From positions 1,970-65,969 of the forward strand of contig JANQNK010000002.1 of NCBI GenBank assembly GCA_028279595.1: a DNA stretch of 64,000 bases, read 5' to 3'. How positions within the stretch are numbered: the first letter of the stretch is position 1; every line of letters starts with the position of its first letter. The stretch is from Thermoplasmatota archaeon. GTDB taxonomy: Archaea; Thermoplasmatota; JAKEGO01. Positions 1 to 64,000 of this stretch are shown piece by piece. The notes below the pieces were generated by a model. The model was not told the DNA's origin, searched no databases, and was given only the letters and a program-made list of their open reading frames with translations. The position numbers and the translations under genes were made by a program.

Positions 1-1
1 C

Positions 2-2497
2 CTGCATTCCAGCCGAAACATCATCTCATGGAATACAGTATCAGAGAACGGGAGGCATGGTGTTGTCCTCCTGGCTGGTGCCGAAAATCACTCTGTTAAC
101 AACAACACTATTGTAGGGAACGACGGAAATGGTATCCATATCCACTTTAATGCATACAGCAACAACGTAGAGAATAATACAGTAATGAATAACAGTGGTT
201 CAGGTCTTACCGCAAGCAATATGGCTGATGGAAGCGAGATATGGAATAACAAATTCCAATCAAATGCAATTGATGGAATCGGTCTCTTAACATCCCGCAA
301 CAATGTATCAAAGAACAATATTTCAATGAATGGACGGTATGGCATCTATGCGTCAGTAGCTAGATCAAAATTCACGAGGAACAACATATCGAACAACGTA
401 GAATATGGATTGTTAGGTGTGAATCTTCATAACAGCAGCATTTACCTAAACGAGTTCTGGAATAATGGCTTCACTCCGCAAGCATTTGACGGCACAAACG
501 GTGATATGAACTTCTGGGATAACGGGACAATCGGTAATTACTGGTCTGACTACCCAGGCTACGACCAGGATGGGGATGGTATTGGAGATGATTGGTACCT
601 CATTAATGGATCCAACAAGGCTATGGACCGTTATCCCAGATGGGATGTTGCACCACCATTCGATACATGGATAGTGGATGACGATAACGGTACCTGGTCG
701 GACTTCAACTCGATTCAGGATGCTGTGAACGTATCGTCCAAGGGGGATTTAATCCGTGTCTATGACGGGATATTTCCCGGAAGAGTACTGGTGAATCGTT
801 CCCTTTCGATCGTAGGTAATGGAACAGCAACTATAGTAAATGGGACAACTACCGATATGAATGTAGTTGAAATTAATGTCGATAATATTAGATTATCAAA
901 CTTGAACATCACTGGTGGAGGAGACGGTATTTTGATATCGTCCAACAATAATATAATTGAAAACAATACCTGCCACGGTAATAAGATGGGAATTACATGT
1001 TCTTCAAGCTTGAACAATACCATTCAATTCAACACTCTGATAGAAAACGACGCAGACGGAATATACCTACATCAATCATCTAACAATATCATCTCAGACA
1101 ATTATATATCAAATAACTCAGGTGGAATTAGCGTATTTCAAAATTCCAATATGAATATCATCTCATATAATAGAATTCTTAACCATTCTAAATTTGCTAT
1201 AATTAACCACTATTATAGCAATTCAAATCGCTTTGAAAACAATTCATGTTACGACAATAACAATGGATTCATTATCCGGAAAGCATACAATATCACATTC
1301 CAGAACAATCTTTATACATACCGATATTACAGCCGATACGATTGGTCGGGTCATTATTGCAATGTGGGATTTCAGATATGGGACTCAGAGTACATAATAA
1401 TCCGTAATAGTACTCTAAGAAATGGTGCAATTGAAATTATGGGAGAACATCTTGAGCACTGGAATTCACATGTCATCGACGACTCGAATACCATCAATAG
1501 AAAACCTGTCTATTATTGGAAGAACCGGACTGGAGGTAACATCCCAATCGATGCATCTCAAGTAATTCTTGCGAACTGTACAGACGTAACAATGAGTGAA
1601 ATTCAAATCACAACAAACAACATAACGCATTATTTCAAGAATGTAGATTCTTGCGTCATAGCAAATCTTAACGCGATTGAATCAAATGCTTTCAATTTGG
1701 TAATATTTAACGGAACACAGATAACAATAATCAATTGTGAAATGGCAAGAAAAATCAGCGTGCATCAATCGGACCATGTTATTATTCAGAGATCTACAGT
1801 TATTGAGGAAGGTATTCTAATCTACACATCAGACTATAATAAAATAATGAATAATACTTTTATAGGAAAGATCGGAGTCCTTCTCGCATGGTCGAATGAA
1901 AATCAAATATTCAATAACTACTGTTCCGATATCATTGACAGTTCAATATGGTTACATGAATCGAGCTACAATACTATTGGATGGAACGAAATTGAATGGG
2001 CGGATTCTAACGGAATTGAGGTTGCCGTAGATTACGAAGATCCATCCGAGTCTCCAACACCCAGTAAAGGAGGGGGTAAAAATACCATTGTTTCAAATAC
2101 AATTAGTTACGGAGATTGGTACGCTATCAACCTCACTAATACTACCGATAATCTAGTGTATCGAAATAACTTAATTGAAAATGGAGAATCAGAAATGGTT
2201 AATGGAATAATATTTTCACAAGCATACGATTCTGGAAACCATAATCAATGGGATAACGGCGATATAGGAAATCGATGGTCGGATTGGAATCGGAGTGATC
2301 CATATGCTATCGATGGATCAGCAGAGTCTTTCGACTACCACCCGATTTATGAATCAGAAATACCCGATAATGGTGATGATAATAGTATTATCGAAAAGTC
2401 TGGTGATTTTTCTATAATACCAGTCGCAGTTCTAGGAATCATAATAGGCTTGCTTGTTTTAATAGTTGGATATTCCATTTTCAAGTCTAAACAATAG
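2..2497 (+). CDS. Parallel beta-helix (NosD/PbH1-like) repeat surface protein with C-terminal TM anchor; 5' end lies outside the window
   Basis: The frame stays open from the window edge, with no stop in frame 2 upstream of Met at 185. Repeated N-x-I-x-x-N beta-helix turns. Module ends GNYWSDYPGYDQDGDGIGDDWY...DRYP and GNRWSDW...DYHPIY. Second module opens WIVDDDNGTW..IQDAVN..GDLIRVYDGIF. Hydrophobic C-terminus IIPVAVLGIIIGLLVLIVGY. Confidence 0.75.
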   Translation: MHSSRNIISWNTVSENGRHGVVLLAGAENHSVNNNTIVGNDGNGIHIHFNAYSNNVENNTVMNNSGSGLTASNMADGSEIWNNKFQSNAIDGIGLLTSRNNVSKNNISMNGRYGIYASVARSKFTRNNISNNVEYGLLGVNLHNSSIYLNEFWNNGFTPQAFDGTNGDMNFWDNGTIGNYWSDYPGYDQDGDGIGDDWYLINGSNKAMDRYPRWDVAPPFDTWIVDDDNGTWSDFNSIQDAVNVSSKGDLIRVYDGIFPGRVLVNRSLSIVGNGTATIVNGTTTDMNVVEINVDNIRLSNLNITGGGDGILISSNNNIIENNTCHGNKMGITCSSSLNNTIQFNTLIENDADGIYLHQSSNNIISDNYISNNSGGISVFQNSNMNIISYNRILNHSKFAIINHYYSNSNRFENNSCYDNNNGFIIRKAYNITFQNNLYTYRYYSRYDWSGHYCNVGFQIWDSEYIIIRNSTLRNGAIEIMGEHLEHWNSHVIDDSNTINRKPVYYWKNRTGGNIPIDASQVILANCTDVTMSEIQITTNNITHYFKNVDSCVIANLNAIESNAFNLVIFNGTQITIINCEMARKISVHQSDHVIIQRSTVIEEGILIYTSDYNKIMNNTFIGKIGVLLAWSNENQIFNNYCSDIIDSSIWLHESSYNTIGWNEIEWADSNGIEVAVDYEDPSESPTPSKGGGKNTIVSNTISYGDWYAINLTNTTDNLVYRNNLIENGESEMVNGIIFSQAYDSGNHNQWDNGDIGNRWSDWNRSDPYAIDGSAESFDYHPIYESEIPDNGDDNSIIEKSGDFSIIPVAVLGIIIGLLVLIVGYSIFKSKQ

Positions 2498-2511
2498 CGT
2501 CGGATTTCAAT

Positions 2512-2574
2512 GTTTACTGTAAGAAACGTTCCGCATTGAGTAATGGCACTGGTAAAACCGTGATGAAATTCCTC
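2512..2574 (+). repeat. Copy A of the island repeat family: 19-nt core GTTTACTGTAAGAAACGTT, then GAAATTCCTC 34 nt later
   Basis: The 19-mer at 2512-2530 is identical to 13744-13762. GAAATTCCTC at 2565-2574 matches 13799-13808 at similar spacing. It lies just after the stop of the beta-helix gene. Confidence 0.8.
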
Positions 2575-2631
2575 GCACCATCTTCAGAAAAAGTCTTATC
2601 AGTATCATTACCATCTCGTCAGGGTGACCAT

Positions 2632-3726
2632 ATGAGAGACAGGATCAGACGTATCTTCGAAAGGATTGAGGGCCTCGATACGATCGTCATAAAGAATCAC
2701 ACTACCCCTCATCTCGACAACTCGTTCTTCTATGTTACCGGACTGAAGAGTGGTCTGTTCAATCAATCTATGGCACTGATAGACCGCGAAGGCGGACTCG
2801 AGGTGATCACGACCGTTCTGGTGGAGGACACCGTCCGGGATTCGAAAATTCCGGTGACCTCGTATGAGCAGTCCGTGGACCTCGAAAGAATCGTCACAGA
2901 ACGTCTCACCGATTCTCGGCGGATCGGTTTCAATTCCTCTGAGTTGATATCCGAGGACTATCTGATGTTCAACAGGCTCCTAAAGGATACTGAGCTGGTC
3001 GATGTATCTGATCAGATGAATAAAGCTCGTGCAATCAAGGACAGCACGGAGATCGAGACTATTAGGAAGGCATGCGGTATCGTATCACGAGTGGCGGACA
3101 GGATCCCTGAGTTCATCGACAGTGACACCACCGAACACGATGTCGCGTCCTTCATCCCGACCTCCATGTTGGATGGTGGTGCCGATGGTCCAGCTTTCGA
3201 TACGAACTGTTCCTTCGGTCCGAACAGCGCACTTCCGCACTATCACACTGGTAACGTTCGTATCAAGCCCGGAGACTTCATCTTGACGGATTTCGGCGCC
3301 GAGGCGGACCGTTATGTGTCCGACATCACGAGGACATGGTTCTACGGAAGTGTAAACGAGGAGCAGAGACGCATCTACGATGCTGTATTGGAAGCACAAC
3401 GGAATGCAATCGATATGATAGAACCGGGTATCGCTGCCTCCGATGTCCATCGAACCGTGAACAAGGTCATCGACGACGCTGGCTATCACGGTAAGTTCAC
3501 TCACAGCACTGGCCATGGGATCGGTTTGAACGTTCACGACGCAGCATTGAGGGTACGTGAAGAATCCGACTTCCTCCTGGAAGAAGGGATGGTCTTCACC
3601 GTCGAACCAGGGATTTACGTCGTGGGATTCGGCGGGGTCAGGGTCGAGGACGACATCGTTGTGACAAGTGACGGGTGTGAGGAGCTGACAAATGCCGATA
3701 AAGAGCTTTCAGCAATCGATATTTGA
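2632..3726 (+). CDS. M24B family Xaa-Pro aminopeptidase / prolidase
   Basis: C-terminal pita-bread motifs: DFGAEADRYVSDITRT, HSTGHGIGLNVHD, FTVEPGIY, GVRVEDD. I prefer ATG 2632 because the TTG-2536 extension overlaps repeat copy A. Confidence 0.85.
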   Translation: MRDRIRRIFERIEGLDTIVIKNHTTPHLDNSFFYVTGLKSGLFNQSMALIDREGGLEVITTVLVEDTVRDSKIPVTSYEQSVDLERIVTERLTDSRRIGFNSSELISEDYLMFNRLLKDTELVDVSDQMNKARAIKDSTEIETIRKACGIVSRVADRIPEFIDSDTTEHDVASFIPTSMLDGGADGPAFDTNCSFGPNSALPHYHTGNVRIKPGDFILTDFGAEADRYVSDITRTWFYGSVNEEQRRIYDAVLEAQRNAIDMIEPGIAASDVHRTVNKVIDDAGYHGKFTHSTGHGIGLNVHDAALRVREESDFLLEEGMVFTVEPGIYVVGFGGVRVEDDIVVTSDGCEELTNADKELSAIDI

Positions 3727-3732
3727 TTGGGA

Positions 3733-4023
3733 TCAAAGAAAGGTCCTTTTCATAACGGCGATTAACGGGAGACAGGCTATCGTCACTGTTCCAAACAATA
3801 AGACAGACGCACCGTCGTTCATGAGCTGGGCATTGCGTGAATTCTGGATCTCGCCGTTCGTGGTCCCGTTATCAAGCGGATTTGCTAGACATTCTTCGCG
3901 CTCATTATTCTCGGTTGTTGCCGATCTGGGTTCATCGATTGATGTGGTCTCTACGGCAGAGGCTGGTTGTAGAGCCGATGCGATCAATATCCAAACCAGC
4001 AGTGTTATGGATAAGGCACCCAT
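3733..4023 (-). CDS. Small hypothetical secreted/membrane protein
   Basis: N-terminal signal-like segment MGALSITLLVWILIASALQPASA and C-terminal hydrophobic segment VLLFGTVTIACLPLIAV. No recognisable family. Confidence 0.4.
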   Translation of the reverse strand: MGALSITLLVWILIASALQPASAVETTSIDEPRSATTENNEREECLANPLDNGTTNGEIQNSRNAQLMNDGASVLLFGTVTIACLPLIAVMKRTFL

Positions 4024-4305
4024 GTATCATTAAATCAACTCCATCTTCGTTTCGGGTCATTGTAGATGATGCTCGCCGGAATAACATTTATTTAGATTGG
4101 TATAAGGTTGGATATAACCCCTGAATATTAGGATAAGGTTGAATATATCTCGTAATTGATCTGGCGCTTTCCATTTTTTAGTACCCAGTGTAGATGGATC
4201 TGGATATTAATTTGTTGGGTCGGGTTCATCTAGATCATCGTCGAGATAAGCTGGAATTCCGTCGTCATCCAATCCTAAGATGTAGAGAACTCATTACTTT
4301 ATTAC

Positions 4306-6675
4306 TCAATTCACGGGCGGAATACTCGGCTCACCGACAACTGGCTGCTCGGCTGTCTCTCCCGAATCAAGCGCTTCCAGAAACATCTGAGTCGGCGTGA
4401 TCCCATCCTTCCTTGATGCGTTGACGATGTTCCTGTTCCTGAGTCGCTTAATGTGATATGACATGGTGGACTGCGACAGACCGACAAGCTTTGCCAGGTG
4501 CCCCTGGGAGATTCCCGGAGACAGAAGCACCACCTTCATTATCTCGGTCTCGATACCGATTAGCTCGAACCGTGGAATGCGCTTCCCGAAGGGATAGAAA
4601 CGCTTGTAGAACCCGTCGTTATTGCTACGGATGAAACCCTCGGTCTCGAGGACACGCAGATGATATCCAGTAGACCCATTCGGAAGGTGGAGCTCCTTCC
4701 TGATCATGGTGTAGTGGGCTCCAGGATTCTGCCTTATGAACTCGATTATGCGACCCCGGACCTTGTGGTCAGCGACGTCCTCACTCCGCAATCTAGTGTA
4801 TATCGGAAAGACAAGGGAGAAGAGCGTGTAGAATCCGATCCCGGTCGCAGCGAAGACGCCGACGGCAATTAATGCAGCCACACCGATTATCACTGTCGTT
4901 TCCTCTGGTAGTCGCGAGTCATCACCATCCTTCCGCGGTCTATTGACGGAATCGGGGGATGCTACGTAGAGGATGATCGTCTCGGTCTCGGAATTGTGGT
5001 ATCCGTCCCAGGACCTCACTGTTACTGTCAATGCGCCCAGAGGGAAGGAGGAGTGGTTCAGCGTGAAGCCCCACTCGGTTGTACCTATCACTGTGGTCCA
5101 CACGTTCCCTGCGATCGATACCTCGACCATCGAGACATCCCCGTCCGTGTCCGATGCGGTACCCAGTATTATGATGGACGAGTTGACAGTCATGTTGTTA
5201 ACAGGGTATTCTATCGTCACAATGGGCCTGATGTTCACAAGGACCGATCCATTGACCACCTCGCTTGAAAGATCCTGATCGTCCATCACATAGAAGGTGA
5301 TGTTGTGGACCCCATGTGAGAGGGAGTCTGTCGTGAACAGGGTTGGGGTACCATTGTACAGCTCGCCATCGATGCTGGATGTCCAAACGAACTGGGTCAC
5401 TGTGCTATCTCCAGAGTGACCAAGTCCATGGAATTCAACGAATTCATTATGAGCAGCAGGGTCTGGATTGATGGAAATGATCGAAGCATTGGGTGGTTTA
5501 GGTTGGGGTGAGGGGGAGTAGACGAGGGGGTACCTATCGGACGAATTCCCTCCGGCGATCGGATAGGGATCATCGACTATCCCGTCCCTGTCCGTATCGC
5601 CTGTGGAACCGTCGGACCAGTAATTACCCTCAACCCCACTGTCCCAATTGTTGCCGGAGCAGTTATCGTATCCCTGTGTGGTGTTTAGATTGTTGTCAAA
5701 GAACCTGTTGTTGTGTACAGTATTGTTCTCACATGATAATTTTCGATCCAACTCGATGATGGAAACGCCGTATCCACCATTCGAAGTGAATGTGTTGTGA
5801 GTGATCCTGTTCCAATGGGATCCGAAGTTCATCTGGATGCCATCACCATCGTTATCGGTCAGATCAGACTTGGTGATGGTTATGTTCATGGACATCGATA
5901 TGTTGATCCCAGCCTCGCCGTTCGATGATACGGATCCCCTGTTCAGGGATACGTATTCCGAGTCGACGAGGAGGATCCCATCAACTCCGGAATTCGAGAC
6001 CTCGGTGTCGAGAATCTGAATATCATTGCATTCCACTAGTGTGATACCGGAATTGAAGGCGTCAACGACAGTAACCTCCTGGACGGTCAGTTCTGAGAGG
6101 TAGCCGGCGATACCCCACCCATAGAACGTGCACCTGTGCACATCTACTAATGTCGATTCCTCAATAGACAGAGTTGTTCCAAAAGGGTTGGTGGAGATGA
6201 ACGTGTTGTCTTTGAACTGCATCACATCAACGTTCATGATGTTCAACCAACTCCATTCAACATTGAAAATGCAGTCAGTGATGCTCACGTTCCTACAGTC
6301 GATGATATGTGGATTGCCCGCAAAAGGCGGCATGGATATACCGGAAATTGCGACATCGTTAGCTGATATCAAGAACTGGAAAACGCCATCGTTGTTGTCA
6401 AGAATGACCTCTTTGCTGCCGTTACCCTCAATCACGATCGATTGGTTTATCCATATACCTTCTGAATAGTTACCAGCGTAGACCAGGACAGTATCGCCTG
6501 GGTTGGAAGCGTTCATCGCATCCCTTATGGTGGTGTGGTCGGCCCACTGGCCCCCGTCGTCGTCGACGACTATGACCCTGGATGAACCCGGACCTGAAAG
6601 TATAATGATGAGAACGATCGAAATGAACAATGATGCGATCAGGCTCGTCCGAATCGACCTCGATACTAGGTTCAT
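4306..6675 (-). CDS. Membrane-spanning protein: extracellular beta-helix (NosD-like) plus Ig-like domains, one TM helix, two cytoplasmic winged-helix DNA-binding domains
   Basis: Signal anchor LIASLFISIVLIIILSG. Module start VIVVDDDGGQWADHTTIRDAMNASNPGDTVLVYAGNY. Module end GNYWSDGSTGDTDRDGIVDDPYPI..DRYPL. TM segment IIGVAALIAVGVFAATGIGFYTLFSLVF. Then IIEFIRQNPGAHYTMIRKELHLPNGSTGYHLRVLETEGFI and GISQGHLAKLVGLSQSTMSYHIKRLRNRNIV (ArsR-like wHTH). Confidence 0.8.
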   Translation of the reverse strand: MNLVSRSIRTSLIASLFISIVLIIILSGPGSSRVIVVDDDGGQWADHTTIRDAMNASNPGDTVLVYAGNYSEGIWINQSIVIEGNGSKEVILDNNDGVFQFLISANDVAISGISMPPFAGNPHIIDCRNVSITDCIFNVEWSWLNIMNVDVMQFKDNTFISTNPFGTTLSIEESTLVDVHRCTFYGWGIAGYLSELTVQEVTVVDAFNSGITLVECNDIQILDTEVSNSGVDGILLVDSEYVSLNRGSVSSNGEAGINISMSMNITITKSDLTDNDGDGIQMNFGSHWNRITHNTFTSNGGYGVSIIELDRKLSCENNTVHNNRFFDNNLNTTQGYDNCSGNNWDSGVEGNYWSDGSTGDTDRDGIVDDPYPIAGGNSSDRYPLVYSPSPQPKPPNASIISINPDPAAHNEFVEFHGLGHSGDSTVTQFVWTSSIDGELYNGTPTLFTTDSLSHGVHNITFYVMDDQDLSSEVVNGSVLVNIRPIVTIEYPVNNMTVNSSIIILGTASDTDGDVSMVEVSIAGNVWTTVIGTTEWGFTLNHSSFPLGALTVTVRSWDGYHNSETETIILYVASPDSVNRPRKDGDDSRLPEETTVIIGVAALIAVGVFAATGIGFYTLFSLVFPIYTRLRSEDVADHKVRGRIIEFIRQNPGAHYTMIRKELHLPNGSTGYHLRVLETEGFIRSNNDGFYKRFYPFGKRIPRFELIGIETEIMKVVLLSPGISQGHLAKLVGLSQSTMSYHIKRLRNRNIVNASRKDGITPTQMFLEALDSGETAEQPVVGEPSIPPVN

Positions 6676-6852
6676 CTTTATTCACCGGTTATCGTCCTGA
6701 TTTTCTTATACACTCTTGAATTATGAGTGTTTTGTTGGTTTTACAGATGACAGTCGCATTAAGATCCGCCGCATCTGATCGGTCTTCAGGACACCATATG
6801 TCTGTGGATCGTGTCATGATCACTACCCGTTCCGTTCATTAATAGGGGGGAC

Positions 6853-6886
6853 GGGATGGTCCCCGAGGGGGTTTAGAGACCATCCC
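6853..6886. repeat. Inverted repeat (9-bp arms GGGATGGTC/GACCATCCC, 16-nt spacer) downstream of the 776-aa gene
   Basis: Read directly from the sequence, 26 nt past the stop at 6912 on the minus strand. No T-run follows, so a terminator role is unproven. Confidence 0.4.
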
Positions 6887-6911
6887 TTCGATCACTTTCA
6901 TAACGGCACTA

Positions 6912-9242
6912 TCAGTACTCCTCGAACCTCCGTACTAGGAAGAGGACCGAGACGATGATGGCTCCGATCAGGATGCCGAGGGCCGCGAAGTCCCTCACTA
7001 GTTCTCCGCTGACACCCTTCTCGCCGATCTGGCTTTCATCGAAACTAACGTCTCCGTTTCCACCGTTACCGCTACTGGTTTTATCGCCCTCACCGGGTGC
7101 ACCGGTCGGGTCCTCTCCGTCTTCTCCAGGTGGCCCGTCTGGATGCTTCCATGGGTCATCGTTCGTACAGTTCCCGATGTCCCAAATGTCTGGGTACCAG
7201 TTCCAGCAGGGTCGTTCTCCAGATTCATTCTCCTCCTCGTATTCGGGAATACCGTCCGCGTTCTCGTCGATGTAGGTGTACTCGTACTCGTAAATGATAG
7301 TCCGATCATCGAACAAGATTATGTGGACGTAGATGTATTCCGGAAAGAGCCAGTTCGATCCGCGATAATCGAAGTCTATCCAGACCTCGGAACCTTCAGG
7401 ATCGCCGCTGTTGCCTTTGTCCTCTTGCCTGAGCAACACGACGATCTCGACCTCGTTATCGAGCCAGACGACCACCTCTCCTTCGTGGAAGCCCTCCTTG
7501 AGCACCGTGATTGTGGCATATGAGCCCCAGAGAGAATTATTGATCCGGAATAGGAAATAGCCCGTTTCGTCCGTGATCTTCCATTTTGTGTCATTGGAGG
7601 AGGTAAATGGTCTTTCGTTCCCTCCATAGCCGACGTAGGTGCGGATATTGTGGGTAAGTATCACGTCCGCCCCTGCTATTGGATCCTTGTCAATGTAATC
7701 GTAAACGAATCCTTCGACCCTCAGGTCGGTATCATTCGATGGTACATTCCTGCCGAGGAGAACCCTGACCTCATTGTCCGAGCTGAGGAGGAGCTCGGTC
7801 TGGTAATCCTTGTATCCATCGGCCCAGACATAGAGAACCGCATAGTAACCGATTGTCCAGTTCTCTATCTCTAACCAGAAACCTCCCTTCCTATCAGAGA
7901 CGGTCCAGTATGTGAGATTGCTCTTAGGAGTCGGTTGGTATCTGTCTATGTATGGGTTCAGCTCGAGAACCACGTCTGCACCAGCCACGGGGGTCATGTC
8001 AAGTCCTTCTAGGATCGTACCCTGAACAGTTACAGTATTGTTAGTCGTGTTGAGAGGTTCGAGGTAGACATAGACGTACGTGTACCAGTTGATCGAAATC
8101 CTCTCCTCGTAGGTCCTGTATCCCTCTTTCATGACGACCAGTGTCATCTCGGTACTATGATAGTCTGATCCGATTTCGAATTCGAACCTTCCATACACGT
8201 CGGTCTTGTTCTCGTAGAGATAGGTCGCTGTTGAGTTCGGGTGTAGGAAGACCTCTGCGTCCTCCACATGATCGTAGGTCCTGTTGTCGACCACGTATCC
8301 CTTGACGGTCACGTTACGGATTCCGAAGGCCAGGTCGACCTGGTTGTCGCCCTCGTCGAGCGTGACCATCTCGGCGAACGCCTCGTAGGACCCGTGAAAC
8401 ACACATACTTTATACCTACCGGGCCGAGCGGAGAATTCGTAATAACCCGTCTCGTCAGTGTAATCGAATGCGTAGGCTGCCGATATGGCGTTCGGAGAGT
8501 AGCTGAACGTGTAGTTGACCTCAAGGATACCTTTGTGGTAAATTAATGGATACCAGTAGTTGGAGTAAAGCATCACCAAGGCATCATCGATAGGTTCACC
8601 CTCAGCGTTCTCTACCGTGCCGAACATCCTGGTCTCATTCTCATCAGGATACAACTGGAAAGTCGTCTCGACATCCCCTGACAACGCTATCGTGAGATAT
8701 CGGCTATAGTATCCAGACTTGGATATCACGAGGTTGTAGGACTCATCGTCGACCTGGATCTCGAACTCGCCGTTGGAATTGGTCTCCGTGGATATGTGTC
8801 GGTAATCGGTCCAGTAGTAGTGATAGAACGACGGATAGAGTTCGAGAAGTACTCCTTGAACAGGAGTCTCACCCTCGAGGACGACACCGGACAACGTGAA
8901 ATTGTGCGTTCCGTTGGGATTCGGAAGCGTGAGCTTTAGTCTCAACTCGGCGCTTACAACGGTTCTGTTCTCCAGCTCGGCACTCACCCTGAGGTGATGG
9001 ATGCCTTCGTGGACGTCATTGATCCAAAGAATCCCCGAAGAATTCGTTGTTCCCATCGTTTTATTATCTATATCGACCTCGGCTCCTTCGAGAGCGGAAC
9101 GGTCGTAGTCCACCTCTATTCGGACATCGAATAGGTCGTTCTCATTCAGTTCATGCTCCGTGTAAATATCCCACGGAGAGCCTGAAGCAGTCCCCATCAG
9201 GAAGATCGCGACAAGCAACGCTATCAGATACCAAATCTTCAT
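6912..9242 (-). CDS. Secreted CarboxypepD_reg-like (carboxypeptidase regulatory-like) repeat protein with C-terminal TM anchor
   Basis: Signal peptide MKIWYLIALLVAIFLMGTASG. Five or more repeats of the type V(Q/E/K)G.V.....PvaGAdVvL (for example VQGTILEGLDMTPVAGADVVLE and VEGFVYDYIDKDPIAGADVILT). C-terminal AALGILIGAIIVSVLFLV. Confidence 0.75.
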   Translation of the reverse strand: MKIWYLIALLVAIFLMGTASGSPWDIYTEHELNENDLFDVRIEVDYDRSALEGAEVDIDNKTMGTTNSSGILWINDVHEGIHHLRVSAELENRTVVSAELRLKLTLPNPNGTHNFTLSGVVLEGETPVQGVLLELYPSFYHYYWTDYRHISTETNSNGEFEIQVDDESYNLVISKSGYYSRYLTIALSGDVETTFQLYPDENETRMFGTVENAEGEPIDDALVMLYSNYWYPLIYHKGILEVNYTFSYSPNAISAAYAFDYTDETGYYEFSARPGRYKVCVFHGSYEAFAEMVTLDEGDNQVDLAFGIRNVTVKGYVVDNRTYDHVEDAEVFLHPNSTATYLYENKTDVYGRFEFEIGSDYHSTEMTLVVMKEGYRTYEERISINWYTYVYVYLEPLNTTNNTVTVQGTILEGLDMTPVAGADVVLELNPYIDRYQPTPKSNLTYWTVSDRKGGFWLEIENWTIGYYAVLYVWADGYKDYQTELLLSSDNEVRVLLGRNVPSNDTDLRVEGFVYDYIDKDPIAGADVILTHNIRTYVGYGGNERPFTSSNDTKWKITDETGYFLFRINNSLWGSYATITVLKEGFHEGEVVVWLDNEVEIVVLLRQEDKGNSGDPEGSEVWIDFDYRGSNWLFPEYIYVHIILFDDRTIIYEYEYTYIDENADGIPEYEEENESGERPCWNWYPDIWDIGNCTNDDPWKHPDGPPGEDGEDPTGAPGEGDKTSSGNGGNGDVSFDESQIGEKGVSGELVRDFAALGILIGAIIVSVLFLVRRFEEY

Positions 9243-9647
9243 CTCAGCACCTCATACATAGGCTCATAAGAGTGCGTCGCGAGGAGGTTATTATAATATA
9301 TTGGGACAAACTTCGATATAATTCGACCATTATAGGACGAGGTTCGATATTATCGAGTAACAGGATAATATGTCTATATCATTCGGTATACTAGAAACCT
9401 GACCTGGTCCATAAATTATCTATATTCCGATATATCTTTTCAGTAGAGGCTTTGCACTACAAGATCTTCCGGTCATCATCATGGATGGATCTCTGAGTAC
9501 ACCGATAACTTTACAATTATCATTACGATTAATTCAACATCGTATTGATAAAAATCACTACTTTTTTCGTTATAAAATGAGATCATTTAATTTTGATAAT
9601 CTTGACTCGATGATAGTACTCAAGGAACGCTATCAAGAAGTGTACCG

Positions 9648-9790
9648 ATGATAGAGATTTGTGTATTTCAGATGAATGTGAACGGCATGGATCGAGCTCT
9701 TGAATTCTACCGTAAGGTACTAGGTTTCGAGAAAGATGATGATACACATTATCCCCAGATCGTTGGCTTGAATTGTCTTCTTCTACCGCA
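9648..9790 (+). pseudogene. Probable remnant of a VOC/glyoxalase-family gene (N-terminal fragment only)
   Basis: FQMNVNGMDRALEFYRKVLGFEKDDD resembles the first beta-alpha-beta unit of VOC proteins. The rest of the 71-aa ORF looks non-protein-like. Confidence 0.3.
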
Positions 9791-10122
9791 CTTTCCAATC
9801 TCTCTCCGATATGTGTATCAATCGAGTATAGGCTTTAGGCACGTCGGACAATCTTCCATTTAAGAGGGGCTTAAGTCAGCCCCAGCAACCTTGAAGAAGA
9901 TAAAATTGGCAAAGTTGTGAGATGCCTATGTCGAGGAATCGAATATGCCACTGGTGAATTGAGAAGTATATCGAAACTTGTCCCAATAAAGTGGTGCTAA
10001 TACGACACTCGTCCCAATACATACTTAAGTTGTCACTTGGAGGAACTTTAAATGAAAAGCGAGGTGTGAACATGAGAAGATTATCGATGCATTTTGCATT
10101 CCTGATCCACTGTTACGTCGCA

Positions 10123-10971
10123 ATGTTCGGAATAGGAAGGAAGGTGAAAGCGAAGACACCATACATGATGCTCGGGTTTATGGTTGCGGGTCTTATGATC
10201 GGATCATTTAATGTAACAGCTGAGGGACCGATCCCGGACGATGATAATCCAATAGGATATCTCCACCTTGAGAATGAAGAATCAAACTTTGAAGAGAACG
10301 AAGAGGCATGGATTAATCAATTGATTTCTGATCCTGAATCAGTTGGAAGTCAGCATGTCGAAACAACATCTACTAGCCTTGAGTCTAAAGGATATTGGTT
10401 CTATGTTCGAGATAGTCCGGATGATGATGTAGATCTAGATAATGACTTGTATTTCTGTGAAACCAATTCTACATCGAATTTCACTGTTCATATCGAGTTC
10501 GAAAGAGGGGCTCCGGATGAACTTGAATTTAGATTATATAATTCTTCACCCCCAGATGTGGAAGTAATCGATGAAGTTATCCTTGGATATAATGAGGAGG
10601 GCATCTACAATTCAAGCTGGAATATCTCTGGTAAGAAAATAATCCCTGCGGGCAATCGACTTTATTTTATTTTATCATGGTACACACCAGATGCCGGACT
10701 TAACTCGTGGACAATTTTTCTCAATAATAAAAGTTATATTGAATTTCCTATCGCTATCGACTCGAATGATAATGGGATACCAGATTATCTAGAAGATGAA
10801 CCTGAGCCTCCCGGAGATCCAGATCCGGACCCCGACCCGAATGATTCGGACACTGACAATCAGAGACCAACAAGAGACAAGGATGGAAATCTGCTACCAG
10901 GATTCGGAATATCTTTATCCATTCTTGCAGTCGTTGTTACCGCGTTTCTAATTTCAAAGAATAATGTCTAA
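10123..10971 (+). CDS. Secreted acidic protein with PGF-CTERM-like C-terminal sorting signal
   Basis: Signal peptide from Met45 of the ORF (MFGIGRKVKAKTPYMMLGFMVAGLMIGSFNVTAEG). Asp/Pro linker EPEPPGDPDPDPDPNDSDTD, then LLPGFGISLSILAVVVTAFLISKNN. The start is uncertain (9991, 10072 or 10123). Confidence 0.6.
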   Translation: MFGIGRKVKAKTPYMMLGFMVAGLMIGSFNVTAEGPIPDDDNPIGYLHLENEESNFEENEEAWINQLISDPESVGSQHVETTSTSLESKGYWFYVRDSPDDDVDLDNDLYFCETNSTSNFTVHIEFERGAPDELEFRLYNSSPPDVEVIDEVILGYNEEGIYNSSWNISGKKIIPAGNRLYFILSWYTPDAGLNSWTIFLNNKSYIEFPIAIDSNDNGIPDYLEDEPEPPGDPDPDPDPNDSDTDNQRPTRDKDGNLLPGFGISLSILAVVVTAFLISKNNV

Positions 10972-11370
10972 TATGCTATGAAACTCAGGACGATGATTAG
11001 GAATTGATTCCCGCATAATGTCCTATTACAATTCGAGTATTGAAGTTGGAAGAGTGGTAGGGAGAACTTCTTGCGATCCCTCTACGTTCAGGCTCATTTA
11101 AACTAGAATTTTCACCTAGTATAGCTCGTTGAGATATCTGTCGGTTCCAGTCCGTTTCATTTTTCTTTTCACATTCATCACTTAAATTCCCCTTATCAAG
11201 CAAACATGATCATTATAGATCCACCGACTCCCATCAATATTCATATCATTCAATTCTCCTGGGCTCCAATATGGTCCTAGGAAATTCAAGGAATGAGGGT
11301 ATCATAACTAGATTGACCGGATTATTTTTTTCTACAGAATGTAAAATCTGCAGAAATTCTGTATGAATAT

Positions 11371-11437
11371 ATGAGGGGGCGTGCCTGATTCGGTATTCAC
11401 CTCCGTTGCGGATCTATTGTAATACCGGGGCACCCCC
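11371..11437. repeat. Long imperfect hairpin: GGGGGCGTGCC..CGGTATT / AATACCG GGGCACCCCC
   Basis: Complementary arms read directly. Lies in a roughly 1.15-kb stretch with no credible ORF. Confidence 0.4.
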
Positions 11438-11827
11438 AACTTTTCAAATATGGCAAATGGTATAACCTTCAAAATCATCAGCAGATTGGTTCAGGTAAGG
11501 ATTCGACAATGGTATTCTGACGAAGAGGTAACACGGCGATTCCATCTGGTAACATTTTTTCTTTGTAGAGAAGTAAATTTTTGTCCCACAATTGGTGAAA
11601 TTCTGATATGGCAAGGTCGATGACAAATCCTCATGGCGCGGAACTCATCACCGAAACCGTGTAATGGTCGGTTACCGATACCTCCGATGATGGTTGGCAT
11701 CTACACCCGAAGGTCCCACAGTCATCGAACCTTGCCTGAAGCACATCACATTGGTAGTAGTACCGTTTTATGACCTTATTTTTACAGCTCGATATTCGCA
11801 TCCCTGTCGATTACGATAATAATTTCA

Positions 11828-11962
11828 GGGGATGCGATCGGACCTAACTTATTCGAGGGGACCAAATAAAGTGGGGGTGACGCATCCCCCTTTTGCTGCT
11901 AATGAGAGAACGGCAAGGCGGTTGGTAATTGTCCGGATTCCAAGGTACTTTCCCGTTCTCTC
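11828..11962. repeat. Two successive, overlapping inverted repeats: GGGGATGCG/CGCATCCCC and GAGAGAACGG/CCGTTCTCTC
   Basis: Arms at 11828-11836/11881-11889 and at 11904-11913/11953-11962. Followed by TAAGAGAAACACTGATA, which resembles the 18.2-kb repeat. Confidence 0.4.
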
Positions 11963-12357
11963 AATATAATTAAGAGAAACACTGATATTAATTTATTGTG
12001 GGTAAGAAGGCGAAATCCAAACACACTGTTTGGGGGATTCGGTGGGACCATATCAGTGCCAACCAGTATTCCAACTTAGCTAGGCGATGCCCGAATCCCC
12101 CGTTGTGTCTTCTCGAGAGAGTATGTCGAGGGGTGATCTCGCGCATTCGGTGTTGCGGAAGTCCTCGAACTCTCTCGATTGGAACCACAATCGTGAAATC
12201 ATATTTATTCATTATAGTAAAGACCGGACAAATCGTGGATGATTAGATAAATTTGGATGGACACTCAATTGTAATAGTAAATGAGAATATGATATTTCAG
12301 GGATTCATCCATTAAAATATTATATTATTACCGACATTATCCGTCGGTGGTCATAAC

Positions 12358-13080
12358 ATGGCGCAATCGAAGGTCCCAAAATCGGTAGACGAAGTTATCA
12401 AGGAAATCGAGTCGTTCGAAAAGGAAGTACAAAAGATCGGAAGACAAGCTTTCAAACAAGGAGAATATATACAAACGAAAATTCTGATCGAGTCCGCGAC
12501 CCGAATGAACACATTGAAGAAATCATTCAACGAGCTCGGAATGGAACTAAGCGATGTGTTCTCAGACGCGGAAGCTCAACTTAAGAACCTTCCTGCAGGA
12601 AAAACTCGTACGTCGACGAAACGTATACCACGCGGAAAGAAAACTCCGGAGGACGCATATCGAGAACCGATACTCAATGCACTCTCAGAACTCGGTGGGA
12701 AAGGAACTACATCAGAGGTCCTCGACAAGGTCTACGAACAGTTGAAAGACGTCCTAAATCAATTCGATAAACAACCAGTCCCCTCAGTACCTTCACAACA
12801 GAGGTGGCGACACACTGCGCAGATCGTCCGAAACAAGATGATGAATGAAGGCTTGGTCAAGAAGAACTCGCCTCGCGGTATTTGGGAAATTTCTACCGCC
12901 GGGACGAAGACGATCACACCGAATAAGTCCTCAAAGAAATCGTCTCAATCGAAGAAGAGCTCATCGTCGAAGAAATCGACGTCCAAACCTAAATCCAAGA
13001 CCTCTTCCAAGAAGCAGTCGTCTTCGAAGAAGTCCACGACTCTGGAAAAGACGGAATCGAAACCTGACGCGAAGAAGTAA
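12358..13080 (+). CDS. Coiled-coil plus Mrr_N-like winged-helix protein with Lys/Ser-rich basic tail (paralog 1)
   Basis: PILNALSELGGKGTTSEVLDKVYEQL...SQQRWRHTAQIVRNKMMNEGLVKKNSPRGIWEISTAG resembles the N-terminal wHTH of Mrr-type restriction proteins. Tail is SSKKSSQSKKSSSSKKSTSKPKSKTSSKK. Clear paralog at 24601-25224. Confidence 0.75.
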   Translation: MAQSKVPKSVDEVIKEIESFEKEVQKIGRQAFKQGEYIQTKILIESATRMNTLKKSFNELGMELSDVFSDAEAQLKNLPAGKTRTSTKRIPRGKKTPEDAYREPILNALSELGGKGTTSEVLDKVYEQLKDVLNQFDKQPVPSVPSQQRWRHTAQIVRNKMMNEGLVKKNSPRGIWEISTAGTKTITPNKSSKKSSQSKKSSSSKKSTSKPKSKTSSKKQSSSKKSTTLEKTESKPDAKK

Positions 13081-13251
13081 TCAACCGATTCAAAGCTCGA
13101 AGACACCAAGACCACGAATTTATACCCTACAATGACGAATCCGTCGACGCAGCTTGCGCTAATGATGGCCATTTCGTTAATCTGAGCCCTTTGCATGCGG
13201 TTCTCAGCCTCATTACCGCAACACTGCGCAGGTATAATCTCTATTAATTAT

Positions 13252-13509
13252 TCAAGTTGTTTGATCGATGATATTAAAGTGCTCCTGCATCTCCTGATGA
13301 AGTTGATTAAGTTCTTGCAGATTGGAGTGCAGATCCCCTTTTATTTCAAGAAGTCTTTTTTCAACTTCATTCACGTATTTAATACGTAAATGTTTATGAG
13401 TTTTATACGCGTCAACACCAATGGCTTGAAGGTCTCGCTCAACCGAATCTAGATAATGTTGGAGGTTTTTTACTTGAGTATCTACTTTCTTCCTATCCAT
13501 GTATCCCAT
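13252..13509 (-). CDS. Small hypothetical coiled-coil protein
   Basis: 85-aa ORF with heptad-like charged/hydrophobic pattern. No family recognised. Confidence 0.35.
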   Translation of the reverse strand: MGYMDRKKVDTQVKNLQHYLDSVERDLQAIGVDAYKTHKHLRIKYVNEVEKRLLEIKGDLHSNLQELNQLHQEMQEHFNIIDQTT

Positions 13510-13743
13510 CCCCGGGACTCCCTATAACGCGTTTTATGTTGATATAATTATTCATCGACGTTATTGATATATACATTTTAGATTTCATAACTCTCAGATG
13601 TGACAATGGGTCAGTCTACCGAATTATCAGAACATTTTCCATATTGATTATTCCATAATGAGCCCACTCTCTACCGGCATGGAAGATCCGTATAGGAAAT
13701 TGATAAGTAACTCCGTATCCTTCTCCTGTCCCCCCGAACTGTC

Positions 13744-13808
13744 GTTTACTGTAAGAAACGTTGGTACATAATTGTAATATTACCGTTACAACCGGGGGGA
13801 AATTCCTC
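13744..13808 (+). repeat. Copy B of the island repeat family
   Basis: 19-mer identical to 2512-2530. Its interior aligns with 18254-18290 (AATTGTAATaTTACCG). GAAATTCCTC at 13799-13808. Abuts the stop of the 1374-aa gene. Confidence 0.8.
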
Positions 13809-13812
13809 AACC

Positions 13813-16800
13813 TCATGTTCTTCGTCGGGAATTCCAAAGAATGGCGGTAATAACAATAAAGATTGTCGGGAGAATCGCGATTTCAGGGATCTTTTCGGGA
13901 GAACTCGTTTCGACTGGATCTTCGTGAGGATATCTGTCCTCAGCATTGCCGGGACCGTCTATGGAGTATGTACCCGAACCGCTCCAATCGGACCAATAAT
14001 TCCCCTCGGTGATACCATCATCCCATTCATTGTGTGATGTATTGTCGTAAGCTTGGGACGATGCACCAGTATTGTTCGCGAAGTTATTATGGTGAACCTT
14101 CATTTGTGTTGACCCTGAAGAGTATATTCCATAATTGCCATTCCCGAATATCTCATTGAAGATAATGGTAATATTGTCAGAGGAGCTAATGAATAATCCG
14201 TAATCATCGTTGTTAGAGCAGGTATTGTTTGCTACATGAATTTTGACAGAGGAATTGTAATGGATACCAATGTAGTTATCAGACACGTTACAATTCTTGA
14301 TTGTATGGCCATATGAACCATTCGAATAAATTCCTTGAACGTTGTCAATTATCGTGCTATTAAAGATAGCGGCACTGTTATTCGTTAAGTTAATTCCTGC
14401 GCGGCTTCCGTTCCGGATCGTGATATGGCTGATATTAACATCTGAACCGGTTATTTCGATAACATTCCCGGTATTATTCCCATCAATGATCGTCTCTTCA
14501 GAACCATTGCCAACAATCGTTATTGATACGGGAATAACCAGGTTCTCTATGAATAATCCTTCATAAACTAATATCGTGTCACCTGCAGTTGCATTATCGA
14601 TTGCATCCTGAATAAATTGGTAATCTGCTCCCCCATCATCATCTACAGTGATGATTGAAGAACTATATATTCCTTCTATCCTAATTGGCCAACTATTACA
14701 GAACGAGAATGGTTGGCTTATTCCATCGTCTATGGTGGCACAGATGTAATGAGTACCATTCGTGACATTTGTTATATCCCATTCAATTGTACCAAATCTA
14801 TCGTTCTCCTCATGGTAACCTATTAGATTATCACCAGATTCTCCATCCGAGTATGTGAATGTGACATTGGCTATACTATCTTTGTCGCTCGCGTAGTATG
14901 AGATAGCTATAGTTTCTGATGCCATACGATTAACTGTCAATTGGTCGATATTTGGAATGAGGATCACATACGGCATATCATTTCCACCAACCTCGATATC
15001 AAGTTCATTTACCAGAGGATATCGATCTTTAGCAGGACTATCTCCATCGATGTGATATTTTTCTTCTCCAATACCATCGTCATCAGTATCCGTACCTGTG
15101 TAATCCGACCAATAGTTGCCACTCGATCCATAATCCCAGTCATTGCTGGAACTGTTCCCACCATCGTCCAATCCTTGTGCAGTTGCGTTGATCGAAATAA
15201 TGTTGTCAATGAAATTATTATGATGTATCATGCATCGAACGGTGAATCTATCCGCGGACACCCCATACCCGTGGTTACGACGCAATTCATTATCATAGAT
15301 TGATATTGTACGAGCCTCATCAAGAACGATACCTTCACCTTGATTATTAATGAATAAGTTATTCTGAATGATGAACCTCTTCGAGTCCATGATATCCAAT
15401 CCTATTGAATTATTGATAAAAGAACAATTCTTGACCATAAGTCCTTCCGAACTATAGCTCCGTAGACCTACTCCGATGTTGTCTGAAATGTTATTGTCAA
15501 TATATGTGTCGTCAACAGCATTTCGTGAGAGAATCGCTTCGTCCCAGTTATTCCTCATGATACAATTAACGAATGAATTCTCGAGAGTGTCCCTCAAGTA
15601 CAGGCTTCTTCTGCTTCCTGAAAGGTTCGAATTTATTACAAGGTTCCGAATACCTGTGTCCATAGAAAATGCATTACTTGAAGCGCTATGGATTTCACAT
15701 CCTGAGATTGTATTATTATCACCGTCGTTCATTGTCAATCCAACACTACTTGGATTATCTATCGTACAGTTGAATAGTGTCGAATTATCAACTCCTATCA
15801 TGTATACTGATCGCGCGGATACATTAACAAAATAGACGTTGGACGATTGAAACAGTCGGATATTCGCGGGTACTTCTACTTTCTTGGAGCTCTCAAAGAT
15901 AACGTTGTTGCAGTGAGCCATCATTATGTGCGGGCTTGCATTGAATTGCGCTCCATCGTAGGAGAAATAGGAGCAATTGACAACGATTATCTGTCCTACG
16001 TCGTTTGGTATTATAAATTCACTACTATTTAATTTGAAAAAAACCTGTTTTCCATTGACTGTATTATTAAAGATAAAGTGGGTTGTGAAGTGTTCGATAT
16101 CAGAACCCCAGAATTGTATGGAATCGTTCACGAGGGTACAATCAGTGACACGGGATCCCGTTGCAGAATTTATTAGGATTCCGCCACCAATTCCACTGTC
16201 GGAAACCGTACAGTTGACTATAGATGTTCTCTGACCCATAACACCGATCCCGGTCCCCGATGTAAAAGTAATATTACTATTGGTAATTGTTGTATTATCG
16301 CTTTTCGACCTGATTCCGGACAGGCAATGTTCAATCAGACAATTGTCAATGTAGGCCTCATTGGAGTCATCAAGCCTGATCGCATAATCCTCTATCTTTG
16401 AGAAAGTGCAATTGTCTACCTTCGTATCCGTGCAGTGTTCGAAGGTCAATCCCATTGGTAATTGGTCGAAACTTGATGATGATATAGTTACGTTATCTGA
16501 ATATACAACCTTCAATGTCTCGGTATAATTGAAGACACAATCATTGATATTTACATTTGAGCTACCTACGATGATAATTTGAGACACATCTGATTCGATT
16601 GAATATGATGACTCATTCTTGATGAAGATGATCGGTTTACCGTTAAGGGTGCAATTGGTAATCACATGTGAGTTATAATGTTGTACCTCGTTCCCTTTAA
16701 TCGAAATGAACTCATCGATAAACCTGCATCGCTCGATGCTAATTCCTATCTTATTGTATATTTCGAACCGTCCATGGAAATAATCGTTATACGTCCATTC

Positions 16801-17937
16801 GGAGGACTTGATCTTACAACCGATTACACTTGTACGATCACCAAAATGTCGAATGGCTTTGGAATTGTTTGAGATAACACACCTCTTAATTAAGATGTCA
16901 GGGACATCCCTAAGCCAAATCCCTTCCTCCGAATTTGAGAATATGTTGGAGCTGTATATTGACGAATATTGAGAATCACCTCTAAATTGAAACCCATTTT
17001 CATTCTGACTCAAGGTGCAATTATTGAATGTGTTATTCCATCCATCCCATACGGATATTCCAGACTCGGTATTATTGATTATTTGAGCTTCAGTGACATT
17101 GACGTTGTCACTCCCCCATACGTCAATCCCAACCCCATCATTATTGACGATAGTGCAACCGCGTACTACAACCCCGTCCGATCCCCTAAGGAATAGCGTT
17201 TCTGCTCCAATGATAGAATGACTAGATTTTGTGTTTCTAAGGGTTGAATTTTCAATTATGCAACTGTCAGTTCCCCAAACACCCCAAACATATATCGCAT
17301 TGTCTGTACAATTATCTATCACGCATGAATCAATCGTAGCATTGGCTGAAGTGATCATGATTCCAATACCGCTAATATCTTTAATCTGAGAGGCCCGAAT
17401 GTTGGTGTATTGACCGTTGATGCTGATACCAGCACTACAATTAGTGACAACAGAATCAGAGATCGTGTTGTGCGTGCGAGTGTTATTAATTCGAATTCCT
17501 TGTGTACTATTGAAGATACGACAGTCCTCAATTAGGTTTCCATGTGATGCAATCCTTAGGCCGCGATTAGTCTTGGAACCAGTGATCCCAAAAAATGAAA
17601 TAGAACAATTACTAGCAGAAATCAGGAGACCATCACCATCGCCACCACTTCTAATAATCGATTCAGTCGTACCATTTCCAATTAGGAGAACACGTTTGTA
17701 AACATCGATCTCATCGATAGAGTCATCGGGAGAATAATTTCCCGCGAAAACGCGGATTGTATCACCGATCACTGCGTTTTGAATCCCATCTTGAATTGTC
17801 CCATACGGATTATCTTCTGCCCCGGTGGCAGACATGTTTCCCTCATTATCATCATCAACGTAAATTGTCGCACCTTGAGTATTGATCCCTATCAATACTA
17901 ATGCTAGAATCGCTAATGCAAAGATGGTCCCTTTCAT
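13813..17937 (-). CDS. Giant (1374 aa) two-module parallel beta-helix (NosD-like) surface protein with signal peptide and C-terminal TM anchor
   Basis: MKGTIFALAILALVLIGINTQGA signal. Module starts TIYVDDDNEG..GTIQDGIQNAVIGDTIRVFAGNY and IITVDDDGGADYQFIQDAIDNATAGDTILVYEGLF. Module ends GNYWSDYTGTDTDDDGIGEEKYHI..DRYPL and GNYWSDWSGSGTYSIDG..DRYPH. C-terminal ILPTIFIVITAILW. Confidence 0.85.
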   Translation of the reverse strand: MKGTIFALAILALVLIGINTQGATIYVDDDNEGNMSATGAEDNPYGTIQDGIQNAVIGDTIRVFAGNYSPDDSIDEIDVYKRVLLIGNGTTESIIRSGGDGDGLLISASNCSISFFGITGSKTNRGLRIASHGNLIEDCRIFNSTQGIRINNTRTHNTISDSVVTNCSAGISINGQYTNIRASQIKDISGIGIMITSANATIDSCVIDNCTDNAIYVWGVWGTDSCIIENSTLRNTKSSHSIIGAETLFLRGSDGVVVRGCTIVNNDGVGIDVWGSDNVNVTEAQIINNTESGISVWDGWNNTFNNCTLSQNENGFQFRGDSQYSSIYSSNIFSNSEEGIWLRDVPDILIKRCVISNNSKAIRHFGDRTSVIGCKIKSSEWTYNDYFHGRFEIYNKIGISIERCRFIDEFISIKGNEVQHYNSHVITNCTLNGKPIIFIKNESSYSIESDVSQIIIVGSSNVNINDCVFNYTETLKVVYSDNVTISSSSFDQLPMGLTFEHCTDTKVDNCTFSKIEDYAIRLDDSNEAYIDNCLIEHCLSGIRSKSDNTTITNSNITFTSGTGIGVMGQRTSIVNCTVSDSGIGGGILINSATGSRVTDCTLVNDSIQFWGSDIEHFTTHFIFNNTVNGKQVFFKLNSSEFIIPNDVGQIIVVNCSYFSYDGAQFNASPHIMMAHCNNVIFESSKKVEVPANIRLFQSSNVYFVNVSARSVYMIGVDNSTLFNCTIDNPSSVGLTMNDGDNNTISGCEIHSASSNAFSMDTGIRNLVINSNLSGSRRSLYLRDTLENSFVNCIMRNNWDEAILSRNAVDDTYIDNNISDNIGVGLRSYSSEGLMVKNCSFINNSIGLDIMDSKRFIIQNNLFINNQGEGIVLDEARTISIYDNELRRNHGYGVSADRFTVRCMIHHNNFIDNIISINATAQGLDDGGNSSSNDWDYGSSGNYWSDYTGTDTDDDGIGEEKYHIDGDSPAKDRYPLVNELDIEVGGNDMPYVILIPNIDQLTVNRMASETIAISYYASDKDSIANVTFTYSDGESGDNLIGYHEENDRFGTIEWDITNVTNGTHYICATIDDGISQPFSFCNSWPIRIEGIYSSSIITVDDDGGADYQFIQDAIDNATAGDTILVYEGLFIENLVIPVSITIVGNGSEETIIDGNNTGNVIEITGSDVNISHITIRNGSRAGINLTNNSAAIFNSTIIDNVQGIYSNGSYGHTIKNCNVSDNYIGIHYNSSVKIHVANNTCSNNDDYGLFISSSDNITIIFNEIFGNGNYGIYSSGSTQMKVHHNNFANNTGASSQAYDNTSHNEWDDGITEGNYWSDWSGSGTYSIDGPGNAEDRYPHEDPVETSSPEKIPEIAILPTIFIVITAILWNSRRRT

Positions 17938-18147
17938 ACTATCGATAATTTGTTGTAGTTATCAGTATAAGGTAATATTGGAACGAGTCTTTATAGAGCT
18001 CCATCAACAGTTCTTGTTACTCCAATTGGCAATGTGTCCTCAAGCGGGCCATTTATGAGGTTTCAGAAGGATGTGTGAGATGGTAATCTCTACACCGAAC
18101 CCAAAGGTATCCATCAATATTAATCCCGGTAATTTCACATTTTTAAT

Positions 18148-18157
18148 TTACCGGTAA
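18148..18157. promoter_or_regulatory. Palindrome TTACCGGTAA upstream of the giant beta-helix gene; second, longer copy TTTTACCGGTAAAA at 18272-18285
   Basis: Both copies read directly. A half-site CCGGTAA is at 18126-18132. All lie in the intergenic region upstream of the start at 17937. Confidence 0.35.
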
Positions 18158-18242
18158 TTCGGTGCCATAATCCCTCTCGCCGCACTAACATTTCTTTGAA
18201 GAACTCGTATTCAATCGACCACTGTGTTTACGTTGATGATTT

Positions 18243-18328
18243 CTGTAAGAAACACTGATACGGAATTGTAATTTTACCGGTAAAATCACGCCAATTTCCC
18301 CCCCTTCTCGTAGGATCGTTTCTTACAG
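18243..18328. repeat. 86-bp unit bounded by 11-bp inverted copies of the family core (CTGTAAGAAAC ... GTTTCTTACAG)
   Basis: Arms at 18243-18253 and 18318-18328. Interior carries TTTTACCGGTAAAA and a C7 run. The left part aligns with copy B. Confidence 0.75.
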
Positions 18329-18409
18329 CAAACGTGCATTGGAATCTTACAATATCATAATATTCTTAAATTCCAAAATTGATGTATCGGAAAATAATCT
18401 TAATAGGCA

Positions 18410-19729
18410 CTAGTAGTTATTAACAATCCACTGTTTTAGAAGTTGTTGTTTTTGTCCAATTTTCCCTTTTGCAATCTCGATATTTATATCATTGGGTAAG
18501 GTAGATAATATTGGGTGAATTGCTTTTAAATAGGTACTTCCTACGTTGATAAATACATCGGAATAGTCTTTGTTCTGCAGTATCTTGTGAAACTGACCTC
18601 TTATTTGGTCTATAAAGGTTTCAACATTTTCAAGGGACAATTTTTCATCATACGGTGAAATCACCTTCGTTGGTTCAATTAAACCATATTTCGATGAAAT
18701 AATAAATATATCGAATCCATCTCTATTAGAAAATGACCAAAGATGTTTCCTTAAAATTTTAAACATGATCCCATCGTATATTTTAATTGCCTGAGCCTTT
18801 TTCAATGAGGGATGTTTTGTTTTTGAGCATGAAATAATAATCATTTTATTATTGGGGTTCCAATACTGATTCCTTGAAAGGATATTAGCGTTAATATAAT
18901 CTCTAATTTGATAATATCGCTTTTTTTGAGCTGGGACATTTCCACGCTTTGGGGACGATCCTTGATATTGAAAAATCCACCCTTTATAGTCACTTCCAAA
19001 TACAGAGTATCGTCTGAATAAAATATGTCGTTTTGGAGAATAGCAACCAAGCGCGAAGAGATTAATATTGGGATAGTTATCACGAATTTCTGAGAGTATT
19101 AATCTTAAATTATCCTCATTTCTCACGTTAACGTATCTTACACTATTAACTCTTTTTACAAGCATTCCCCCTATTCCGATATATGAATATCCCAATTCAA
19201 TTAATTCTGAGACACAGTCGATATATTCATTCACTGATTTTCCTTGGGCGACTCCAAGTAATTTAAATGAATATGAGTTGTCTTGATATTCTTCGATTGC
19301 TTTTGTTGCACTTATAAGGGTTTGAGTACGATCCTTTATAATATCAATAATTACTCCAAAATCAATTTTCAGCTTTTCGTACTCTTGAAATAAATATGTA
19401 TAATCTAAATTTGAATATCCTTCTTTCGTAAAAACTGCAGAGTCGCAAATTGTGAATATTTTCCTTTGAAATTCTAGTCCTGCCCGACATTGATTAATAT
19501 CAATTTTATAAGGACATGGATTATCTTCAATGATGCTACACCGTTGTGGATTGACACATGGGAAAACTTTGAATGCTTCTTTAAAATTCTTATGAGTATT
19601 TACATGTGTCATTAATCCAATATGTTTGTTCTCTGGTATCTTAATTCCACTGATTATTCTTAAGGATGCTTGTCTATCTGCAACTAAGTAAGGAGTGAAT
19701 TTTTTTACATTGAGATTTGGATTAGTCAT
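18410..19729 (-). CDS. TGT/DpdA-like transglycosylase TIM-barrel domain fused to a C-terminal SCSxxK...PYD (DUF6884-like) domain
   Basis: TGT-fold landmarks in the right order: ICDSAVF (cf. DSGGFQ), LLGVAQGKS (cf. GIVQGG), YIGIGGMLV (cf. GYAIGGL), LFALGCYSP...VFGSDYKGW (cf. LLGVG.P...DMFDCV). C-terminus has IIISCSKTKH...IKIYDG..F...IFIISSKYGLIEP...ISPYDEKL. Met3 at 19729 gives an ATGA overlap with the upstream stop; ATG 19735 is also possible. Confidence 0.7.
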   Translation of the reverse strand: MTNPNLNVKKFTPYLVADRQASLRIISGIKIPENKHIGLMTHVNTHKNFKEAFKVFPCVNPQRCSIIEDNPCPYKIDINQCRAGLEFQRKIFTICDSAVFTKEGYSNLDYTYLFQEYEKLKIDFGVIIDIIKDRTQTLISATKAIEEYQDNSYSFKLLGVAQGKSVNEYIDCVSELIELGYSYIGIGGMLVKRVNSVRYVNVRNEDNLRLILSEIRDNYPNINLFALGCYSPKRHILFRRYSVFGSDYKGWIFQYQGSSPKRGNVPAQKKRYYQIRDYINANILSRNQYWNPNNKMIIISCSKTKHPSLKKAQAIKIYDGIMFKILRKHLWSFSNRDGFDIFIISSKYGLIEPTKVISPYDEKLSLENVETFIDQIRGQFHKILQNKDYSDVFINVGSTYLKAIHPILSTLPNDINIEIAKGKIGQKQQLLKQWIVNNY

Positions 19730-20730
19730 AGGCAATCATCTGAAGGAAAATCAAATATAAATGTTTGTCCACAACCTTGAGAATTGTCACGATAACGAGA
19801 GGGTAAACAGTAACCTATTTGAATATTATCGTTCTTTCTGACTAGTCTATATATCGATAAGATATCTGGTTTTGGTCCAATTGGACTAAACACTAAATTG
19901 TAATTATCAATGGAAATATTTTCCTCGTCAGCAAATACATCGAGAATACTCTTAAATTCGTTATGAAATTGCCATGGGTGAAAGCCACTTATTTCTTTTG
20001 ATGTAACAAATTGATTCGCTAATAAGTCTTTATTATTTCGGTAGACAATGTCTTTTTGATCACTCCAATTTGGAATGCTCGTTACGGGAATTAATGCTAA
20101 GGTTCGATATGGTTTATAATTTCGAAAAATTGACATCGCTCGATTTCCTTGGAAACCAAGGTATATTAACAAGATAGAATCGCGGTGCCTGACCTTTCCA
20201 TGAAATGTAGGTACAGAAAATATCTTATGGGTTCCCATGACAAAATCATTTTCAGCAGAGCTATATTCTCCAACCATTGAATATGTAAAAATGGTTTTAT
20301 CTAGATCTATAATATCCAATGTTATTAATGCACAATATTTAGGAATACAAGATAAATCAACGATTAAAGGATATGAGAATGAGCATTCATGAATAACTTG
20401 ACGAAATTTATGATACTGATACAAGTTTAATGAAATTATTGAAAATTCGATTCCAAATGAATTCAATAATTGTTGTATTAACCTCTTATTTTGTTGGTAT
20501 TTTCTAATTGTCTCCTTGTCTTTCACATCAAGTGAAGAGATATTTAGTAATGATTGCTGATAATTTGTAAAGTCAATTAACCAACATTCCCTGATTTGAT
20601 ATTGAGTAATAATTGTTCTTATCGAGTGATACGACCGGTCCGCAAAACTAATAGCACAAATTAAATCAACCATATCATTTTTATATTTATTACTTTCTTG
20701 AATTAACTGTCTTGATGGAGTTATTCTCAT
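19726..20730 (-). CDS. Hypothetical protein (334 aa), third gene of the operon; alpha/beta Rossmann-like pattern, no motif recognised
   Basis: ORF with ATGA overlap to the upstream SIR2 gene (tcat at 20727-20730). Alternating hydrophobic strands: LICAISF, LIVDLSCIP, ILLIYLGFQGN, TLALIPV, LVFSPIGPKP. Confidence 0.75.
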   Translation of the reverse strand: MRITPSRQLIQESNKYKNDMVDLICAISFADRSYHSIRTIITQYQIRECWLIDFTNYQQSLLNISSLDVKDKETIRKYQQNKRLIQQLLNSFGIEFSIISLNLYQYHKFRQVIHECSFSYPLIVDLSCIPKYCALITLDIIDLDKTIFTYSMVGEYSSAENDFVMGTHKIFSVPTFHGKVRHRDSILLIYLGFQGNRAMSIFRNYKPYRTLALIPVTSIPNWSDQKDIVYRNNKDLLANQFVTSKEISGFHPWQFHNEFKSILDVFADEENISIDNYNLVFSPIGPKPDILSIYRLVRKNDNIQIGYCLPSRYRDNSQGCGQTFIFDFPSDDCL

Positions 20731-23228
20731 TCATCTCCCCAATCAAATTCAAAGTCATCTTTCTCAATAACAAGAAATTCTAACCAGTTTTCAAGAAGTG
20801 ATTTTACAAATGAATCAGTATCATGAAGTATTGTATTGAAATGATCGGCGTTTATCTCTCTAGGATGTCGATTTTGAATGGCTAATGAGAAGTATGGGGT
20901 TAATAATCTATGGAATTTATAATTCCGATAAGGTGTTTTTTCTCTTGCATGAAGATTTCGTGGAAATAATGGTTCTTGCAACAGCTGTACTTCGAGAGCT
21001 TGTCTTAAATAATCCTCAAGTTCATCTTCGATAGGTGAACTCATAGTATTGATGCAAATTTGTGAGGTTCGTCTGATTAAGTCTTTTTCTTTAACATAGT
21101 TGAAATCATCATTTGCCATTCGTTTTTTATATCGGTTAACGCCAGCTGTTTGGATCCCTTTGAATAACTCACCTAATGCATCAATTAATCTTCTAACGTG
21201 TTCCGGATTTTCGATATCTTCATTTGATTGCATATAATGAAGAACGGACTTGATTTTCACAACATGATTTTGGGCATTACAAGGAATCGGATTGAGTTCC
21301 ACTTTTTTTTGACTGATATCTGGAAAAGCATAGTACAGCGTGTCTTTGACAAGCGAAACAAAATCTCGAACGATCCCAGAGGATAAATATGCATAATTTC
21401 GAAATCCAGAATAATCCATTCCAATACTTAAGGGTTCTTCAATTGATTCATAATTTTTACTTGGAAGTAACACCTCAATGTTATTAATGTTGAATTCCTC
21501 TTCATCTAAACGTCTATTGGCTACATTTTTTAAAAACGATATGTATTTTTCTCTATCTTTAATCGTGAATCTATCTAAACTTACCGGATAATAATCGTGA
21601 TATTTCCGGAGAATTTTATTATTTGTATCATGATAACACATTGACCCACTTTTAACTCCAATTTTATAATTGAGGTGGAAGTTATATTGTAACGGGGCAT
21701 TTCGGCTTCTTAGTGTTGTATTAATTACTCTCTGTTGATCAGTTGATAAATTATCAAACTCATCGAGAAGAATATACACGTTTTGAAATTGTAATATGTT
21801 ATGAAGTTTCTTTAACGAGTGAAGAAGTACAAGTGGACCAGTTAACGTTAAATGATCATATTGGCCGGTAGTACACAAATCCATCTCTGAATATAAAAGG
21901 TCACAGAGACTATCTAATGAATTAACATTCTCTAAATGAAAAATCTTACCGATTGAGTGTGCTATTTCGTTTGAATTGTCGAATGACAACTCGTCTTCCA
22001 TAAGTTCACAAATATGAGTCATTAAAAATAAATTAAAATAATGTTGGAAAAACCTTGCCCATTTAATATCGTCCTCGAACTCTTTTTCAGTGGCATAGAA
22101 AGCTTCTGGTAAACATTTTATGTAAAATGCCAGATTCTCATCACTCTGATTAAGTATTATTGATAAATAACGAAGAAGCCATGACTTGCCTGAACCCCTA
22201 TGCCCTTCGATAATCGTATTGCTTCCTGGTTCTACCATTCGAATATAGTCCGTAGGCGGAATAAAATATTTCTTGATAATATCCTCTTCACCTTTTCGAA
22301 CAATTTCAGAACTAATGTATTTGAAAGGATTTTTATCTTTCGTGAAACTAGATTCTTTTCTTTCTATAGAGGAATTCGACATTGAAAAACGTTGATACAT
22401 AATTTGTAAATTCTGAATGAAGTGGTTTGCATCTGAATGAACGAATTTAAATCCATACTGTTGAACTAAATCATCCGCCTCTAGCTCTGAATCATCAGAA
22501 ATTAGATAATTCGTCTTTCCATTGTGTTCACTATGAATCTCCTTATAAACTATTCGAAAGTTAATGTCTTGAGCACTATAACCGATTAAAACAAGTATTT
22601 TCTCTCTAAAAAGTACCCTCAATTTGTCCTTAAATGCTTTATTATTTGATTGATTCATCCATTGCTCAAAATCATCTTTCGTTATGACAATTGAAGATGG
22701 TTCGATTGTATCACCATGAATTTTATAGATATTAATAGATGGATTAGGAGGTTGATGCATTTGGTCTTCCTTGTAATATAATTGGTACTCTGAAGAATCG
22801 GTATATGATTTTTCTAGCAAATGATCATAATTTGTTGTTATAAAGTCACACGGAGGCAACTCAGTAATCATTTTATGTAATATACTAGTATTTTCTTCTT
22901 CCACACTTTCAATTATGTGGGCAATTTTAATCTTTAATTCCTCATCAGTATAATTGTTTTTGTATAGTTCAATTATCTCTTGAGGATCCCCGCCATTTTC
23001 CAGAATTTGTCGAGGTTCTGCAAGGATAGGTTTTTTTTCCAATTCTTCGGCGAGTATATTCGCTAACTCTCTCAAATCGGGTAATCCAGCACTGGTACTT
23101 ACTCCAGCACCCAGAATGATGACATAATTTTTATTAGTCATAGCCTGAAGTAATGGAGAAATGTCCATATTCGAATTAATGGCTTTTTCGACTCGTTCTT
23201 TCACCACGGCACCACTATCTTTGGTCAT
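20727..23228 (-). CDS. SIR2-like (SIR2_2 type) domain fused to a P-loop NTPase
   Basis: N-terminus: VIILGAGVSTSAGLPDLRELA, FITTNYDHLLE, IYKIHGD. Middle: Walker A IEGHRGSGKSWLL and Walker B VYILLDEFDNLS. GGTGA lies 5 nt upstream of the ATG. Confidence 0.85.
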   Translation of the reverse strand: MTKDSGAVVKERVEKAINSNMDISPLLQAMTNKNYVIILGAGVSTSAGLPDLRELANILAEELEKKPILAEPRQILENGGDPQEIIELYKNNYTDEELKIKIAHIIESVEEENTSILHKMITELPPCDFITTNYDHLLEKSYTDSSEYQLYYKEDQMHQPPNPSINIYKIHGDTIEPSSIVITKDDFEQWMNQSNNKAFKDKLRVLFREKILVLIGYSAQDINFRIVYKEIHSEHNGKTNYLISDDSELEADDLVQQYGFKFVHSDANHFIQNLQIMYQRFSMSNSSIERKESSFTKDKNPFKYISSEIVRKGEEDIIKKYFIPPTDYIRMVEPGSNTIIEGHRGSGKSWLLRYLSIILNQSDENLAFYIKCLPEAFYATEKEFEDDIKWARFFQHYFNLFLMTHICELMEDELSFDNSNEIAHSIGKIFHLENVNSLDSLCDLLYSEMDLCTTGQYDHLTLTGPLVLLHSLKKLHNILQFQNVYILLDEFDNLSTDQQRVINTTLRSRNAPLQYNFHLNYKIGVKSGSMCYHDTNNKILRKYHDYYPVSLDRFTIKDREKYISFLKNVANRRLDEEEFNINNIEVLLPSKNYESIEEPLSIGMDYSGFRNYAYLSSGIVRDFVSLVKDTLYYAFPDISQKKVELNPIPCNAQNHVVKIKSVLHYMQSNEDIENPEHVRRLIDALGELFKGIQTAGVNRYKKRMANDDFNYVKEKDLIRRTSQICINTMSSPIEDELEDYLRQALEVQLLQEPLFPRNLHAREKTPYRNYKFHRLLTPYFSLAIQNRHPREINADHFNTILHDTDSFVKSLLENWLEFLVIEKDDFEFDWGDE

Positions 23229-23247
23229 GAATTCACCAGGACTAAGT

Positions 23248-24204
23248 TTATTTTTCGTAAATTGCCAAAACGTTCATATCAGGTTCAGATTTCATTGTGC
23301 CAATTATCCGGATTCCATGTTTATATCCACGTTTAATAAAATTGTAGGCAAATACTCCAGTATCGTAATCACCATTCGGACAAACGTGTAAATGTAATGT
23401 GTCTCCCGAATTCGTTAAAGGTACACGATAATCAATCCATGAAATTCGGCCATTTTCTGATGCAGAATTTTCTACCACTCGAATAGCGTCATCCTCGTTG
23501 AAATGATCGTTAAACCATTGCCAATATTCTTTCCTCTTCTTTCGTACTGAGGCAGTCATATTTCCGGACTCATAGGTTGGAGGTTTACACCGGTGATCAG
23601 ACGAAAGCAATTTATCATAAAGGAGCTCAATTTTCCCATTTTCAAACTCACAAGCGGTAGGTATTAATTTTGTCTCAGGAACATCATTTGTTTTCGATTC
23701 CGATTGACTTGGTAAATTTAAAAACACCAATGACCTTGGAACTGAAATTATACTATTTGGATCTCTCCATTGTTTCTCATCTGTGCCGTTTTCGACGATG
23801 AATAATCTTTCAGGATAGCTTGATAAATAATGTAATGATAAATTTATCAACTGACGATATGGGTTATTTACTGGTTGAAGTCGCACATTATATCCAGATT
23901 TTGCGGTTGTTCCTTCACCTACTTCTTTACCTTTCTCAGCTGAGATGCTTGGTTTAATGAATGTGAATATTCCGCTCAACAGGCTCCCGATTTCAGTTGT
24001 CGTTACAGAGCTGGAAAGATTTAATTTTTTTCGTATTTGTTTAACATTGGATTCGGATAACTGAAACTCATAAAACTCCTGATCAAAATCAGGTCTTACG
24101 ATGGCATCGTAGAAATTACTGATTTGAGGCTTATCAATAAAACATGGTGCGTCAGCCATCCAACCCAGAGAGAGTATCTTATTATTGATGAGATCCTTCT
24201 TCAT
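23248..24204 (-). CDS. Hypothetical protein (about 318 aa), first gene of the operon
   Basis: Long ORF. I prefer ATG 24204 (MKKDLINN), which is preceded by AGGGGGA and an AT-rich TATA-like stretch. The ORF-track start at 24243 is a TTG. No family recognised. Confidence 0.7.
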   Translation of the reverse strand: MKKDLINNKILSLGWMADAPCFIDKPQISNFYDAIVRPDFDQEFYEFQLSESNVKQIRKKLNLSSSVTTTEIGSLLSGIFTFIKPSISAEKGKEVGEGTTAKSGYNVRLQPVNNPYRQLINLSLHYLSSYPERLFIVENGTDEKQWRDPNSIISVPRSLVFLNLPSQSESKTNDVPETKLIPTACEFENGKIELLYDKLLSSDHRCKPPTYESGNMTASVRKKRKEYWQWFNDHFNEDDAIRVVENSASENGRISWIDYRVPLTNSGDTLHLHVCPNGDYDTGVFAYNFIKRGYKHGIRIIGTMKSEPDMNVLAIYEK

Positions 24205-24386
24205 TTCATCAATCCCCCTATGTAACCCATATATATGTATCAATTATAAATATTCCTTAGTGCTACGAGTATATATACAATCAATATCCGAATAATATTC
24301 ATCGCTATTATTCTTGGAGAGATATCTTTTTATTTTTTCTTAGTCTGCTTTGCGTAATCATTCGAGATATACAAATTTACTAGATA

Positions 24387-24395
24387 CCCCCCCCC
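24387..24395. repeat. C9 homopolymer in the divergent promoter region
   Basis: tagataCCCCCCCCCatattt read directly. It sits between a TTTACTAG half-site (24376-24383) and the 18-bp palindrome. Confidence 0.9.
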
Positions 24396-24413
24396 ATATT
24401 TACTAGTAAATAT
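24396..24413. promoter_or_regulatory. Perfect 18-bp palindrome ATATTTACTAGTAAATAT between the operon and wHTH paralog 2
   Basis: It equals its own reverse complement. The 12-bp core TTTACTAGTAAA recurs at 28674-28685, upstream of the regulator-integrase genes. Confidence 0.45.
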
Positions 24414-24436
24414 GTGACAGAATCTCTTCTTGAACT

Positions 24437-24457
24437 AACGTTTCTTGGAAGTAACAG
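24437..24457 (-). repeat. Diverged copy D of the island repeat core, in reverse orientation
   Basis: The reverse complement reads CTGTTACTTCCAAGAAACGTT. It shares TTACT and the exact 10-mer AAGAAACGTT with the 19-nt core. Confidence 0.5.
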
Positions 24458-24600
24458 TTGATGGAATATAGTAAAAACGCTGATCTTGAACGTCCGTCCG
24501 TATGTGACAATTCGAAAATGTTAGTAAATACATGTAATTTCTTTGTATAGTGATTATTATTATATATTATCCACAATCATTCTGTATTTGGGAACAGGTG

Positions 24601-25224
24601 ATGACTTTGGGTAGTACTAAGAATATGTTCGGAGAAGTGACATCCTCGGTTGATGAGTTGATGAAAAAAGCGAAAGAGAGCTCGAAACATGCCTTCAAGG
24701 TAGGAGATTACAGAGCAACAACAACTCTATCAGAAAATATCCAAAGAATGAAGCAGCTCAAGAAAAACATGGCTGAGATCCACAAGGAATTCAATAATAT
24801 CGAACACTCTGTCACATCAATACAAATAATTGAAAAACCTAGGACACGTGGTTCAAACCTTCGCGGTAAAGTGACTACCGGAAAGGATTTTATTACCCCA
24901 ATTCTCAAGTCCATCAATGAACTGGGCGGTTCTGTAAAGACAAGTGACGTTCTTAAGAAGGTAAAACAGAAGATGAGTTTTAAACTCAATGAATTTGACA
25001 AGCAACCTCTACCATCGAATCCCTCAATGCCACGATGGAAACAAACAGCACAATCAATCCGAGTTCAAATGGTAAATGATGGCCTTCTGAAGAAGGATTC
25101 TCCAAGAGGTGTCTGGGAGATCTCAGCGCAAGGACGTAAAGCGATCGAATCCGATCAGAAGAAATCGGTAAAACCGAAATCCAAATCTCAGCTTAAAGGT
25201 AACACAAAGGCGAATTCAAAGTAA
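24601..25224 (+). CDS. Coiled-coil plus Mrr_N-like winged-helix protein with basic tail (paralog 2)
   Basis: PILKSINELGGSVKTSDVLKKVKQKM...PSMPRWKQTAQSIRVQMVNDGLLKKDSPRGVWEISAQG aligns with 12358-13080. ATG 24601 is preceded by AGGTGA. Confidence 0.75.
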   Translation: MTLGSTKNMFGEVTSSVDELMKKAKESSKHAFKVGDYRATTTLSENIQRMKQLKKNMAEIHKEFNNIEHSVTSIQIIEKPRTRGSNLRGKVTTGKDFITPILKSINELGGSVKTSDVLKKVKQKMSFKLNEFDKQPLPSNPSMPRWKQTAQSIRVQMVNDGLLKKDSPRGVWEISAQGRKAIESDQKKSVKPKSKSQLKGNTKANSK

Positions 25225-25593
25225 TACTCGAGGTTATTACCTCCTTGTTGAAGGTTTGTAATGAAGCTTTTTCAATCATGATTTAATGGATATCGAGTGT
25301 TGTACTAAGATGCCCCTATTGTCAGAAATCAAATATTTATAACACTTTCGATCATTAATAAATCATCACTAAATAATACGTTTTCACATTCATCGTGTCT
25401 TCATATACTCTGGTCTCTTTTCGACCATTTATATCCATTGGAATAATAACTTGGCATTCCAGTAAATAATCTCCAATCTTTAGGATCGTTGTTTGAAGAA
25501 TCGTTTTCATATAATAGATGAGTTGGGGGAAGTTTTCTCCCCCCATTTGATTTCTTAGAGGAGTTATTATCCTCTATCACGTGTAATCCCGTT

Positions 25594-25881
25594 CTATTCT
25601 TCAGTCTCCTCCTTATCATCAACATCGGACTCATCATATTCATCATCGTCGATGTATTCCTCTCCCGGGTCTTCATCAAGATCCTCGGCACAATCAACTT
25701 CGTCGCTGGTTTCTGTCTCCTCATCATCCTCAGAGGCATCATCTTCCTCAGTGGATTCTGGGACATATACCTCGACTTTCGAGCGAATGACGACAAGTCG
25801 ATCGGGATCATCATCTATGACCACGACAGATTCGTCGCCATCTTCTAAGGGCGTTTCAGCCCCATCGCTTACATTATGCAA
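25594..25881 (-). CDS. Highly acidic small protein (uncertain; TTG start only)
   Basis: 95-aa ORF dominated by Asp/Glu (EEDDASEDDEETETSDEVD...DDDEYDESDVDDKEETEE). No in-frame ATG. The overlapping alternative frame 25401-25814 continues past its stop. Confidence 0.4.
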   Translation of the reverse strand: MHNVSDGAETPLEDGDESVVVIDDDPDRLVVIRSKVEVYVPESTEEDDASEDDEETETSDEVDCAEDLDEDPGEEYIDDDEYDESDVDDKEETEE

Positions 25882-25935
25882 TATAGCACAACCTCAAGGG
25901 ACGCCATGATCCCTGATTTTTTTCTGAATCGAGAT

Positions 25936-26259
25936 TTAGTTGGAATACCCCATCAAGTGTGGAGACACGCTTCGTAACAGATTTCGAATTGGGCGGATCC
26001 GTTGTATAAAGATCTCGTTATTATCTCCTAGTGTCACTCCTACGCGATCACCGATTCTTAATCCGAATAGGGTGAACTGATCGGCCGTTGCTTCGATTGT
26101 GAGACATTGTTCAGATTTGACGACAATACTGTTATGACCTACACTAACAACTTGACCCACGAATTGCGTCCATCTGAGGAGATGGAAACCGGATGTTCTG
26201 TGCTTACCGATGATGCGACCCCCGAGCGGAGGTTTCTGTTCCCGTCCCATTCGGACCAT
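25936..26259 (-). CDS. Small hypothetical protein (107 aa)
   Basis: ATG start immediately downstream of an AT-rich TATA-like stretch, giving a near-leaderless layout. Beta-rich sequence, no family recognised. Confidence 0.5.
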   Translation of the reverse strand: MVRMGREQKPPLGGRIIGKHRTSGFHLLRWTQFVGQVVSVGHNSIVVKSEQCLTIEATADQFTLFGLRIGDRVGVTLGDNNEIFIQRIRPIRNLLRSVSPHLMGYSN

Positions 26260-26980
26260 TCTTGTAATTATATTTTAATTAATATATAAACTTTGTTAAT
26301 TAAATTCGGATGATGCATGAGAATTTTACTTCCAAATCTATCGAAAACGTGCGTAATTCCGGGATTTAGGGGGTATTTTCCAAGAAAAGGGCGTAATAAT
26401 GTATATCATTGTTTACATATCTAGTTATTTAGTTTGTAAACAATGCATACATGTTTACAAAAGTATTATATACTACATGTCCTCGACTGTATATTATTGG
26501 AAAAGACGCTATAATACCTCACTGATACTTCGAAATTATCGTATCCGACAGCTTGAGATGTAGATATTCAAATTTCCATATAGAATAATGCTATAATGCT
26601 TCGGTTACTTTAATACGTTATAACCCTTCCACAATCGTTCATATAGTACTTTTATATGGGAGAATAATCTATGGAAGAAATCGTTATCCAGAGATCAATA
26701 TTCAATTCTTCCAATCCATAAGCTATATTGAAGATCTACGATACTACATCATGACTCTTATTTGAAACGATCTCAAGATTTTACTGTATTACTGAGAATT
26801 AGTTGTGTGATATGCAATTTCTGCTACTATGTCTATATTATTCGTTCAGAACACGTACCAGAGGTACCCCTCCCCCTCCCCGTGTTAGAATTACCCTCAA
26901 CTATGCGTAAAGAGGCATGTCATGGGGTACCCATAGAGGTACCGATTTAAGATTGGAATTGAACTTGGGACCATGCCCTT

Positions 26981-27052
26981 CGAGGCACCCTCCTAGGCAT
27001 CTCCCTAGGCACCTCCCTAAGCACCCTCCTAGGCACCCCCCTAGGCACCCCC
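26981..27052. repeat. Six tandem copies of a 12-bp unit, CTAGGCACCYCC
   Basis: Units at 26981, 26993, 27005, 27017, 27029 and 27041, read directly. A GC-rich array in AT-rich non-coding DNA, 90 bp past the integrase stop. Confidence 0.9.
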
Positions 27053-27142
27053 CACACCCACCTTGAACATGTTAGTTGTCACCTGAATGTGCTGAACCGA
27101 GGTCCATGAAGGAAGCGCATTAATCGCTTTCTCGGAAGGCAT

Positions 27143-28090
27143 CTAGATTCTTAGTTTAGGGATGTAGGAGAGGTACATTCGACGAAGCTCGGCGGCGTCG
27201 ATGTGATGGTATATGTCAATTGCCTCTGCACGGCGGTCGCCTCTAAGCTCCTTGACATGCTCTCTCGGCATTCCGGACCGGATAAGATGCGTCGTGAACC
27301 AATGTCGGAGGCAGTGAGGGCCGAAGTGATCCTCAAATTTGTCGGAGTCGGGATTGTGGAAACCGAGCTTAATTGCCGGATTAACGATGGCTTTCCATGC
27401 CGCGTTTCGGGAGAGTCGTGATCCTGTCTGGTAACTCACGAAGAGAGCATCGGTGGTAGTCCCGAGTTTATCACGGACTCTCATCCACCGTTGGAGTGCC
27501 CTCGAAGCCTCGTCGTCGAAGAAGACTCGCCGGTTGGACCGCTTCGGGGTGGGTTTGAGCATAGCGGATCCTTCGGTCCAATTGATATCGCTGACGTCGA
27601 GCTTGAGCATCTCACCTCGTCGTATACCGGTCTTCGCGAGGAGCAGTATCATCGCCTTGTCACGGGGATCCATTACGGCACTCACGAGAGCGGAGAGCTG
27701 TTCAACTGACAGTAACTGACGTGTCGATTGCTCATGGCCGTTCTTATAGCGCTTCAAATAGCGCTTTCGGAACGGAAGAACGAGGTTATTGTCGACATAC
27801 TCCTCGAACATGAGGTAATCGTAGAACGACGAGAGGACCGAGAAGTAGTTCTCAAGTGTCTTGAACTTGACCTTACGCTCCTCCATAAGGTAAGATAGGA
27901 AATCTCGGAGAGTGTCCATACTAAGGTCCAACGGAGAAATTTCGTGACGATTGAGGTATTGAATGAAAATGTTCAGACTCGTTTGATAGTGGCGGATCGA
28001 TTCCATGGTCATATTCTGCAACTTGCAGTCTTCGATGTATGCCTCTAGCAGGGCATCAGGATCCATTTTCTTGCCCTTCTTCTTTGCCAT
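27143..28090 (-). CDS. Tyrosine recombinase / phage-type integrase (XerC/D-like)
   Basis: LLLAKTGIRRGEM (catalytic Arg), HCLRHWFTTHL (H-x-x-R), LRGDRRAEAIDIYHH (catalytic Tyr). N-terminal SAM-like domain. ATG 28090 overlaps the upstream TGA by 1 nt. Confidence 0.9.
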   Translation of the reverse strand: MAKKKGKKMDPDALLEAYIEDCKLQNMTMESIRHYQTSLNIFIQYLNRHEISPLDLSMDTLRDFLSYLMEERKVKFKTLENYFSVLSSFYDYLMFEEYVDNNLVLPFRKRYLKRYKNGHEQSTRQLLSVEQLSALVSAVMDPRDKAMILLLAKTGIRRGEMLKLDVSDINWTEGSAMLKPTPKRSNRRVFFDDEASRALQRWMRVRDKLGTTTDALFVSYQTGSRLSRNAAWKAIVNPAIKLGFHNPDSDKFEDHFGPHCLRHWFTTHLIRSGMPREHVKELRGDRRAEAIDIYHHIDAAELRRMYLSYIPKLRI

Positions 28091-28635
28091 CACGAACCCC
28101 TCCAACGCCATTTCTTGCCGAGACATTCAACGACACCTATCTGTTCTAGCATCTCTAGCTGGATCGAGATCGCATTAATGAAATCCGATTGTGTTGACTT
28201 TATACCAAGCTTCCGCAGGATGTCGCCTTGAGTAAGAGGTTTGGTTGACGACCTGAGTATCTCTATTAGTTCCGGATCGAATGGCCTCGGTCCCTCGAAG
28301 TCATTGTCGAGGAATGGTGCAGAGCGATAACGTTTCAACTCGGTGTCGAGAGAATCACTGAGATTGCGTAGCATACGATTCTCTTGTTCAAGTTCCTTGA
28401 CCATCTCGTCCCTGATCTGAATCTGTTCAAGTAGTTCGAGCCGAGAAGGTCCTTGGTCCTCATCAACCTCGGTATTGAGTGAGTCAATCACGCGTTGAAT
28501 GATGAACTTCGAGATAGACATGTTCTCGTTAGTGGCACGAGCCTTCCACTCTTCTGCTAACTCGACTGATGGTAAATACACATACAAGGCACGTTGTTTT
28601 ATTGTCTCAGTCTTCCCTTTATTTGGTTTCCCCAT
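28090..28635 (-). CDS. Ribbon-helix-helix / coiled-coil / winged-helix protein (candidate element regulator or excision factor)
   Basis: N-terminus QRALYVYLPSVELAEEWKARATNENMSISKFIIQRVIDSL (RHH pattern). Central coiled coil. C-terminus LTQGDILRKLGIKSTQSDFINAISIQLEMLEQIGVVE. Translationally coupled to the integrase. Confidence 0.65.
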   Translation of the reverse strand: MGKPNKGKTETIKQRALYVYLPSVELAEEWKARATNENMSISKFIIQRVIDSLNTEVDEDQGPSRLELLEQIQIRDEMVKELEQENRMLRNLSDSLDTELKRYRSAPFLDNDFEGPRPFDPELIEILRSSTKPLTQGDILRKLGIKSTQSDFINAISIQLEMLEQIGVVECLGKKWRWRGS

Positions 28636-28653
28636 AGGTATCGTAATTACAAT

Positions 28654-28685
28654 ATTACTAATCCTATTAGTAATTTACTAGTAAA
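28654..28685. promoter_or_regulatory. Two adjacent palindromes (ATTACTAAT-CCT-ATTAGTAAT and TTTACTAGTAAA) in the 51-bp gap between the regulator start and the tRNA
   Basis: Arms at 28654-28662/28666-28674 and the 12-bp palindrome at 28674-28685, read directly. Confidence 0.45.
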
Positions 28686-28686
28686 A

Positions 28687-28774
28687 TGGTGCGGGGGAAG
28701 GGATTTGAACCCTCGGACTCCTTCGAGAACAGATCTTGAGTCTGCCGCCTTTGGCCAGGCTGGGCTACCCCCGC
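28687..28774 (-). tRNA. tRNA-Leu (anticodon CAA), class II, genomically encoded CCA
   Basis: Manual fold: acceptor GCGGGGG/CCCCCGC, anticodon stem GCAGA/TCTGT, loop CTCAAGA, 14-nt variable arm with CTC/GAG stem, T arm GAGGG-TTCAAAT-CCCTT, discriminator A73, then CCA. Confidence 0.85.
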
Positions 28775-28820
28775 AGGGATTGACCTGATAGCATCGTGGG
28801 TCTATAATACAATTACGAAA

Positions 28821-29783
28821 TCAAGATTCTCGATGATGGGCCAGTATCGAAAGGACCTTGGGGACCGTCTGCCTCGTCCGGTCGATCCTCACACCCATTA
28901 TCAGGTGCTTCGGGGAATACCTCTTGGAGACCTCGGCGCAGATCCTGTCCACGTGGCCGACGGTCAGGTCCATGCCACCGATGATGTGTACGAGCGCTGC
29001 GTCTATGTCACTCTGCGAAAGCAGGTCGATTCCGCCCTCGGATACGGGCTGGCCCGCTTCCTGCTGTTCCATCAGCGGGAACTCCGAGCAGGAGACGAGG
29101 GCCTCGCGGCCGTAACCGAGGACGGTCCGGAGGTCGGCAAGATCGAGATTTATCAAGGAAGGGAACATGAAGATCTCGAGGATCCGGGAGAGAAGGTCTC
29201 CGACGTCGTCCGAGTCCAGGACGATTATTCCCCTGTAATGGGAACTCACGGTCCCCTGGTCGAACGCGCCCTTCTGCGCTGCGAGCAATGTGAACGGCAC
29301 TTCGGCGAGTTTCGCCACCTCACCGAGGCGGATGGCCTTGCCCTCCTGGTCCGACGAGAGCGCCATCACGATAAGCATATCGATGTCATCCATAACACAG
29401 ACCAGTTCGTCGTCAGTAGCGCTGTCCAAACATACCCCAGTGATCCCTTTGTGGGCGTCCTCCGACTGGAGGTCGCAGTAGAGATTGAGCGATAAGGAGG
29501 TGAGACTGCACATCCTGTCCGGAGCTTCCGGACCGAGACCGAACAGCACAATCCTAGGCTTCCCAGACATGCGCATCTCCCCGTCGTGGCTGGTTTCCGT
29601 TTTAAAAAAAACGGAGCCGCTGTTCGGTGAATGGAGGCTCTTGCAGCGAAGAGGATGCAGAGGCTTGAGCGTTAGGACGTCGTATGGGGGCATAACGACG
29701 TTAAATCCGCTCTCGCGGATCCACCGAACAGCGGCTTGGCGGGCACTAAGACCCACCAGAGGTGACGCTTCATCCCATCCCAT
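28821..29783 (-). CDS. Degenerate FtsZ/tubulin-like protein lacking the GGGTGxG nucleotide-binding signature
   Basis: INLDLADLRTVL (cf. FtsZ T7 loop NLDFAD) and ALVHIIGGMDLTVGHV (cf. ITGG.DLTL.E) are retained. The signature position reads MLIVMALSSDQEGKA. The start may instead be Met70 (29576). Confidence 0.55.
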   Translation of the reverse strand: MGWDEASPLVGLSARQAAVRWIRESGFNVVMPPYDVLTLKPLHPLRCKSLHSPNSGSVFFKTETSHDGEMRMSGKPRIVLFGLGPEAPDRMCSLTSLSLNLYCDLQSEDAHKGITGVCLDSATDDELVCVMDDIDMLIVMALSSDQEGKAIRLGEVAKLAEVPFTLLAAQKGAFDQGTVSSHYRGIIVLDSDDVGDLLSRILEIFMFPSLINLDLADLRTVLGYGREALVSCSEFPLMEQQEAGQPVSEGGIDLLSQSDIDAALVHIIGGMDLTVGHVDRICAEVSKRYSPKHLIMGVRIDRTRQTVPKVLSILAHHRES

Positions 29784-29795
29784 CTGGCTCGTGAT

Positions 29796-30185
29796 TTACG
29801 GTTCTACCGAGATCCCTCCGCCCTTCATCTTTGCTACGACGGCCTTCGTCTCTTCCATCATAGAGGGAAGCTGTCGTATGTGCGCTATGCGCTGGGCGAC
29901 GTAGAGCTCGAGCGATTTGTCGATGATACCCTCCCACGATCGTTGATCACCGATCGATATGAGGTGGTCCATCTCTCCCATCCGCTCCTTGGGCAGTCGG
30001 ACGCGGATCGACACGACGTTCCGCCGCGGCGTCCGCATCTCCCTGAATTCCTCGAAGGCGCGTTCGAGCAGTTCTCTCCTGCTCCTGAACCCCTCCTTCC
30101 TCACAAGGAGGTCAAGCTCATCGAGGGTCTCCCGGTCGATGCGTAGACTGACCATGACTTTGTCGGCCCGGCCTGTCTCACGCAT
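29796..30185 (-). CDS. Tandem ribbon-helix-helix (CopG-like) protein
   Basis: Two RHH-like units: VMVSLRIDRETLDELDLLVRKEGFRSRRELLERAFEEF and VVSIRVRLPKERMGEMDHLISIGDQRSWEGIIDKSLELYV. Sits 12 nt upstream of the FtsZ-like ORF. Confidence 0.6.
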   Translation of the reverse strand: MRETGRADKVMVSLRIDRETLDELDLLVRKEGFRSRRELLERAFEEFREMRTPRRNVVSIRVRLPKERMGEMDHLISIGDQRSWEGIIDKSLELYVAQRIAHIRQLPSMMEETKAVVAKMKGGGISVEP

Positions 30186-30495
30186 ACCGGTTATATAAGA
30201 TGTACAATATTTAAGCCTTTCTGCCTTTTAATTACAAATGTAGTAAAAGAAAGAACTCTGTAAAAGGGACCACCCCACCACCCCGGGCAATACAGGGTAT
30301 GTAATATACGTATAAATATCTTACTGTTCAGGTGGATCTCGCCATTTCCACTGGAACCCCCGAAACCGGTATTTTGTAATACATTGGGTTCTACCTGTAA
30401 TACAGATGAATACAGGCAATTTTGAACGTAAAATGATGTAAAATTCCAGCTTATACGAAGGATACTCCTGTTTACGGTTTGTATTACAAATGCAT

Positions 30496-31617
30496 TCACT
30501 TTGCAATGCGTCCGCGGGTCAAAAGCGAGGCCACCATTTCCGCTGTAGAATCCCAGGTGTAGCGCTTGACGACGTAGTCCTTCCCCCTTTCGGCGATCGG
30601 AAGGGCGTCCATCCCGTAGACGAGCTCCTCGACCTTCCTCTCGATGGTCCTCGGATCGTTGTCGGGCATGAGGAACTCGGGAGTGACGTCCTTGAGCTCC
30701 GCCGTGCTCACGTTCTCGGTCACGAGAAGGGGTACTCCGCAGGCCAAGGTCTCTAGCACCTTCATCGGGAAGGCTAGCCTGTCCGTCGGTATCGGGACGG
30801 CGCAGAGGTCAGCGGCGTTGGTGTAGGCCGGAACGTCAGTGTACGGTACCGATCCCGTGAATATGACGTCCTTGTGCACCATCAACTCCTTCAGGATGCT
30901 CCCTCCACCGACGACGACCAGTTTGAGATCGTCATGCTTCACCTTCAATGAATGGAACGCCTCGATGAGGTTCGAGATCCCCTGCCACGGTTCGACCGCA
31001 CCGATGAACACGACGATCTTCCCGTCGGGAAGTCCGAGCATCTCCCGGCAGACGTCCCGGTCGATCGGCTTGAAGCGATCGGTGTTGGTCCCGTTCGGTA
31101 TGAAAACGATCCGTTCGGGCTCGTCGATCCCGTAGTAATCCGTCAGACCCTTCCGATGGACCTCGTAGAGGAGCACGATCTTCGTCGCCCGTTTCAGAAG
31201 CTTCCTGTCGATGTTGAATGTCAGCCTCTTCAGCAATCCGGAGCCCTTGTACTCGAGGGACGGGAACCCGTTGATCTCGACGTAGAGCGGGACCTTGCGT
31301 TTCTTCACCGCGAGAAGGGGTCCGAGGGCGAAGCTCCTGAAGCGGAGGTAGACGGCGTCCAGGTCCTCCATCTTGCGGATCCTGCGATATGTACGCCATT
31401 CGAACTTCAACCGCGAGAATGCGCCCTTGACGGGCATGTCGTCTATCACCAGACCCTTGGCCTTGACCTTCGGAAGGAGGTCCCTCATGAACGAGCCGGT
31501 CCCGATCAGCGCCACGAGCTCCCCGTCGAGGTACTTTGGCACCCTCTCCATGAGCTCGGCGCCGTGGATGCTGTCCCCGATACCGCCCAGGAGGGCGGAG
31601 AAGGCCATCCTTCCCAT
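30496..31617 (-). CDS. GT4-family (GT-B) glycosyltransferase
   Basis: C-terminal motif VPIPTDRLAFPMKVLETLACGVPLLVTE. FIGAVEPWQG. Paralog of the next gene. Confidence 0.85.
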   Translation of the reverse strand: MGRMAFSALLGGIGDSIHGAELMERVPKYLDGELVALIGTGSFMRDLLPKVKAKGLVIDDMPVKGAFSRLKFEWRTYRRIRKMEDLDAVYLRFRSFALGPLLAVKKRKVPLYVEINGFPSLEYKGSGLLKRLTFNIDRKLLKRATKIVLLYEVHRKGLTDYYGIDEPERIVFIPNGTNTDRFKPIDRDVCREMLGLPDGKIVVFIGAVEPWQGISNLIEAFHSLKVKHDDLKLVVVGGGSILKELMVHKDVIFTGSVPYTDVPAYTNAADLCAVPIPTDRLAFPMKVLETLACGVPLLVTENVSTAELKDVTPEFLMPDNDPRTIERKVEELVYGMDALPIAERGKDYVVKRYTWDSTAEMVASLLTRGRIAK

Positions 31618-31641
31618 GACGCGGCATCGCGTTCCGCATTA

Positions 31642-32856
31642 TTAATGCTTGACGCTGGTCCTGACGCCCTTACCGGACCGCGTAGCGACGGGATGATGCC
31701 CCGACCTTCTACGAACGCGTCCCTCCGCGGCGATGTGGTCCAGCTCACGGGAGAACATCCTGGCCGATCGATCCCAGCTGTAGCGGGAGGTGACGTAGCG
31801 TCTGCCCATAGCGCCTATGCCCCGTCCGTCGGACCCGTAGAGGACCCGCTCGAGCGCGCAGGCGATGGTCATTATCCCATTGTCGTCGAGGAGGAGTGCG
31901 GGGGCGACCTCCTCGAGCTCCCTCGTGCTCTCGTTCCGGGTGACGAGCGCGGGAACACCGCAGGCGAGTGATTCGAGTACCTTCATCGGGAACGCAAGCC
32001 TGTCCACTGGGATCGGAGCCACCGTCACGTCCGCCGCATTGATGTACCTCGGTATGTCCTCAGATGGGACGATCCCCCTGTACTGGACCCCCTCACTTAG
32101 CTTCAGGTCCTCGGCCATGGTCCCGCCTCCGACTATCACGAGGCTGAGGTCCGGATGCAGTTCCCTCATTATGCAGAACGCTGCGATCAGCTCGTCGATG
32201 CCCTGCCACTTTTCGATAGCACCGAAGAACAGCACGATCCTCCCATCCGGCAGGCCGAGCGCCCTGCGGCACTCCTCCCCGTCCATCGGCCTGAATCGTT
32301 CGAGGTCCGCTCCGTTCGGGATCACCCTCGGAAGGTCGGGGTCATCGATCCCGTAGCACCTCTCCAGTCCCTGACGGGCGACCCCACTGGGGAGCACCAC
32401 CGAATCGGCGCCGTTTATCACCATCCTGTCGAACGGTTTGGAGATCCTCATCGCCGCATCGTTGATCCTGGTCCCGGAATATTCCAGCTCCGGGAACCCG
32501 TCCAGATGCAGGACCACCGGTACGTCCTTCAATTTCGCGTACAACATCGGACCAAACCCCAATATCCTGAACCTGAGGAAGACCGCTTCGGGCCTCCTTA
32601 TCCTCAGGAGCCTTACGAACGTCCTCAGCTCGAAGAGGAGACGGGAGATCGCTCCATCGACGGACACGCTCTCGACATCGACACTGACGCCGCTCTCATC
32701 GGAAAGGGTATCCATGAAATCGCAGGAGCCCACCAGTCCCTCGAAATCTCCGTTCAGGGTGTTCGGGATCCTCCTCAGGAGCTCGGTCCCCTGAACGCTG
32801 TCGCCGATCCCTCCGTAAAGGGCGGAGATCGCTATCGTCCCCATATAATATTCCAC
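31642..32856 (-). CDS. GT4-family glycosyltransferase (tandem paralog)
   Basis: APIPVDRLAFPMKVLESLACGVPALVTR and FFGAIEKWQG. Colinear with 30496-31617. Confidence 0.85.
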   Translation of the reverse strand: MEYYMGTIAISALYGGIGDSVQGTELLRRIPNTLNGDFEGLVGSCDFMDTLSDESGVSVDVESVSVDGAISRLLFELRTFVRLLRIRRPEAVFLRFRILGFGPMLYAKLKDVPVVLHLDGFPELEYSGTRINDAAMRISKPFDRMVINGADSVVLPSGVARQGLERCYGIDDPDLPRVIPNGADLERFRPMDGEECRRALGLPDGRIVLFFGAIEKWQGIDELIAAFCIMRELHPDLSLVIVGGGTMAEDLKLSEGVQYRGIVPSEDIPRYINAADVTVAPIPVDRLAFPMKVLESLACGVPALVTRNESTRELEEVAPALLLDDNGIMTIACALERVLYGSDGRGIGAMGRRYVTSRYSWDRSARMFSRELDHIAAEGRVRRRSGHHPVATRSGKGVRTSVKH

Positions 32857-32906
32857 GGTCTCGCTCTTAATAATAGGTTTTGGGACATGTATCTATTAAT
32901 CGACGA

Positions 32907-34073
32907 TCAGGACAGCGTACCCGTCAACCTGTCTATCAGAACGTCCGAGGGCATGTCCTGGATGGACAGCCGGATGACCGTGGTCCTGCCCTTCGTCTCG
33001 CCCTGGCCCACCTTCGCCTCGATGAGGCCGAGGGAGTCGAGGTCCTTCAGGTACTTCCACAGCTGGGTATGTCCCCGCGGTTCCTCCCCGTACTCCTCCG
33101 CGACCGCCTGGTACTCCTTCTCGACGTCCCCGGTGGTGGTGTAGGCGGAGTCCTTGAGCATCCTCGCCGCAGCGATCAGCAGGAATCGCTGATGCCTGTC
33201 GAGCGCGCCCACTGTCTGCTCGTCGAAGACCGGATAGATCATCGCCTTGGCGGCCCTGACCTGCTCCACCGAGACCTGCTCCGCTCCCTTCTCGTCGGTC
33301 AGGAGACCGGACTTCTCGAGGAGCTCGATGGCGTAGCGGGCGTCCCCCTTCTCGCCGGCGATGTCCGCGATGAGGTCCACCGAATCCGCCGTCACTGTAC
33401 CGGGGAAGAAGGCCAGATCGACGCGCTGGTCCACGATCGTCGCGATGATGTCCCTCGGATAGCTCTCTAGACGGACCTGGTTCCCGCGCTTGAACGTGCT
33501 CAGCGCAGCGGGCTCCACCATGTTCTGGACCTGCTGTTGAGAAATCAGTATCAGAGATACCGACCCCTTGGAGTCCTTGTTCTCATCGTGGAAGCGGGTC
33601 AGGAGGTAGATGAGCTCGGAACCGGACTTCCGGAGCATGTAGTCCGCCTCGTCCAGTATCAGTATGAGGTCGACCCCCTTGTCGAGGTGCTTCTCCAGCG
33701 AATCGAGCATCTCCGACAGGGAGAAGCCCCTGTCAGGGAAGAAAGCGAAGTCGTTCAGGACGGCTAGCATCACCGCCGACGGTGAACGTCTGCGCCTGCA
33801 GTTGACGAGGACATGGCGGACGGCCCTGCCCCTGTTCTGGGCTGATTCCGTGAACTCCCTGCAGAACCAGCGTGCGAGGGCAGTCTTCCCCGAACCGATC
33901 GGCCCGGTGATGATGACGTTCTGCGGTCTGCCGTTGAGCAGCGGCACGAAAAGTGTGGTCAGACGCTGCTGGGCGTCCTTCCTCTCCACCAGCTCCTCCG
34001 GAACGTAGTCGAAGCTGAGCTTGTCGTAGTCCTGGAACACGGATCTGCTCGGAAGGAAGTCCTCGATGGGCAT
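32907..34073 (-). CDS. cdc6: Orc1/Cdc6 replication initiator
   Basis: Walker A ITGPIGSGKTALAR, Walker B LILILDEADYM, AAA+ lid, and a C-terminal winged helix (YLKDLDSLGLIE). Confidence 0.9.
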   Translation of the reverse strand: MPIEDFLPSRSVFQDYDKLSFDYVPEELVERKDAQQRLTTLFVPLLNGRPQNVIITGPIGSGKTALARWFCREFTESAQNRGRAVRHVLVNCRRRRSPSAVMLAVLNDFAFFPDRGFSLSEMLDSLEKHLDKGVDLILILDEADYMLRKSGSELIYLLTRFHDENKDSKGSVSLILISQQQVQNMVEPAALSTFKRGNQVRLESYPRDIIATIVDQRVDLAFFPGTVTADSVDLIADIAGEKGDARYAIELLEKSGLLTDEKGAEQVSVEQVRAAKAMIYPVFDEQTVGALDRHQRFLLIAAARMLKDSAYTTTGDVEKEYQAVAEEYGEEPRGHTQLWKYLKDLDSLGLIEAKVGQGETKGRTTVIRLSIQDMPSDVLIDRLTGTLS

Positions 34074-34155
34074 CTGTCCAGGGATGCTTGCGATGGCTAT
34101 TAAACATTGTGGAACGGAAGTGGAAAAGAAGGAGAGGGATCCGTTCCGATCTCAC

Positions 34156-34263
34156 GAAAATGAATTATGGTAGAACGATATCTTTTCCGCTCGTGGCCCA
34201 ATGGGAATCCCAGGCCACGCTGCAATCGCAGATCACTCATGGGCGCGTGGCCTAGTCCGGATA
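34156..34263 (+). repeat. Upstream copy of a 108-nt tandem duplication (period 137 bp), ending in a 23-nt 5' fragment of tRNA-Arg
   Basis: 34156-34263 aligns with 34293-34400. 34241-34263 is identical to 34378-34400 (GGGCGCGTGGCCTAGTCCGGATA). Followed by a perfect hairpin GGATGAGC-TTT-GCTCATCC at 34267-34285. Confidence 0.85.
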
Positions 34264-34377
34264 CACGGATGAGCTTTGCTCATCCTGCTCGGGAAAATGA
34301 ATTATAGTAGAACGATATCATTCTCCCTCGTGGCATATTGGGAAACCTAGGCCACACTTCAATTGCAGATCGCTCAT

Positions 34378-34452
34378 GGGCGCGTGGCCTAGTCCGGATA
34401 TGGCGGCAGCCTCCTAAGCTGTAGATCGGGGGTTCGAATCCCCTCGCGCCCG
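34378..34452 (+). tRNA. tRNA-Arg (anticodon CCT)
   Basis: Manual fold: acceptor GGGCGCG/CGCGCCC, anticodon stem GCAGC/GCTGT, loop CTCCTAA, T arm GGGGG-TTCGAAT-CCCCT, discriminator G. No encoded CCA. Confidence 0.85.
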
Positions 34453-34571
34453 CTTCCCATTCATCCAGCCTACTGGATATCCCCATGCCAGCATCCCGTT
34501 TCACAAAAGCATTTATATAGGACCACTCTATGGAGAGCCACCAATAGCAGTTACATGTAGGAGGCACAACT

Positions 34572-35849
34572 ATGGCTGAGAAAGAGCACATGAATCTGGT
34601 CTTCATCGGCCACGTGGACCACGGAAAGTCCACGCTGGTCGGGCGGATGCTGCTGGACTCGGGAACCATCGAGCAGCACATCATCGACCAGTTAAGGAAA
34701 GAAGCTGACGAGAAGGGAAAGGCGACCTTCGAGTTCGCGTACGTGATGGACCGGCTCAAGGAGGAGAGGGAGCGCGGTCTGACGATCGACGTGGCACACA
34801 AGAGGTTCGACACGGACAAGTACTACTTCACGATCATCGACGCCCCAGGGCACCGTGATTTCGTGAAGAACATGATCACCGGGACCTCGCAGGCGGATGC
34901 GGCCGTCCTAGTCGTGGCAGCCCCCGAGGGCGTCATGGCGCAGACGAAGGAGCACATCTTCCTGGCCAGGACACTCGGCGTCAACCAGATCATCATCGCC
35001 GTGAACAAGATGGACGCGACCAAGCCCGAGTACTCGGAGCAGCGCTACAACGAGGTCAAGAACGACGTGGGAACGCTCCTCAAGACCGTTGGATACAAGG
35101 TCGACGAGGTTCCGTTCATACCTGTTTCCGCGTACGTCGGCGACAACGCCTACGAGAAGTCACCCAACCTCCCCTGGTGGAAGGGCCCGACGCTCCTCGA
35201 GGCGCTCAACGCCCTGACGATACCGGAGAAGCCCTCGAAGCTTCCGCTCCGTCTTCCCGTGCAGGACGTCTACAACATCACCGGCATCGGCGCTGTCCCC
35301 GTTGGCAGGATCGAGACCGGCATGATGAACATAGGCGACAAGGTGACCTTCATGCCCTCCGACGCCGGAGGAGAGGTGAAGTCCATCGAGATGCACCACG
35401 AGGAGGTCCCGAAGGCGCAGCCCGGCGACAACGTCGGATTCAACGTCCGCGGGATCGGCAAGAAGGACATCAGGCGCGGCGACGTCGCTGGCCCGGCCAG
35501 CAACCCGCCGACCGTTGCCCGCACCTTCACGGCGCAGATCGCGGTCATCCAGCACCCGAGCGTGATGACGGAGGGATACACACCCGTATTCCACTGCCAC
35601 ACCGCCCAGGTCGCATGCACGATCGAGGAGATCGAGCAGAAGATCGATCCGAAGACCGGGCAGGCCAAGACCGACGACCCGAACCCCAAGCTCCTGAAGA
35701 CCGGGGACATCGCGATCGTCAAGATCAGGCCGACGCAGCCCATGGTCATCGAGAAGGCATCCGATATCCCGCCCCTCGGTCGCTTCGCGATCCGGGACAT
35801 GGGCATGACCGTCGCCGCCGGCGTGGTCAAGGATATCGAGCCGCGCTGA
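34572..35849 (+). CDS. tuf: Translation elongation factor aEF-1alpha
   Basis: [17 protein letters not shown] and NKMD GTPase motifs with full-length EF-1alpha colinearity. Confidence 0.97.
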
Positions 35850-35858
35850 GGTCCCTGA

Positions 35859-36167
35859 ATGACCCAGATCGCCAGAATCACACTCGTGGGATTGCAGCCC
35901 GGCCATGTCGACAAGGTCTGCGGACAGATCAAGACGATCTCCGAGAGGACCGGCGTCGAGATGAAGGGCCCGATACCGCTTCCCACGAAGCGCATGGTGG
36001 TACCCATACGCAAGAGCCCCGACGGCGAAGGGTCGGAGACCTACGAGCGCTGGGAGATGAGGATCCACAAGAGGCTCATCGACCTAGGCGCCGACGAGAG
36101 GGCGCTCAGACAGCTTATGCGGATACAGTTACCCGACGACGTCCACATCGAGATATCGCTGCGCTGA
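35859..36167 (+). CDS. rps10: 30S ribosomal protein S10 (uS10)
   Basis: 102 aa directly downstream of tuf, the conserved archaeal order. IRLxG-type N-terminus and GPIPLPTK motif. Confidence 0.93.
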
Positions 36168-36383
36168 GAGCCCGCTTCCCCCCCCACCTTTTCCCATTTT
36201 AACGTGTTCCACCCGTGGTCACGTCGATATACCCTCGGTATATCGATTAACGCGCTCGATGACGCTGAAGCGGTCATCGACGCGTGTCAAGGATCCATCC
36301 ATCATTTGCTGTTTCCATCCCAAGCAAAGACAATCTACAGAGCTCTCGCTAAGGACAGTGAAATATCACGAACGAGGACGCTC

Positions 36384-37253
36384 TCACGTCGGGAGAGGTC
36401 TCTCCTGCTTCTGGACCATCCTGTTCTGGACGTAGATCATCCCGAACGGGAAGTCCTTCTGCGTGATCTTGACCTTCCCGTCGTGCGCCAGGAAAAGCAC
36501 GGACATGAAGACCATGAGGATATCGTCCTCGTTCGTCAGTTCTGTGATCGGAATGGGGTGACCGTTGAACGCGTTGATGCGGGTCCAGACCTTGGAGATG
36601 TCCTCCACCAGGTCCTCCTTGTGGATCATCTTCCGGACGGAGCGTTCCCTCATGCGTTTCAGCTTCGCCATGTTCTTGCGGCGGCGCTCGAAGGCGGTCT
36701 TGTGCCTCTCCGCCTCCTCGGTCGCCTCGCGGAACGCGTCCACGAGCTCGACCAGCGTAACGGGCCGCTCTCCCTTGCGGAAGACCCGGGGCTGGATCGG
36801 TGGGTCCCTCTCCTTCCGGACGGTCTGCGTGAACTCGAAGTCGGACTCGCTCTCCCAGATATCGATGCCGAAGTCCCAGTCCTCCTCCTCTATCTCGGGA
36901 GGGACGGCCCTCTCGAGGGCCGACTCCGTCTGCATCTTGAGAATGTTCCACGCCATGAGCAGGATCCTTCCTCCGGATATGAGGTCTATCCTCTCCTCCT
37001 GGCGTACCTTGTTCATGTACAGCTCGCAGAAGTGCAGGAGGTCGATGTCCCAGGGATTGAACTGGTGCTCCAGCACCAGCGCGAATATCAATGAGACGGT
37101 CCTGTCGACGGGGTCCTCGATGGACATGTACCTGCCCTCCGTGGTCTCCTCCAGGATCTCCTTGTAGTGCGCTATGGGCGAACCGCCCTCGTCGTCTATC
37201 ATGGCCTCGTGTATGACAAGATGGTTGATGACGTCGTCAAGCAACTGCATCAC
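36384..37253 (-). CDS. scpA: Segregation and condensation protein A (kleisin ScpA)
   Basis: Size, position overlapping the 3' end of smc, and helical N- and C-terminal domains typical of ScpA. Confidence 0.75.
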   Translation of the reverse strand: MMQLLDDVINHLVIHEAMIDDEGGSPIAHYKEILEETTEGRYMSIEDPVDRTVSLIFALVLEHQFNPWDIDLLHFCELYMNKVRQEERIDLISGGRILLMAWNILKMQTESALERAVPPEIEEEDWDFGIDIWESESDFEFTQTVRKERDPPIQPRVFRKGERPVTLVELVDAFREATEEAERHKTAFERRRKNMAKLKRMRERSVRKMIHKEDLVEDISKVWTRINAFNGHPIPITELTNEDDILMVFMSVLFLAHDGKVKITQKDFPFGMIYVQNRMVQKQERPLPT

Positions 37254-40200
37254 CGCCTACCGGCTCCTCCACCGGCCTCTCCTCCTTGGCGATCTCGCCC
37301 TTCTCCCCGATCTGGGAGATGTGGACGTTGCCGATGAGCTCTGAGATCCCCTTCTCGCCCATCGTAACGCCGTAAGCGTGGTCGGCATGCCCCATCGTCA
37401 CCTTCCTGAGCGTGATCATTATGAACTGCGCCCTCTCGGACGTCCCAGCTACGAGCTTCGCCACCCTCTCGGCGTTGACGGCGTCGAGGAACATGTCCAC
37501 CTCGTCTAGGAGGTAGAACGGCGAGGGATCGTACTTCTGGATTGCGAATATGAGTGCAAGCGCCGTCAGGCTCTTCTCCCCTCCGGACAGCTGCACGAGC
37601 TTCTTCACCCTCTTTCCAGGGGGCTTGGCGATTATCATCAGGCCGCCCTCGAACGGGTTCTTGGGGTTCTCGAGCTCCAGGTGGCCGTCGCCGCCCAGCG
37701 AGAGCTCCTTGTAGATCTTGGTGAAGTTGACATTGACCTCGTCGAAGACGGCCATCAAGCCGGCCTTCTTCTTGCTGATGAGCTCCTCGACGACCTGGAT
37801 GAGGTGTGTGCGCTGGTCCTCCAGGCGCTGGAACTCGGCCTCGATCTCCTTGCGGCGCTTGTCGTAGACCTCGAAGTCCTCCACAGCGCGCATGTTGACC
37901 GCTCCGAGGGCGCGTATCCGTGCCTCACACTCGGTGATCTCCTTGCGGAGCTCGTCCACGGTCGGAAGGCTCTCTGGCAGCTCTATGTTGTAGAGCGTGG
38001 CCTCCTGCTTCGCCTCCGAGAGCTGGGTCTTGAGATTGACCGATTTCGTCCTCAGTCCAATGAGCAGATCTTCCTTGGTCTCGATCTGTGTGAGTGTGCT
38101 GTCTAACTCGTTGTCGAGGTCGACCTTACGCTTGTAGGTCCTGTCCCTCGCTTCCTGGAGGCCCTTCATCTCGCTGGCGATGCCGGACTCGACCTCGAGC
38201 AGGACGTCGAGCTCCTCTTTCAGTTTGTCGACCCTGACCTTTGCGTCCTCGCCCTCCTTGGCGGTCTCCGACATGTCGTCGTCGATGGTCGCCAGGCGCT
38301 CCGTCAGCTCGTCCGCCCTCTCCGTGTGGAGCTCGACCTTCGTATTGATGGTCGCCTCGCTGGATGCCAGCTCGCGGGCCGCGTCCGCGAGCTCGTTCAT
38401 CTCGTTCTCGAGCTTCCGCATCGCGGCGACGACCTCCTCTGGGGTCGAGTCCACGAGCATCTTGTGCTCCGCCTTCCTGCGCTCGTCGATCTTGGCCAGG
38501 ACCCCGTCCAGGCCCTCGACCTTCTCCCTGGCGACGGCGATCTCGGCGTCTATCGCCTTGATCTCCTCCTTGAGCTTGATGACCGCGTCCTTGAGCTTCT
38601 TCGACTCCTCGCTGGCGGTCTTGATCTCCATCTCGAGTTCCTTGGCCGCACGGATGTCCTCGTCGTCGACGTGGGAATCGTGCATGATGGACTCGTACTT
38701 GTGAAGTTCTTCCCGGACCTTCCTGAGCTTCTCGGCCAGCGACTCCATGAGCGTTGACTGCTCCCTGAGCCTCGCGGAGACGTCCTCGACCTCCGCCTGG
38801 CGTCCGGCCCCGAACTTCTGGGGCTTGTGGAGCGTCCCGCCGATCATCGCGCCGGAGGACTCGATCAATTCCCCGGACATGGTCACGAGCCTGACTCCGC
38901 CCATGAGCTTCCTCGCGGACTTGAGGTCCTTGACGACGACGGTCGAACCGAAGACCCACTCGAAGGCCTTCTGGTACTTCGCGTCGTACGACACAAGGTC
39001 TATCGCGAAGCCGATCGCAGAGCCGTCCCGTGCAGCTAGAAGGCACTTCCCCTGCGGCTTCGACGTCATCATCTTGTTCAGCGGAAGGAACGCCACCCTT
39101 CCGAGCCTGTTCTTCTTGAGGTACGATATCCCTGCCTCGGCGGCCGCGTCGTTCTCGACGACCACGGCGTTCATCCTGCTGCCCGCAGCGACGGACAGGG
39201 CGACCTCGTACTCCTCGTCGACGTCCGCCAGCTGGGAGATCGTCCCGAAGATCCCCTTGAGCTGACCCAGGTCCCGCGCTTCCATGAGCGCGTCCACGGC
39301 CCCGTGCCTGCTCTGGCGGTAGACGTCCTTCTCGGTCTTGAGCCGTGTGTACTCCCGCTCCAGCTCACGCACCTTGCCCTGGACCTGCTCCAGCTCGGTG
39401 AAGACCGTCGTCTCCTCCTTCTTGAGGGCGTAGACCTTCTTCCTCGCATCGTCGAGGTCCTCCCCGGAGCCGCCCATCCGGCCCCGGATCTCCTTGAGAC
39501 GCCAGTCGGCGTCCTTGATCGTGGTGTCCATGAGGCGCATCCGCTCTTCCGAGTCGGCCAGCGTCTTCAATTTTGTGCTCTTCCTCTCGTTGAGCCGCTC
39601 GACCTCGAGGGTGGCGTGGTGCGCGTCGTCCCGCGCCTTCTCCGCCTCCTTCGACAGTCGAATGAGCTGCTTCTGGTGGTTGGCGGTCTCGGAGTCCGAA
39701 TCGGCCAGGCGTCTTTGGAATGATTCGTACTCCTTTCGTTTGGCATCCAGATCCTTCTTGCGCGCTTCGTGGTCCTTCCTGACAGCGTCGGCCTCGGTGC
39801 CCATCCGTTTGAGGTCCTTTGTCAGCGTGGCGAGGTCCTTTGCGGCGGAGGCCTTCTCGACCTTCATCTCCCGGACCCTCTCCTTGGAGGTAATGATGGC
39901 GTCCTTCGCCCTTGCGATCTCGAGCCTGGCCTCGTCTATCTTCGCCTTCAACTCGCGAGCTTCATCCCCACCCTTCTCGACGATCTCCGCCTCGATCTTC
40001 TCGAACTCGGCGGTGACCTCGGCCAGGGTGGCCCGTAATTCCTCGACCCTCTTCTTTCCCTCCTCGAGCTCGGTCTCGTACTCCGTCGTTTGTTCCTGGA
40101 CCGCGGCGATCTCCCTCTCGAACGTGTCGACCTTCTTGTGGGCCAGGTAGGCCTTCGAGGTCTCCAGGCGCTCGTTGTACTCCCTGTACTTGATCGCCGA

Positions 40201-40854
40201 CTTCCTGTCCTTCTCCAGTCGCCGGAGCTCCGTGCCGATCTCGTTGAGGGTCAGCTGGATCATCCTCAGGTTCTCCTCCACATCGGTCCTCTTCCTCTCG
40301 GAGAGGTCGATGTCCTTGTCGAACCTGGTTATCCCTGCGACGTCCTCGAGAATGCGCCTCCTCTCCAGCGGGGACATGCGCGTTATCGCGTTGATGTCCC
40401 CCTGCATCACGAAGTTGTACCCGTCGGCGGATATCTTCGCGTTCGCGAGGAGGTCGTTGAACTCTGTCAAGGATGACGAACGGCCATTGACGTAGAAGTA
40501 GCTGTTGTAGTTGTCCTTGTTGCTCTGAGACAGTTTGACCATGCGTGTCAGCTTGACTTCGTCGTTGTCAATGGGTATGAGTCTGTCCTGGTTGTCAAAC
40601 ACCAGTGAGACCTTGCAATATTTCTCCGGCCTCCCTCCCTTTCCGCCATTGAAGATGAGATCCGTAAGCCTGCCAGCTCGAATGGATTTCGGTGACTTCG
40701 GGCCGAGGACGAACATGATCGCGTCGGCGATGTTGGACTTACCGCTGCCGTTGGGGCCGGTTATAGCGGTGAATCCCTCTAGGAAGGGCACTGTCATCTT
40801 CCTACCGAAGGACTTAAAATTCTCCAGCTGGATCTCCTTCAGATGCAAGGTCAC
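37237..40854 (-). CDS. smc: SMC chromosome segregation ATPase
   Basis: N-terminal Walker A GPNGSGKSN, long coiled coils, a hinge, C-terminal LSGGEKSLTALALIFA signature and Walker B FYLLDEVD. Confidence 0.95.
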   Translation of the reverse strand: MTLHLKEIQLENFKSFGRKMTVPFLEGFTAITGPNGSGKSNIADAIMFVLGPKSPKSIRAGRLTDLIFNGGKGGRPEKYCKVSLVFDNQDRLIPIDNDEVKLTRMVKLSQSNKDNYNSYFYVNGRSSSLTEFNDLLANAKISADGYNFVMQGDINAITRMSPLERRRILEDVAGITRFDKDIDLSERKRTDVEENLRMIQLTLNEIGTELRRLEKDRKSAIKYREYNERLETSKAYLAHKKVDTFEREIAAVQEQTTEYETELEEGKKRVEELRATLAEVTAEFEKIEAEIVEKGGDEARELKAKIDEARLEIARAKDAIITSKERVREMKVEKASAAKDLATLTKDLKRMGTEADAVRKDHEARKKDLDAKRKEYESFQRRLADSDSETANHQKQLIRLSKEAEKARDDAHHATLEVERLNERKSTKLKTLADSEERMRLMDTTIKDADWRLKEIRGRMGGSGEDLDDARKKVYALKKEETTVFTELEQVQGKVRELEREYTRLKTEKDVYRQSRHGAVDALMEARDLGQLKGIFGTISQLADVDEEYEVALSVAAGSRMNAVVVENDAAAEAGISYLKKNRLGRVAFLPLNKMMTSKPQGKCLLAARDGSAIGFAIDLVSYDAKYQKAFEWVFGSTVVVKDLKSARKLMGGVRLVTMSGELIESSGAMIGGTLHKPQKFGAGRQAEVEDVSARLREQSTLMESLAEKLRKVREELHKYESIMHDSHVDDEDIRAAKELEMEIKTASEESKKLKDAVIKLKEEIKAIDAEIAVAREKVEGLDGVLAKIDERRKAEHKMLVDSTPEEVVAAMRKLENEMNELADAARELASSEATINTKVELHTERADELTERLATIDDDMSETAKEGEDAKVRVDKLKEELDVLLEVESGIASEMKGLQEARDRTYKRKVDLDNELDSTLTQIETKEDLLIGLRTKSVNLKTQLSEAKQEATLYNIELPESLPTVDELRKEITECEARIRALGAVNMRAVEDFEVYDKRRKEIEAEFQRLEDQRTHLIQVVEELISKKKAGLMAVFDEVNVNFTKIYKELSLGGDGHLELENPKNPFEGGLMIIAKPPGKRVKKLVQLSGGEKSLTALALIFAIQKYDPSPFYLLDEVDMFLDAVNAERVAKLVAGTSERAQFIMITLRKVTMGHADHAYGVTMGEKGISELIGNVHISQIGEKGEIAKEERPVEEPVGGDAVA

Positions 40855-41096
40855 ACCTCTTTATTCGTTCGTGACGGCGCGTCCGTCATCCCATCGGCGT
40901 CTATAATGTAATGCCAATATATAAGATTTTTGCACTTTTTTACACTTTCTTTATATACTAACCGCGTTTTTTCACCAAAACCTATTGTGGTGTTTTCGAC
41001 CCTTTTTTTATATAGTAATGGTAAGAACGACAACAGTTCCGCAATTGCGCCCTGAGGGTATAAAGAACATGTCGAAACGGGGTGATAGGCGGCGGA

Positions 41097-44000
41097 TCAG
41101 ACCTCTGCACCGTCGGGGATCCCGTCCCCGTCGCTGTCCCAATCCATGGGATCTATGCCATAGTCGTGCTCCTGCCATGCCGGCATCCCGTCCCCCACGT
41201 AATCGATGGTGAGGTTCACGTAGTCCGTGACGATCGCGCCGTCGGAGCCCGATGAGGTGGAAGAGAGGAGCAGCAGGACGTCGTCGTTCGAATCGAGGTA
41301 TCTCGTGACGTCCCGGGATATCGTGACATTGCACCACTCCATGGAGGCGGTGTATCCGCCGCTGTAGGACGCCTCTCCGGAGCAGAAGCCGATGGTGTCC
41401 CAGGAGCCCGCAACCCGGTCGTAGAGCTTGATCGTCATCCCGCCCTTGCCTCCGGCGAACATGCTGAGAGAGAAACCCACGGAATAGTTCAGGTCATTTA
41501 CGCAGGTATTGTCGTCAGGGTTCGACGGTATCACCCACCTCAGCCTGTACATCTGGTGGACGATGCCGTTGCCGCGGCTTGACGCATTTACGTCGTCCAG
41601 CTCCTTGATGTCCTTGTAGTCGCCGGAATCGATGACGCCCGTGACGCTACCTGGAGCGGGTTCGGAGGCGCTGACCGTCTCGTTCCCACCGCGGACCCTC
41701 ATCCTTCCCTGGGACGGGTCGAAGTCTGCGCTGGAGTCGTTGACCAGGGGATCGAATCCCCAGTACGCCTCCCAGCCGTCGATCATCCCGTCGCCGTCGG
41801 TGTCCTTGACGTCCGGCCTGGTGCCGTTGAGGAACTCCTGGGCGTTGGTGTACCACTCGTCCTCCTCGATGGTCCCGGAGCCGTCGTAGTCGTAGCCGTC
41901 GTTGTCATTGTCGTAGGCGCCGTCCGCGGGGTCGGTGGGGTCCATCCCGTTGAAGGTCTCCCAGCCGTCCGACATCGCGTCCCCGTCGGTGTCGTTCACC
42001 GTCGGATTGGTGCCGTTGAGGAACTCCATGAGGTTGGTGAAGTACTCGTCCGGATCGACCGTGCCGTTCTCGTCGACATCGTATCCGTCGTCGTCCATGT
42101 CCTCGTCGGCATCCGAGGGGTCCGTCGGGTCCAGGCCCCAGTCGACCTCCCATCCGTCGGTCATGCCGTCGCCGTCCGTGTCATTGAACGTGGGGTCCGT
42201 GATGTAGCCATCGGTGCCAAGCTCCATCTCTTCCCCGTCCGGTATCCCGTCCCCGTCGGTGTCACCCTGGGTCGGGTCAGTGATCAGGTAGCCGTCGGTG
42301 TCACCCGTCACGTTGTTCATGTACTCGTAGACGTCCGGCAGGCCGTCGATGTCGAAGTCCATGGTGTCGTTCTGCGGTGTGAGCGGATCGAGGCCGTACA
42401 GGACCTCCCATCCGTCGGGGAGTCCGTCGTCGTCCGTGTCGTTGTCGTAGATGTCCGTCCCGTTGAGGTACTCCATCCAGTTGGTGTACTGCTCGTCCCA
42501 CTCGATGGTCCCCGACCTGTCGACGTCGAATCCGTCGTTGTCGAAGTCTGCGTTCCCGTCGGTGGCGTTCAGGGGGTCGAATCCGTAGTAGACCTCCCAT
42601 CCGTCGATGAGCCCGTCGAAGTCCGTGTCATCGTTGGTCGGGTCGGTGTGGTTCAGGTACTCCATGATGTTGGTGAAGTACTCGTCCCACTCGATCGTGC
42701 CGTTCCCGTTGAAATCGTAACCGTCCTCGTCGCCGTCGAGATGCGGATCGAAGACCGTGGGGTCGAGTCCGTAGTAGACCTCCCACGTGTCGTTCATCCC
42801 GTCGGCGTCGCTGTCGGGCAGCGCCGGCGATGTTCCCAGCTGGTACTCCTCGAGGTTGGAGAGCCTCTCGCGCCCGGTGATGTTCCCATCCCGGTCGACA
42901 TCGTAGGTGTCGTTGTCGAAGTCCCAGTGGGAATCGTCGTAGAGGGGATCTAGTCCCCAGTGCTCCTCCCACCCGTCGAACATCCCGTCCATGTCGGTGT
43001 CGTTGACGAGAGGGTCGGTGTCAGCGAGGAACTCGTCGAGATTGGTGAAGTTGAAGTCTATGAGTCCGTCCCCGTCGATGTCGGGGCCGTCCCCGTCCAG
43101 ATCGACACCCAGGTCCGACGCGTTGTTCGGGTCGAAACCGTAATGGACCTCCCAGCCGTCCGCGATGCCGTCGCCGTCTGTGTCCCAGCCGTCGAGGATA
43201 CCGTCCACGGGCTCCCTGTCCCGTCCGTCCGGCGACGTCCCGTTGAGGAACTCGGCGAGTGCACCGTACGTCTCGTTCCCCTCGATCAGGCCGTTCCTGT
43301 CGGCGTCGTAGGAGTCGTTGTCGGAGTCGTCGTGGATGTCCGAGGCGTTGGCGGGGTCGAGTGCGAACTTGAACTCCCATCCGTCGGGCATGATGTCGCC
43401 GTCCGTATCGGGATTCGTCGGGTCGGTCGTCGTGGAGAGGACCTCGAAGCCGTCGAGAAGTCCGTCGGCGTCCGTGTCGGGATCGTCCGGTTCGGTCCAG
43501 GTTATTCCGTCCGTGTCCACGGGGTTGTCGAACTCGTACAGATTGGCGAGGGAGTCGTTGTCTCCGTCGAAGAACGCGTCCGAACCGTCCGTCGGGTCGA
43601 GGCCGAAGGCGAACTCGTAGCCGTCGGTCATCCCGTCCTCGTCGGTGTCGTTCGACGTCGGGTCCGTCCCCGCGTTGAACTCCTCCAGGTTCGAGAAACG
43701 CTCGTCGTCCTCGATGGCCCCGGTCAGGTTCGCGTCGAAGCTGTCCCCGTCCGGGTCGTGGTCCGCGTCGTCCGCGTTCAATGGTTCGAGGCCGTACCGT
43801 ACCTCCCATCCGTCGGTCATGCCGTCGTCGTCGGTGTCCGGGTCCAGCGGGTCCGTCCTGTTGTTGTAGTCGACCTCGTGTCCGTCCAGGAGGCCGTCGT
43901 CGTCCGTATCGGGGTCGGTGGGGTCCGTCCCCCTCTTGTACTCCTGGAGGTTGGAGAGCGTGTCGTTGTCCTTGTCCCGGTCGCCGTCGTCCACCAGCGG

Positions 44001-44381
44001 CTCGAGGCCGAAATAGACCTCCCAGTGGTCGTACATGTCGTCGAGGTCGGTGTCTGGGTCCTTCGGGTTCGTTCCCGTCACGTACTCCCGGTAGTTGGTG
44101 AAGAGCTCGTCCTCGGAGATCTCACCGTCGCCGTCGATGTCGTAGCTGTCGCCGTCGGAATCGATGTCCCTGTCGGTGGCGTCGGTGTGGGCCAGGCCGT
44201 AGGAATATTCCCAGACGTCGGGCATATCGTCCTGGTCGGTGTCCTTGTACGGAAGGAACGGGTCCGGGTTCCGGTCCTCCTCCCGTATCGCCCTGGACTC
44301 CCTGGTGTCCTGGGGCAGGAACGGGACCGTTCCGGCGATGAGAATTATCACCAGGAGCAGGGCGAGGTACTGAACCTTCAT
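41097..44381 (-). CDS. Large secreted Asp-rich protein with about 15-20 thrombospondin-type-3-like calcium-binding repeats and a C-terminal beta-rich domain
   Basis: Signal MKVQYLALLLVIILIAGTV. Reiterated DTDxDGxxDGWExxxGLDP...D.DxDGxD motifs. Final DSDGDGIPDGAEV. Confidence 0.8.
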   Translation of the reverse strand: MKVQYLALLLVIILIAGTVPFLPQDTRESRAIREEDRNPDPFLPYKDTDQDDMPDVWEYSYGLAHTDATDRDIDSDGDSYDIDGDGEISEDELFTNYREYVTGTNPKDPDTDLDDMYDHWEVYFGLEPLVDDGDRDKDNDTLSNLQEYKRGTDPTDPDTDDDGLLDGHEVDYNNRTDPLDPDTDDDGMTDGWEVRYGLEPLNADDADHDPDGDSFDANLTGAIEDDERFSNLEEFNAGTDPTSNDTDEDGMTDGYEFAFGLDPTDGSDAFFDGDNDSLANLYEFDNPVDTDGITWTEPDDPDTDADGLLDGFEVLSTTTDPTNPDTDGDIMPDGWEFKFALDPANASDIHDDSDNDSYDADRNGLIEGNETYGALAEFLNGTSPDGRDREPVDGILDGWDTDGDGIADGWEVHYGFDPNNASDLGVDLDGDGPDIDGDGLIDFNFTNLDEFLADTDPLVNDTDMDGMFDGWEEHWGLDPLYDDSHWDFDNDTYDVDRDGNITGRERLSNLEEYQLGTSPALPDSDADGMNDTWEVYYGLDPTVFDPHLDGDEDGYDFNGNGTIEWDEYFTNIMEYLNHTDPTNDDTDFDGLIDGWEVYYGFDPLNATDGNADFDNDGFDVDRSGTIEWDEQYTNWMEYLNGTDIYDNDTDDDGLPDGWEVLYGLDPLTPQNDTMDFDIDGLPDVYEYMNNVTGDTDGYLITDPTQGDTDGDGIPDGEEMELGTDGYITDPTFNDTDGDGMTDGWEVDWGLDPTDPSDADEDMDDDGYDVDENGTVDPDEYFTNLMEFLNGTNPTVNDTDGDAMSDGWETFNGMDPTDPADGAYDNDNDGYDYDGSGTIEEDEWYTNAQEFLNGTRPDVKDTDGDGMIDGWEAYWGFDPLVNDSSADFDPSQGRMRVRGGNETVSASEPAPGSVTGVIDSGDYKDIKELDDVNASSRGNGIVHQMYRLRWVIPSNPDDNTCVNDLNYSVGFSLSMFAGGKGGMTIKLYDRVAGSWDTIGFCSGEASYSGGYTASMEWCNVTISRDVTRYLDSNDDVLLLLSSTSSGSDGAIVTDYVNLTIDYVGDGMPAWQEHDYGIDPMDWDSDGDGIPDGAEV

Positions 44382-44448
44382 CTATCCTATTAATCGACCC
44401 CTGGATATTTAACTGTTGGGACACTGGCCAGTGTACCGAAAACGGGTC

Positions 44449-47238
44449 TCATTCCTTCGTGATCTCGTCCTCGAGCTCCTTGCGGTGGTCGATGAGGACC
44501 TGCACCCGCTTGGCGAGCTCGTCGAAGGAGACGTCCTGCGCCTCCATGCCCTCAACGGCGTCCGGCGGGGGCGTTATCATGGGAGGACCCCTGGCGGGCG
44601 GCGCCTCGGGCTCCTTGGCGGGGGTTTCCTCCTCCTCGACCGGAGGTTCGTCCTCGATAGGCTCGGGCGCCCTCTTCCTGACCGCCACGAAGAACCCTGC
44701 GAGGACGATGATGACGACGACCATTATTAGGATCGCCAGTATCATCAGCATCGAGAACTCGGACGTCTCGTCCTCCGCCTTGACCACGTTCACGACGAGG
44801 GATATGGTCATACCGTGGACCCCGTGGCTGTCCACCGGGGTGATGTTGACAAGATAGGTCCCGGGCTTCTCCCACACGTTGTCGGCGACGATCCCCTGAA
44901 CGGTCCAGTTGACACCCTCGCCGTAATCCACCCTGAAGGTCAGCTCCTCGTCCGGGTCGTCGGGGTCGTACGAGTGCGAGAGGTAGATGAACAGCGGCTT
45001 CTCCGCCTCGACCTCGCCCACGGTCCCCCGGTTGGTGATCCTAGCTATCGGAAGGCTGTTGTTGTGGACGATGTACGTGAAGTTGACCGGGATGGACGTG
45101 ATGTTCTCGTCGTCGGTGACCTGGAAGCTGATGAGGTGCTCTCCAGGACTGAGCTTGACCCTGAACTCGTCCGACATCCCGATGGGTCCGTCGATGTCGC
45201 TGGTCCATCTGTACGAGATGATGTCCCGGCCTGCCAGGGAGGTTCCCTCGCCCGTGAAGGTCGTCCTGGTCCCGTTCCAGGTGGCGAGGTCCAGTCCGTC
45301 ATTCGTCGGCTCCCAGACCTCGATGACCTTGGCAATGGGCTTGATGACCTCACCGCCGAGCGTGTAGAAGACCGAATCGAAGGACCCGAACGCCAGCGCG
45401 TCGCCGAAGGGCACTATCTGGGTGGTGCTGAAGGTCTGGTTGCTCGTCCCCCTGCCGTAATCGGTGTAGTTGACGGGCCATCCGTCGATGGCGATGCCGG
45501 TCTGGATGTCGTACGCGTACAGGGACCCGTTGAACGTTGAAATTATCACCACGTCGCCTAGGATGGTGGGCTGGTCCGACGGTGTGCCGTCGATCTCGAA
45601 CTCGTCGACGAGCTCGAGCCCATCATCGAAGACCTGGATGTAGCCACGCTCGAATATGTATCCCGGGCCGCCTCCCGAGTAGCGCTCGTGGAACACGCCC
45701 GAGACGAGGATCCTCCCGTCCGCTATCGATGCTGGATTGTAGTACTCGAGATCGCTCTCGTACTCGGCGACCTCCTCGAGGCCGTAGGTGTAGAGGTATA
45801 TCGTCCCGGTCGTGTTCGACGCGGGGCGTGTGACGATCGTCAGAAGGCCTCCGTCCGCGGATACGCCCATGACGTAGTGGGGAAGGTCCATCCTGCCCAT
45901 GTCGGTGAGCTCGCCCTTCCTGTTGATATCGAGTATGAGTATCCCGTCAACCTTGGCATAGATCGGCTGGAGCAGGTAGTCTCCCACCGGAACGGGCTTC
46001 TGGATCGGGCGCTTGTCCACCTGGAGGACGCTCACCATGTCGCCGTCCTCGATGTCGAAGCTCCAGATCTCCCCGGTGGTGTCGATGTCATCGTAGGAGC
46101 CGAAGACGATGTAGTCCTCCACGATCGTGAACGCGTTGTGGCCTATTCCTCCGCCGACCCAGCGCTTGGACCCCTCGGCCCAGACGTCGTGCGCCCCCGA
46201 TGAGGCGTTGAGGGCATGGAGGTTACCGTCCTCCGTGCCGATGAACAGTATGTCCTCGTGGAGCAGTATGGACCCGGTGGTGAGTTCCTCGAGGTGGACG
46301 GCCCAGATGATGTCCGCGCTGTCGAGCATCTCTCCCTGGACGCCGTCGAAGAGGCCCTTCGTGTCGAAGGCCATCACGGTGCCGTTCTCCAGGACCGCGT
46401 AGACCATGTCGTCCCCGACCACGCAGCCGGTGATGATCTCTCCAGTCGCCGGGATCACGTTCCGTAGTCCGTCACGTTCTCCAGTCGAGAAGAACCATCC
46501 TGGCTCGATGTTCGCAAGGTCGAATATCTCCCCGCCTGCCCCCGAGTTGGTCAGATCGCCGCCCTGGACGTTCCAGACCTCGCCCGTGGACATCGTCACG
46601 TTCACGTGGACCCTGTCCGACCATGTGCCGATGTCGTTCTCTACCCTGAACGTGATGTAATGCACTCCTGCCGAGAGGAATGCCGTGAGGTTCCTGGAGT
46701 AGCCGATGGCCCCGTCGATGTCGCTCTCCCACAGATATGATGCGATGGAGGTGCCCGATCCCGTGTCGGACGCTATGCCATGGAGGGTCACGATCCTCCC
46801 GACGACGGTCGAGTTCGGCTGGGTCCTGGTGATCTCGGCGACGGGAGCGACGTTGTCGATGGTGATGTCTATGCTGACGGTCCCCTCGTAGTCGAAGCCG
46901 TCACGGGCCGCTGCACGTATCCTCGATTCACCGTTCTCGACCCTGCCCGAACGCCAGACGTACTCCCAGGACGACCAGTTGGTGCCGTTCCCGGTGTCCA
47001 CGGCGTTCCTCCAGGTTCCATTGATCTCCACCGAGATCCCGTCGGGCTCCGGCTCTCCATTGAGGTCCATGGTACCCTCGATCGTGACCATGCCCGATAC
47101 GGTCTCGCTGTCGAGGGGAGAGGTGATATCGATCATGTAATCCGCGGCCGCTGTCGCCGTGAACAGCAGTAGGACGGTAAGGATGAATAAGAGCGCTACC
47201 TGTCCTGTGCGCACGAGCAACCCTCCACCACGCTTCAA
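44449..47238 (-). CDS. Secreted PQQ-like beta-propeller / PKD-Ig domain protein with C-terminal TM helix and acidic cytoplasmic tail
   Basis: Signal anchor. Propeller blades such as GNLHALNASSG and GSLYAYDIQTGIAIDGWP. PKD-like YLWESDIDG and YRWTSDIDG. TM segment MLMILAILIMVVVIIVLAGFFV. Confidence 0.8.
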   Translation of the reverse strand: MKRGGGLLVRTGQVALLFILTVLLLFTATAAADYMIDITSPLDSETVSGMVTIEGTMDLNGEPEPDGISVEINGTWRNAVDTGNGTNWSSWEYVWRSGRVENGESRIRAAARDGFDYEGTVSIDITIDNVAPVAEITRTQPNSTVVGRIVTLHGIASDTGSGTSIASYLWESDIDGAIGYSRNLTAFLSAGVHYITFRVENDIGTWSDRVHVNVTMSTGEVWNVQGGDLTNSGAGGEIFDLANIEPGWFFSTGERDGLRNVIPATGEIITGCVVGDDMVYAVLENGTVMAFDTKGLFDGVQGEMLDSADIIWAVHLEELTTGSILLHEDILFIGTEDGNLHALNASSGAHDVWAEGSKRWVGGGIGHNAFTIVEDYIVFGSYDDIDTTGEIWSFDIEDGDMVSVLQVDKRPIQKPVPVGDYLLQPIYAKVDGILILDINRKGELTDMGRMDLPHYVMGVSADGGLLTIVTRPASNTTGTIYLYTYGLEEVAEYESDLEYYNPASIADGRILVSGVFHERYSGGGPGYIFERGYIQVFDDGLELVDEFEIDGTPSDQPTILGDVVIISTFNGSLYAYDIQTGIAIDGWPVNYTDYGRGTSNQTFSTTQIVPFGDALAFGSFDSVFYTLGGEVIKPIAKVIEVWEPTNDGLDLATWNGTRTTFTGEGTSLAGRDIISYRWTSDIDGPIGMSDEFRVKLSPGEHLISFQVTDDENITSIPVNFTYIVHNNSLPIARITNRGTVGEVEAEKPLFIYLSHSYDPDDPDEELTFRVDYGEGVNWTVQGIVADNVWEKPGTYLVNITPVDSHGVHGMTISLVVNVVKAEDETSEFSMLMILAILIMVVVIIVLAGFFVAVRKRAPEPIEDEPPVEEEETPAKEPEAPPARGPPMITPPPDAVEGMEAQDVSFDELAKRVQVLIDHRKELEDEITKE

Positions 47239-47369
47239 CGGCTCACCGTGAAGTAATAGCGAATCACACTATTAAAGGTTGTTTAGGCCCGATAAACGTC
47301 TGGCCCCCTTGCCGGCGCATGCGTTATTTATAAATAATCGGACCCATGTAGGCCCTCCGAGGCAGTGAT

Positions 47370-47825
47370 ATGGCAAGAATGCACGCCAGGAGGAAGGGAA
47401 CGTCCGGATCGAACCGGCCGCTCGTGACGGAGAAGCCCGAATGGGTACAGCTCACGTCTGGCGAGGTCGAGCTCAAGGTGCTCGAGCTCAGGCGCGAGGG
47501 ACTGTCCACGGCCAGGATCGGAACCGTACTGAGGGACCAGTATGCGATACCCAGCGTCAAGCTCGTGACCGGGAAGAGCATCCTTCAGATCCTCCAGGAG
47601 AACGACGCAGCGCCGAAACTGCCCGAGGACCTTATGGACCTGATCCGTACCGCCGTGAGGATATCCGAGCATCTGGAGACCAACACCAAGGACATCCACA
47701 ACAAGCGGTCGATGGCACTCGTGGAGGCCAAGATCAGGCGCCTGGTCAAGTATTATCGCAGGACGGGAGTGCTTCCGGACGACTGGAAGTACACGCTGAG
47801 CAAGGCCAAGCTCCTCATAGACTGA
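47370..47825 (+). CDS. rps15: 30S ribosomal protein S15 (uS15, S13e type)
   Basis: [18 protein letters not shown]-terminus and C-terminal S15 helical domain ([23 protein letters not shown]). Confidence 0.93.
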
Positions 47826-47836
47826 GGTGGCCGGCG

Positions 47837-49174
47837 TTGCAGTCCATCCAGGATCAGATCGAATCCCTAGCGTCGACGCTGAAGGGACTGGCGTTCGTCA
47901 GGGTGATAACCCACTACGACGCAGATGGCATTTCGGCTGGTGGGGTACTGTGCAGGGCACTACACCGGGCCGGTGTCAGATTCCATTGCACCATGCTGCG
48001 CGAGCTGAAGGCCCCCGATCCCGAATGGTGGTCAGACTCCGACCTGGTCGTGATGCTCGACATGGGCTCGTCGGTCATAGAGGCGATGGCCCAGCACGGG
48101 AGATCGGCGATACTGGACCATCACACCCTGAACGGCTCGGGCGAGGCCCCTCCCAACGTCGTCCACATCAACCCGCGGATGCACGGTATCGACGGGACCA
48201 CCGGCGCGTGCGGCTCGACCCTTGCGTACCTGGTCGCTGAGGCCATGGACCCGGCCAATGTCGACCTTGCCCCGTACGCCATTGGCGGCATGATCGGCGA
48301 CAGGCAGTTCGTGGGAGGTTTCTCCGGGCTCAACACGGGCATCCTCGAGCGGGCCATAGCGGCCGGCGAGGTCGAGGTCGTGAAGGGACTTCCCCTTTTC
48401 GGGACGACCGTGTCGGAGGCACTCGAGCTCTCTAACGACCCGTTCTACATCGGCCTTTCGGGAGAACCCGACAATGTCGATGCATTCCTCAGGGAGATAG
48501 GCATCGATCCGTCCTCGACCGTCGAGGACGTCGAGTCCGACCCTGTCAAGGCAAGCATACTCATGAGCCGTCTCGCACTCAGACTGGTCGACCAGGGTAC
48601 CGCCCTCGAGAACGTCAAGGAGACCTTCATGGACAAGTACAGGTTCCCGAAGCTCCACACGGACGGCTTCATGCTCTCTAACGTGATAAACAGCACCGGC
48701 AGACTCGGAGTGCCTGGCGTTGGCCTCTCCGTGGTCATGGGCGACCCCGCAGCCATGGAGGAGGGCAGCCGGACCAGGGCCCAGTACCGCCGCAACGTCC
48801 AGGTCGGCTTGATCGGGTTGAGGGACAGGACGACGGCGCTGGAGCGCGTCCAGTACTTCACCAACACCGTCCCGAACATGGGCGGCGCGCTCTCCGGGCT
48901 CGGCGTGAGTTACATCCTCGATCCCCATAGGGCGGCAATCGCGTTCACCGAGTCCGGCAAGGACCTCAAGATATCCGGGAGGGCGACCCGGGCGCTCGTC
49001 TCCCAGGGACTGGACCTGGCCGATGCGCTTTCTAAGGCCTCTGGGACTGTCGGCGGAGTCGGTGGTGGCCATCCCATAGCCGCCGGAGCGACGATACCGG
49101 CGGACAGGAAGGACGAGTTCCTTCAGGCTTTGGACGACGCACTGATAGCCCAGGTCGGACTTGTACCGAACTGA
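47837..49174 (+). CDS. DHH-family phosphoesterase, RecJ/GAN (Cdc45)-like
   Basis: DHH motifs VITHYDADGISAG, VMLDMG and ILDHH, plus DHHA1-like GGGHPIAAG. The upstream part of the 577-aa ORF overlaps rps15 out of frame. TTG 47837 is my best guess for the start. Confidence 0.8.
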   Translation: MQSIQDQIESLASTLKGLAFVRVITHYDADGISAGGVLCRALHRAGVRFHCTMLRELKAPDPEWWSDSDLVVMLDMGSSVIEAMAQHGRSAILDHHTLNGSGEAPPNVVHINPRMHGIDGTTGACGSTLAYLVAEAMDPANVDLAPYAIGGMIGDRQFVGGFSGLNTGILERAIAAGEVEVVKGLPLFGTTVSEALELSNDPFYIGLSGEPDNVDAFLREIGIDPSSTVEDVESDPVKASILMSRLALRLVDQGTALENVKETFMDKYRFPKLHTDGFMLSNVINSTGRLGVPGVGLSVVMGDPAAMEEGSRTRAQYRRNVQVGLIGLRDRTTALERVQYFTNTVPNMGGALSGLGVSYILDPHRAAIAFTESGKDLKISGRATRALVSQGLDLADALSKASGTVGGVGGGHPIAAGATIPADRKDEFLQALDDALIAQVGLVPN

Positions 49175-49231
49175 CATCTTCACGATACCCCCCGACGAAC
49201 TCTTATCTAATCGGACCAAGATTGCATTACC

Positions 49232-49768
49232 ATGCCCTGGCGAGTCACCGTCTATGTCGATGTGGGAAACCTCGGTAAGGCGGTGGAGGCACTTAAGAGG
49301 AAGCAGGAGATAACCGATGAATGGTGGGACGTCGACTATCCGGCAATGATCGATGAGCTGGACTCCTTCCTTGCTGATACGGTCATCGACAAATGCTTCT
49401 TCTATGACGCGAGCAAGACAGGCCGACTCAACACCTTCCATCGTAGGATCATCGATTGGGGATATATTCCCAAGGTCAGAAGGCTGAAATCCTCTCACGG
49501 TCACGCTAGACAGAAGGGAGTTGACATTCAGTTGGCTGTTGATATGTTGTCGCACGCTTACGAGGACAAGTTCGATATCGCTTTCCTCTGTTCGGGCGAT
49601 GGTGATTTCGTTCCACTCATTGATCGAGTCCATGATCTGGGAAAAGAGGTCCATCTTGCCGCTTTCGTCGATTCCCTATCAGGCGAGCTACAGCGTAGGT
49701 CTGACCTTCCCTATCTCTCGCTGACCCGACTTGGTGACAAGGTAATCTACAAGAAAGTACTCGTATAG
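49232..49768 (+). CDS. NYN-domain (LabA/DUF88-like) putative RNase
   Basis: VYVDVGNL, KGVDIQLAVDML and LCSGDGDFVPLI motifs. Confidence 0.8.
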   Translation: MPWRVTVYVDVGNLGKAVEALKRKQEITDEWWDVDYPAMIDELDSFLADTVIDKCFFYDASKTGRLNTFHRRIIDWGYIPKVRRLKSSHGHARQKGVDIQLAVDMLSHAYEDKFDIAFLCSGDGDFVPLIDRVHDLGKEVHLAAFVDSLSGELQRRSDLPYLSLTRLGDKVIYKKVLV

Positions 49769-49959
49769 GAACCTTATACGGGCGATGAGTGGTTTCCCAC
49801 CAAGAGCATTCCGCTTCATCGCCCGTGGGTTTCCAACATTCAATATACGAATCTGGTGGTATTTATGCCTTTCTTCGAACCTGACTGAAAGTAAGACCTT
49901 TAAAGATCAACACCTTTCGCGGAACCTTTAAATAAGTGGGTACGTGTGCCAGGGATACC

Positions 49960-50109
49960 ATGGCAAGATTCCCCGAAGCGGAGGAGCGTCTGCTCAACAA
50001 GAAGGTCTGCATGAAGTGCAGTGCCACCAATCCGGTCAGGGCCAAGCGCTGCAGGAAGTGCGGCTACACCGGTCTCCGCCAGAAATCCCGCATCTCCCGC
50101 GGCGGATGA
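49960..50109 (+). CDS. rpl40e: 50S ribosomal protein L40e (49 aa; below the ORF-track length cutoff)
   Basis: Hand translation gives [49 protein letters not shown], with the CxxC...CxxC zinc ribbon typical of L40e. Confidence 0.8.
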
Positions 50110-50159
50110 TCCCCGGCCATGGGCAAGTTATTTGACTGCTACCGCCATCAGGGTAGCGT

Positions 50160-51305
50160 ATGCGCATTCTTCAGGTGGCTCCGTACTTCCACCCCCACAT
50201 CGGCGGGGTAGAGTCCCACGTCCGGGACATATCCCTGGAGCTCATCCGGCGGAAGCAGGACGTCGAGGTCCTGACCGCGCGCTACGATCCCGCGCTTCCC
50301 GAGAGGGAGAACCACTGGGGCATCCCCATCCGTCGGTCCAAGACCATGTTCACGGCGTTCTCGACACCGATGTCCCCGAGGATCGGGAAGTCCTTCGAGA
50401 AGGATGTCGACATCGTCCACGTCCACAGTCCTCCTCCCTTCACCGAGTGGTTCACGATCAGGGGGGCGAGGCGGCAGCAGCTTCCCGTCATAATCACGCA
50501 TCACTGCGACCTCGAGATCCCCTCGAAGGTCGGTCCGTTCGTCACCGGTGTCTACCGGCGGACCATCGGCAGGAGCGCGCTGTCGAAGGCGACGAGGATA
50601 GTCGTCACAACGGAATCCTATGGCCGGACCTCGAACTGCGTCTGGCGCTTCCATCCGGACATCATCCCGAACACCGTTGACGTCGAGCGGTTCAAGCCCG
50701 GCCTCGACGCTTCCTCGATAATCGAGCGCGAGCGTCTCAAGGGAAAGCACATGGCGATGTACGTCGGCAGGATCGTATTCCACAAGGGCCTGGAATACTT
50801 CATACAGTCCGCCCAGGACACCCCCGACAACATGGTCCACCTGATCGTCGGCACCGGCCCGAAGATGGACGAGTTGAAGGCGATGGCCCGGAGGTACGGT
50901 GTCGCCAGGAAGGTGCGTTTCGCCGGATACGTCTCCGACGAGGACCTGCCGTTGTATTATACGGCAGCCGACGTCCTCGTGCTGCCCTCCGTCTCCCGCC
51001 TCGAGGCCTTCGGGATCGTTGGACTGGAGGCGATGGCGACAGGGACCCCCGTTGTCCTCTCGAACATCCCCGGAGTGAAGGACGTCATCCAGCACGGCGA
51101 ACACGGATACCTCGCCGAACCCCTCGACTCAAAGGACATCGCAAGGAAGATCAGCGCCGTCATCGAGGACCCCGAAGAGGCCGCCGAGATGGCCAAGCGA
51201 GCACGACGCCACGTCGTCAGCAATTACAGCCTCCGCAATGTCGGGAAGATGCTCATCAAACTCTACCGCGACGTCATCCGTGAGCATGAAGCAAACCAGA
51301 ACTGA
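50160..51305 (+). CDS. GT4-family glycosyltransferase
   Basis: MRILQVAPYFHPHIGGVESHV N-terminus. LPSVSRLEAFGIVGLEAMATGTPVVLSN (E-x7-E region). Confidence 0.9.
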   Translation: MRILQVAPYFHPHIGGVESHVRDISLELIRRKQDVEVLTARYDPALPERENHWGIPIRRSKTMFTAFSTPMSPRIGKSFEKDVDIVHVHSPPPFTEWFTIRGARRQQLPVIITHHCDLEIPSKVGPFVTGVYRRTIGRSALSKATRIVVTTESYGRTSNCVWRFHPDIIPNTVDVERFKPGLDASSIIERERLKGKHMAMYVGRIVFHKGLEYFIQSAQDTPDNMVHLIVGTGPKMDELKAMARRYGVARKVRFAGYVSDEDLPLYYTAADVLVLPSVSRLEAFGIVGLEAMATGTPVVLSNIPGVKDVIQHGEHGYLAEPLDSKDIARKISAVIEDPEEAAEMAKRARRHVVSNYSLRNVGKMLIKLYRDVIREHEANQN

Positions 51306-51614
51306 TGACCGTTTGAGGTCCCTCGGCCTTCCACATCCGTTAACTCTCGATCGAAGAGAGGCGACCATAGTGGTGACATGAGGATGGCAGCCCGCCATCT
51401 CCCGAGTTACACCTCCTATTGAGAGGCGCGCGACCCCAACGTTACGTCGGGGATCGATGCGCCTCGAACTCATATGATAAGGAATTAACGTAATGCACCA
51501 ATTCCCGGGGACCTTTTTCGACAAAATCTTTAAGACGGCCATCCGGGATTGCACTTCGTGCACCTCAGGGTATCCCTTGGCAGTGCGATCCTCCTCGGAC
51601 TCAGGTCCGGAAGG

Positions 51615-52508
51615 ATGGACGCCGAACCGACGACGATCTATCTCATGCTCGGCGAGTCGTGCGGCTCGTCATGTCTATACTGTTCCCAAGCAACGGAGGC
51701 GGAGCCATCCGACACCCTCTCGAGGGTGACCTGGCCTGCGGTCGATGTGGAGGAACTCGTCAGGGCGCTGTCGGACGAGGACCTCGAGGCCGAGCGAATT
51801 TGCATACAGTCCCTCGAATATCCGGAGCTGCTCGGGGACCTGGTCACCCTGACGACGGCGATCAGGACGGTCACCAGGATACCGGTCTCGGCGTCGGTCC
51901 CGCCCCTTTCGCGGGATGCGATCATCACATTGAAACAGGCCGGGCTATCCTCGGTGGGGATATCAGTTGACATCGCATGCAACGATCTCTTCGACGCCGT
52001 GCGTCCCGTGAGGTCCGACCTCTCGGAACATTGGAGTTCGCTCGAGGACGCCGTTGACGTCTTCGGCGGATCGGCCCTCCATGTCATCGCCGGGCTCGGC
52101 GAGACGGACCTTGAACTGCTCGAGGCGTCGTCCAGAGCCTTCAAGCTGGGCGCGGACGTCGCACTCTTCGCCTACACCCCGCTCGACGAGAGGCTTCCGT
52201 TCGAGAAGCCCTCGCTGCAGCGGTACAGGGCGCTTCAGGCGGGTGTGAACGCCCTGCGCAACGGTGGTGAACTGGAGAGCTTCGGATTCGACGGATGCGG
52301 CAGGATCGCCGGACTTCCTGACGGCGCCGACGATGCGGAGGCCTTCTGCACCTCGGGCTGTCCAGGCTGCAACCGGCCTTACTACAACGAATCCCCCGCG
52401 GGACCGATGTACAACCATCCGAAGGAACTCACGTTCGACGAGGCCTGGAAGGCGTGCGACGATGTACGGGCCTACGGCGTGATCGTCGGAGAGGAGGTGA
52501 AGGAATGA
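51615..52508 (+). CDS. Radical SAM protein upstream of lplA (possible lipoyl-synthase-type partner)
   Basis: CxxxCxxC cluster GESCGSSCLYCSQ. ATG 51615 is preceded by GGAAGG. ATGA overlap with lplA. Confidence 0.75.
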   Translation: MDAEPTTIYLMLGESCGSSCLYCSQATEAEPSDTLSRVTWPAVDVEELVRALSDEDLEAERICIQSLEYPELLGDLVTLTTAIRTVTRIPVSASVPPLSRDAIITLKQAGLSSVGISVDIACNDLFDAVRPVRSDLSEHWSSLEDAVDVFGGSALHVIAGLGETDLELLEASSRAFKLGADVALFAYTPLDERLPFEKPSLQRYRALQAGVNALRNGGELESFGFDGCGRIAGLPDGADDAEAFCTSGCPGCNRPYYNESPAGPMYNHPKELTFDEAWKACDDVRAYGVIVGEEVKE

Positions 52509-53269
52509 CAGAATGGCGACTCCTCCCGGACAGGCATCGGAAAGCCTCGGAGAACATGGCCATCGACGAATCGGTCCTTCGTCACAGGTTCGAGACAGGC
52601 GTGAACACTCTCCGCTTCTTCGGGTGGGACCCGTCGGCGATATCCATCGGTTACTTCCAGGGCCTCGAGCAGGAGGTCGACACCGAAGCCTGCAATGAGA
52701 GGGGCATCGACGTCGTCCGTCGGATCACCGGCGGAGGTGCGGTCTATCACGACTTCGCCGGAGAGGTCACCTACAGCATCGTCATGCCGCAGGACGATCC
52801 ACTGGTGAAGGGTCTTGACATCCTCGGCTCCTACGAGGTCCTCTGCGCGGGCCTGGTGGACGGGCTGGCGAGGCTCGGCATCACGGCAGAGTTCAAGCCT
52901 GTCAACGACATCATCGCGAATGGCAGGAAGATCTCCGGGAACGCACAGACCAGGCGGGCCGGGTGCATACTCCAGCACGGAACGGTCCTCGTTGACGTCG
53001 ATCCCGACCTGATGTTCACTCTCCTGAGGGTCCCCGACGAGAAGATCAGGGACAAGATGATCGCGGCGGTGAAGGATAGGGTCACGTCGATAAGGCACGA
53101 GGTCGGCGATGTCGAGAGGAGGGCGGTCGTGAATGCCCTGACAGAGGGATTCGGCTCGTCGTTAGATGCGGAGTTCGTCGAGCTCGACCTGACACAGGAG
53201 GAGCTTGCTGCAGTGCCGGAGATCGAGGCCGAGAGGTTCGGCGATCCGGAATGGACCGGGAGGCGCTGA
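52505..53269 (+). CDS. lplA: Lipoate-protein ligase A, catalytic domain
   Basis: RRITGGGAVYHD, GRKISGNAQ and ILQHGTVL motifs. Confidence 0.9.
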   Translation: MTEWRLLPDRHRKASENMAIDESVLRHRFETGVNTLRFFGWDPSAISIGYFQGLEQEVDTEACNERGIDVVRRITGGGAVYHDFAGEVTYSIVMPQDDPLVKGLDILGSYEVLCAGLVDGLARLGITAEFKPVNDIIANGRKISGNAQTRRAGCILQHGTVLVDVDPDLMFTLLRVPDEKIRDKMIAAVKDRVTSIRHEVGDVERRAVVNALTEGFGSSLDAEFVELDLTQEELAAVPEIEAERFGDPEWTGRR

Positions 53270-53270
53270 G

Positions 53271-53540
53271 ATGGAGCACATCCTCAAGGTCGAGGGAGGG
53301 AAGATGCTCAGGGTCCGCGGGTCGGTCTCCGACGGACGGATATCCTCGGTCACGATAACGGGAGATTTCTTCCTCCATCCCGAGGACGTGATCGAATCCA
53401 TCGAGTCCTCGCTTCAGGGAGCCCTCCTGGAAAGGGAGACCGTCCTCGCCGTCGTCGCCAACGAGCTGGTCGGAGCGACGCTCGTGGGCGCTACCGAGGA
53501 GGACGTCACGGACCTTGTCATGATGCTCGAGAATGAGTGA
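53271..53540 (+). CDS. lplB: Stand-alone lipoate-protein ligase C-terminal domain (LplB-like)
   Basis: MEHILKVEGGKMLRVRGSVSDGRISSVTITGDFFLHPED matches the accessory C-terminal LplA domain, which is encoded separately in Thermoplasma. Starts 1 nt after the lplA stop. Confidence 0.7.
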   Translation: MEHILKVEGGKMLRVRGSVSDGRISSVTITGDFFLHPEDVIESIESSLQGALLERETVLAVVANELVGATLVGATEEDVTDLVMMLENE

Positions 53541-53733
53541 CATTCCCCCTCTAGATGCCGTTTTTCGCCGCTTCAGGGCGGTTCCGTGTTACGGTCGTAT
53601 AAATACTCTCTCGTGACCTCCTGAAAATTGTCACAAAATTCGCTCCAAAATGGCCTCCACGATGGTTATAACCCCTGATTGTAACATAGTTAACAAAAGT
53701 GTTTAAATAGAATAACTTAAAGAAATAATATAT

Positions 53734-54147
53734 ATGGGGATGTTGGCCAGGGAGGTCACGTACGACGTGTTGCTTACCGCCCTGCGACGGTCCTTCGGGC
53801 CGAAGATAGAGGAAGAGGCCCTTGAGAGGATCGCCGAGTATGTTCTAAACATCTTTGGATACAGCAGCTACCATCCGGACTACAGACTGAACCAGGAGGA
53901 GAGGAACATGTTCTATCTCCTCGAGGACCACGGGATCGTCATGACGCAGGAGGAGAAGTTCAACTTCCCTCGCGGCGGGACCATCAGGATAGGTTTCTGG
54001 ATCCTCAGGAAGAAACACATCTTCGAACTGGCATGTCCGGACGAGCCTGTTATGTGTGAGGAACTGCCGGTGAGCGTGTACGACACCCTAGATCAGGACA
54101 TCTGGCACAAGCACGGTCAGATAGCGGACGAGAGCCTGTCCTGCTGA
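53734..54147 (+). CDS. Conserved hypothetical protein (paralog of 56900-57331)
   Basis: EEALERIAEYVLNIFGYSSY...EERNMFYLLEDHGIVMTQEE aligns with EAERIAEHVMNFFGYSNR...EDRDLFYMMEDSGILTTDRE. Confidence 0.65.
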   Translation: MGMLAREVTYDVLLTALRRSFGPKIEEEALERIAEYVLNIFGYSSYHPDYRLNQEERNMFYLLEDHGIVMTQEEKFNFPRGGTIRIGFWILRKKHIFELACPDEPVMCEELPVSVYDTLDQDIWHKHGQIADESLSC

Positions 54148-54378
54148 AGCCGGAGGGGTGACCCGGCCAAGCTGGAGTTAGACCTTGAGAGAGGAATCTC
54201 TCGGCGAAGAGGATGCGGGGGCATTCCATCTTCTTTGGGACAGGATCGTGGGCAGTCCTATTTCGTTACAGTACCGTTCTAACTATCCTATACTTACTGT
54301 TATTATACTGTAATCGAAGTCGTTTTTCCTACACTGTCGGCGGAAAAACGTTTAAACGGTTCATTCCGATGTGGTGTC

Positions 54379-55041
54379 ATGTCAGGGTCAGGGAACCCTA
54401 TGAAGGAGGCATACTTCACTGCCGAGAACATTAGGGACGTTGCAGCGGAGATGCTCTCGGAGGTTCCCGCTCGAGGACGGATCGAGTTCGTTCCGGAACG
54501 TTCCGCTCTTCTTGTCATTGACATGCAGCGTTACTTCTGCGAGGAGGCGTCCCATGCATTCGTTCCCTCGTCCGCTGCCATCGTTCCAGGGATCATCGAG
54601 CTGGTCAACTCGTACCACGAGGCGGGCAGGCCCGTCGTGTTCACGCGTCACTTCAACACCAGGGCGGAAGCGGGTCTGATGCTCGAGTGGTGGGGCGACA
54701 TTCTTGAGCTCCACGACCCCCTTTCGGAGATAATTTCCGAACTGGACGGAATGGGGGCGGTCATCGCGAAGAGCCGGTACGATGCATTTATAGGGACCGA
54801 TCTGGAAGAGCGTTTCAGGTCCATGGACGTCGACACCGTTGTTGTCGTCGGTGTGATGACACATCTCTGCTGCGAGTCCACCGCTCGCAGTGCATTCATG
54901 AGGGACCTCAAGGTCTTCATTCCTGTGGATGGGAACGCGACCTACAACCAGGACCTCCACATGGGTTCCCTCAGGAACCTGGCCCACGGTTTCGCAACGC
55001 CCGTTCTCGTCAAGGACATCGTCGGGAGGATGACCTCATGA
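54379..55041 (+). CDS. Isochorismatase-family cysteine hydrolase
   Basis: ALLVIDMQRYF, and VVVVGVMTHLCCESTARSAF containing the catalytic Cys. Confidence 0.85.
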   Translation: MSGSGNPMKEAYFTAENIRDVAAEMLSEVPARGRIEFVPERSALLVIDMQRYFCEEASHAFVPSSAAIVPGIIELVNSYHEAGRPVVFTRHFNTRAEAGLMLEWWGDILELHDPLSEIISELDGMGAVIAKSRYDAFIGTDLEERFRSMDVDTVVVVGVMTHLCCESTARSAFMRDLKVFIPVDGNATYNQDLHMGSLRNLAHGFATPVLVKDIVGRMTS

Positions 55042-55922
55042 GGGAGGAGGTCGTCGTCGTTGGAGCCGGACCTGCCGGGATAGCAGCCGCGGTCCAGTTG
55101 AAACGCTCCGGCCACGACCCGCTCGTTATCGAGAGCGGCGTCCCAGGAGGCCTTCTCAGGACGGCATGGAGGGTCGAGAACTACCCCGGTTTCCCGAACG
55201 GGATCGCCGGGAACGAGCTTTCCGAGACGATCGCCAACGGTCTCGAGGAATGGGACGTCAGGCTCGAGAGGACGGAAGTGAATAGGATCGACCTCTCCGA
55301 GAACGGATTCACGATAAGGACGGCAGAGGACGACCTTGAGGCAGTAAGGGTCATCCTCGCAACAGGGACCGAACCATTACCTTTCGATTGCCAGGGGCTC
55401 GACGAGCTGCCAAAGGACAGGGTCCACCGCGACATCATCGGCCTTCGTGAAGTCACTGACAGCACCTTCGTCATCATCGGCGGCGGGGACGCCGCTTTCG
55501 ACTACTCATTGGCACTCGCCGAGAACGGCAACAGGTGCGTCATCCTCTACAGGTCCCAGGGAGCCAGATGTCTCCCGTTGCTCCTGGATTGGGTGAACGA
55601 GCAGGTCGACGTCGAGGTCCACGGCTCCACCGAAGTGCGGCGTGTTGCGTGGATAAACGACCGCATCGCCGTCCGGACCGAGGGACTTGTTGTCACGGAC
55701 ATCTTCGCAGATCATCTTATCATCGCCATCGGCCGGAGGCCCCGCGACGGGATGCTATCCGATTCAGTTCGAAGCGAGATGAAGAGGCTCACCGCCGACG
55801 GTCTCTTATACGTTATCGGAGATGTCGCCAACGGTCCCTTCAGGCAGACCGCCATCGCCGCGGGGGACGGCGTGAAGGCTGCAATGGAGGTCCACGAGAG
55901 GCTGAAGGAGTGCAGCGAATGA
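55038..55922 (+). CDS. FAD-dependent pyridine-nucleotide oxidoreductase (thioredoxin-reductase-like)
   Basis: VVVVGAGPAGIAAA and a second dinucleotide fold FVIIGGGDAAFDYS. C-terminal GDVANGPFRQ. Confidence 0.85.
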   Translation: MREEVVVVGAGPAGIAAAVQLKRSGHDPLVIESGVPGGLLRTAWRVENYPGFPNGIAGNELSETIANGLEEWDVRLERTEVNRIDLSENGFTIRTAEDDLEAVRVILATGTEPLPFDCQGLDELPKDRVHRDIIGLREVTDSTFVIIGGGDAAFDYSLALAENGNRCVILYRSQGARCLPLLLDWVNEQVDVEVHGSTEVRRVAWINDRIAVRTEGLVVTDIFADHLIIAIGRRPRDGMLSDSVRSEMKRLTADGLLYVIGDVANGPFRQTAIAAGDGVKAAMEVHERLKECSE

Positions 55923-56857
55923 AGGTGCTGGCATCGGCCGGGGACGAGGACGTCGCGATGGTCTACGTCGCGGAGGTCCGCGACCGGCAGATCGAGTTCG
56001 TCGAATCGGTCCAGCCACCGCTCCCGAGGGACGAGAAGTGGGTACTGATGGTCTCGACCCTTTTCGGATGTCCCGTTGGATGCCCGATCTGCGACGCAGG
56101 CGGCCACTACGGCGGCAAGCTGACAGCGGATGAGATCCTCGAACAGATCGACCATCTGGTGCAGCACAGATACCCGGACGGCAGAATACCAGCGAGCAAG
56201 TTCAAGATACAGTTCGCCCGCATGGGCGAGCCGGCGCTCAACGACGCTGTGATCGACGTTCTGAAGGCACTTCCGGGTCGATATGACGCTCCAGGGCTCA
56301 TCCCTTCGGTATCTACGGTCGCTCCGAAGGGTTCCGACGCGTTCTTCGAGCGATTGATGGACGTGAAGAACGAGCTGTACCCGAACGGCAGGTTCCAGCT
56401 CCAGTTCTCGGTACATACAACCGACGAGGAGCACAGGGACCACCTCGTTCCCGTCCTGAAGTGGGGACTTGACGAGATCGGAGACTATGGCAAGCGCTTC
56501 GTTCATCCCGGGGACAGGAAGATCACGCTCAACTTCGCCCTAGCGGAAGGTTCGCCTATAGATCCGGAGGTACTGCTGGATCATCTGGACCCAGAGTTCT
56601 TCCTCATCAAGATCACTCCCGTCAATCCGACCCATAGAGCTGTCGAGAACAAGATGGACTCGTACGTCGACCCGTCCAGGGAGGAAGGGTACGATGTCGT
56701 CGAAGCCCTCGAGAACGCAGGCTACGAGGTCATATTGAGTATCGGGGAGACCGAGGAGAACAGGATCGGCTCGAACTGCGGGATGTACGTCCAGAACCAC
56801 CTAAAGGCGGCCAGCGAGGTTCCGGGAGCGTACGTCTACGAACTACAGTCGTCGTAA
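55919..56857 (+). CDS. Radical SAM protein (RlmN/Cfr-like pattern)
   Basis: GCPVGCPICDAG CxxxCxxC. QFSVHTTDEEHRDHLVP. ATGA overlap with the upstream gene. The 440-aa ORF-track start lies out of frame inside that gene. Confidence 0.8.
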   Translation: MKVLASAGDEDVAMVYVAEVRDRQIEFVESVQPPLPRDEKWVLMVSTLFGCPVGCPICDAGGHYGGKLTADEILEQIDHLVQHRYPDGRIPASKFKIQFARMGEPALNDAVIDVLKALPGRYDAPGLIPSVSTVAPKGSDAFFERLMDVKNELYPNGRFQLQFSVHTTDEEHRDHLVPVLKWGLDEIGDYGKRFVHPGDRKITLNFALAEGSPIDPEVLLDHLDPEFFLIKITPVNPTHRAVENKMDSYVDPSREEGYDVVEALENAGYEVILSIGETEENRIGSNCGMYVQNHLKAASEVPGAYVYELQSS

Positions 56858-56899
56858 CTGTCTCCATACTGCCCTCGGTCCGCTCTTCCCGTGGAACAT

Positions 56900-57331
56900 T
56901 TACAATTCTATTTCGGGCTCCTGCATGTCAGGATCGTCGGGAGTCTCCTTCCTCTGGAACATCTCCGAGTACATGTGGTCGTCGAAGATCTCATCGTAGA
57001 CGTTCGCCTCGTCCAGGCCCGAGCCGGGCATCTGGTTCTCGAGAAGGCCCTTGATCTTGTCAGCGTGGAAGGTCCAGTAGTGGATCCTCCATTCGCGACC
57101 GTCATGGAGTGTGGTCTCCTCCCTGTCGGTCGTGAGGATGCCTGAATCCTCCATCATGTAGAACAGGTCACGGTCCTCTGGCTCGAGTATGTTGTCGATG
57201 ATCCTGTTGCTGTAGCCGAAGAAGTTCATCACGTGTTCGGCGATCCGCTCCGCCTCATCGTACTCCAGCTTCCGATCTCCCATGGAGGTCTGGATCGCCT
57301 TCGTCAGTGTGTCTACCTTGACCGCTCCCAT
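56900..57331 (-). CDS. Conserved hypothetical protein (paralog of 53734-54147)
   Basis: See the alignment with 53734-54147. Orientation is inverted relative to that paralog. Confidence 0.65.
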   Translation of the reverse strand: MGAVKVDTLTKAIQTSMGDRKLEYDEAERIAEHVMNFFGYSNRIIDNILEPEDRDLFYMMEDSGILTTDREETTLHDGREWRIHYWTFHADKIKGLLENQMPGSGLDEANVYDEIFDDHMYSEMFQRKETPDDPDMQEPEIEL

Positions 57332-57703
57332 TTGATCGCCTCACCTTACCTTAATTTCTGTAAGTTCTCCTATAAGAACGTTCCTGTGTTATTCCCAGGA
57401 ATTCGGATGGTTAACCACATACGAAACTGCCGAAAATCGGAGAAAAACCCAAATTTCTCATGGAAATCGATGAATTGGGGCGGAATTGGTGCATTCACGA
57501 TGATGATTTCAATTCATCCCGTAGCTCCTCGAGAGTGATGTACTTCCCTGTCTTCATCCGACGAATGCGTCGTCTGTGTTGTCTAAGAAATTTGTGATAT
57601 CCATCTCTTTCCATCGTGTAATCGTATGAATCTATGACATATTATGTTTATCATTGGATCATAGCAATCGAATCAAGAAATGCCACATGGTGTTGTTCTA
57701 CCC

Positions 57704-58702
57704 TCATCCATGCTTCAACAACCCGATGACGTTTCGAATAAGAACGAAAAGGCGCTGCATGATCATTAAGCCCATGAACGCCCTGATCATTTCACCATTC
57801 TTCTCGTCATTACCATATCGAAGAGCTTGGATGTATGCTTCCCTTTCAAAACCTGGAAACAATAATTCAGGATATTTCTCCCTCGTCAACATGTAGTTGA
57901 ATATCTCCCTTCCAACACGTCCATTGCCATCTGTGAATGGATGAATCGTCTCGAACCTGTAGTGGAACAGTACGGCTAGTTCGAATGGATGGATCCTTTT
58001 ATCCATCTGAGTGTAATAGTCATCGATGATCTCATCGAGTTCAGATTCTATCTCGATCGCTGGTGTGAACTGATGGTCATATCCAGCTACGATGATGCCA
58101 TCTCCCTTTCGGTAAGAACCCGCCGATTCAGGCATGATGTTGTCCATGATGAGCGAATGTAACCCCAGAATGAAACCATGTGAAATTTTCCCTCTGTAAT
58201 TCTTTCGATAGTCAAGTACCTTGATGAAATTCTGTACCTCGTTGATCTCCCTCAATTCCTTATCATTTGGTACTATACCATGTTCGAGCAGGTCCTTGGC
58301 CTGCTGGACCGTTAGTGTGTTCCCTTCGATAGCCGTCGTCCCATGAATATAATTGATATCGAAATCCCGCTCATAGAATTCGATCTCATCAGCCGACGCA
58401 TACTGCTGAAGGATATGGTAGATCTGGCGTAGATATTCAAGTCGCCATATCTCGGATCGTGAGAGATAGTCCGATCTGTAATACTCAGTGGCCATCACCG
58501 CTTTCCTTTGTGCCGCTTTTAATTCGATCTCCATGGTGTATGCTCGTTGAAGGACCTCGATCCTCTCATCCGAAGGCCGTTCGGTGCCCAAATACTTCGT
58601 TACCTTACGTTTCTTTCCCTTGAATTTGATGTCCTTTACCAAATAGTACTTGACGTCGCCGGACGAGGTCTCCTTCCCTTCTATCCGATATTTCTTTTCC
58701 AC
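57704..58702 (-). CDS. Fic/Fido-domain protein with an internal inhibitory motif
   Basis: Active-site HPFTDGNGRVGR. Upstream TTAIEGN fits the (S/T)xxxE(G/N) inhibitory helix. The gene is visibly lower in G+C than its flanks. Confidence 0.9.
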   Translation of the reverse strand: MEKKYRIEGKETSSGDVKYYLVKDIKFKGKKRKVTKYLGTERPSDERIEVLQRAYTMEIELKAAQRKAVMATEYYRSDYLSRSEIWRLEYLRQIYHILQQYASADEIEFYERDFDINYIHGTTAIEGNTLTVQQAKDLLEHGIVPNDKELREINEVQNFIKVLDYRKNYRGKISHGFILGLHSLIMDNIMPESAGSYRKGDGIIVAGYDHQFTPAIEIESELDEIIDDYYTQMDKRIHPFELAVLFHYRFETIHPFTDGNGRVGREIFNYMLTREKYPELLFPGFEREAYIQALRYGNDEKNGEMIRAFMGLMIMQRLFVLIRNVIGLLKHG

Positions 58703-58773
58703 GAGAATATTAGGGGACCCCCGTTATTAATATCTATCTATGAGGGGGGTGCCCCAAAGTGAAAGATCAACTT

Positions 58774-60537
58774 TCAAGATGGTGTTTCGCTCTCGGAAAT
58801 CGTTTCCACCTCGACCGGTGCTTCAGGCGGCGGGTCCATCGGCTCCCCTTCGGGCACTACCTCGACCTCCGTGACCTCGGTCTTCTTCCTTTTCATCAGG
58901 AACGCTCCGGCCACGGCCAGCAGGATGATCAGGGCCAACAGGCTCACGGCCAGGGTCGGGAACTCCTCATCCTCCTTCTCCTCGACCGACACGGAAATAC
59001 TCTTTCCGAGGATCAATCCGTTCTCGAACGCCACCGAGAGAGTGATCGTGTAGGTCCCGTCGCGTCTGTATGTATGACTGGCCTCCTCACCCTCGGCGTA
59101 CTGGCCGTCCCCCCAGGACCAGGTGTAGTTGGAGATGGTCCAATCGCCGCTGACCGTGGATGAGGCGTCCACGGTGACCTTTAGCTTACTGGCCTTGTAG
59201 GTGAAGTTGGCGCTGATACCGTGGTCGTACAGGAACGGTCCCTCGTCCTGGCGGGCGAACATGATCGGGAGCTGTCTGGCATTGACGCCGTCGTCGCCGT
59301 CATGGCCCCAGACGGTTATGGCCCTTCCGAACTCGTCGATGTCTATGCCAATGTAATCTCCGAGGTCCCTGTCGGGAGTGTTCCCGTCGTCACCGTCCAG
59401 ACCTGAAGTGCGTACCGAGCCGACGTGGGCTCCCGGGTCAAGGATGACGAACTCGTACAGCGGATCCTCGTCCAGGGCATTGATGCTGATGGCAACGATG
59501 TAGTCCCAGACCGCATCGTCCAGGTTGTTGGGATTGCCACTCTCGTTGGTGTCGTACCAGGCCATGGCTATCCTGCCCTCGGAACCGGCCGCGATCCACG
59601 GGAAGACCCTGGTCCCGTTCTCGACCGTGACCTCGCTGACGTCCCAGGTCTGGCCCTTGTCCCGGGAGATCCCCAGCTTGATGTGTTCCCTGGAAGACCA
59701 CATCATGTAGACGTTCCCTGCAAGGTCCACGTCCATGTCGATGAACGTGTTCTGGGCAGCTGCGTGGATCGTACCCCCCTCGACCTCGTAACCGGTGAAG
59801 CTCTCTGCGTAATTCGTTGAGACGTAGCAGTAGATGCCGTTGCTCTGCCAGTTGGCGTGATAGACCTCTCCGGTGGTCGGATCGACGACGAAGTTGTCCC
59901 TGGAACCGACGTCGGTGGATATCGGAAGGCCGCTGTTGCAGGGCTGCCAGTCGATCCCCTGGCTTGCTATCATTCGTGATTTGACCATGTGAAGCCCGCT
60001 TGCGAGCTCGTTGTAGGAGAAGTAGAGCATCTCGCCGCCGTCGCCGGGGCCAGGTCCTATCTGGAACCACTGGCGGTCCACGATCGGATAGACCGATCCA
60101 GCCGGGTTCTGGACCCAACTCTCGCCGCCATCGTTGGACCAGTCAACGGAAGCTGTGCTAAGGTAGAGATCGGTGTAATAGATCGTGCCATCCGCCTTGA
60201 TCGCCGTGTACGAATCCCCGGAACGTCCGGTCCCCGTCGCCATGTCCTTGTCGTACCAGTCCCAGGTCTCTCCGTAGTCCTTCGAGATCCAGAGGTTGCC
60301 GCCCTGTCCGTTCTGGTTGCTCAGACCGGTGGGCGAGTCGACGTAGTACCACTGCTGTCCGTCTATTGACGGTCCGGCGAGGATATGGGGTTCGAATCCC
60401 TCCTCATCGGAGTCGGGTATGACCATCACATGGAACTTCTTGTCCACGACCTCGACCGCGCCCTCTACTGGAACGGACAGCAGGGCCACTGCCATCAGAA
60501 GACCGACTGCAATTACACTCGCTAACCTGGGGTCCAT
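58774..60537 (-). CDS. Secreted BNR/Asp-box beta-propeller (sialidase-like) plus PKD domain protein with C-terminal TM anchor
   Basis: Asp-boxes SKDYGETW, SNDGGESW and SRDKGQTW. PKD-like WSWGDGQYAEGEEASHTYRRDGTYTITL. TM segment LAVSLLALIILLAVAGAFL. I prefer Met51 (MDPRLASVIAVGLLMAVALL) as the start. Confidence 0.8.
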   Translation of the reverse strand: MDPRLASVIAVGLLMAVALLSVPVEGAVEVVDKKFHVMVIPDSDEEGFEPHILAGPSIDGQQWYYVDSPTGLSNQNGQGGNLWISKDYGETWDWYDKDMATGTGRSGDSYTAIKADGTIYYTDLYLSTASVDWSNDGGESWVQNPAGSVYPIVDRQWFQIGPGPGDGGEMLYFSYNELASGLHMVKSRMIASQGIDWQPCNSGLPISTDVGSRDNFVVDPTTGEVYHANWQSNGIYCYVSTNYAESFTGYEVEGGTIHAAAQNTFIDMDVDLAGNVYMMWSSREHIKLGISRDKGQTWDVSEVTVENGTRVFPWIAAGSEGRIAMAWYDTNESGNPNNLDDAVWDYIVAISINALDEDPLYEFVILDPGAHVGSVRTSGLDGDDGNTPDRDLGDYIGIDIDEFGRAITVWGHDGDDGVNARQLPIMFARQDEGPFLYDHGISANFTYKASKLKVTVDASSTVSGDWTISNYTWSWGDGQYAEGEEASHTYRRDGTYTITLSVAFENGLILGKSISVSVEEKEDEEFPTLAVSLLALIILLAVAGAFLMKRKKTEVTEVEVVPEGEPMDPPPEAPVEVETISESETPS

Positions 60538-60683
60538 TGAGACTGTCAATGCTTCAGAATTGATAATCCTTGTGCTTGAATCCAGCCTGAAAACGTTCGC
60601 GGTTGCTGTGACGTGCTGGATGAAGCACACGCTCGCCGACCTTTCCGTTGGTCGACAACGCGTCTCAAGAAAGCTGTATGGGC

Positions 60684-61784
60684 TCATGTTCGGTGTATGA
60701 TGACCGTGACGACGTCCCCGTCCTCGCAGACGTGGTCGATACCTACGGTCTGGTCCGGGAACTTGGCGCTCTTTCCCGTGACCTGGGCGTAGCGGAACTT
60801 CTTCCTGAAGTCGCGGTGAAGGTTGTCGCAGACGTCCCCGATGTCGGAACCCTCGACCAGGACGAGGGGCTCCTCCATATCAGCGACCTCACCCTGCGGT
60901 TTCATGTAGATACGTATGAAACCGAGGGTATCGTAGATGAGGTCCTTGAGCTCCTCCGTCCCCTGTCCGTGCTTGGCGGAGATCTGATGGACCGGCCATG
61001 GATGGAGAAGTTCTATCAGCTCGTCAATCCTGTCCTGCTCTGCGAGGTCGATCTTGTTGAGGACGACGAATCCCTTCGGATAGACCCGGCTGCCAACGAG
61101 GAAGTCCACGAGCTGGTCCTCGTTGATGTCCTCACGGATGACTATCTCTCCGCTGTTGTGTCCGTAGGTCCGGATCATGTCTACGACCATCTCCTCGTCC
61201 ATGTTGGTCAGTTCGACGGTGGTGTTCACGACGAGTCCTCCCCGCTCCTTGATGGAAAGGGCGATGTCCGCCGGCTTCTGGTTTATCCTGATGCCCGCGC
61301 CCTTGAGCTCGTTCAGGAGGACGTCGAGGTTCGTGGTGAAGACGTCGAGAAGGAGCACGATGAGGTCGCTGGAGCGGCCTGCTGCGATGACGGCGCGGCC
61401 CATTCCCCGGCCCTTGGAAGCGCCCTTGATCAGTCCGGGCAGATCAAGGAGCTGGATGTTGGCGCCCTTGTGGTGGAGGACCCCGGGAACGACGGTCAAG
61501 GTAGTGAACGCGTAGTCTCCAACCTCGGAATTGGCTCCGGTCAATTGGTTCAGAAGTGTGGATTTTCCCGCCGATGGAAATCCAACGAGGGCGACGGTCG
61601 CGTGCCCAGATTTCTTGACAGCAAATCCTGTAGCCTTCCCCGGACCAGAACGGCGCTCGGCCTCGCCCCTCAGGCGAGCGAGCTTTGCCTTCAATTTACC
61701 GATATGATGCTGGGTGGCCTTGTTGTACTTCGTCGAGCGGATCTCCTCGTCGATCTCCCGGATCTGTTCCTCGATCGACACCAT
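60684..61784 (-). CDS. DRG/Obg-family GTPase with C-terminal TGS domain
   Basis: G1 GFPSAGKSTLLN, G3 DLPG, G4 NKID. N-terminal IREIDEEIRSTKYNKATQHHIGKLKAKLARL. Confidence 0.9.
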   Translation of the reverse strand: MVSIEEQIREIDEEIRSTKYNKATQHHIGKLKAKLARLRGEAERRSGPGKATGFAVKKSGHATVALVGFPSAGKSTLLNQLTGANSEVGDYAFTTLTVVPGVLHHKGANIQLLDLPGLIKGASKGRGMGRAVIAAGRSSDLIVLLLDVFTTNLDVLLNELKGAGIRINQKPADIALSIKERGGLVVNTTVELTNMDEEMVVDMIRTYGHNSGEIVIREDINEDQLVDFLVGSRVYPKGFVVLNKIDLAEQDRIDELIELLHPWPVHQISAKHGQGTEELKDLIYDTLGFIRIYMKPQGEVADMEEPLVLVEGSDIGDVCDNLHRDFRKKFRYAQVTGKSAKFPDQTVGIDHVCEDGDVVTVIIHRT

Positions 61785-61788
61785 GGGA

Positions 61789-62166
61789 TCACTGCGGGAC
61801 GAGCATCCCGCCGTACATCTGGGAGACGAGCTTGAAGTTCTCGTACTCCTTGAGGTCGAACTTGATCAGGCCCTCTCCGTGGACCTTGCACTCGTCGGCG
61901 CCCTCGCAGAACGGGAACTGCATCTTCTTCATACAATCCGGGCAGAAATACAGGTCGGATATCGGCACCGTCCTGTCGGTACCGTTCTGGTAGTAGAACG
62001 TGATGTACTCGCCGTTGATCTCGACCTCGACGGTCTCGCCGTCCATGTCGAATGTGTCAAGTACCGATTCCTCTCGGACGACCTCATTTCTCTCCCCCTC
62101 TGTACCTTCCTTCTCCCGGTCGGACCAGTACGTCTCGTAGTCGCTAAGCGTCATTTTGCCACTCAA
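61789..62166 (-). CDS. Small conserved hypothetical protein with a Cys cluster
   Basis: 125-aa ORF ending 4 nt upstream of the GTPase start codon. CPDCMKKMQFPFCEGADEC suggests a metal-binding knuckle. Confidence 0.55.
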   Translation of the reverse strand: MSGKMTLSDYETYWSDREKEGTEGERNEVVREESVLDTFDMDGETVEVEINGEYITFYYQNGTDRTVPISDLYFCPDCMKKMQFPFCEGADECKVHGEGLIKFDLKEYENFKLVSQMYGGMLVPQ

Positions 62167-62336
62167 GAATGAAAATCGATTGACGCTATATCAACGTTGT
62201 GGAGTGGACTTCCCTAAAATCGTGATTTGTCGATATGGCCCCGTCTGGAAAATCCCCACAAATCGAGGGAGCCCGGCGCCCGTTGCACGACGACGTCGGA
62301 CCATGCTACTAAGTATCAAACGGTCTCGGGGGTTAA

Positions 62337-63803
62337 CTACCTTTCCATCACGTAGTTCACGAGGAGGCTCACTCCGTACCCTGTGGAGAGGTTGTCGTTG
62401 TCCGAGAATGTAGGGGCCATGTCGATGTGCACCCACGGTGTTCCGTCGACGAAGGGCTCCAGGAACTTGCCTCCGTTGATGCATCCGGCCTCCCTCTTTC
62501 CAGAGATGTTCTTGACGTCGGCGACCTTCGACTTCACCATGTCGTCGTAGACGTGCCACATCGGCAGTTCCCAGACGCGCTCTCCGCTGGTGGCGGCGGC
62601 TGCCTTGACAGTGTCCATCACCTTGTCATCGTTGCCCATGACGGCAGCCGCGTGCTTGCCGATCGCGATGATCGAGGCACCCGTCAATGTTGCGATGTCG
62701 AGTATCTCTGAAGGCTTCATGTCCACTCCGTAGGCGAGGGCGTCGGCCAGGATCAGACGCCCTTCGGCGTCGGTGTTGAGGACCTCGACCGTCTTCCCGG
62801 AATACGATCTGATTATGTCAGTGACCTTGTACGATGTCGGTCCGATGATATTCTCGACGAGCGGTGTGATCCCGATGACATTCGCCTTCAATTTCAGCGA
62901 CGCGATCGTGTGCATCGCGCCGATCACCGCAGCGGCACCGGCCATGTCCATGTGCATGGACTTCATGCCGTCCGACGTCTTGATGGACAATCCACCGCCG
63001 TCGAAGGTCACTCCCTTGCCGACGAGGATGAGAGGCTTGTCCTTCGCCTTGCCTCCCTTGTACTCCATGATGACCATCCTCTGCGTCGCGGCGGAGGCCT
63101 GACCGACGGCGAGGACGAGGTTCAGTCCGAGCTTCTCCAGCTGAGCCGGTTTCAGGACCTTCACCTTCATGCTCCCATCGAGCTTGTTCATCGTCTTCTG
63201 GACCTGCTTGGCGACGTAGTCGGGAGTGGCCACGATCGGCCTCTCGTTGGAGAGGTCCATCATGATCCTGCAGCCGTGGGCGATGGCCTGACCGACCTTC
63301 TGGTCCTTGAGACCGTCCTTGAGGGAATCCTCGTTCTCGAGCATGACCATCATGCCCTTGATCGGCTTCGATTTGTCCGGCTTCTTGGTGTGCTTGTCGA
63401 ACTTGTACGTTCCCCGCGAGAACCCGTCGATGATGAGACGCACCGGATGCGGAAGCTGATCGGAGACGGGCTCCGGGAGCATTATCGTCATGCTTCCGAC
63501 GTTCATCCCGGAAGCCCTCTTTCCGAGCGATGTCATTGCTGAGAGGAACTCCGCAGGGCCGAGGTTCTTCCTCTCTCCGAGCCCGAGAAGGAACAGTCTC
63601 TTCGGCTTTCCATCGGTGTAGCGGACATGCGTCTCCCCCCGCTTTCCTCCGAAATCCCCTGTCTTTAATGAGACATTTACGTCGTCGACCAGGTAGTCGA
63701 ACCCTTCCGACTTCCATTTCTTGGCCTCTTCCTTGAACACTGGTACAACGATGCTGTCCGATTCCTTCGGCTTTCCCTTGCTGAAAACGACTGCCCATTT
63801 CAT
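62337..63803 (-). CDS. pepA: M17 leucyl aminopeptidase
   Basis: VGKGVTFDGGGLSIK and NTDAEGRLILADAL. I prefer the MKWAVVFSKG start at 63803. Confidence 0.9.
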   Translation of the reverse strand: MKWAVVFSKGKPKESDSIVVPVFKEEAKKWKSEGFDYLVDDVNVSLKTGDFGGKRGETHVRYTDGKPKRLFLLGLGERKNLGPAEFLSAMTSLGKRASGMNVGSMTIMLPEPVSDQLPHPVRLIIDGFSRGTYKFDKHTKKPDKSKPIKGMMVMLENEDSLKDGLKDQKVGQAIAHGCRIMMDLSNERPIVATPDYVAKQVQKTMNKLDGSMKVKVLKPAQLEKLGLNLVLAVGQASAATQRMVIMEYKGGKAKDKPLILVGKGVTFDGGGLSIKTSDGMKSMHMDMAGAAAVIGAMHTIASLKLKANVIGITPLVENIIGPTSYKVTDIIRSYSGKTVEVLNTDAEGRLILADALAYGVDMKPSEILDIATLTGASIIAIGKHAAAVMGNDDKVMDTVKAAAATSGERVWELPMWHVYDDMVKSKVADVKNISGKREAGCINGGKFLEPFVDGTPWVHIDMAPTFSDNDNLSTGYGVSLLVNYVMER

Positions 63804-64000
63804 CCAATGACCTCCCGGGACTTGGGGTATTGGTGACGGGTCTTTTATTCCTTTTGCAGGGTGCGTGAACGATTTCTCGGATCGCTCCAAAACCGTTATA
63901 TATTTTCGAGAACGATTTGAATCGGTGCTGAAGGGCGGTCGCGGACCGACCCGGAACGGAGGAGCTGCGATCAATGGAAGGACCTGAATGGGTGTTGTTC

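Follow-up and report, generated by a model that had tools for sequence, protein, structure and literature searches.

Integrase-less modules flanked by att sites, the cis-mobilisable elements (CIMEs), are found in Streptococcus ICE/IME arrays, and the attC sites of integrons carry the core sites RYYYAAC/GTTRRRY. CIMEs are named in two reports (PMC5704250 and PMC7563491), and in archaea, work on cryptic integrated elements describes arrays that form when tyrosine-recombinase elements integrate repeatedly at a single site (PMC6563490). In the ORB/mini-ORB elements TTCC is perfectly conserved (PMC1904270). The locus analysed here lies in a window of 64,000 nucleotides from a Thermoplasmatota genome and resembles archaeal tandem accretion (PMC6563490) in that the integrase adjoins a tRNA gene, tRNA-oriented putative site copies separate foreign blocks of differing composition, and the older blocks are devoid of integrases. 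Unlike in tandem accretion, the repeated unit is not a clean tRNA 3' end but mostly an element-borne palindrome with a lineage-specific 11-mer, some block differences are located at internal rather than tRNA-proximal sites, and two arrays are present in the one genome, at two different tRNA-Leu genes. As in CIMEs, the recombinase-less blocks have putative att-type flanks that, by analogy, could be used in trans by the integrase of a neighbour, whereas the host is archaeal, conjugation genes are lacking and the sites are more decayed. Judging from sequence, it is on balance probable that these units of about 70 nt descend, as copies that have since diverged, from the attachment-site junction of a family of small tRNA-targeting integrative elements, which in archaea insert beside tRNA-Leu genes. 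Genome scars or gene-capture arrays of this kind, with copies at the seams of foreign gene blocks, are already known, and no new mechanism is implied.

The first-pass annotation had reported a 19-mer, GTTTACTGTAAGAAACGTT, identical at 2512-2530 and 13744-13762 and followed about 35 nt later by GAAATTCCTC, as well as an 11-mer, CTGTAAGAAAC, present forward at 18243-18253 and as reverse complement at 18318-18328. All these matches were found again, with GAAATTCCTC occupying 2565-2574 and 13799-13808 after gaps of 34 and 36 nt. The repeat is genuine and well above chance, since the 19-mer has 3 matches at up to 3 mismatches versus 0.01 expected, but the unit is about 70 nt long, not 19 nt. The 2.29-Mb genome contains four full copies, c1 to c3 of the window and C1:3213-3284 on contig C1, while diverged or partial copies occur at two other places in the window and at C1:3858-3928 and C1:8262-8316. 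The units of the window are as follows.

2511-2580, minus strand: copy c1, 63.4 bits; junction profile E 0.08
13743-13812, minus strand: copy c2, 69.2 bits
18145-18205, minus strand: partial unit, model E 0.055; matrix 17.9 bits; junction profile E 7e-4
18237-18334, minus strand: copy c3, head-to-head double unit, 65.5 and 28.4 bits; matrix 8.7 bits; E 1.4e-3
24387-24457, plus strand: diverged unit in opposite orientation, matrix 12.9 and 12.0 bits; junction profile E 5e-4

Read on the tRNA strand, the unit is composed of a stretch rich in C and G whose last bases are GCAC(S)(R), the palindrome TTTAC-YR-GTAAA of the integrase family, an A/T-rich spacer of 14-26 nt, and a 16-nt imperfect palindrome carrying the invariant 11-mer CTGTAAGAAAC. 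Counted from the core, a spacer of about 14 nt is followed by GTAAnATTACCGGTAAAACCG and GAAATTCC, the middle of the unit being GCAC(S)(R) plus TTTAC-YR-GTAAA. The 11-mer is 100% identical across 5 copies, while the flanking 24 nt show only 47% pairwise identity. Seven of the 8 units have the orientation of the tRNA (minus strand) and only the 24387-24457 unit is inverted. The genes on either side of each unit differ in GC3, slightly so at c2 (0.33 vs 0.40). A micro-ORF, M(F/I)(T/P/S)VRN..., starting 1 nt before the core in 3 copies was judged coincidental, because it varies at first codon positions and c2 lacks the start codon.

In genome-wide searches, as the first-pass annotation had suggested, every copy lay in or beside two paralogous low-GC islands, with no scatter elsewhere; whole-genome nhmmer and the covariance model recovered only the full copies plus the partial C1:3884-3928. 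Two further relatives of the core claimed in that annotation did not hold: TAAGAGAAACACTGATA at 11970-11986 (E 7.4) shares one 11-mer, about what chance gives by our own estimate, and the copy at 57358-57384 was recovered by no model search and is at chance level. Outside this genome, no copy was found in 60 relatives searched with a covariance model, nor in the JGI metagenomes or 80 integrase-related metagenome loci, and the GTDB species genomes gave a single chance match, in Pedobacter. By these sequence searches the unit is lineage-specific; in the literature, the 11-mer string matched primers only. Analogous short repeats in related islands are heterogeneous and uninformative.

This distribution bears on the earlier suggestion of MITE-like elements, according to which the units would be copies or fragments of a non-autonomous element with the 86-96-bp unit 18238-18333 as its intact form. 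Indeed, the copies are intergenic with discrete edges, and c3 has terminal inverted repeats of 15-23 nt and a hairpin fold (z -2.1). Both inverted ends, however, are present in c3 only, no target-site duplications were visible by direct reading, and the genome encodes no transposase with matching ends. Moreover, the copies are not dispersed, being absent beyond the two islands, from 596 Gb of genomes and from the metagenome set, and their orientation relative to the tRNA is uniform, so that a MITE origin appears improbable.

The palindrome in the middle of the unit is best understood from the integrase module beside the tRNA gene, which is arranged in the window as follows.

27143-28635, minus strand: integrase module, with a 181-aa protein (28090-28635) and a Xer-like tyrosine integrase (27143-28126)
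28673-28685, minus strand: tRNA-proximal junction palindrome ATTTACTAGTAAA, 35.3 bits, the best matrix site of the genome
28687-28774, minus strand: tRNA-Leu(caa), the integration target

The integrase matches Pfam Phage_integrase (E 2e-28), and its best NCBIfam match is XerA-like (165 bits, under the 220-bit cut-off). The junction palindrome directly follows the 3' end of tRNA-Leu(caa) and lies upstream of the operon of the 181-aa protein (ORF181) and the integrase. A second module, C1:10130-11622, adjoins tRNA-Leu(gag) and shows 91% and 93% amino-acid identity. Among 80 metagenome loci whose integrases share 56-65% identity with that of the island, about 50 have this layout, with TTTACYRGTAAA and a TATA box coming directly after the tRNA 3' end. 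In a few loci a second copy of the palindrome is seen about 3.4-4.3 kb from the first. The palindrome is missing at those tRNA-Leu genes of this genome that are unoccupied. Although it is the best-conserved part of the unit, the 19-nt core is matched neither at the tRNA-proximal junction nor in any relative. A classical att, a direct repeat of at least 12 nt from the tRNA-Leu 3' end, was sought without success, and no pseudogene remnants of the integrase or ORF181 were found in the older island blocks.

A junction matrix built solely from foreign metagenome junctions, those of relatives of the island integrase, has 17 matches genome-wide. After the two proximal sites, the top ones are 18146 (third best), 24391/24398, C1:3248 and 18272. 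The islands hold 6 matches of at least 8.5 bits versus 0.33 expected, a number equalled in none of 500 shuffles. In a restricted nhmmer search with the junction profile, copies align in one register (E 5e-4 to 0.017). Significance for the palindrome with a correctly spaced GCAC is reached by 18146, 24387, c3 and C1:3213-3284; c1 and C1:3858-3928 are matched weakly, and c2 and C1:8262-8300 were not detected by the profile. The stretch preceding the palindrome is not significantly tRNA-like in any unit but c2 (P 0.004). When the units were aligned pairwise with the tRNA-proximal region the match was marginal (z about 2-3), and the clear result came from the foreign-junction matrix. The earlier proposal that the repeats are recombination sites, possibly integrase substrates, is supported in kind by the junction motif, the compositional seams and the indel ends, but the att-like part is the central palindrome and not the 19-nt core.

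Several units immediately follow genes. Copy c1 is located 15 nt past the stop of the first beta-helix gene (2-2497, plus strand), in agreement with the earlier description, and about 50 nt before the probable start of an M24 peptidase (ATG 2632). Its core GTTTACTGTAAGAAAC occupies 2512-2527, and its decayed palindrome region, 2545-2562, reads CACGG-TTTTACCAGT on the minus strand. Synteny of the peptidase was checked for an empty site of c1, but this gene, too, proved to be accessory, its closest counterparts outside this genome not exceeding 42% identity. The 1374-aa beta-helix gene occupies 13813-17937 on the minus strand and is flanked by forward copies, as previously noted; c2 directly adjoins its TGA stop (13813-13815). 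An exact-protein look-up found the 1374-aa protein in no other assembly. The core of c2 spans 13744-13759 and is accompanied by the palindrome-like ATTACCGTTACAA at 13779-13791, and its minus strand at 13792-13812, GGTTGAGGAATTTCCCCCCGG, resembles a decayed tRNA-Leu 3' half (P 0.004). Copy c2 is a candidate distal att site, which would place the "missing" second attachment site of the element integrated at tRNA-Leu. The proteins encoded downstream of c2 and C1:3213-3284, orf85 and a 217-aa coiled-coil protein, have no detectable homology to each other.

Altogether, 4 units begin 0-25 nt past a stop codon and a fifth, c3, begins 77 nt past one, as would be expected if they were transcript 3'-end or terminator signals common to island genes. 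They contain no oligo-T tract on the relevant strand, however, and c1 is oriented to its upstream gene oppositely to c2 and C1:3213-3284. No RNA fold is conserved, both strands of four copies having been folded without any fold in common, and an Rfam scan of the window detected two tRNAs only and no match for the units; a terminator role is therefore highly improbable. Short sites right after gene 3' ends, some overlapping the stop codon, as well as the single orientation and a nearby Xer-like tyrosine recombinase, also recall integron attC. The unit ends AAGAAAC and GTTTCTT do not fit the attC core-site consensus, the units have no conserved single-strand hairpin (only c3 folds better than shuffled sequence), and the integrase scores far under the integron cut-offs (TIGR02249, 58 bits vs 265; PRK15417, 34 vs 435). 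Unlike in an integron, the platform is a tRNA gene and not attI.

Copy c3, with the beta-helix gene on one side and the DUF6884 gene (3' end 18410) on the other, is composed of a forward core (18238-18253), the palindrome TTTTACCGGTAAAA (18272-18285), a C7 run and an inverted core (18318-18333), and its hairpin (z -2.1) was the sole one of four folded copies to beat shuffled sequence. Such an arrangement has some likeness to ORB/mini-ORB elements, which show a dyad GTTYC...GAAAC with a nearby G-run and sometimes inverted pairs. The units could accordingly be viewed as origin-recognition-box-like sites, bound by an Orc1/Cdc6-type protein where an integrated plasmid starts its replication, given their GTTTC-N6-GAAAC dyad with a G-run, the inverted copies in c3 and a protein with an ORC-CDC6-like domain in the adjacent operon. 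The likeness is superficial: the TTCC conserved in ORB/mini-ORB (PMC1904270) falls at a position taking all four bases. Since the fifth base of GTTTN is A, C, G or T among the copies, TTCC is present solely in the C1 copy, and the ORB/mini-ORB assignment was rejected. Furthermore, the ORC-CDC6-like protein is fused to SIR2 and is read as defence-type rather than as a replication initiator, and the context differs from that of ORBs, with no initiator gene and no clustered array beside one. An origin function is thus extremely unlikely.

The partial unit 18145-18205 precedes the start of the beta-helix gene (17937) by about 210 nt and has C1:8262-8316 as its positional homologue. On the minus strand it reads GCACCG-AATTACCGGTAAAT-TAAAAATG, i.e. 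a junction-like motif followed by an A/T-rich TATA-like stretch. At the other end of the operon, the diverged reverse copy previously placed at 24437-24457 has no model score of its own (E 1.3) but belongs to a genuine reverse unit, 24387-24457, made up of a C-run (C9, 24387-24395), ATTTACTAGTAAAT, a spacer and the core-like GTTTCTTGGAAGTAAC (24440-24455), with ATTTACTAGTAAA at 24398-24410. About 95 nt separate this unit from the Mrr_N gene 24550-25224 (plus strand) downstream of it, and its segment 24387-24411 forms an inverted repeat, at 80%, with 28673-28697 at the tRNA.

Because only one genome carries the repeat unit, the two paralogous islands provide the sole "strain comparison". The last segment homologous between them is c2 / C1:3213-3284, to the left of which the flanking DNA is unrelated. 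One island has, and the other lacks, each of two gene blocks, namely the DUF3795 gene (Pfam E 1e-11), found on C1 between a degenerate and a full unit, and a 7.3-kb defence-like block in the window. The ends of both indel blocks and of the inter-island homology fall in or beside units. TTTGAAGAA occurs just twice in the window, once at either end of the 7.3-kb block. Its left end is the core-like palindrome ATTTCTTTGAAGAACT at 18190-18205, preceding the partial unit and including TTTGAAGAA at 18195-18203; this core-like repeat lies 32 nt outside c3, not inside a unit, and the core-like palindrome pattern was defined post hoc, after the junctions had been seen. The right end is 1.1 kb away from the 24387 unit and has the following composition.

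25481-25503, no strand assigned: right end of the 7.3-kb block, TAGGATCGTT plus GTTGTTTGAAGAATCG

TAGGATCGTT likewise occurs exactly twice in the window, its other copy (18311-18320) abutting the inverted core of c3. Inter-island homology is interrupted at two more points, 25935 and 26864 of the window, where no unit is present. The earlier notion of cassette boundaries is partly supported, in that two indels and the end of homology have ends in or beside units, but the 7.3-kb block itself ends 32 nt outside 18237-18334.

Taken as att-derived seam elements, the units would have arisen from serial integration or capture at tRNA-Leu. Each integration at a site, or capture beside it, would leave a site copy at the new junction, so that the copies mark seams, and a series of such events would produce an array in which site copies alternate with gene blocks, as in tandem accretion. 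These seams would separate the adhesin-like gene, the defence-like operon, the DUF3795 gene and their neighbours, and the blocks, now without integrases, would therefore resemble cis-mobilisable elements. We infer that the island integrase made these joints. On the att reading, the 27-kb low-GC region would be a stack of blocks acquired separately, not one island.

Shared transcription signals, the other alternative raised by the first-pass annotation, stay compatible with these data because the palindrome of the relatives abuts the TATA box of the integrase operon. Conceivably, though with rather low probability, the units are portable promoter/operator modules without any recombination role, in which the palindrome would overlap BRE/TATA and the 11-mer would be an operator or initiator near the transcription start. 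The candidate co-regulator, island-encoded or from the host, would be the 181-aa protein, the Mrr_N winged-helix proteins or a membrane-tethered HTH protein. In favour of this, the relatives' palindrome directly adjoins the TATA box of the ORF181-integrase operon, 6 of 7 units are 140-270 nt upstream of a same-strand gene, and 18146 is followed by GTAAATTAAAAATG, near the family's GTAAATTATAAATA. Dyad symmetry characterises palindrome and core alike, and the perfect conservation of the 11-mer would indicate a binding site. Such modules would nevertheless leave unexplained both the GCAC(S)(R)/tRNA-like stretch at the correct spacing and the indel ends at units; c1 has no same-strand gene downstream, and several units sit directly at a stop codon, with over 200 nt still to go to the next start. 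Promoters near att sites are normal, so an operator function is compatible with an att origin and is weaker as an exclusive alternative.

Within the att-derived interpretation, the invariant 11-mer may serve the integrase as arm or crossover site, or may be an operator close to the transcription start. It is doubtful that the composite sites are live, that is, recombined by the Xer-like integrase, perhaps together with the 181-aa protein, with CTGTAA-GAAAC as shared crossover or arm and the tRNA-Leu loci as an integron-like capture platform. The integrase-less cassettes picked up would then be the DUF3795 gene, the giant adhesin gene and the four-gene SIR2/ORC-like defence operon. Were internal sites still used, they would offer a simple archaeal route for capturing or exchanging defence operons and surface-protein genes as integrase-less cassettes.

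The layout of the integrase family itself is one in which the tRNA 3' end is followed by TTTAC-YR-GTAAA, a TATA box, the 181-aa protein and the tyrosine integrase, and its more distant members at other tRNAs show the same arrangement of tRNA end, palindrome and TATA box. We know of no published description of this signature. Thus defined, it marks minimal integrative elements whose family is widespread: of 401 genomes sampled from the phylum 30 contain it, as do hundreds of metagenome contigs.

The first-pass annotation had described a short repeat with an identical 19-nt core that brackets island genes. The core GTTTACTGTAAGAAACGTT is indeed the same at 2512-2530 and 13744-13762, and a third match, with 2 mismatches, lies on the minus strand at 18315-18333 (chance expectation of matches, 0.01). 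The 11-mer CTGTAAGAAAC within the core has plus-strand occurrences at 2517, 13749 and 18243 and a minus-strand one at 18318. The motif GAAATTCCTC, said to follow about 35 nt past the core, is present at the first two copies, where the gaps are 34 and 36 nt. Alignment of the copies' surroundings gave a unit of about 70 nt, in which a 14-nt spacer separates the 16-nt imperfect palindrome GTTTNCTGTAAGAAAC from GTAAnATTACCGGTAAAACCG, followed by GAAATTCC with its C/G run. A search of the whole 2.29-Mb genome with an nhmmer profile and a sequence-only covariance model recovered the three window sites, a reverse half-copy and two copies on contig C1, a full and a partial one. These copies and the window's tRNA-Leu are as follows.

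2511-2580: unit c1
13743-13812: unit c2
18237-18334: double unit c3
18334-18271: overlapping reverse half-copy (nhmmer and covariance model)
C1:3213-3284: full copy (nhmmer and covariance model)
C1:3884-3928: partial copy (nhmmer and covariance model)
28687-28774: tRNA-Leu(caa)

The weak relatives proposed at 11970 and 57358 were not recovered by the model search and stand, by our estimate, at about chance level. All units are confined to, or adjoin, two paralogous low-GC islands. The suggestion that they are MITE-like elements is not supported, since inverted ends exist in c3 only, no target duplications are visible and no dispersed copies occur in the genome. Few genomes of the lineage have been sampled; the family has one other and the order one, and neither of them carries the unit or the integrase. 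The sole other exact genome copy of CTGTAAGAAAC, at C19:189505, lacks the remaining unit and is probably due to chance; it lies in a further low-GC island (C19:188500-198000, GC 0.30-0.43). A micro-ORF of 9-11 codons, M(F/I)(T/P/S)VRN..., whose ATG lies 1 nt 5' of the core in three copies (window 2510-2539 and 18236-18271; C1:3212-3247), was judged coincidental, c2 having no start codon.

The window island (1-27000) has a GC content of 0.31-0.52, versus about 0.58 for the genome, and genes for a 181-aa protein and a Xer-like tyrosine integrase adjoin tRNA-Leu(caa). Its paralogue on contig C1 sits at tRNA-Leu(gag). The two islands share 91% amino-acid identity in the integrase and 93% in the 181-aa protein, and the 1399-aa beta-helix surface protein of C1 is 79% identical to the 1374-aa protein of the window. 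A reading of the units as attC sites is not supported, since they lack the core-site consensus and a hairpin, and the island integrase falls far under integron cut-offs. Just 3' of the integrase gene end, at 26973-27053, at least five 12-nt units (GCACCCTCCTAG-like) stand in tandem; they could be iterons or serve as protein-binding repeats. An incomplete duplication of pstA-pstB-phoU (C1:1-2167 and C2:31017-33183, 84% nucleotide identity) occupies the ends of two contigs; in its C1 copy, immediately beside the C1 island, pstA has lost its 5' end and is joined to unrelated sequence. The M24 peptidase next to c1 (2632-3726) has a paralogue on contig C7 and a best match of at most 42% identity in related genomes; lacking a close orthologue, it indicates that accessory DNA also makes up the 2.6-9.2 kb segment, whose GC is about 0.51.

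We found 264 relatives of the integrase in metagenomes and kept the 80 best loci, at 56-65% identity. About 50 of them have one layout: the 3' end of a tRNA-Leu or tRNA-Glu (...GCACCA) leads directly into the palindrome TTTAC-YR-GTAAA, after which come, in order, a TATA box, the 181-aa gene and the integrase. The same palindrome follows other tRNAs in members of the family within the phylum that are more distant. Since it is present in the relatives and was not found at this genome's unoccupied tRNA-Leu genes, the palindrome is an element-carried hallmark of the attachment junction. The 70-nt unit itself was found in none of the best 80 of the 264 loci. This layout, derived from metagenome loci L013-L092 and genome loci L104-L132, describes a widespread family of small integrative elements, present in 30 of the 401 genomes sampled from the phylum, each of which has at most four copies. 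Its 181-aa protein begins M-x-KPNKGKTET, and some loci (L053, L056, L068) have second palindrome copies 3.6-4.3 kb away. At C7:96751-96838, C14:86890-86976 and C14:117647-117733, an unoccupied tRNA-Leu gene precedes a hairpin, the distal arm of which repeats the 3' end of that tRNA in inverted orientation, e.g. GCACCATTCC...GGAATGGTGC. After tRNA-Ser(gct) (C19:33525-33611), the palindrome-like CACGCCA-TTTATCAGTAATC resembles the family junction and may be what remains of a related element.

The middle of the unit corresponds to the family palindrome, which reads TTTTACCGGTAAAA in c3 and TTACCGGTCAAA in C1:3213-3284 and is decayed in c1 and c2. Read along the tRNA's strand, GCAC(S)(R) comes before it, spaced as the GCACCA of the tRNA. 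A position matrix built from 43 distinct foreign junctions only gave 17 matches of at least 6 bits in the whole genome. The two tRNA-proximal junctions rank top, followed by 18146 (17.9 bits), 24391/24398 (12.9 and 12.0), C1:3248 (10.6) and 18272 (8.7). Proximal sites aside, the islands hold 6 matches of at least 8.5 bits versus 0.33 expected, a number reached in none of 500 local-composition shuffles. A restricted nhmmer search placed the copies in one register (E 5e-4 to 0.017). Before the palindrome of c2, GGTTGAGGAAT---TTCCCCC aligns with GGTTCA--AATCCCTTCCCCC, a decayed tRNA-Leu 3' half (P 0.004); this likeness is not significant in the other copies. The stretch 24387-24411, an inverted partial copy of the palindrome and the tRNA-Leu 3' end (G-run), lies 4.27 kb from the real junction and forms with 28673-28697 a 25-nt inverted repeat (80%) that flanks the integrase module much as terminal inverted repeats would.

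The two paralogous islands offered the only available stand-in for a strain comparison. Their homology extends from the tRNA as far as the core of c2 and C1:3213-3284 and ends there; to the left, the genes are unrelated. In C1, a DUF3795 gene (Pfam E 1e-11, GC 0.50) fills the space from the beta-helix gene to the full unit, with a second, degenerate unit ahead of it. This gene (C1:3282-3743, minus strand, 153 aa, Cys-rich) is hidden in a mechanical ORF list under a spurious 217-aa ORF with an upstream GTG in the same frame. Furthermore, 7.3 kb of the window (about 18206-25500), comprising c3, a four-gene SIR2/ORC-CDC6-like/DUF6884 operon, the 24387 unit and an Mrr_N gene, is missing from C1. 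TTTGAAGAA has only two window copies, one per end of this block, each inside a core-like palindrome, a pattern defined only after the junctions had been seen; C1 has this palindrome once (GTTTCTTTGAAGAAAT). The 10-mer TAGGATCGTT is common to the block's right end and the flank of c3's inverted core. GC3 differs between the genes on either side of every unit, slightly so at c2 (0.33 vs 0.40). Two further inter-island homology breaks carry no unit, and no integrase remnants were found in the older blocks. An acidic protein has 137 aa in the window (25401-25814) and 95 aa in C1 (8418-8705); the extra C-terminal part crosses the right end of the block, so the indel altered the end of the reading frame.

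On balance, the sequences lead us to lean towards the units being copies of the attachment junction, which would mark joints left by integrase-type recombination at tRNA-Leu. The process would be tandem accretion of blocks that lack an integrase, a phenomenon known in both archaea and bacteria (PMC6563490). The minimal integrase element probably has its distal site at 18145-18165, whose homologue by position, C1:8262-8300, lies 3.4 kb from the tRNA; the larger composite, with the adhesin-like gene in it, would end distally at c2 and C1:3213-3284.

The 11-mer CTGTAAGAAAC, which has no counterpart in the integrase relatives, is 100% identical in 5 copies, versus 47% pairwise identity over 24 flanking positions, and is therefore under constraint. 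Its geometry, CGTTTN-CTGTAA-GAAACG with an invariant and asymmetric centre, would fit a recombinase site at which the two partners need matching overlap regions, and would also fit an operator near a transcription start. An origin-type ORB is disfavoured, since the diagnostic TTCC would fall at a position whose base varies among the units. A terminator is improbable too, for the units have neither T-tract nor fold and their orientation is inconsistent. Since the palindrome abuts the TATA box in the relatives and a same-strand gene lies downstream of six of the seven units, the unit sequences probably double as promoters or operators, a role compatible with that of attachment-junction copies.

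Follow-up and report, generated by a model that had tools for sequence, protein, structure and literature searches.

The window analysed here, 64 kb of DNA from a Thermoplasmatota archaeon, contains an operon of four intact genes, G1 to G4. Its features are listed in the direction of transcription, followed by two features of the surrounding DNA.

18410-24204, minus strand: operon G1 to G4
24244-24250, minus strand: TTTATAA, candidate TATA-like element of archaeal type, some 43 nt before the start codon of G1, from sequence only
24212-24217, minus strand: GGGGGA, candidate ribosome-binding site of G1, likewise
23248-24204, minus strand: G1, first gene of the operon, 318 aa from ATG 24204
23248-23250, minus strand: stop codon TAA of G1
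23229-23247, minus strand: 19-nt spacer between G1 and G2 with the Shine-Dalgarno-like motif GGTGA
23226-23228, minus strand: start codon ATG of G2
20727-23228, minus strand: G2, 833 aa, SIR2 (NADase-type) domain and ORC/Cdc6-like P-loop ATPase in one protein
22404-23165, minus strand: SIR2 domain of G2 (aa 22-275; Pfam/PADLOC), H171 invariant in six homologues
22716-22718, minus strand: codon of the catalytic His171 of G2
20730-22277, minus strand: ORC/Cdc6-like ATPase region of G2 (aa 318-833; PF24389 over aa 318-600)
22182-22205, minus strand: Walker A of G2 (GHRGSGKS)
21753-21770, minus strand: Walker B of G2 (LLDEFD)
20727-20730, minus strand: ATGA overlap of G2 stop and G3 start
19726-20730, minus strand: G3, 334 aa, tandem Rossmann-like CARF-fold protein ("CARF6")
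20338-20358, minus strand: G3 signature D125-x-S-xxx-K131, of the [DN]x[ST]xxx[RK] type
19726-19729, minus strand: ATGA overlap of G3 stop and G4 start at Met3
18410-19729, minus strand: G4, 439 aa, DpdA-like transglycosylase and DUF6884 in one protein
18875-19729, minus strand: N-terminal domain of G4 (aa 1-285), DpdA-like DNA/tRNA-guanine transglycosylase (TGT) TIM barrel by profile and fold searches, with a Cys4 insertion (C58, C64, C72, C81)
19442-19444, minus strand: codon of G4 D96
18989-18991, minus strand: codon of G4 D247
18815-18829, minus strand: CxxxK motif of G4, C301-K305 (motif definition in PMC11701544)
18410-18844, minus strand: C-terminal DUF6884 domain of G4 (aa 296-439; Pfam; related to DpdC/YaaA) and stop codon
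18243-18328: inverted pair of the island 12-mer CTGTAAGAAACG directly downstream of G4 (plus-strand copy 18243-18254 with one mismatch, minus-strand copy 18317-18328 exact)
27143-28126: tyrosine integrase (PF00589, E 2e-28)

For G1 and G4, the ATG starts at 24204 (with GGGGGA before it) and 19729 are more likely than the TTG starts of the open reading frame list (23248-24243, 331 aa, and 18410-19735, 441 aa; G2 and G3 are listed at 20727-23228, 833 aa, and 19726-20730, 334 aa), because a second, independent gene call on the identical public contig gave proteins of 318, 833, 334 and 439 aa. The original prediction of four closely packed minus-strand reading frames, with a 19-nt gap carrying GGTGA ahead of the SIR2 ATG and two ATGA overlaps, the second depending on Met3 as the start of G4, is borne out at every junction, and the 439-aa gene call agrees with Met3. 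The same 4-nt overlap between G3 and the transglycosylase gene is present in L028, L031, L040 and L064, thus it is kept in at least five loci including the window.

The GC content is 31-38% in the operon and about 60% rightward of about 29 kb. As predicted, the operon lies in an AT-rich island near a tyrosine integrase, at a distance of about 2.9 kb from G1 and not about 4 kb; a tRNA-Leu and the integrase are both located within the window. The operon had also been described as bracketed by an island repeat. This holds for the left side, where one of the three exact copies of CTGTAAGAAACG in the window is located at 18317-18328, but not for the right side, where the supposed copy at 24437-24457 has only AAGAAACGTT in common. 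The inverted 12-mer pair 3' of G4 may serve in regulation or termination.

G2 contains the SIR2 motifs GAGVS..GLP, TTNYD and KIHGD and matched Pfam SIR2_2 with 93.7 bits (cut-off 24.5, E 1.4e-26), the PADLOC model for the ThsA SIR2 domain (E 1.4e-28), Pfam ORC-CDC6-like with 156.5 bits (cut-off 27, E 1.5e-45) and the NCBIfam Sll1717-family ATPase (E 9e-11, under the cut-off of that model). The catalytic His, Walker A (GxRGSGK) and Walker B (LDE) are invariant in six homologues, and the SIR2_2-type and Walker motifs are intact as predicted, with the profile searches backing the SIR2 assignment. The G2 family profile matched USG (E 9e-31), ThsA (2.5e-26), KomC (9e-26) and DSR2 (4e-23) in the PDB, and by sequence the SIR2 domain groups with these defence NADases. 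A full-length match to G2 was found neither in PADLOC nor in NCBIfam.

G1 and G3 had been regarded as two orphan proteins, which is correct for G1 but not for G3. Sequence profiles and the predicted structure agree that G3 is a tandem CARF-fold protein: it matched PADLOC CARF6 models with E 4e-21, 3e-15 and 7e-14 (the last nearly over the full length), and its AF2 model (pLDDT 92.9) matched Sso2081, Csm6, Can2, Cam1, Card1, Csa3 and Can1 (TMq 0.51), and also tandem USPs, in Foldseek. The G3 family comprises 509 representatives. G1 gave no match in Pfam, PADLOC, NCBIfam, PHROGs or the PDB. Its homologues (39-53% identity) are located directly upstream of the SIR2-ORC gene in L030/L051/L052 and L055/L056, the position being kept in two other lineages, and G1 stands where sister operons have HerA and a NurA-like protein.

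The predicted TGT fold of G4 with both Asp motifs was confirmed by profile-profile and fold searches, the Pfam TGT profile itself giving no match. G4 matched DpdA models of PADLOC (E 9e-11) and NCBIfam (E 5e-10), the sole match of its family profile in the PDB was DpdA 7UI4 (E 2e-6), and the same structure was the best Foldseek match (E 8e-10). All 36 sequences compared have D96, D129 and D247, and alignment with genuine DpdA (hhalign 95.3%, E 2e-8) pairs D96 with D95 and D247 with D256; catalytic roles of D95, D130 and D256 have been described for DpdA (PMC10164549). The C-terminal part matched Pfam DUF6884 (63.3 bits, cut-off 30, E 3.4e-17), YaaA (E 5e-7), PADLOC PDC-M57A (E 9e-14) and PADLOC DpdC (E 0.008), and in hhalign genuine DpdC (74%, E 2.7e-5), with a C-x-x-x-K-H motif common to both. 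By sequence and model, the TGT domain is specifically DpdA-like and DUF6884 is DpdC-like, and G4 has counterparts of both enzymatic components of Dpd modification.

Synteny of homologues extends to many archaea and bacteria that are unrelated to each other. Loci were gathered by short peptide patterns, so that the census is biased to conserved family members. A search seeded with SIR2-ORC gave 18 metagenomic loci, 13 of them long enough to judge, and in all 13 as well as in all seven genomic type II loci a G3 homologue and TGT-DUF6884 are located beside SIR2-ORC (20/20 assessable loci). This linkage is not reciprocal, since TGT-DUF6884 has at least four types of partners: HerA and a NurA-like protein in the majority (about 28 loci), DrmA/DrmB/DrmC without an in-operon methyltransferase (L011, L045), a DpdJ-like helicase with a DpdK-like PLD protein (L015, L018), and SIR2-ORC with the CARF-like protein (the window operon and type II loci). 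The gene is located between the HerA/NurA and SIR2-ORC/G3 modules in L001, L046, L061/62 and L065, and forms single six-gene operons with both in L063, L064 and L066, suggesting that two modules can share a single TGT-DUF6884 gene. In conjugative plasmids of Trichormus/Nostoc the fusion adjoins T4SS genes and has no recognisable restriction partner, as would be expected for a modification enzyme. The surroundings are those of a defence island, with a canonical SIR2-HerA next to L016, an integrase at L045, and HicA, a methyltransferase and a UvrD-type helicase at L002. The spread is patchy (Methanosarcinales, Methanomassiliicoccales, Thermoplasmata, Halobacteria, Bathyarchaeia, Cyanobacteria, Chloroflexota, Acidobacteriota, Planctomycetota, Spirochaetota), and the gene order is constant from archaea to Acidobacteriota and Spirochaetota.

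PADLOC, NCBIfam and Pfam gave domain-level matches only (ThsA/Dsr2/LmuA for SIR2, weak DpdA/DpdC, PDC-M57A for DUF6884); as originally supposed, no single named system covers the four genes, and no paper describing such a system was found. Three outcomes named in advance as speaking against the prediction, namely one named system, no synteny elsewhere and no profile support for SIR2 or TGT, were looked for, and the opposite was found in each case. The locus is real and conserved, a system of immune type that is apparently undescribed. Because the linkage is asymmetric, SIR2-ORC occurring with TGT-DUF6884 in all assessable loci and the latter also with other partners, the data suggest that TGT-DUF6884 is a portable self-marking DNA-modification cassette for interchangeable effector modules; the partner modules would already hold effectors, and self-marking would be the missing piece. 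Our best explanation, to which we give an even chance, is that G1 to G4, as a single operon with coupled translation, encode a Dpd-like immune system that marks self and responds to unmarked DNA. A modification-plus-abortive-infection module, one of two options in the original prediction, is favoured since the cassette is common to HerA/NurA-, DISARM- and Dpd-type modules, and the other, a base-exchange effector, is less favoured.

The structure of the genes, their homologies, the conservation of catalytic motifs and of synteny, and the swapping of partners are observed here; all activities, the substrate base, what triggers the system and which way the signal runs are inferred. G4 would swap guanine in host DNA for a 7-deazaguanine, with D96 as general acid, D129 binding the base together with Q162-G163, and D247 as nucleophile. 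The inserted base would most simply be preQ0 from the host archaeosine/queuosine pathway. In favour of the explanation, a queuosine-salvage family gene adjoins the operon in L010; against it, among 143 flanking ORFs no QueC, QueD or FolE family with at least two members was matched, and preQ0 biosynthesis genes are not recurrently linked. Binding, flipping and processing of the base, for example from nitrile to amide, would fall to the fused DUF6884 domain (CxxxK, LSAxxG). As ligand sensor, G3 would gate G2, and it may also tether G4, because the 4-nt overlap of their genes is conserved. The ATPase of G2 would bind DNA and/or oligomerise, and its SIR2 domain would hydrolyse NAD+, leading to arrest or death of the infected cell; G1 would be an accessory protein.

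Several points count against this explanation. We know of no direct precedent for NAD+ depletion serving as the output of a sensor of restriction-modification type. Near G3 there is no gene for a cyclic-nucleotide synthase, and distant G3 relatives in Dehalococcoidia are solitary among housekeeping genes. G4 is far from true DpdA, with 38.7 bits for the NCBIfam DpdA equivalog (cut-off 200) besides the missing Pfam TGT match, and the kinship of DUF6884 and DpdC is no more than moderate. YaaA-like proteins are also tied to DNA damage binding. DpdB, which Salmonella DpdA requires together with ATP (PMC10164549), is absent from the operon; the G2 ATPase may give the energy that DpdB gives DpdA.

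It might also be that TGT-DUF6884 is a sensor or effector on invader DNA, which recognises guanine or 7-deazaguanine-modified bases, excises or exchanges them, and by abasic sites, covalent adducts or released base recruits or activates its partner (SIR2-ORC/CARF here, HerA-NurA or DrmABC elsewhere) in a type IV-like logic. The conserved catalytic Asp residues let base chemistry be expected in either direction, 7-deazaguanines occur in many phages and archaeal viruses (PMC6884629), base flipping and binding of damaged DNA have been proposed for DUF6884/YaaA-like proteins, preQ0 genes are unlinked to the loci, and a small molecule, once released, could be sensed by the CARF-fold protein encoded next to TGT. 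We nevertheless consider this unlikely: DISARM-like and Dpd-like sets normally need a modification partner, for which TGT-DUF6884 is the sole candidate in L011, L045, L015 and L018; the fusion unites homologues of both Dpd modification enzymes and occurs without effectors on conjugative plasmids; and the viral collection contains no relatives of the family, giving no sign of virus-host exchange. A role outside immunity is quite improbable. The operon would then serve in stress response or DNA repair, with YaaA-like binding of oxidative damage, exchange of damaged guanine bases and NAD-linked signalling, or it would be an ancillary effector set that responds to cyclic oligoadenylates from a type III CRISPR system at another genomic site. 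In favour of such a role, YaaA acts in oxidative stress, YfjM, a DUF6884 member, binds to lesions in DNA, HerA-NurA resects DNA ends, the best PADLOC model of the HerA partner is a "type III co-evolved" HerA (E 5e-92), G3 matches CARF6, and HhH-GPD glycosylase genes are found in two flanks; however, the spread is sporadic and HGT-like with the window copy on an AT-rich integrase/tRNA island, the SIR2 domain belongs to the defence NADase clade, the module keeps company with DISARM and Dpd restriction components, and the 64-kb window has no CRISPR array.

There is also a very small chance that the TGT-like domain binds or transfers 7-deazaguanine on a partner protein (G2, G3 or HerA) and thereby regulates it. 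In type IV CBASS, the TGT-family Cap10 binds a CD-NTase with N-terminal 7-amido-7-deazaguanine (bioRxiv 10.1101/2025.04.06.647259), the canonical C-terminal Zn subdomain is missing from G4 as from Cap10, and G4 is tightly coupled translationally to its partners, but QueC-like Cap9 or a CD-NTase is neither in the operon nor recurrent in type II loci, the nearest relative by sequence, profile and fold is the DNA enzyme DpdA, G4 carries a fused DpdC/YaaA-like DNA-binding fold, and the partner modules are DNA helicases and nucleases. Least credible are two independent systems side by side (a SIR2-ORC/CARF-like abortive-infection pair and a separate TGT-DUF6884, with G1 unrelated): defence genes cluster, the pair is on the opposite strand from or apart from TGT-DUF6884 in L001, L046 and L065, and the latter clearly works with other partners, but the 20/20 linkage, the conserved overlap and the constant gene order all speak against it.

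Several known systems share parts with the operon. BRC (PMC12839542), a recently predicted, HerA/FtsK-centred and BREX-related system of PglZ, DUF6079 (BrxC-like), STAND NTPase, DUF4007, GNAT and TGT, for which the authors report no DpdC homologue, is likewise composite, its TGT homologue occurring with HerA and an ORC/Cdc6-like ATPase; however, the window lacks PglZ, DUF6079, STAND NTPase, DUF4007 and GNAT, and BRC lacks SIR2, CARF and DUF6884. Type IV CBASS (QueC-like Cap9, TGT-like Cap10, CD-NTase) and QatABCD also recruited 7-deazaguanine pathway enzymes, Cap10 being, like G4, a remodelled TGT without Zn site, whereas genes for QueC-like, CD-NTase or TatD proteins are missing from the operon, and G4 is closer to DpdA and carries a fused, predicted DNA-binding DpdC-like fold. 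With the CARF sensors and ring nucleases of type III CRISPR (Csm6, Can1/Can2, Card1, Crn1/Sso2081) G3 shares two Rossmann-like CARF-fold domains per chain (as in Can1), the [DN]x[ST]xxx[RK] signature and the CARF6 match, but it has no fused effector domain, and no Cas10 or other cyclase is nearby. The G2 SIR2 domain is nearest to the NADases of Thoeris (ThsA), SIR2-HerA, DSR1/DSR2, Kongming (KomC) and SIR2-pAgo (family profile E 1e-23 to 1e-31), with intact catalytic His/Asn motifs, and HerA is found in sister operons; here, however, SIR2 is joined to an ORC/Cdc6-like ATPase and not to SLOG or paired with a separate HerA, TIR, pAgo and KomAB are missing, and G2 is linked in all assessable loci to TGT-DUF6884 and CARF-fold genes.

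DISARM consists of DrmA, DrmB, DrmC and a DNA methyltransferase. In L011 and L045 TGT-DUF6884 shares an operon with the Drm homologues, at the place of the methyltransferase, whereas the window operon is without Drm genes and its proposed mark is base exchange instead of methylation. In the Dpd system of Salmonella Montevideo, DpdA, DpdB and DpdC modify DNA and DpdD-K restrict it (PMC10164549). G4 resembles it by a DpdA-like transglycosylase with equivalents of D95/D130/D256 and a GVAxG/IGG pocket and by a DpdC-like domain (CxxxKH, LSAxxG), the sister loci L015 and L018 by the DpdJ-like helicase and DpdK-like PLD nuclease, and the logic would be shared, modification plus ATP-dependent restriction. 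In contrast to Dpd, the DpdA and DpdC parts are joined in one 439-aa protein of a mostly archaeal family, with a Cys4 insertion in place of the C-terminal Zn site, ParB-like DpdB and DpdD-K are missing from the window, and a SIR2-ATPase with its CARF-fold partner takes the place of helicases and nucleases as effector. If our best explanation is true, this effector would act by NAD+ depletion, and modification-based immunity of the Dpd/DISARM type would extend to a SIR2-ATPase and CARF-fold module.

Four consecutive minus-strand ORFs were listed for the window at 18410-24243, and an identical copy is found in an independent public assembly (contig L005), where the genes encode proteins of 318, 833, 334 and 439 aa. 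The start coordinates adopted here follow the gene calls on this public copy:

23248-24204, minus strand: G1, putative accessory protein, 318 aa, ATG at 24204 with GGGGGA before the start
20727-23228, minus strand: G2, SIR2 domain fused to an ORC/Cdc6-like ATPase (SIR2-ORC), 833 aa
19726-20730, minus strand: G3, tandem CARF-fold protein, 334 aa
18410-19729, minus strand: G4, DpdA-like TGT domain fused to DUF6884 (TGT-DUF6884), 439 aa

The ORF list thus bears out the near-contiguous row of four genes described in the original prediction, and its finer details, a 19-nt spacer with GGTGA between G1 and G2 and ATGA stop/start overlaps at 20727-20730 and 19726-19729, can be read from the sequence exactly as claimed.

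The nearest relative of G4 is DpdA. Matches of the G4 N-terminal domain to DpdA models were weak (PADLOC 9e-11, NCBIfam 5e-10), and against the NCBIfam DpdA equivalog NF041059 G4 reached 38.7 bits compared to a cut-off of 200, with only aa 135-200 aligned; G4 is a distant relative of DpdA and not an orthologue. A profile of 36 G4-family members found a single significant protein in the PDB, the DNA preQ0 insertase DpdA (7UI4, E 2e-6). The AF2 model of G4 (pLDDT 88.9) likewise retrieved 7UI4 first in Foldseek (8e-10), followed by bacterial TGTs. Alignment of the G4 family by hhalign with a genuine DpdA that is encoded on a dpd plasmid of Enterobacter (95.3% probability, E 2e-8) pairs G4 D96 with DpdA D95 and G4 D247 with DpdA D256, which mutagenesis has identified as general acid/base (D95) and nucleophile (D256) (PMC10164549). 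D96, D129 (corresponding to D130) and D247 are invariant in the G4 family, and Q162-G163 (H181-G182) and G187-G188 (G206-G207) are invariant or nearly so. The TGT fold and the Asp motifs that had been noticed in G4 are therefore supported by profile, fold and conservation. A canonical archaeosine tRNA-TGT was ruled out for G4, which has no Pfam TGT match and no PUA or C1-C3 domains.

The C-terminal domain of G4 is DUF6884 (PF21818; E 3.4e-17, 63.3 bits at a gathering threshold of 30). C301, K305, S345 and G349 are invariant in the family, and both motifs that define DUF6884, CxxxK and LSAxxG (PMC11701544), are present. The same domain barely reached the cut-off of the YaaA/DUF328 Pfam model (29.8 versus 29.6 bits), and the PADLOC DpdC model matched G4 with E 0.008. 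In hhalign, the DUF6884 domain aligned with a verified DpdC (PADLOC 6e-142) at 74% probability and E 2.7e-5, and a C-x-x-x-K-H motif is common to the domain and the DpdC N-terminus, the latter read in an upstream frame. Based on the N-terminal DpdA matches together with the C-terminal DUF6884 domain and its moderate likeness to DpdC, G4 appears to be a distant DpdA-DpdC-like fusion. The G4 family comprises 92 clusters, mostly archaeal, and no relatives were found in viral contigs.

G2 combines a SIR2_2 domain (PF13289; E 1.4e-26, 93.7 bits, gathering threshold 24.5) with an ORC-CDC6-like domain (PF24389; E 1.5e-45, 156.5 bits, gathering threshold 27). The PADLOC models of ThsA, PDC-S25, LmuA and Dsr2 match its SIR2 part at the domain level only. 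With a six-homologue profile, the best solved relatives in the PDB are defence NADases, namely USG (7uxt, 9e-31), ThsA (2.5e-26), KomC (9e-26) and DSR2 (4e-23). The catalytic His171 in KIHGD, the Walker A (GHRGSGKS) and the Walker B (LLDE) are invariant in homologues, so that the SIR2_2 motifs and both Walker motifs were correctly described as intact.

G3 is not the orphan that it had been taken for. PADLOC profiles with the model name CARF6 match it with E 4e-21, one of them over nearly the full length, and its AF2 model (pLDDT 92.9) consists of two Rossmann-like domains in tandem. Foldseek retrieved Sso2081/Crn1, Csm6, Can2, Cam1, Card1, Csa3 and Can1 with a probability of 1.00 (TMq 0.51 for the two-CARF protein Can1); tandem universal-stress proteins were also matched, and E-values were modest (6e-4 to 1e-2). 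The CARF signature [DN]x[ST]xxx[RK] is present as D125-L-S-C-I-P-K131, with D125 conserved in the family. Members of the CARF superfamily bind cyclic oligonucleotides that a linked cyclase (Cas10 or a CD-NTase) produces. The fold family of G3 has 509 representatives and extends beyond defence operons, since distant CARF6-like members occur as single genes in housekeeping surroundings in Dehalococcoidia (L042, L043 and L044). In two of these loci, L042 and L044, the G3-family gene has a very small DUF5679 gene in its neighbourhood. One further G3 relative (L041) is on a 1.4-kb contig and, like the Dehalococcoidia genes, of no use for synteny. For G1, single-sequence and profile searches of Pfam, PADLOC, NCBIfam, PHROGs and the PDB revealed no relatives; the best match, NurA 2ygk with E 1.1, was rejected as noise.

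A scan of species-representative genomes for the G4 family yielded 35 loci, which were compared by ORF clustering and tblastn maps. The loci were retrieved via short conserved peptide patterns and do not represent an unbiased census. The TGT gene is found with DUF6884 either fused or as a separate gene, in at least four types of operon:

Type I: NurA-like protein of about 610 aa and HerA; about 28 loci, the majority
Type II: SIR2-ORC and a G3 homologue; the window, Methanolobus tindarius, a Halobacteria MAG, a Spirochaetes MAG, two Bryobacterales and Blastocatellia
Type III: DpdJ-like helicase, DpdK-like PLD protein and a 399-aa protein; L015 and L018
Type IV: DISARM-like DrmA/DrmB/DrmC, no methyltransferase in the operon; L011 and L045

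A metagenome scan seeded with the G2 family gave 18 loci, five of which end too early to be judged; in all 13 that reach far enough, G3 and TGT(+DUF6884) are located beside SIR2-ORC. SIR2-ORC occurs together with TGT in 20 of 20 assessable loci, and the homologues are thus syntenic elsewhere, as expected if the genes form one system, with G3 and TGT(+DUF6884) accompanying SIR2-ORC in every assessable case. In each of L063, L064 and L066, the NurA-like, HerA, SIR2-ORC, G3, TGT and DUF6884 genes form one operon of six genes, and in L001 (Methanolobus tindarius DSM 2278), L046, L061/62 and L065 both modules flank one TGT-DUF6884 gene. G1 homologues (39-53% identity) are found directly upstream of SIR2-ORC in two other lineages (L030/51/52 and L055/56), there only where HerA and NurA are absent. 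The 4-nt overlap between G3 and TGT recurs in L028, L031, L040 and L064. Neither a further gene family common to the type II loci nor a cyclase recurrent in them was found. The linkage is asymmetric: SIR2-ORC and G3 are always found with TGT-DUF6884, while TGT-DUF6884 is found with several alternative partners.

Defence-island neighbours are frequent at the related loci. A canonical SIR2-HerA pair in a Methanoculleus MAG (L016:11419-14773; PADLOC HerA E 1e-285, SIR2 E 6e-171) is convergent to and abuts a NurA-like/HerA/TGT-DUF6884 operon. The HerA partner at L001:8193-10004 and its relatives best match the PADLOC 'Type III coevolved' HerA (E 5e-92), which, together with the CRISPR-derived CARF profiles, hints at a past or functional connection with the signalling of type III CRISPR systems. 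A queuosine-salvage family gene (PF10343, E 1.9e-15) in a Bathyarchaeia MAG (L010:5186-6187), immediately upstream of a NurA-like/HerA/TGT operon, is the sole direct neighbour from the 7-deazaguanine pathway that we observed; no recurrent QueC, QueD or FolE was present among 143 flanking ORFs. In the Spirochaetes MAG (L028:5007-5390) and in L064 (9338-9991), the gene after DUF6884 is thymidylate-kinase-like with a P-loop (FEGxDGSGK ... DRY), the two copies being identical over the 128 aa covered by L028; in the Blastocatellia locus (L040:14540-15193), such a gene is found nearby. A 472-aa TGT-DUF6884 fusion (L047; DpdA E 9.5e-14, PDC-M57A E 8e-30) is encoded on the conjugative Trichormus variabilis plasmid NZ_CP047244.1 at 166568-167986, just past T4SS genes and amid hypotheticals, with no recognisable restriction partner. 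TGT-DUF6884-type matches are also found on Nostoc plasmids.

The DNA around the operon is low in GC, and a tyrosine integrase and a tRNA-Leu follow on its right. The G+C content of the operon, 31-38%, compared to about 60% in the DNA farther right, agrees with the AT-rich island postulated before, and low GC reaches the left end of the window in patches. The integrase is about 2.9 kb from the operon and not about 4 kb as first estimated. The following features were annotated in this region:

27143-28126: tyrosine integrase (PF00589, E 2e-28)
28687-28774: tRNA-Leu(CAA), adjoining the integrase
2517-2528 (plus), 13749-13760 (plus) and 18317-18328 (minus): exact 12-mer CTGTAAGAAACG, three copies, all intergenic
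18243-18254 (plus): CTGTAAGAAACG with one mismatch, inverted pair with the copy at 18317-18328

A search for att sites found no direct repeat of at least 14 nt of the tRNA-Leu region elsewhere in the window that would mark the far (left) end of the integrated island, and an Rfam search of the window returned two tRNAs only. The 12-mer CTGTAAGAAACG sits inside a 19-nt near-palindrome, GTTTACTGTAAGAAACGTT, and two of its copies form the inverted pair just downstream of G4; the element may be a regulator-binding site or a terminator of the island. The original prediction had the operon bracketed by copies of this repeat. The copy at 18317-18328 is real, whereas the one proposed at 24437-24457 shares only 10 nt with it.

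Further repeats and genes were observed in the surroundings. Approximately 90 nt downstream of the integrase stop codon (27143-27145), a C-rich unit of 12 nt, AGGCACCCCCCT, is repeated about six times in tandem (26973-27053). A tandem repeat at 34156-34419 consists of 1.9 copies of a 137-nt unit (81% match) and extends into the 5' part of tRNA-Arg(CCT) (34378-34453); it may have been left behind by another integration. On either side of the operon region, paralogous small proteins are encoded at 12358-13080 (plus) and 24550-25224 (plus), both with a coiled-coil-like N-terminus and an Mrr_N winged-helix domain (E 6e-10 and 5e-12), the former with an additional long Lys/Ser-rich tail; among the related loci these paralogues were found only in the identical contig L005. 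The island also encodes two very large right-handed beta-helix/NosD-repeat proteins, at 13813-17937 (minus) and 4306-6675 (minus), one of 1374 aa with a hydrophobic anchor at its C-terminus, the other fused to HVO_0163-type and MarR-type HTH domains.

Very probably, the operon encodes some form of immune-type system. The simplest reading of the asymmetric linkage, the effector-bearing partners and the Dpd/DISARM precedent is that TGT-DUF6884 would serve as a portable cassette for self-marking, with homology to the DpdA and DpdC steps, and that its partners would be interchangeable responders. Helicase and nuclease effectors are already predicted among the partners of types I, III and IV, and known Dpd and DISARM partners work alongside a DNA-modifying component. 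The lone plasmid fusion beside the T4SS genes, the queuosine-salvage gene in the Bathyarchaeia MAG and the defence-island neighbours are in line with this reading. TGT-DUF6884 would then have the role of a DNA methyltransferase, with 7-deazaguanine as the mark, and archaea and bacteria could plug it into HerA-NurA, DISARM DrmABC, DpdJK-like and SIR2-ORC/CARF modules, and the ATPase found in every partner type might replace DpdB. The responder in the window would be the SIR2 NADase, governed by the ORC-like ATPase and the CARF-fold G3: unmarked DNA would not be cut, and NAD+ depletion would be triggered via the ORC-like ATPase with the CARF-fold sensor as gate. Self-marking, small-molecule sensing and abortive infection would thereby be joined in a single operon. 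For this model as a whole, with the activities predicted for all of its components, we consider the case evenly balanced. In a bolder version, the ligand of the CARF-fold protein could be a product of the base-exchange reaction itself; the combination of portable cassette, metabolic response and this ligand is possible but clearly tentative.

Other explanations were considered. Invader DNA might be the target of G4, which would then be a type IV-like or base-excision effector; this alternative was already raised in the original prediction, and we regard it as unlikely. The operon might be a repair module or a CRISPR-ancillary module, but both fit poorly with the sporadic, island-borne distribution, and no CRISPR array was found in the 64-kb window; we consider this explanation improbable. 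It is still more improbable that G4 acts on protein, like Cap10 of type IV CBASS (bioRxiv 10.1101/2025.04.06.647259), since QueC-like and CD-NTase genes are absent from the operon and the DpdC/YaaA-like fusion points towards nucleic acid. A mere chance adjacency of the genes is the least probable explanation, given the co-occurrence in 20 of 20 loci and the conserved overlaps.

If the self-marking reading is correct, 7-deazaguanine DNA modification would no longer be confined to phages and the Dpd island of bacteria but would include a compact cassette of a single gene, and base-exchange marks could replace methylation in DISARM-type and other systems. The TGT-DUF6884 cassette is widespread in archaea, including methanogens, Thermoplasmatota, haloarchaea and Bathyarchaeia, and is also present in several bacterial phyla. 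The operon would represent a modification-based self/non-self system with NAD+ depletion in place of nucleases, in which restriction-modification-like and abortive-infection immunity would be connected in a new way. Methanolobus tindarius DSM 2278 as a cultured carrier, catalytic residues defined for mutation and the CARF-fold protein offer experimental handles. Even if the proposed mechanism is wrong, the strict linkage of SIR2-ORC, CARF-like protein and TGT-DUF6884 represents a system missed by current defence-annotation profiles.

As had been suspected, the operon is not a single named system: its gene content does not correspond to that of Dpd, Thoeris, SIR2-HerA, DSR, DISARM, type IV CBASS or Qat. 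With Dpd, it shares a TGT-superfamily protein with the three Asp of DpdA (general acid, base-binding and nucleophile), namely G4. The ParB-like ATPase DpdB, on which preQ0 insertion depends, is absent, with no match to the DpdB model in the four proteins and none recurrent in the related loci. DpdC, of the DUF328/YaaA family, converts dPreQ0 to dADG; DpdD-K are absent from the operon, and only two sister loci, L015 and L018, have DpdJ/DpdK-like genes. Thoeris consists of ThsA (SIR2 and SLOG) and the TIR protein ThsB, whereas G2 matches only the SIR2 part of ThsA (aa 23-275) and no SLOG or TIR match was found in the four proteins. SIR2-HerA pairs a separate SIR2 protein with a HerA ATPase; the window has no HerA, and sister operons with HerA keep SIR2 fused to the ORC-like ATPase. 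G2 scores 37.2 and 15.9 bits with the Dsr1/Dsr2 equivalogs, in the SIR2 domain only, against a cut-off of 1400. None of the four proteins matches a Drm model, Drm genes being confined to L011 and L045. Type IV CBASS combines a QueC-like enzyme with a CD-NTase and Qat a QueC-like enzyme with an ATPase and TatD, and no QueC, CD-NTase or TatD match was found in the operon. DUF6884 is the A model of the PADLOC candidate PDC-M57; we do not equate the two, since no other PDC-M57 model matched any partner tested. In the open-access subset of the literature, no description of this architecture was found. Among published predictions that unite a TGT with HerA and an ORC-like ATPase, the BREX-related 'BRC' (PMC12839542) comes nearest; its genes are different, and its authors report that it has no DpdC homologue. 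We would place the operon with the Dpd/DISARM-type, modification-based self/non-self immunity, distinguished by an unusual predicted NADase/CARF responder and a new, compact DpdA-DpdC-like cassette.

Follow-up and report, generated by a model that had tools for sequence, protein, structure and literature searches.

The gene studied here lies in an archaeal DNA stretch of 64 kb (hereafter the window, meaning the whole stretch analyzed), where it is the last of a conserved four-gene operon, following genes for a 331-aa protein, a SIR2-ATPase and a tandem-CARF protein in that order (Table 1). It encodes a fusion of a TGT-type barrel with a DUF6884 domain. The mechanical open reading frame begins at TTG and spans 18410..19735(-), giving 441 aa. 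An earlier note on this DNA had treated this frame as a gene, and the frame is indeed real, with its probable start shifted to the ATG at 19729. Because this ATG overlaps the stop of the upstream gene, the two sharing ATGA, 18410-19729 is the likelier gene. The public gene call for the fusion protein, P0001, likewise comprises 439 aa. Residue numbers given below refer to the 439-aa form, and two must be added for the 441-aa frame.

Both genes immediately upstream of the fusion gene are its conserved neighbours in other loci. The tandem CARF-like protein matched the PADLOC CARF6 model (4e-21) and was modelled by AlphaFold with a pLDDT of 86. Its Foldseek matches were the CARF domains of Sso2081, Card1, Can1 and Csm6 as well as tandem universal stress proteins. 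The SIR2-ATPase matched Pfam SIR2_2 (1.4e-26) and ORC-CDC6-like (1.5e-45) and contains a ThsA-type SIR2 domain according to PADLOC; it is presumed to be the sensor/effector of the system. One further locus, L036 (Bryobacteraceae), has a homologue of the 331-aa protein in the corresponding place. The GC content is 32-40% at about 9-27 kb compared with about 60% elsewhere in the window, and the tRNA-Leu(CAA) gene is the likely integration site of the island. The low GC content and the integrase beside tRNA-Leu agree in part with the mobile island described in the earlier note, but no second att copy of the tRNA-Leu end was found in the 64-kb window. The island had also been said to carry no preQ0 biosynthesis genes, and indeed neither QueC, QueD nor QueE was detectable across the entire 64 kb.

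Table 1 Features of the fusion gene and its surroundings in the window
Feature	Position	Strand	Remarks
DpdA-like/DpdC-like fusion gene	18410..19729	(-)	439 aa from ATG at 19729
TGT-superfamily (beta/alpha)8 barrel, nearest DpdA	18866..19729	(-)	aa 1 to about 288
Active-site codons of the barrel	D96 19442-19444; D129 19343-19345; Q162 19244-19246; D247 18989-18991	(-)	
Four-Cys cluster C58, C64, C72, C81	19487..19558	(-)	loop ahead of the DS motif
DUF6884 (YaaA/DpdC-like) domain	18431..18841	(-)	aa 297-433
CxxxK codons	C301 18827-18829; K305 18815-18817	(-)	
Tandem CARF-like protein	19726..20730	(-)	334 aa, without effector domain; stop overlaps the fusion gene start
SIR2-ATPase	20727..23228	(-)	833 aa, N-terminal SIR2 and ORC/CDC6-like P-loop ATPase
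Protein without detectable family	23248..24243	(-)	331 aa; first of the co-directional cluster, 19 bp upstream of the SIR2 gene
Tyrosine recombinase (integrase)	27143..28126	(-)	Pfam Phage_integrase 2.3e-28
tRNA-Leu(CAA)	28687..28774	(-)	beside the integrase, island boundary

The N-terminal domain had been noted to carry motifs in the order typical of TGTs, including two catalytic Asp residues. All the motifs quoted for the fusion protein were found and are conserved, as counted over 51 full-length homologues. The DS..F (D96, S97, F100), GVAQG (G159, V160, Q162, G163), IGIGG (G187, G188) and LG...GSD (L227, G228, D247) motifs are invariant at the residues in brackets, and D129 is, like D96, Q162 and D247, present in 51/51 sequences. 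The window protein alone has DSA, with Ala beside the catalytic Asp, where the other 50 of the 51 have DSG. In hhalign, the profile of the N-domain aligned with bacterial DpdA over 239 columns (probability 99.1%, E=4e-18), pairing D96/D129/Q162/D247 with D95/D130/H181/D256 of DpdA. Mutagenesis of DpdA has identified D95 as the acid/base and D256 as the nucleophile.

Structural comparison gave a similar picture. In the PDB, the top Foldseek match of the AlphaFold model of the fusion protein (pLDDT 90.4) was the crystal structure of DpdA, 7UI4 (E=1.7e-10, probability 1.00), and dozens of Zymomonas TGT entries came next (~1e-8, probability 1.00); the identity of the barrel to DpdA is 16%. When the PDB was searched with the family profile, 7UI4 was recovered at 2e-7 and bacterial TGT at ~1.3, and a search with the fusion protein as a single sequence gave no useful match. 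The barrel matched the PADLOC DpdA model at 9e-11 and the NCBIfam DpdA model (NF041059) at E=5e-10, the latter over residues 135-200 only and with 38.7 bits, the cut-off being 200. E. coli Tgt aligned weakly with the barrel (hhalign probability 45%, 76 columns). At E<=0.1, the fusion protein contained no Pfam TGT domain, no PUA or TGT C-terminal domain (Pfam and NCBIfam) and no DUF6610 (DpdA4, PF20314), and the NCBIfam archaeosine-TGT models gave no score. By profile and fold comparison, the closest relative of the barrel is the DNA preQ0 insertase DpdA, in line with the earlier reading of a DpdA-like rather than tRNA-type barrel that lacks the C-terminal Zn/PUA modules of ArcTGT. Membership in bacterial DpdA itself was rejected (38.7 vs 200 bits, no Zn site, no DpdB), as was membership in DpdA4 (no PF20314 match at E<=0.1).

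The canonical Zn site of TGT and DpdA, which in bacterial DpdA is a CxCxxC...H site (CQCNIC there) in a large insertion after strand 8, is missing from the fusion protein: the barrel stops ~40 residues past D247 and continues into the DUF6884 domain. The cluster of four Cys residues ahead of the DS motif is kept in about 70-80% of the homologues, and all four are lost together in seven. This loop is a putative structural metal site that may replace the canonical C-terminal Zn site.

The C-terminal domain had been assigned to DUF6884, described as an uncharacterised family. An HMM search confirmed the assignment, with a match to Pfam DUF6884 (PF21818) at E=3.4e-17 and 63.3 bits against a gathering threshold of 30, covering profile positions 2-135 of 135. 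The word uncharacterised does not hold in full, as DpdC is a distant relative with the same motifs. The Pfam curators describe DUF6884 by its CxxxK and LSAxxG motifs. In the SCSxxK motif, which reads C301-S-K-T-K305 in the window protein, C301 is found in 50/51 homologues, and so is K305. The LSAxxG-type motif reads I343-S-S-K-Y-G349, with S345 and G349 invariant and a Ser where 44/51 homologues have Ala, and Y318 and G320 of IYDG and Y360 of PYD are conserved as well. Two genuine DpdC proteins (PADLOC 6e-142 and 4e-63) carry CxxxK, (D/I)LY.G, (I/L)SAGLGL and PY as in the DUF6884 domain and score slightly under the DUF6884 threshold. The profile of the C-domain aligned with these two proteins over 98 columns (hhalign probability 91%, E=9e-7), and the PADLOC DpdC models matched the fusion protein at E=0.008 and 0.029 only. 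In a preprint, the DpdC domain is identified as DUF6884, and DpdC alone is reported to turn dPreQ0-DNA into dADG-DNA. The Pfam YaaA match of the fusion protein was marginal (29.8 bits vs a cut-off of 29.6). Residues 297-435 also matched component A of the PADLOC candidate PDC-M57 (PDC-M57A, E=8.7e-14); no other PDC-M57 component was among the PADLOC matches listed for the scanned partners, and a literature search found no mention of this candidate. Judged by these alignments, the domain appears to be a minimal, distant relative of DpdC. Since DUF6884 is distantly related to DpdC, the fusion would join both chemical steps of the Dpd pathway.

The family is rare and patchy, with 47 loci, divided between archaea and bacteria, among 185,579 species genomes. 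The TGT-barrel/DUF6884 pair is present in 46 of 49 non-redundant loci, fused in 26 and encoded by neighbouring operon genes in 20. Its partners vary. NurA-like and HerA proteins accompany it in 33 loci; the NurA-like families C2 and C7 show no significant similarity to each other, and each weakly but consistently matches Pfam NurA. The SIR2-ATPase and CARF partners of the window type occur in 7/49 loci, and all five loci found from the CARF seed also carry the pair. HerA is also found in the related loci L002 and L057, the latter with NurA-like, HerA, SIR2-ATPase, CARF and fusion genes all in a single operon, and in Methanolobus tindarius the NurA-HerA and SIR2-ATPase/CARF modules flank one fusion gene. 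In L014 and L025, the pair directly follows the DISARM genes DrmA-DrmB-DrmC on the same strand, with no methyltransferase motif within 10 kb. There it fills the position that the methyltransferase holds in class 2 DISARM. A DpdJ-like helicase lies beside the pair in L018 and a DruE-like helicase with a PLD domain in L011. In addition, Q_salvage is encoded within the operon in L013 and next to the operon in L059 and L063, and in L063 the QueC gene immediately precedes that of SIR2. These recurrent QueC and queuosine-salvage neighbours are a hint at the substrate. Gracilibacteria, a group usually poor in biosynthesis, carry the family too (L045). Across these loci, the TGT-barrel/DUF6884 pair is constant and the partner modules are exchanged.

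Among described systems, DpdA (PDB 7UI4) and DpdC of Salmonella Montevideo show the same pairing of the same two superfamilies. DpdA is a TIM-barrel transglycosylase with aligned acid/base Asp, base-binding Asp, Gln/His and nucleophile Asp, and DpdC has a DUF6884/YaaA-type domain with CxxxK, LY.G, LSAxxGL and PY. Both the Dpd system and the fusion family reside in mobile defence islands, and some fusion-family loci share DpdJ-like helicases and PLD nucleases with Dpd. In contrast, the two Dpd proteins correspond to one 439-aa chain here, and neither the window nor the ORFs of loci L001-L055 gave a match to the ATPase DpdB. The Zn site of DpdA lies in the large Ins8 insertion, whereas the four-Cys loop of the fusion lies elsewhere, and DpdC is about 300-320 aa long with a C-terminal extension (PADLOC model 319 positions; two DpdC frames of ~320 and 310 aa) compared with a minimal domain of ~140 aa here. 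The fusion also scores far under the DpdA and DpdC family cut-offs and has other partner modules. The viral enzymes DpdA1-DpdA4 are DNA transglycosylases of the TGT superfamily and do not rely on DpdB, and fold matches of the fusion model included TGT/DpdA-type proteins of Mycobacterium phage Bella96, Vibrio phage nt-1, Cellulophaga phiST and Sulfolobales and Acidianus rod-shaped viruses. However, the viral genes belong to anti-restriction clusters with preQ0 genes, whereas the fusion gene is cellular and lies in defence operons, and tblastn with the N-domain gave no match in 50,697 phage records, of which a bacterial DpdA query recovered one only.

The fusion family also differs from DISARM, which uses methylation instead of a putative base exchange; Drm genes are absent from the window. 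SIR2-HerA (Nezha) combines a SIR2 NADase with a HerA translocase, and both kinds of module occur with the fusion family, but in the window SIR2 shares its chain with an ORC/CDC6-like ATPase and has a CARF-like protein as its partner. Membership in SIR2-HerA was rejected, as no HerA or NurA-like ORF (clusters C1, C2 and C7) was found at 8-30 kb of the window. The BREX-related HerA-anchored capture system (BRC) has likewise taken up a TGT, which is proposed to mark DNA; unlike the fusion family, it comprises PglZ, BrxC-like, STAND and GNAT components and is explicitly without a DpdC homologue. ArcTGT shares the superfamily fold and presumably the substrate base preQ0, but it is universal and has the PUA/C-terminal domains and Zn site that the patchy, island-borne fusion lacks.

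Given the observed domain identities, conserved catalytic residues and gene linkage, we consider it probable, at roughly 60%, that these genes form a DpdB-independent module which marks DNA with a 7-deazaguanine and serves a SIR2/ATPase/CARF effector. The substrate, the product and the reading of the mark by the partner modules are what we infer. A single polypeptide would carry out Dpd-type DNA modification in both of its chemical steps. In the first step, the N-terminal barrel would flip a guanine out of the DNA, cut its glycosidic bond via a covalent Asp247-deoxyribose intermediate with Asp96 as the general acid/base, and insert a 7-deazaguanine, most likely preQ0 from the host archaeosine pathway. 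In the second step, the DUF6884 domain would convert the inserted nitrile in situ, probably via a thioimidate on Cys301, to an amide (dADG) or possibly an amidine (dG+). The mark would label the host's own DNA, and the co-transcribed SIR2-ATPase and tandem-CARF protein would answer unmarked invader DNA by NAD+ depletion. Elsewhere, NurA-HerA, DISARM DrmABC or DpdJ/DruE-type helicases would replace the SIR2-ATPase/CARF module. More tentatively, archaea and scattered bacteria may self-mark their chromosomes with dADG or dG+ by such a self-sufficient DpdA-DpdC module without DpdB, as an interchangeable label read by NurA-HerA, DISARM (in which it would replace the methyltransferase), DpdJ/DruE helicases or SIR2-ATPase/CARF. 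No description of such a system emerged from a search of the literature for combinations of HerA, NurA, CARF, CARF6, SIR2, TGT, YaaA and deazaguanine.

Several observations weigh against the marking of DNA. The barrel and the DUF6884 domain are very divergent from DpdA and DpdC; the bacterial DpdA needs DpdB, of which the window has no homologue and the loci no conserved one; and the canonical Zn site and, in the window, the preQ0 genes are missing. The presence of the family in Gracilibacteria and the DSA of the window protein count on the same side. Moreover, the SIR2/CARF partner suggests signalling or abortive infection, and we know of no precedent for either depending on a DNA mark.

There are three rival readings. 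The protein could be an effector instead of a marker, its barrel acting on invader DNA as a glycosylase/transglycosylase that removes guanine or viral camouflage 7-deazaguanines and leaves abasic or covalent lesions, which DUF6884 would bind or process before NurA-HerA or helicase-nuclease partners degrade the DNA. Plain excision would require neither DpdB nor preQ0 genes, YfjM, a DUF6884 protein of B. subtilis, turned up among proteins binding abasic and RNA-base lesions, YaaA binds DNA, and NurA-HerA, PLD and helicase partners process damaged or nicked DNA. However, DrmC already fills the nuclease slot in the DISARM-like loci, where the vacant slot is that of the methyltransferase, the QueC and Q_salvage neighbours imply a supply of the incoming base, the barrel and the DUF6884 domain each have a modification enzyme as their nearest characterised relative, and an unregulated guanine glycosylase would poison its host. 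We regard such an effector as unlikely. It is quite improbable, in our view, that the pair leaves DNA unmodified and instead produces or handles a 7-deazaguanine signal, small-molecule or protein-linked; the tandem-CARF protein would sense the product and activate the SIR2 NADase. The case would resemble type IV CBASS, in which the TGT-like Cap10 acts with the QueC-like Cap9. QueC lies upstream of the SIR2 gene in L063, the CARF-like partner has no effector domain of its own, and SIR2 effectors are typically activated by ligands or triggers. Yet Pfam and PADLOC detected no CD-NTase or cyclase in the window operon, and CARF is missing from most loci (33 are of the NurA-HerA type), in which the pair is constant. 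DUF6884, YaaA and DpdC, furthermore, bind or act on DNA, and the DISARM, DpdJ and DruE contexts are centred on DNA.

A housekeeping or repair role, in which the protein would be a divergent ArcTGT with tRNA as its substrate or a YaaA-like oxidative-damage factor and would lie in a defence island by chance, is disfavoured and seems very improbable. Homologues carry the database names 'peroxide stress protein YaaA' or 'DUF328', and tRNA enzymes are the best-known examples of the TGT fold. Against this, the YaaA match is marginal, no Pfam TGT, PUA or ArcTGT model scored, and the fusion gene of this rare family overlaps defence-type genes on a low-GC integrase island. Housekeeping ArcTGT was rejected on the missing model matches together with the island-borne, patchy occurrence, and chance co-location on the linkage in operons conserved across phyla. 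The DpdA likeness, the DpdC-like domain and the defence-gene linkage support and sharpen the proposal of the earlier note that this may be a DNA base-exchange enzyme rather than a tRNA enzyme.

If the marking of DNA by this module is true, archaea, which already make preQ0 for archaeosine, would have their first predicted cellular system for modifying DNA with 7-deazaguanine. The fusion protein would represent a minimal single-chain enzyme that writes deazaguanines into DNA without an ATPase partner, and DNA transglycosylation would be able to stand in for methylation as a 'self' mark, as in DISARM. The coupling of a DNA mark to SIR2/CARF-type effectors would be a link new to description, and if the mark is a self-label, NAD+-depleting abortive infection would hinge on a DNA base modification. 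For DUF6884, widespread as a domain of unknown function, a testable biochemical role emerges, and a cultured carrier is available in Methanolobus tindarius DSM 2278, with both effector modules beside its fusion gene. The plugging of one pair into several anti-virus gene sets points to an undescribed self-marking immunity module.

The reading frame at 18410..19735 (-) is real and counts 441 aa from its TTG, while the public gene call (P0001) is 439 aa; since the ATG at 19729 forms an ATGA overlap with the stop codon of the upstream gene, the gene is taken to begin at this ATG, and residues are numbered on the 439-aa protein. We aligned 51 full-length homologues and checked the codon positions. 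All the motifs quoted in the earlier note were found and fall on conserved positions: D18, R19, D96, S97, F100, D129, G159, V160, Q162, G163, G187, G188, L190, L227, G228, D247, K249, G250 and W251 are invariant in the N-terminal part, and towards the C-terminus C301, K305, Y318, G320, S345, G349 and Y360 show no or almost no variation. The window protein alone reads DSA for DSG, with an Ala unique among the 51 homologues at A98 (codon 19436-19438), and alone has Ser at S346 (codon 18692-18694), a position of the LSAKYG motif that is Ala in 44/51. These changes may be neutral or a sign of altered activity.

None of the Pfam TGT, PUA and ArcTGT models scored at E<=0.1 on the fusion protein, and the N-domain lacks the canonical Zn site that follows strand 8, in agreement with the earlier claim that the C-terminal Zn/PUA modules of archaeal ArcTGT are missing. 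The N-domain was matched by the PADLOC DpdA model (8.7e-11) and by NCBIfam NF041059 (DpdA; 5.2e-10), the latter at 38.7 bits, far under the 200-bit cut-off. The Salmonella DNA preQ0 insertase DpdA (7UI4) was the top PDB match of the family profile (E=2e-7), with bacterial TGTs at about 1.3, and was also the top Foldseek match in the PDB (E=1.7e-10), followed by bacterial TGTs, for the confident AlphaFold model (pLDDT 90.4). Aligned with hhalign to genuine DpdA, taken from plasmid dpdA genes, the N-domain profile covered 239 columns (probability 99.1%, E=4e-18), versus only 76 columns (probability 45%) for E. coli Tgt. D96, D129, Q162 and D247 paired with DpdA D95, D130, H181 and D256, respectively; D95 and D256 serve DpdA as general acid/base and nucleophile, respectively, and exchange is lost when either is mutated. 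Both catalytic Asp residues are thus in place in a profile alignment. These data indicate that the N-domain stands apart within the TGT superfamily as a very divergent branch of its own, with DpdA as its nearest characterised relative by profile and by fold. In line with the earlier inference, it is not a housekeeping ArcTGT. Its invariant Asp/Gln/Gly-Gly pocket probably corresponds to the one that takes up guanine or 7-deazaguanine in TGT and DpdA. About 70-80% of members have a four-Cys loop (C58, C64, C72, C81), a putative structural metal site in a new position, and seven have lost the four Cys jointly. DpdA groups described so far comprise bDpdA and viral DpdA1-4. Assignment as ArcTGT was rejected, no ArcTGT model having scored at E<=0.1, assignment as bDpdA failed the curated threshold, and for DpdA4 the Pfam scan gave no DUF6610 match.

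The C-domain matched Pfam DUF6884 over the whole model (63.3 bits, E=3.4e-17) and the Pfam YaaA family marginally. In the description by the Pfam curators, DUF6884 has a DNA-binding fold like that of YaaA, carries CxxxK and LSAxxG motifs and is predicted to hold a base-flipping site; both motifs were found in the window protein. The family membership proposed earlier therefore stands, but its description as uncharacterised does not wholly, since DpdC is a distant relative. DpdC, which converts dPreQ0-DNA to dADG-DNA without need of DpdA/B, was earlier classed as DUF328/YaaA, and DUF6884 is named as its domain in a preprint. Two genuine DpdC proteins were recovered (PADLOC DpdC 6e-142 and 4e-63), both matched by Pfam DUF6884 slightly under threshold. 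After upstream extension of their frames, they show TCTNGK or ICAQQK, DLY(K/A)G, (I/V)(L/I)SAGLGL and VP(A)Y, the window counterparts being SCSKTK, IYDG, IISSKYGL and SPYD. The C-domain aligned with DpdC in hhalign (probability 91%, E=9e-7). In profile searches it retrieved DpdC and not DpdA, whereas the N-domain retrieved DpdA and not DpdC; the fusion thus joins distant relatives of both Dpd chemical steps.

The four genes of the window operon are co-directional and tightly packed or overlapping. The 334-aa protein matches PADLOC CARF6 (4e-21), and its model (pLDDT 86) has two Rossmann-like domains resembling the CARF domains of Sso2081, Card1, Can1 and Csm6 as well as tandem universal stress proteins. 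The operon lies in a low-GC region (32-40% vs about 60%), where a tyrosine integrase gene adjoins tRNA-Leu. The host is an archaeon, as EF-1alpha and Orc1/Cdc6 genes lie nearby. Mrr_N, found in two island paralogues, forms the N-terminus of the restriction enzyme Mrr, where it may aid recognition of modified DNA; the two paralogues could act as readers or in regulation. Much of the region codes for very large proteins of the secreted or surface type: one of 1374 aa in which NxS/T sequons recur and a hydrophobic anchor lies at the C-terminus, a NosD/beta-helix protein fused to HTH domains, and one with CarboxypepD_reg repeats.

Features of the window and of related loci (L numbers) in other genomes and metagenomes
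Feature	Location	Strand	Remarks
331-aa protein, no family	23248-24243	-	window operon
SIR2 + ORC/CDC6-like ATPase	20727-23228	-	window operon
334-aa CARF-like protein	19726-20730	-	window operon
TGT/DUF6884 fusion	18410-19729	-	window operon
Small Mrr_N paralogues (C-terminal winged-helix)	12358-13080, 24550-25224	+	43% identical; second transcribed divergently from operon
Very large secreted or surface proteins	13813-17937, 4306-6675, 6912-9242	-	
19-nt motif GTTTACTGTAAGAAACGTT	2512-2530, 13744-13762, 18238-18256		two exact copies, one 79% identical; each close downstream of a gene end, one about 150 nt past fusion-gene stop; possibly a terminator or regulatory element specific to the island
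GCACCCTCCTAG-like tandem array	26973-27053		12-nt period; five overlapping 33-nt copies 12 nt apart (repeat finder); about 90 nt downstream of integrase gene, at GC jump
320-aa protein	28821-29783	-	just outside island; weak match to FtsZ C-terminal part (TIGR00065, 32 bits vs cut-off 295); may be a divergent tubulin-family protein
Set A: NurA-like (about 610 aa) + HerA			33 loci
Set B (window type): SIR2-ORC/CDC6-like ATPase (about 830 aa) + 334-aa protein			7/49 loci
Sets A + B in one operon	L057:581-9194		five co-directional genes; JGI metagenome contig
Set C: DISARM DrmA, DrmB, DrmC, then TGT-DUF6884 gene	L014:5760-11305, L025:294-9942		Drm genes directly upstream of pair, same strand
RING-finger protein	L025:10163-11671		follows set C
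Set D: DpdJ-like helicase	L018		6.5e-40
Set E: DruE-like helicase + PLD domain	L011		
DNA_pol_B_thumb protein (small) + Q_salvage (queuosine salvage)	L059:11189-12747, L063:10112-11684		adjoin type-B systems
Different, haloarchaeal TGT-like cluster	L055 (NZ_CP100464.1, 106699-124857)		Salinigranum marinum plasmid

The family is rare yet widespread, with 193 word-indexed homologues, 82 representative clusters at E<=1e-30 and 47 loci in 185,579 species genomes, split about evenly between archaea and bacteria; archaeal carriers include Methanosarcinales, Methanoperedens, Thermoplasmata, Archaeoglobus, Bathyarchaeia, Heimdallarchaeota and Halobacteria. Clustering of the ORFs from every locus showed that, of 49 non-redundant loci, 46 encode both domains, as a fusion in 26 and by two genes of one operon in 20. 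The set A NurA-like protein matches Pfam NurA weakly, but as the sole or top match in 9/9 examples tested, and its HerA is clear (PADLOC 5e-92). All five further loci found from the 334-aa protein carry a TGT-like gene and DUF6884, the former confirmed by profile search in four. The L057 operon unites both effector modules and the marker gene, in the order NurA-like (606 aa), HerA (625), SIR2-ORC/CDC6 ATPase (836), CARF-like (345) and TGT-DUF6884 (397); in Methanolobus tindarius, sets A and B lie on either side of a single fusion gene. The gene order of class 2 DISARM includes a methyltransferase position, and in L014 and L025 it is the pair that holds this place. DrmA, DrmB and DrmC of L025 scored 1e-77, 1e-24 and 1e-25 in PADLOC. 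No N6/N4 or C5 methyltransferase motif was found within 10 kb of the set C pair, and three flanking genes gave no methyltransferase match among PDB sequences. In L025, from a Heimdallarchaeote, an unassigned 761-aa gene precedes DrmA, at the DrmE position of class 2 DISARM. L021, organised like L018, presumably also carries a DpdJ-like helicase.

Neither QueC/D/E nor DpdB was found in the window, as the earlier note had stated for preQ0 biosynthesis in the island, and they are not conserved across loci. Genes of 7-deazaguanine metabolism nevertheless recur near the pair: Q_salvage (PF10343) lies within the operon of L013 and adjoins the system in L059 and L063, and L063 has a canonical QueC immediately upstream of its SIR2 gene. 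The DNA_pol_B_thumb/Q_salvage pair recurs in two unrelated metagenomic contigs, L063 having an MFS transporter as well. The L055 plasmid bears a different cluster, in which a 739-aa 'TGT' and a second TGT of 344 aa lie with queC, folE, queE and a gene resembling queD, and which also has a BREX-type ATPase, an HNH endonuclease and Csa3; it seems to be a further Dpd-like system of archaea, in this case with its own preQ0 pathway.

From the fold, the residues and the gene linkage, we propose, with a probability of about 0.6, that the system marks DNA, with substrate, product, target nucleic acid and reading of the mark by the partners as follows. The barrel would swap guanine in DNA for host-made preQ0, with D247 forming the covalent intermediate and D96 serving as acid/base; the DUF6884 domain would convert the nitrile on DNA to dADG, probably via C301, or alternatively to dG+, by analogy with archaeal QueF-like chemistry; and the SIR2-ATPase/CARF module would be directed against unmarked DNA. 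Against marking stand the missing DpdB, the extreme distance that separates the domains from DpdA and DpdC, the missing canonical Zn site, a host preQ0 supply that is only presumed, and the unusual Ala adjoining D96 in the window protein alone; moreover, we know of no SIR2/CARF system that depends on a DNA mark. The pair might instead be a base-excising effector, which we consider unlikely, or act in signalling or protein conjugation like CBASS Cap10, which appears somewhat less probable still; a housekeeping or repair role is very improbable.

For DNA marking speaks that one constant module joins varied nuclease, helicase and NADase modules and fills the DISARM methyltransferase slot, as expected of a self-marking component. 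For such a system PADLOC has only an uncharacterised candidate model, PDC-M57A, which matches the DUF6884 part, and literature searches gave no account of a fusion of the DpdA-DpdC-like kind or of these operons. A recently published HerA system recruits a TGT but is stated to lack DpdB and DpdC. Compared with the Dpd systems of bacteria, the window version is one chain, free of DpdB and associated with other partners. If it modifies DNA as predicted, it would be a new form of the Dpd type of modification.
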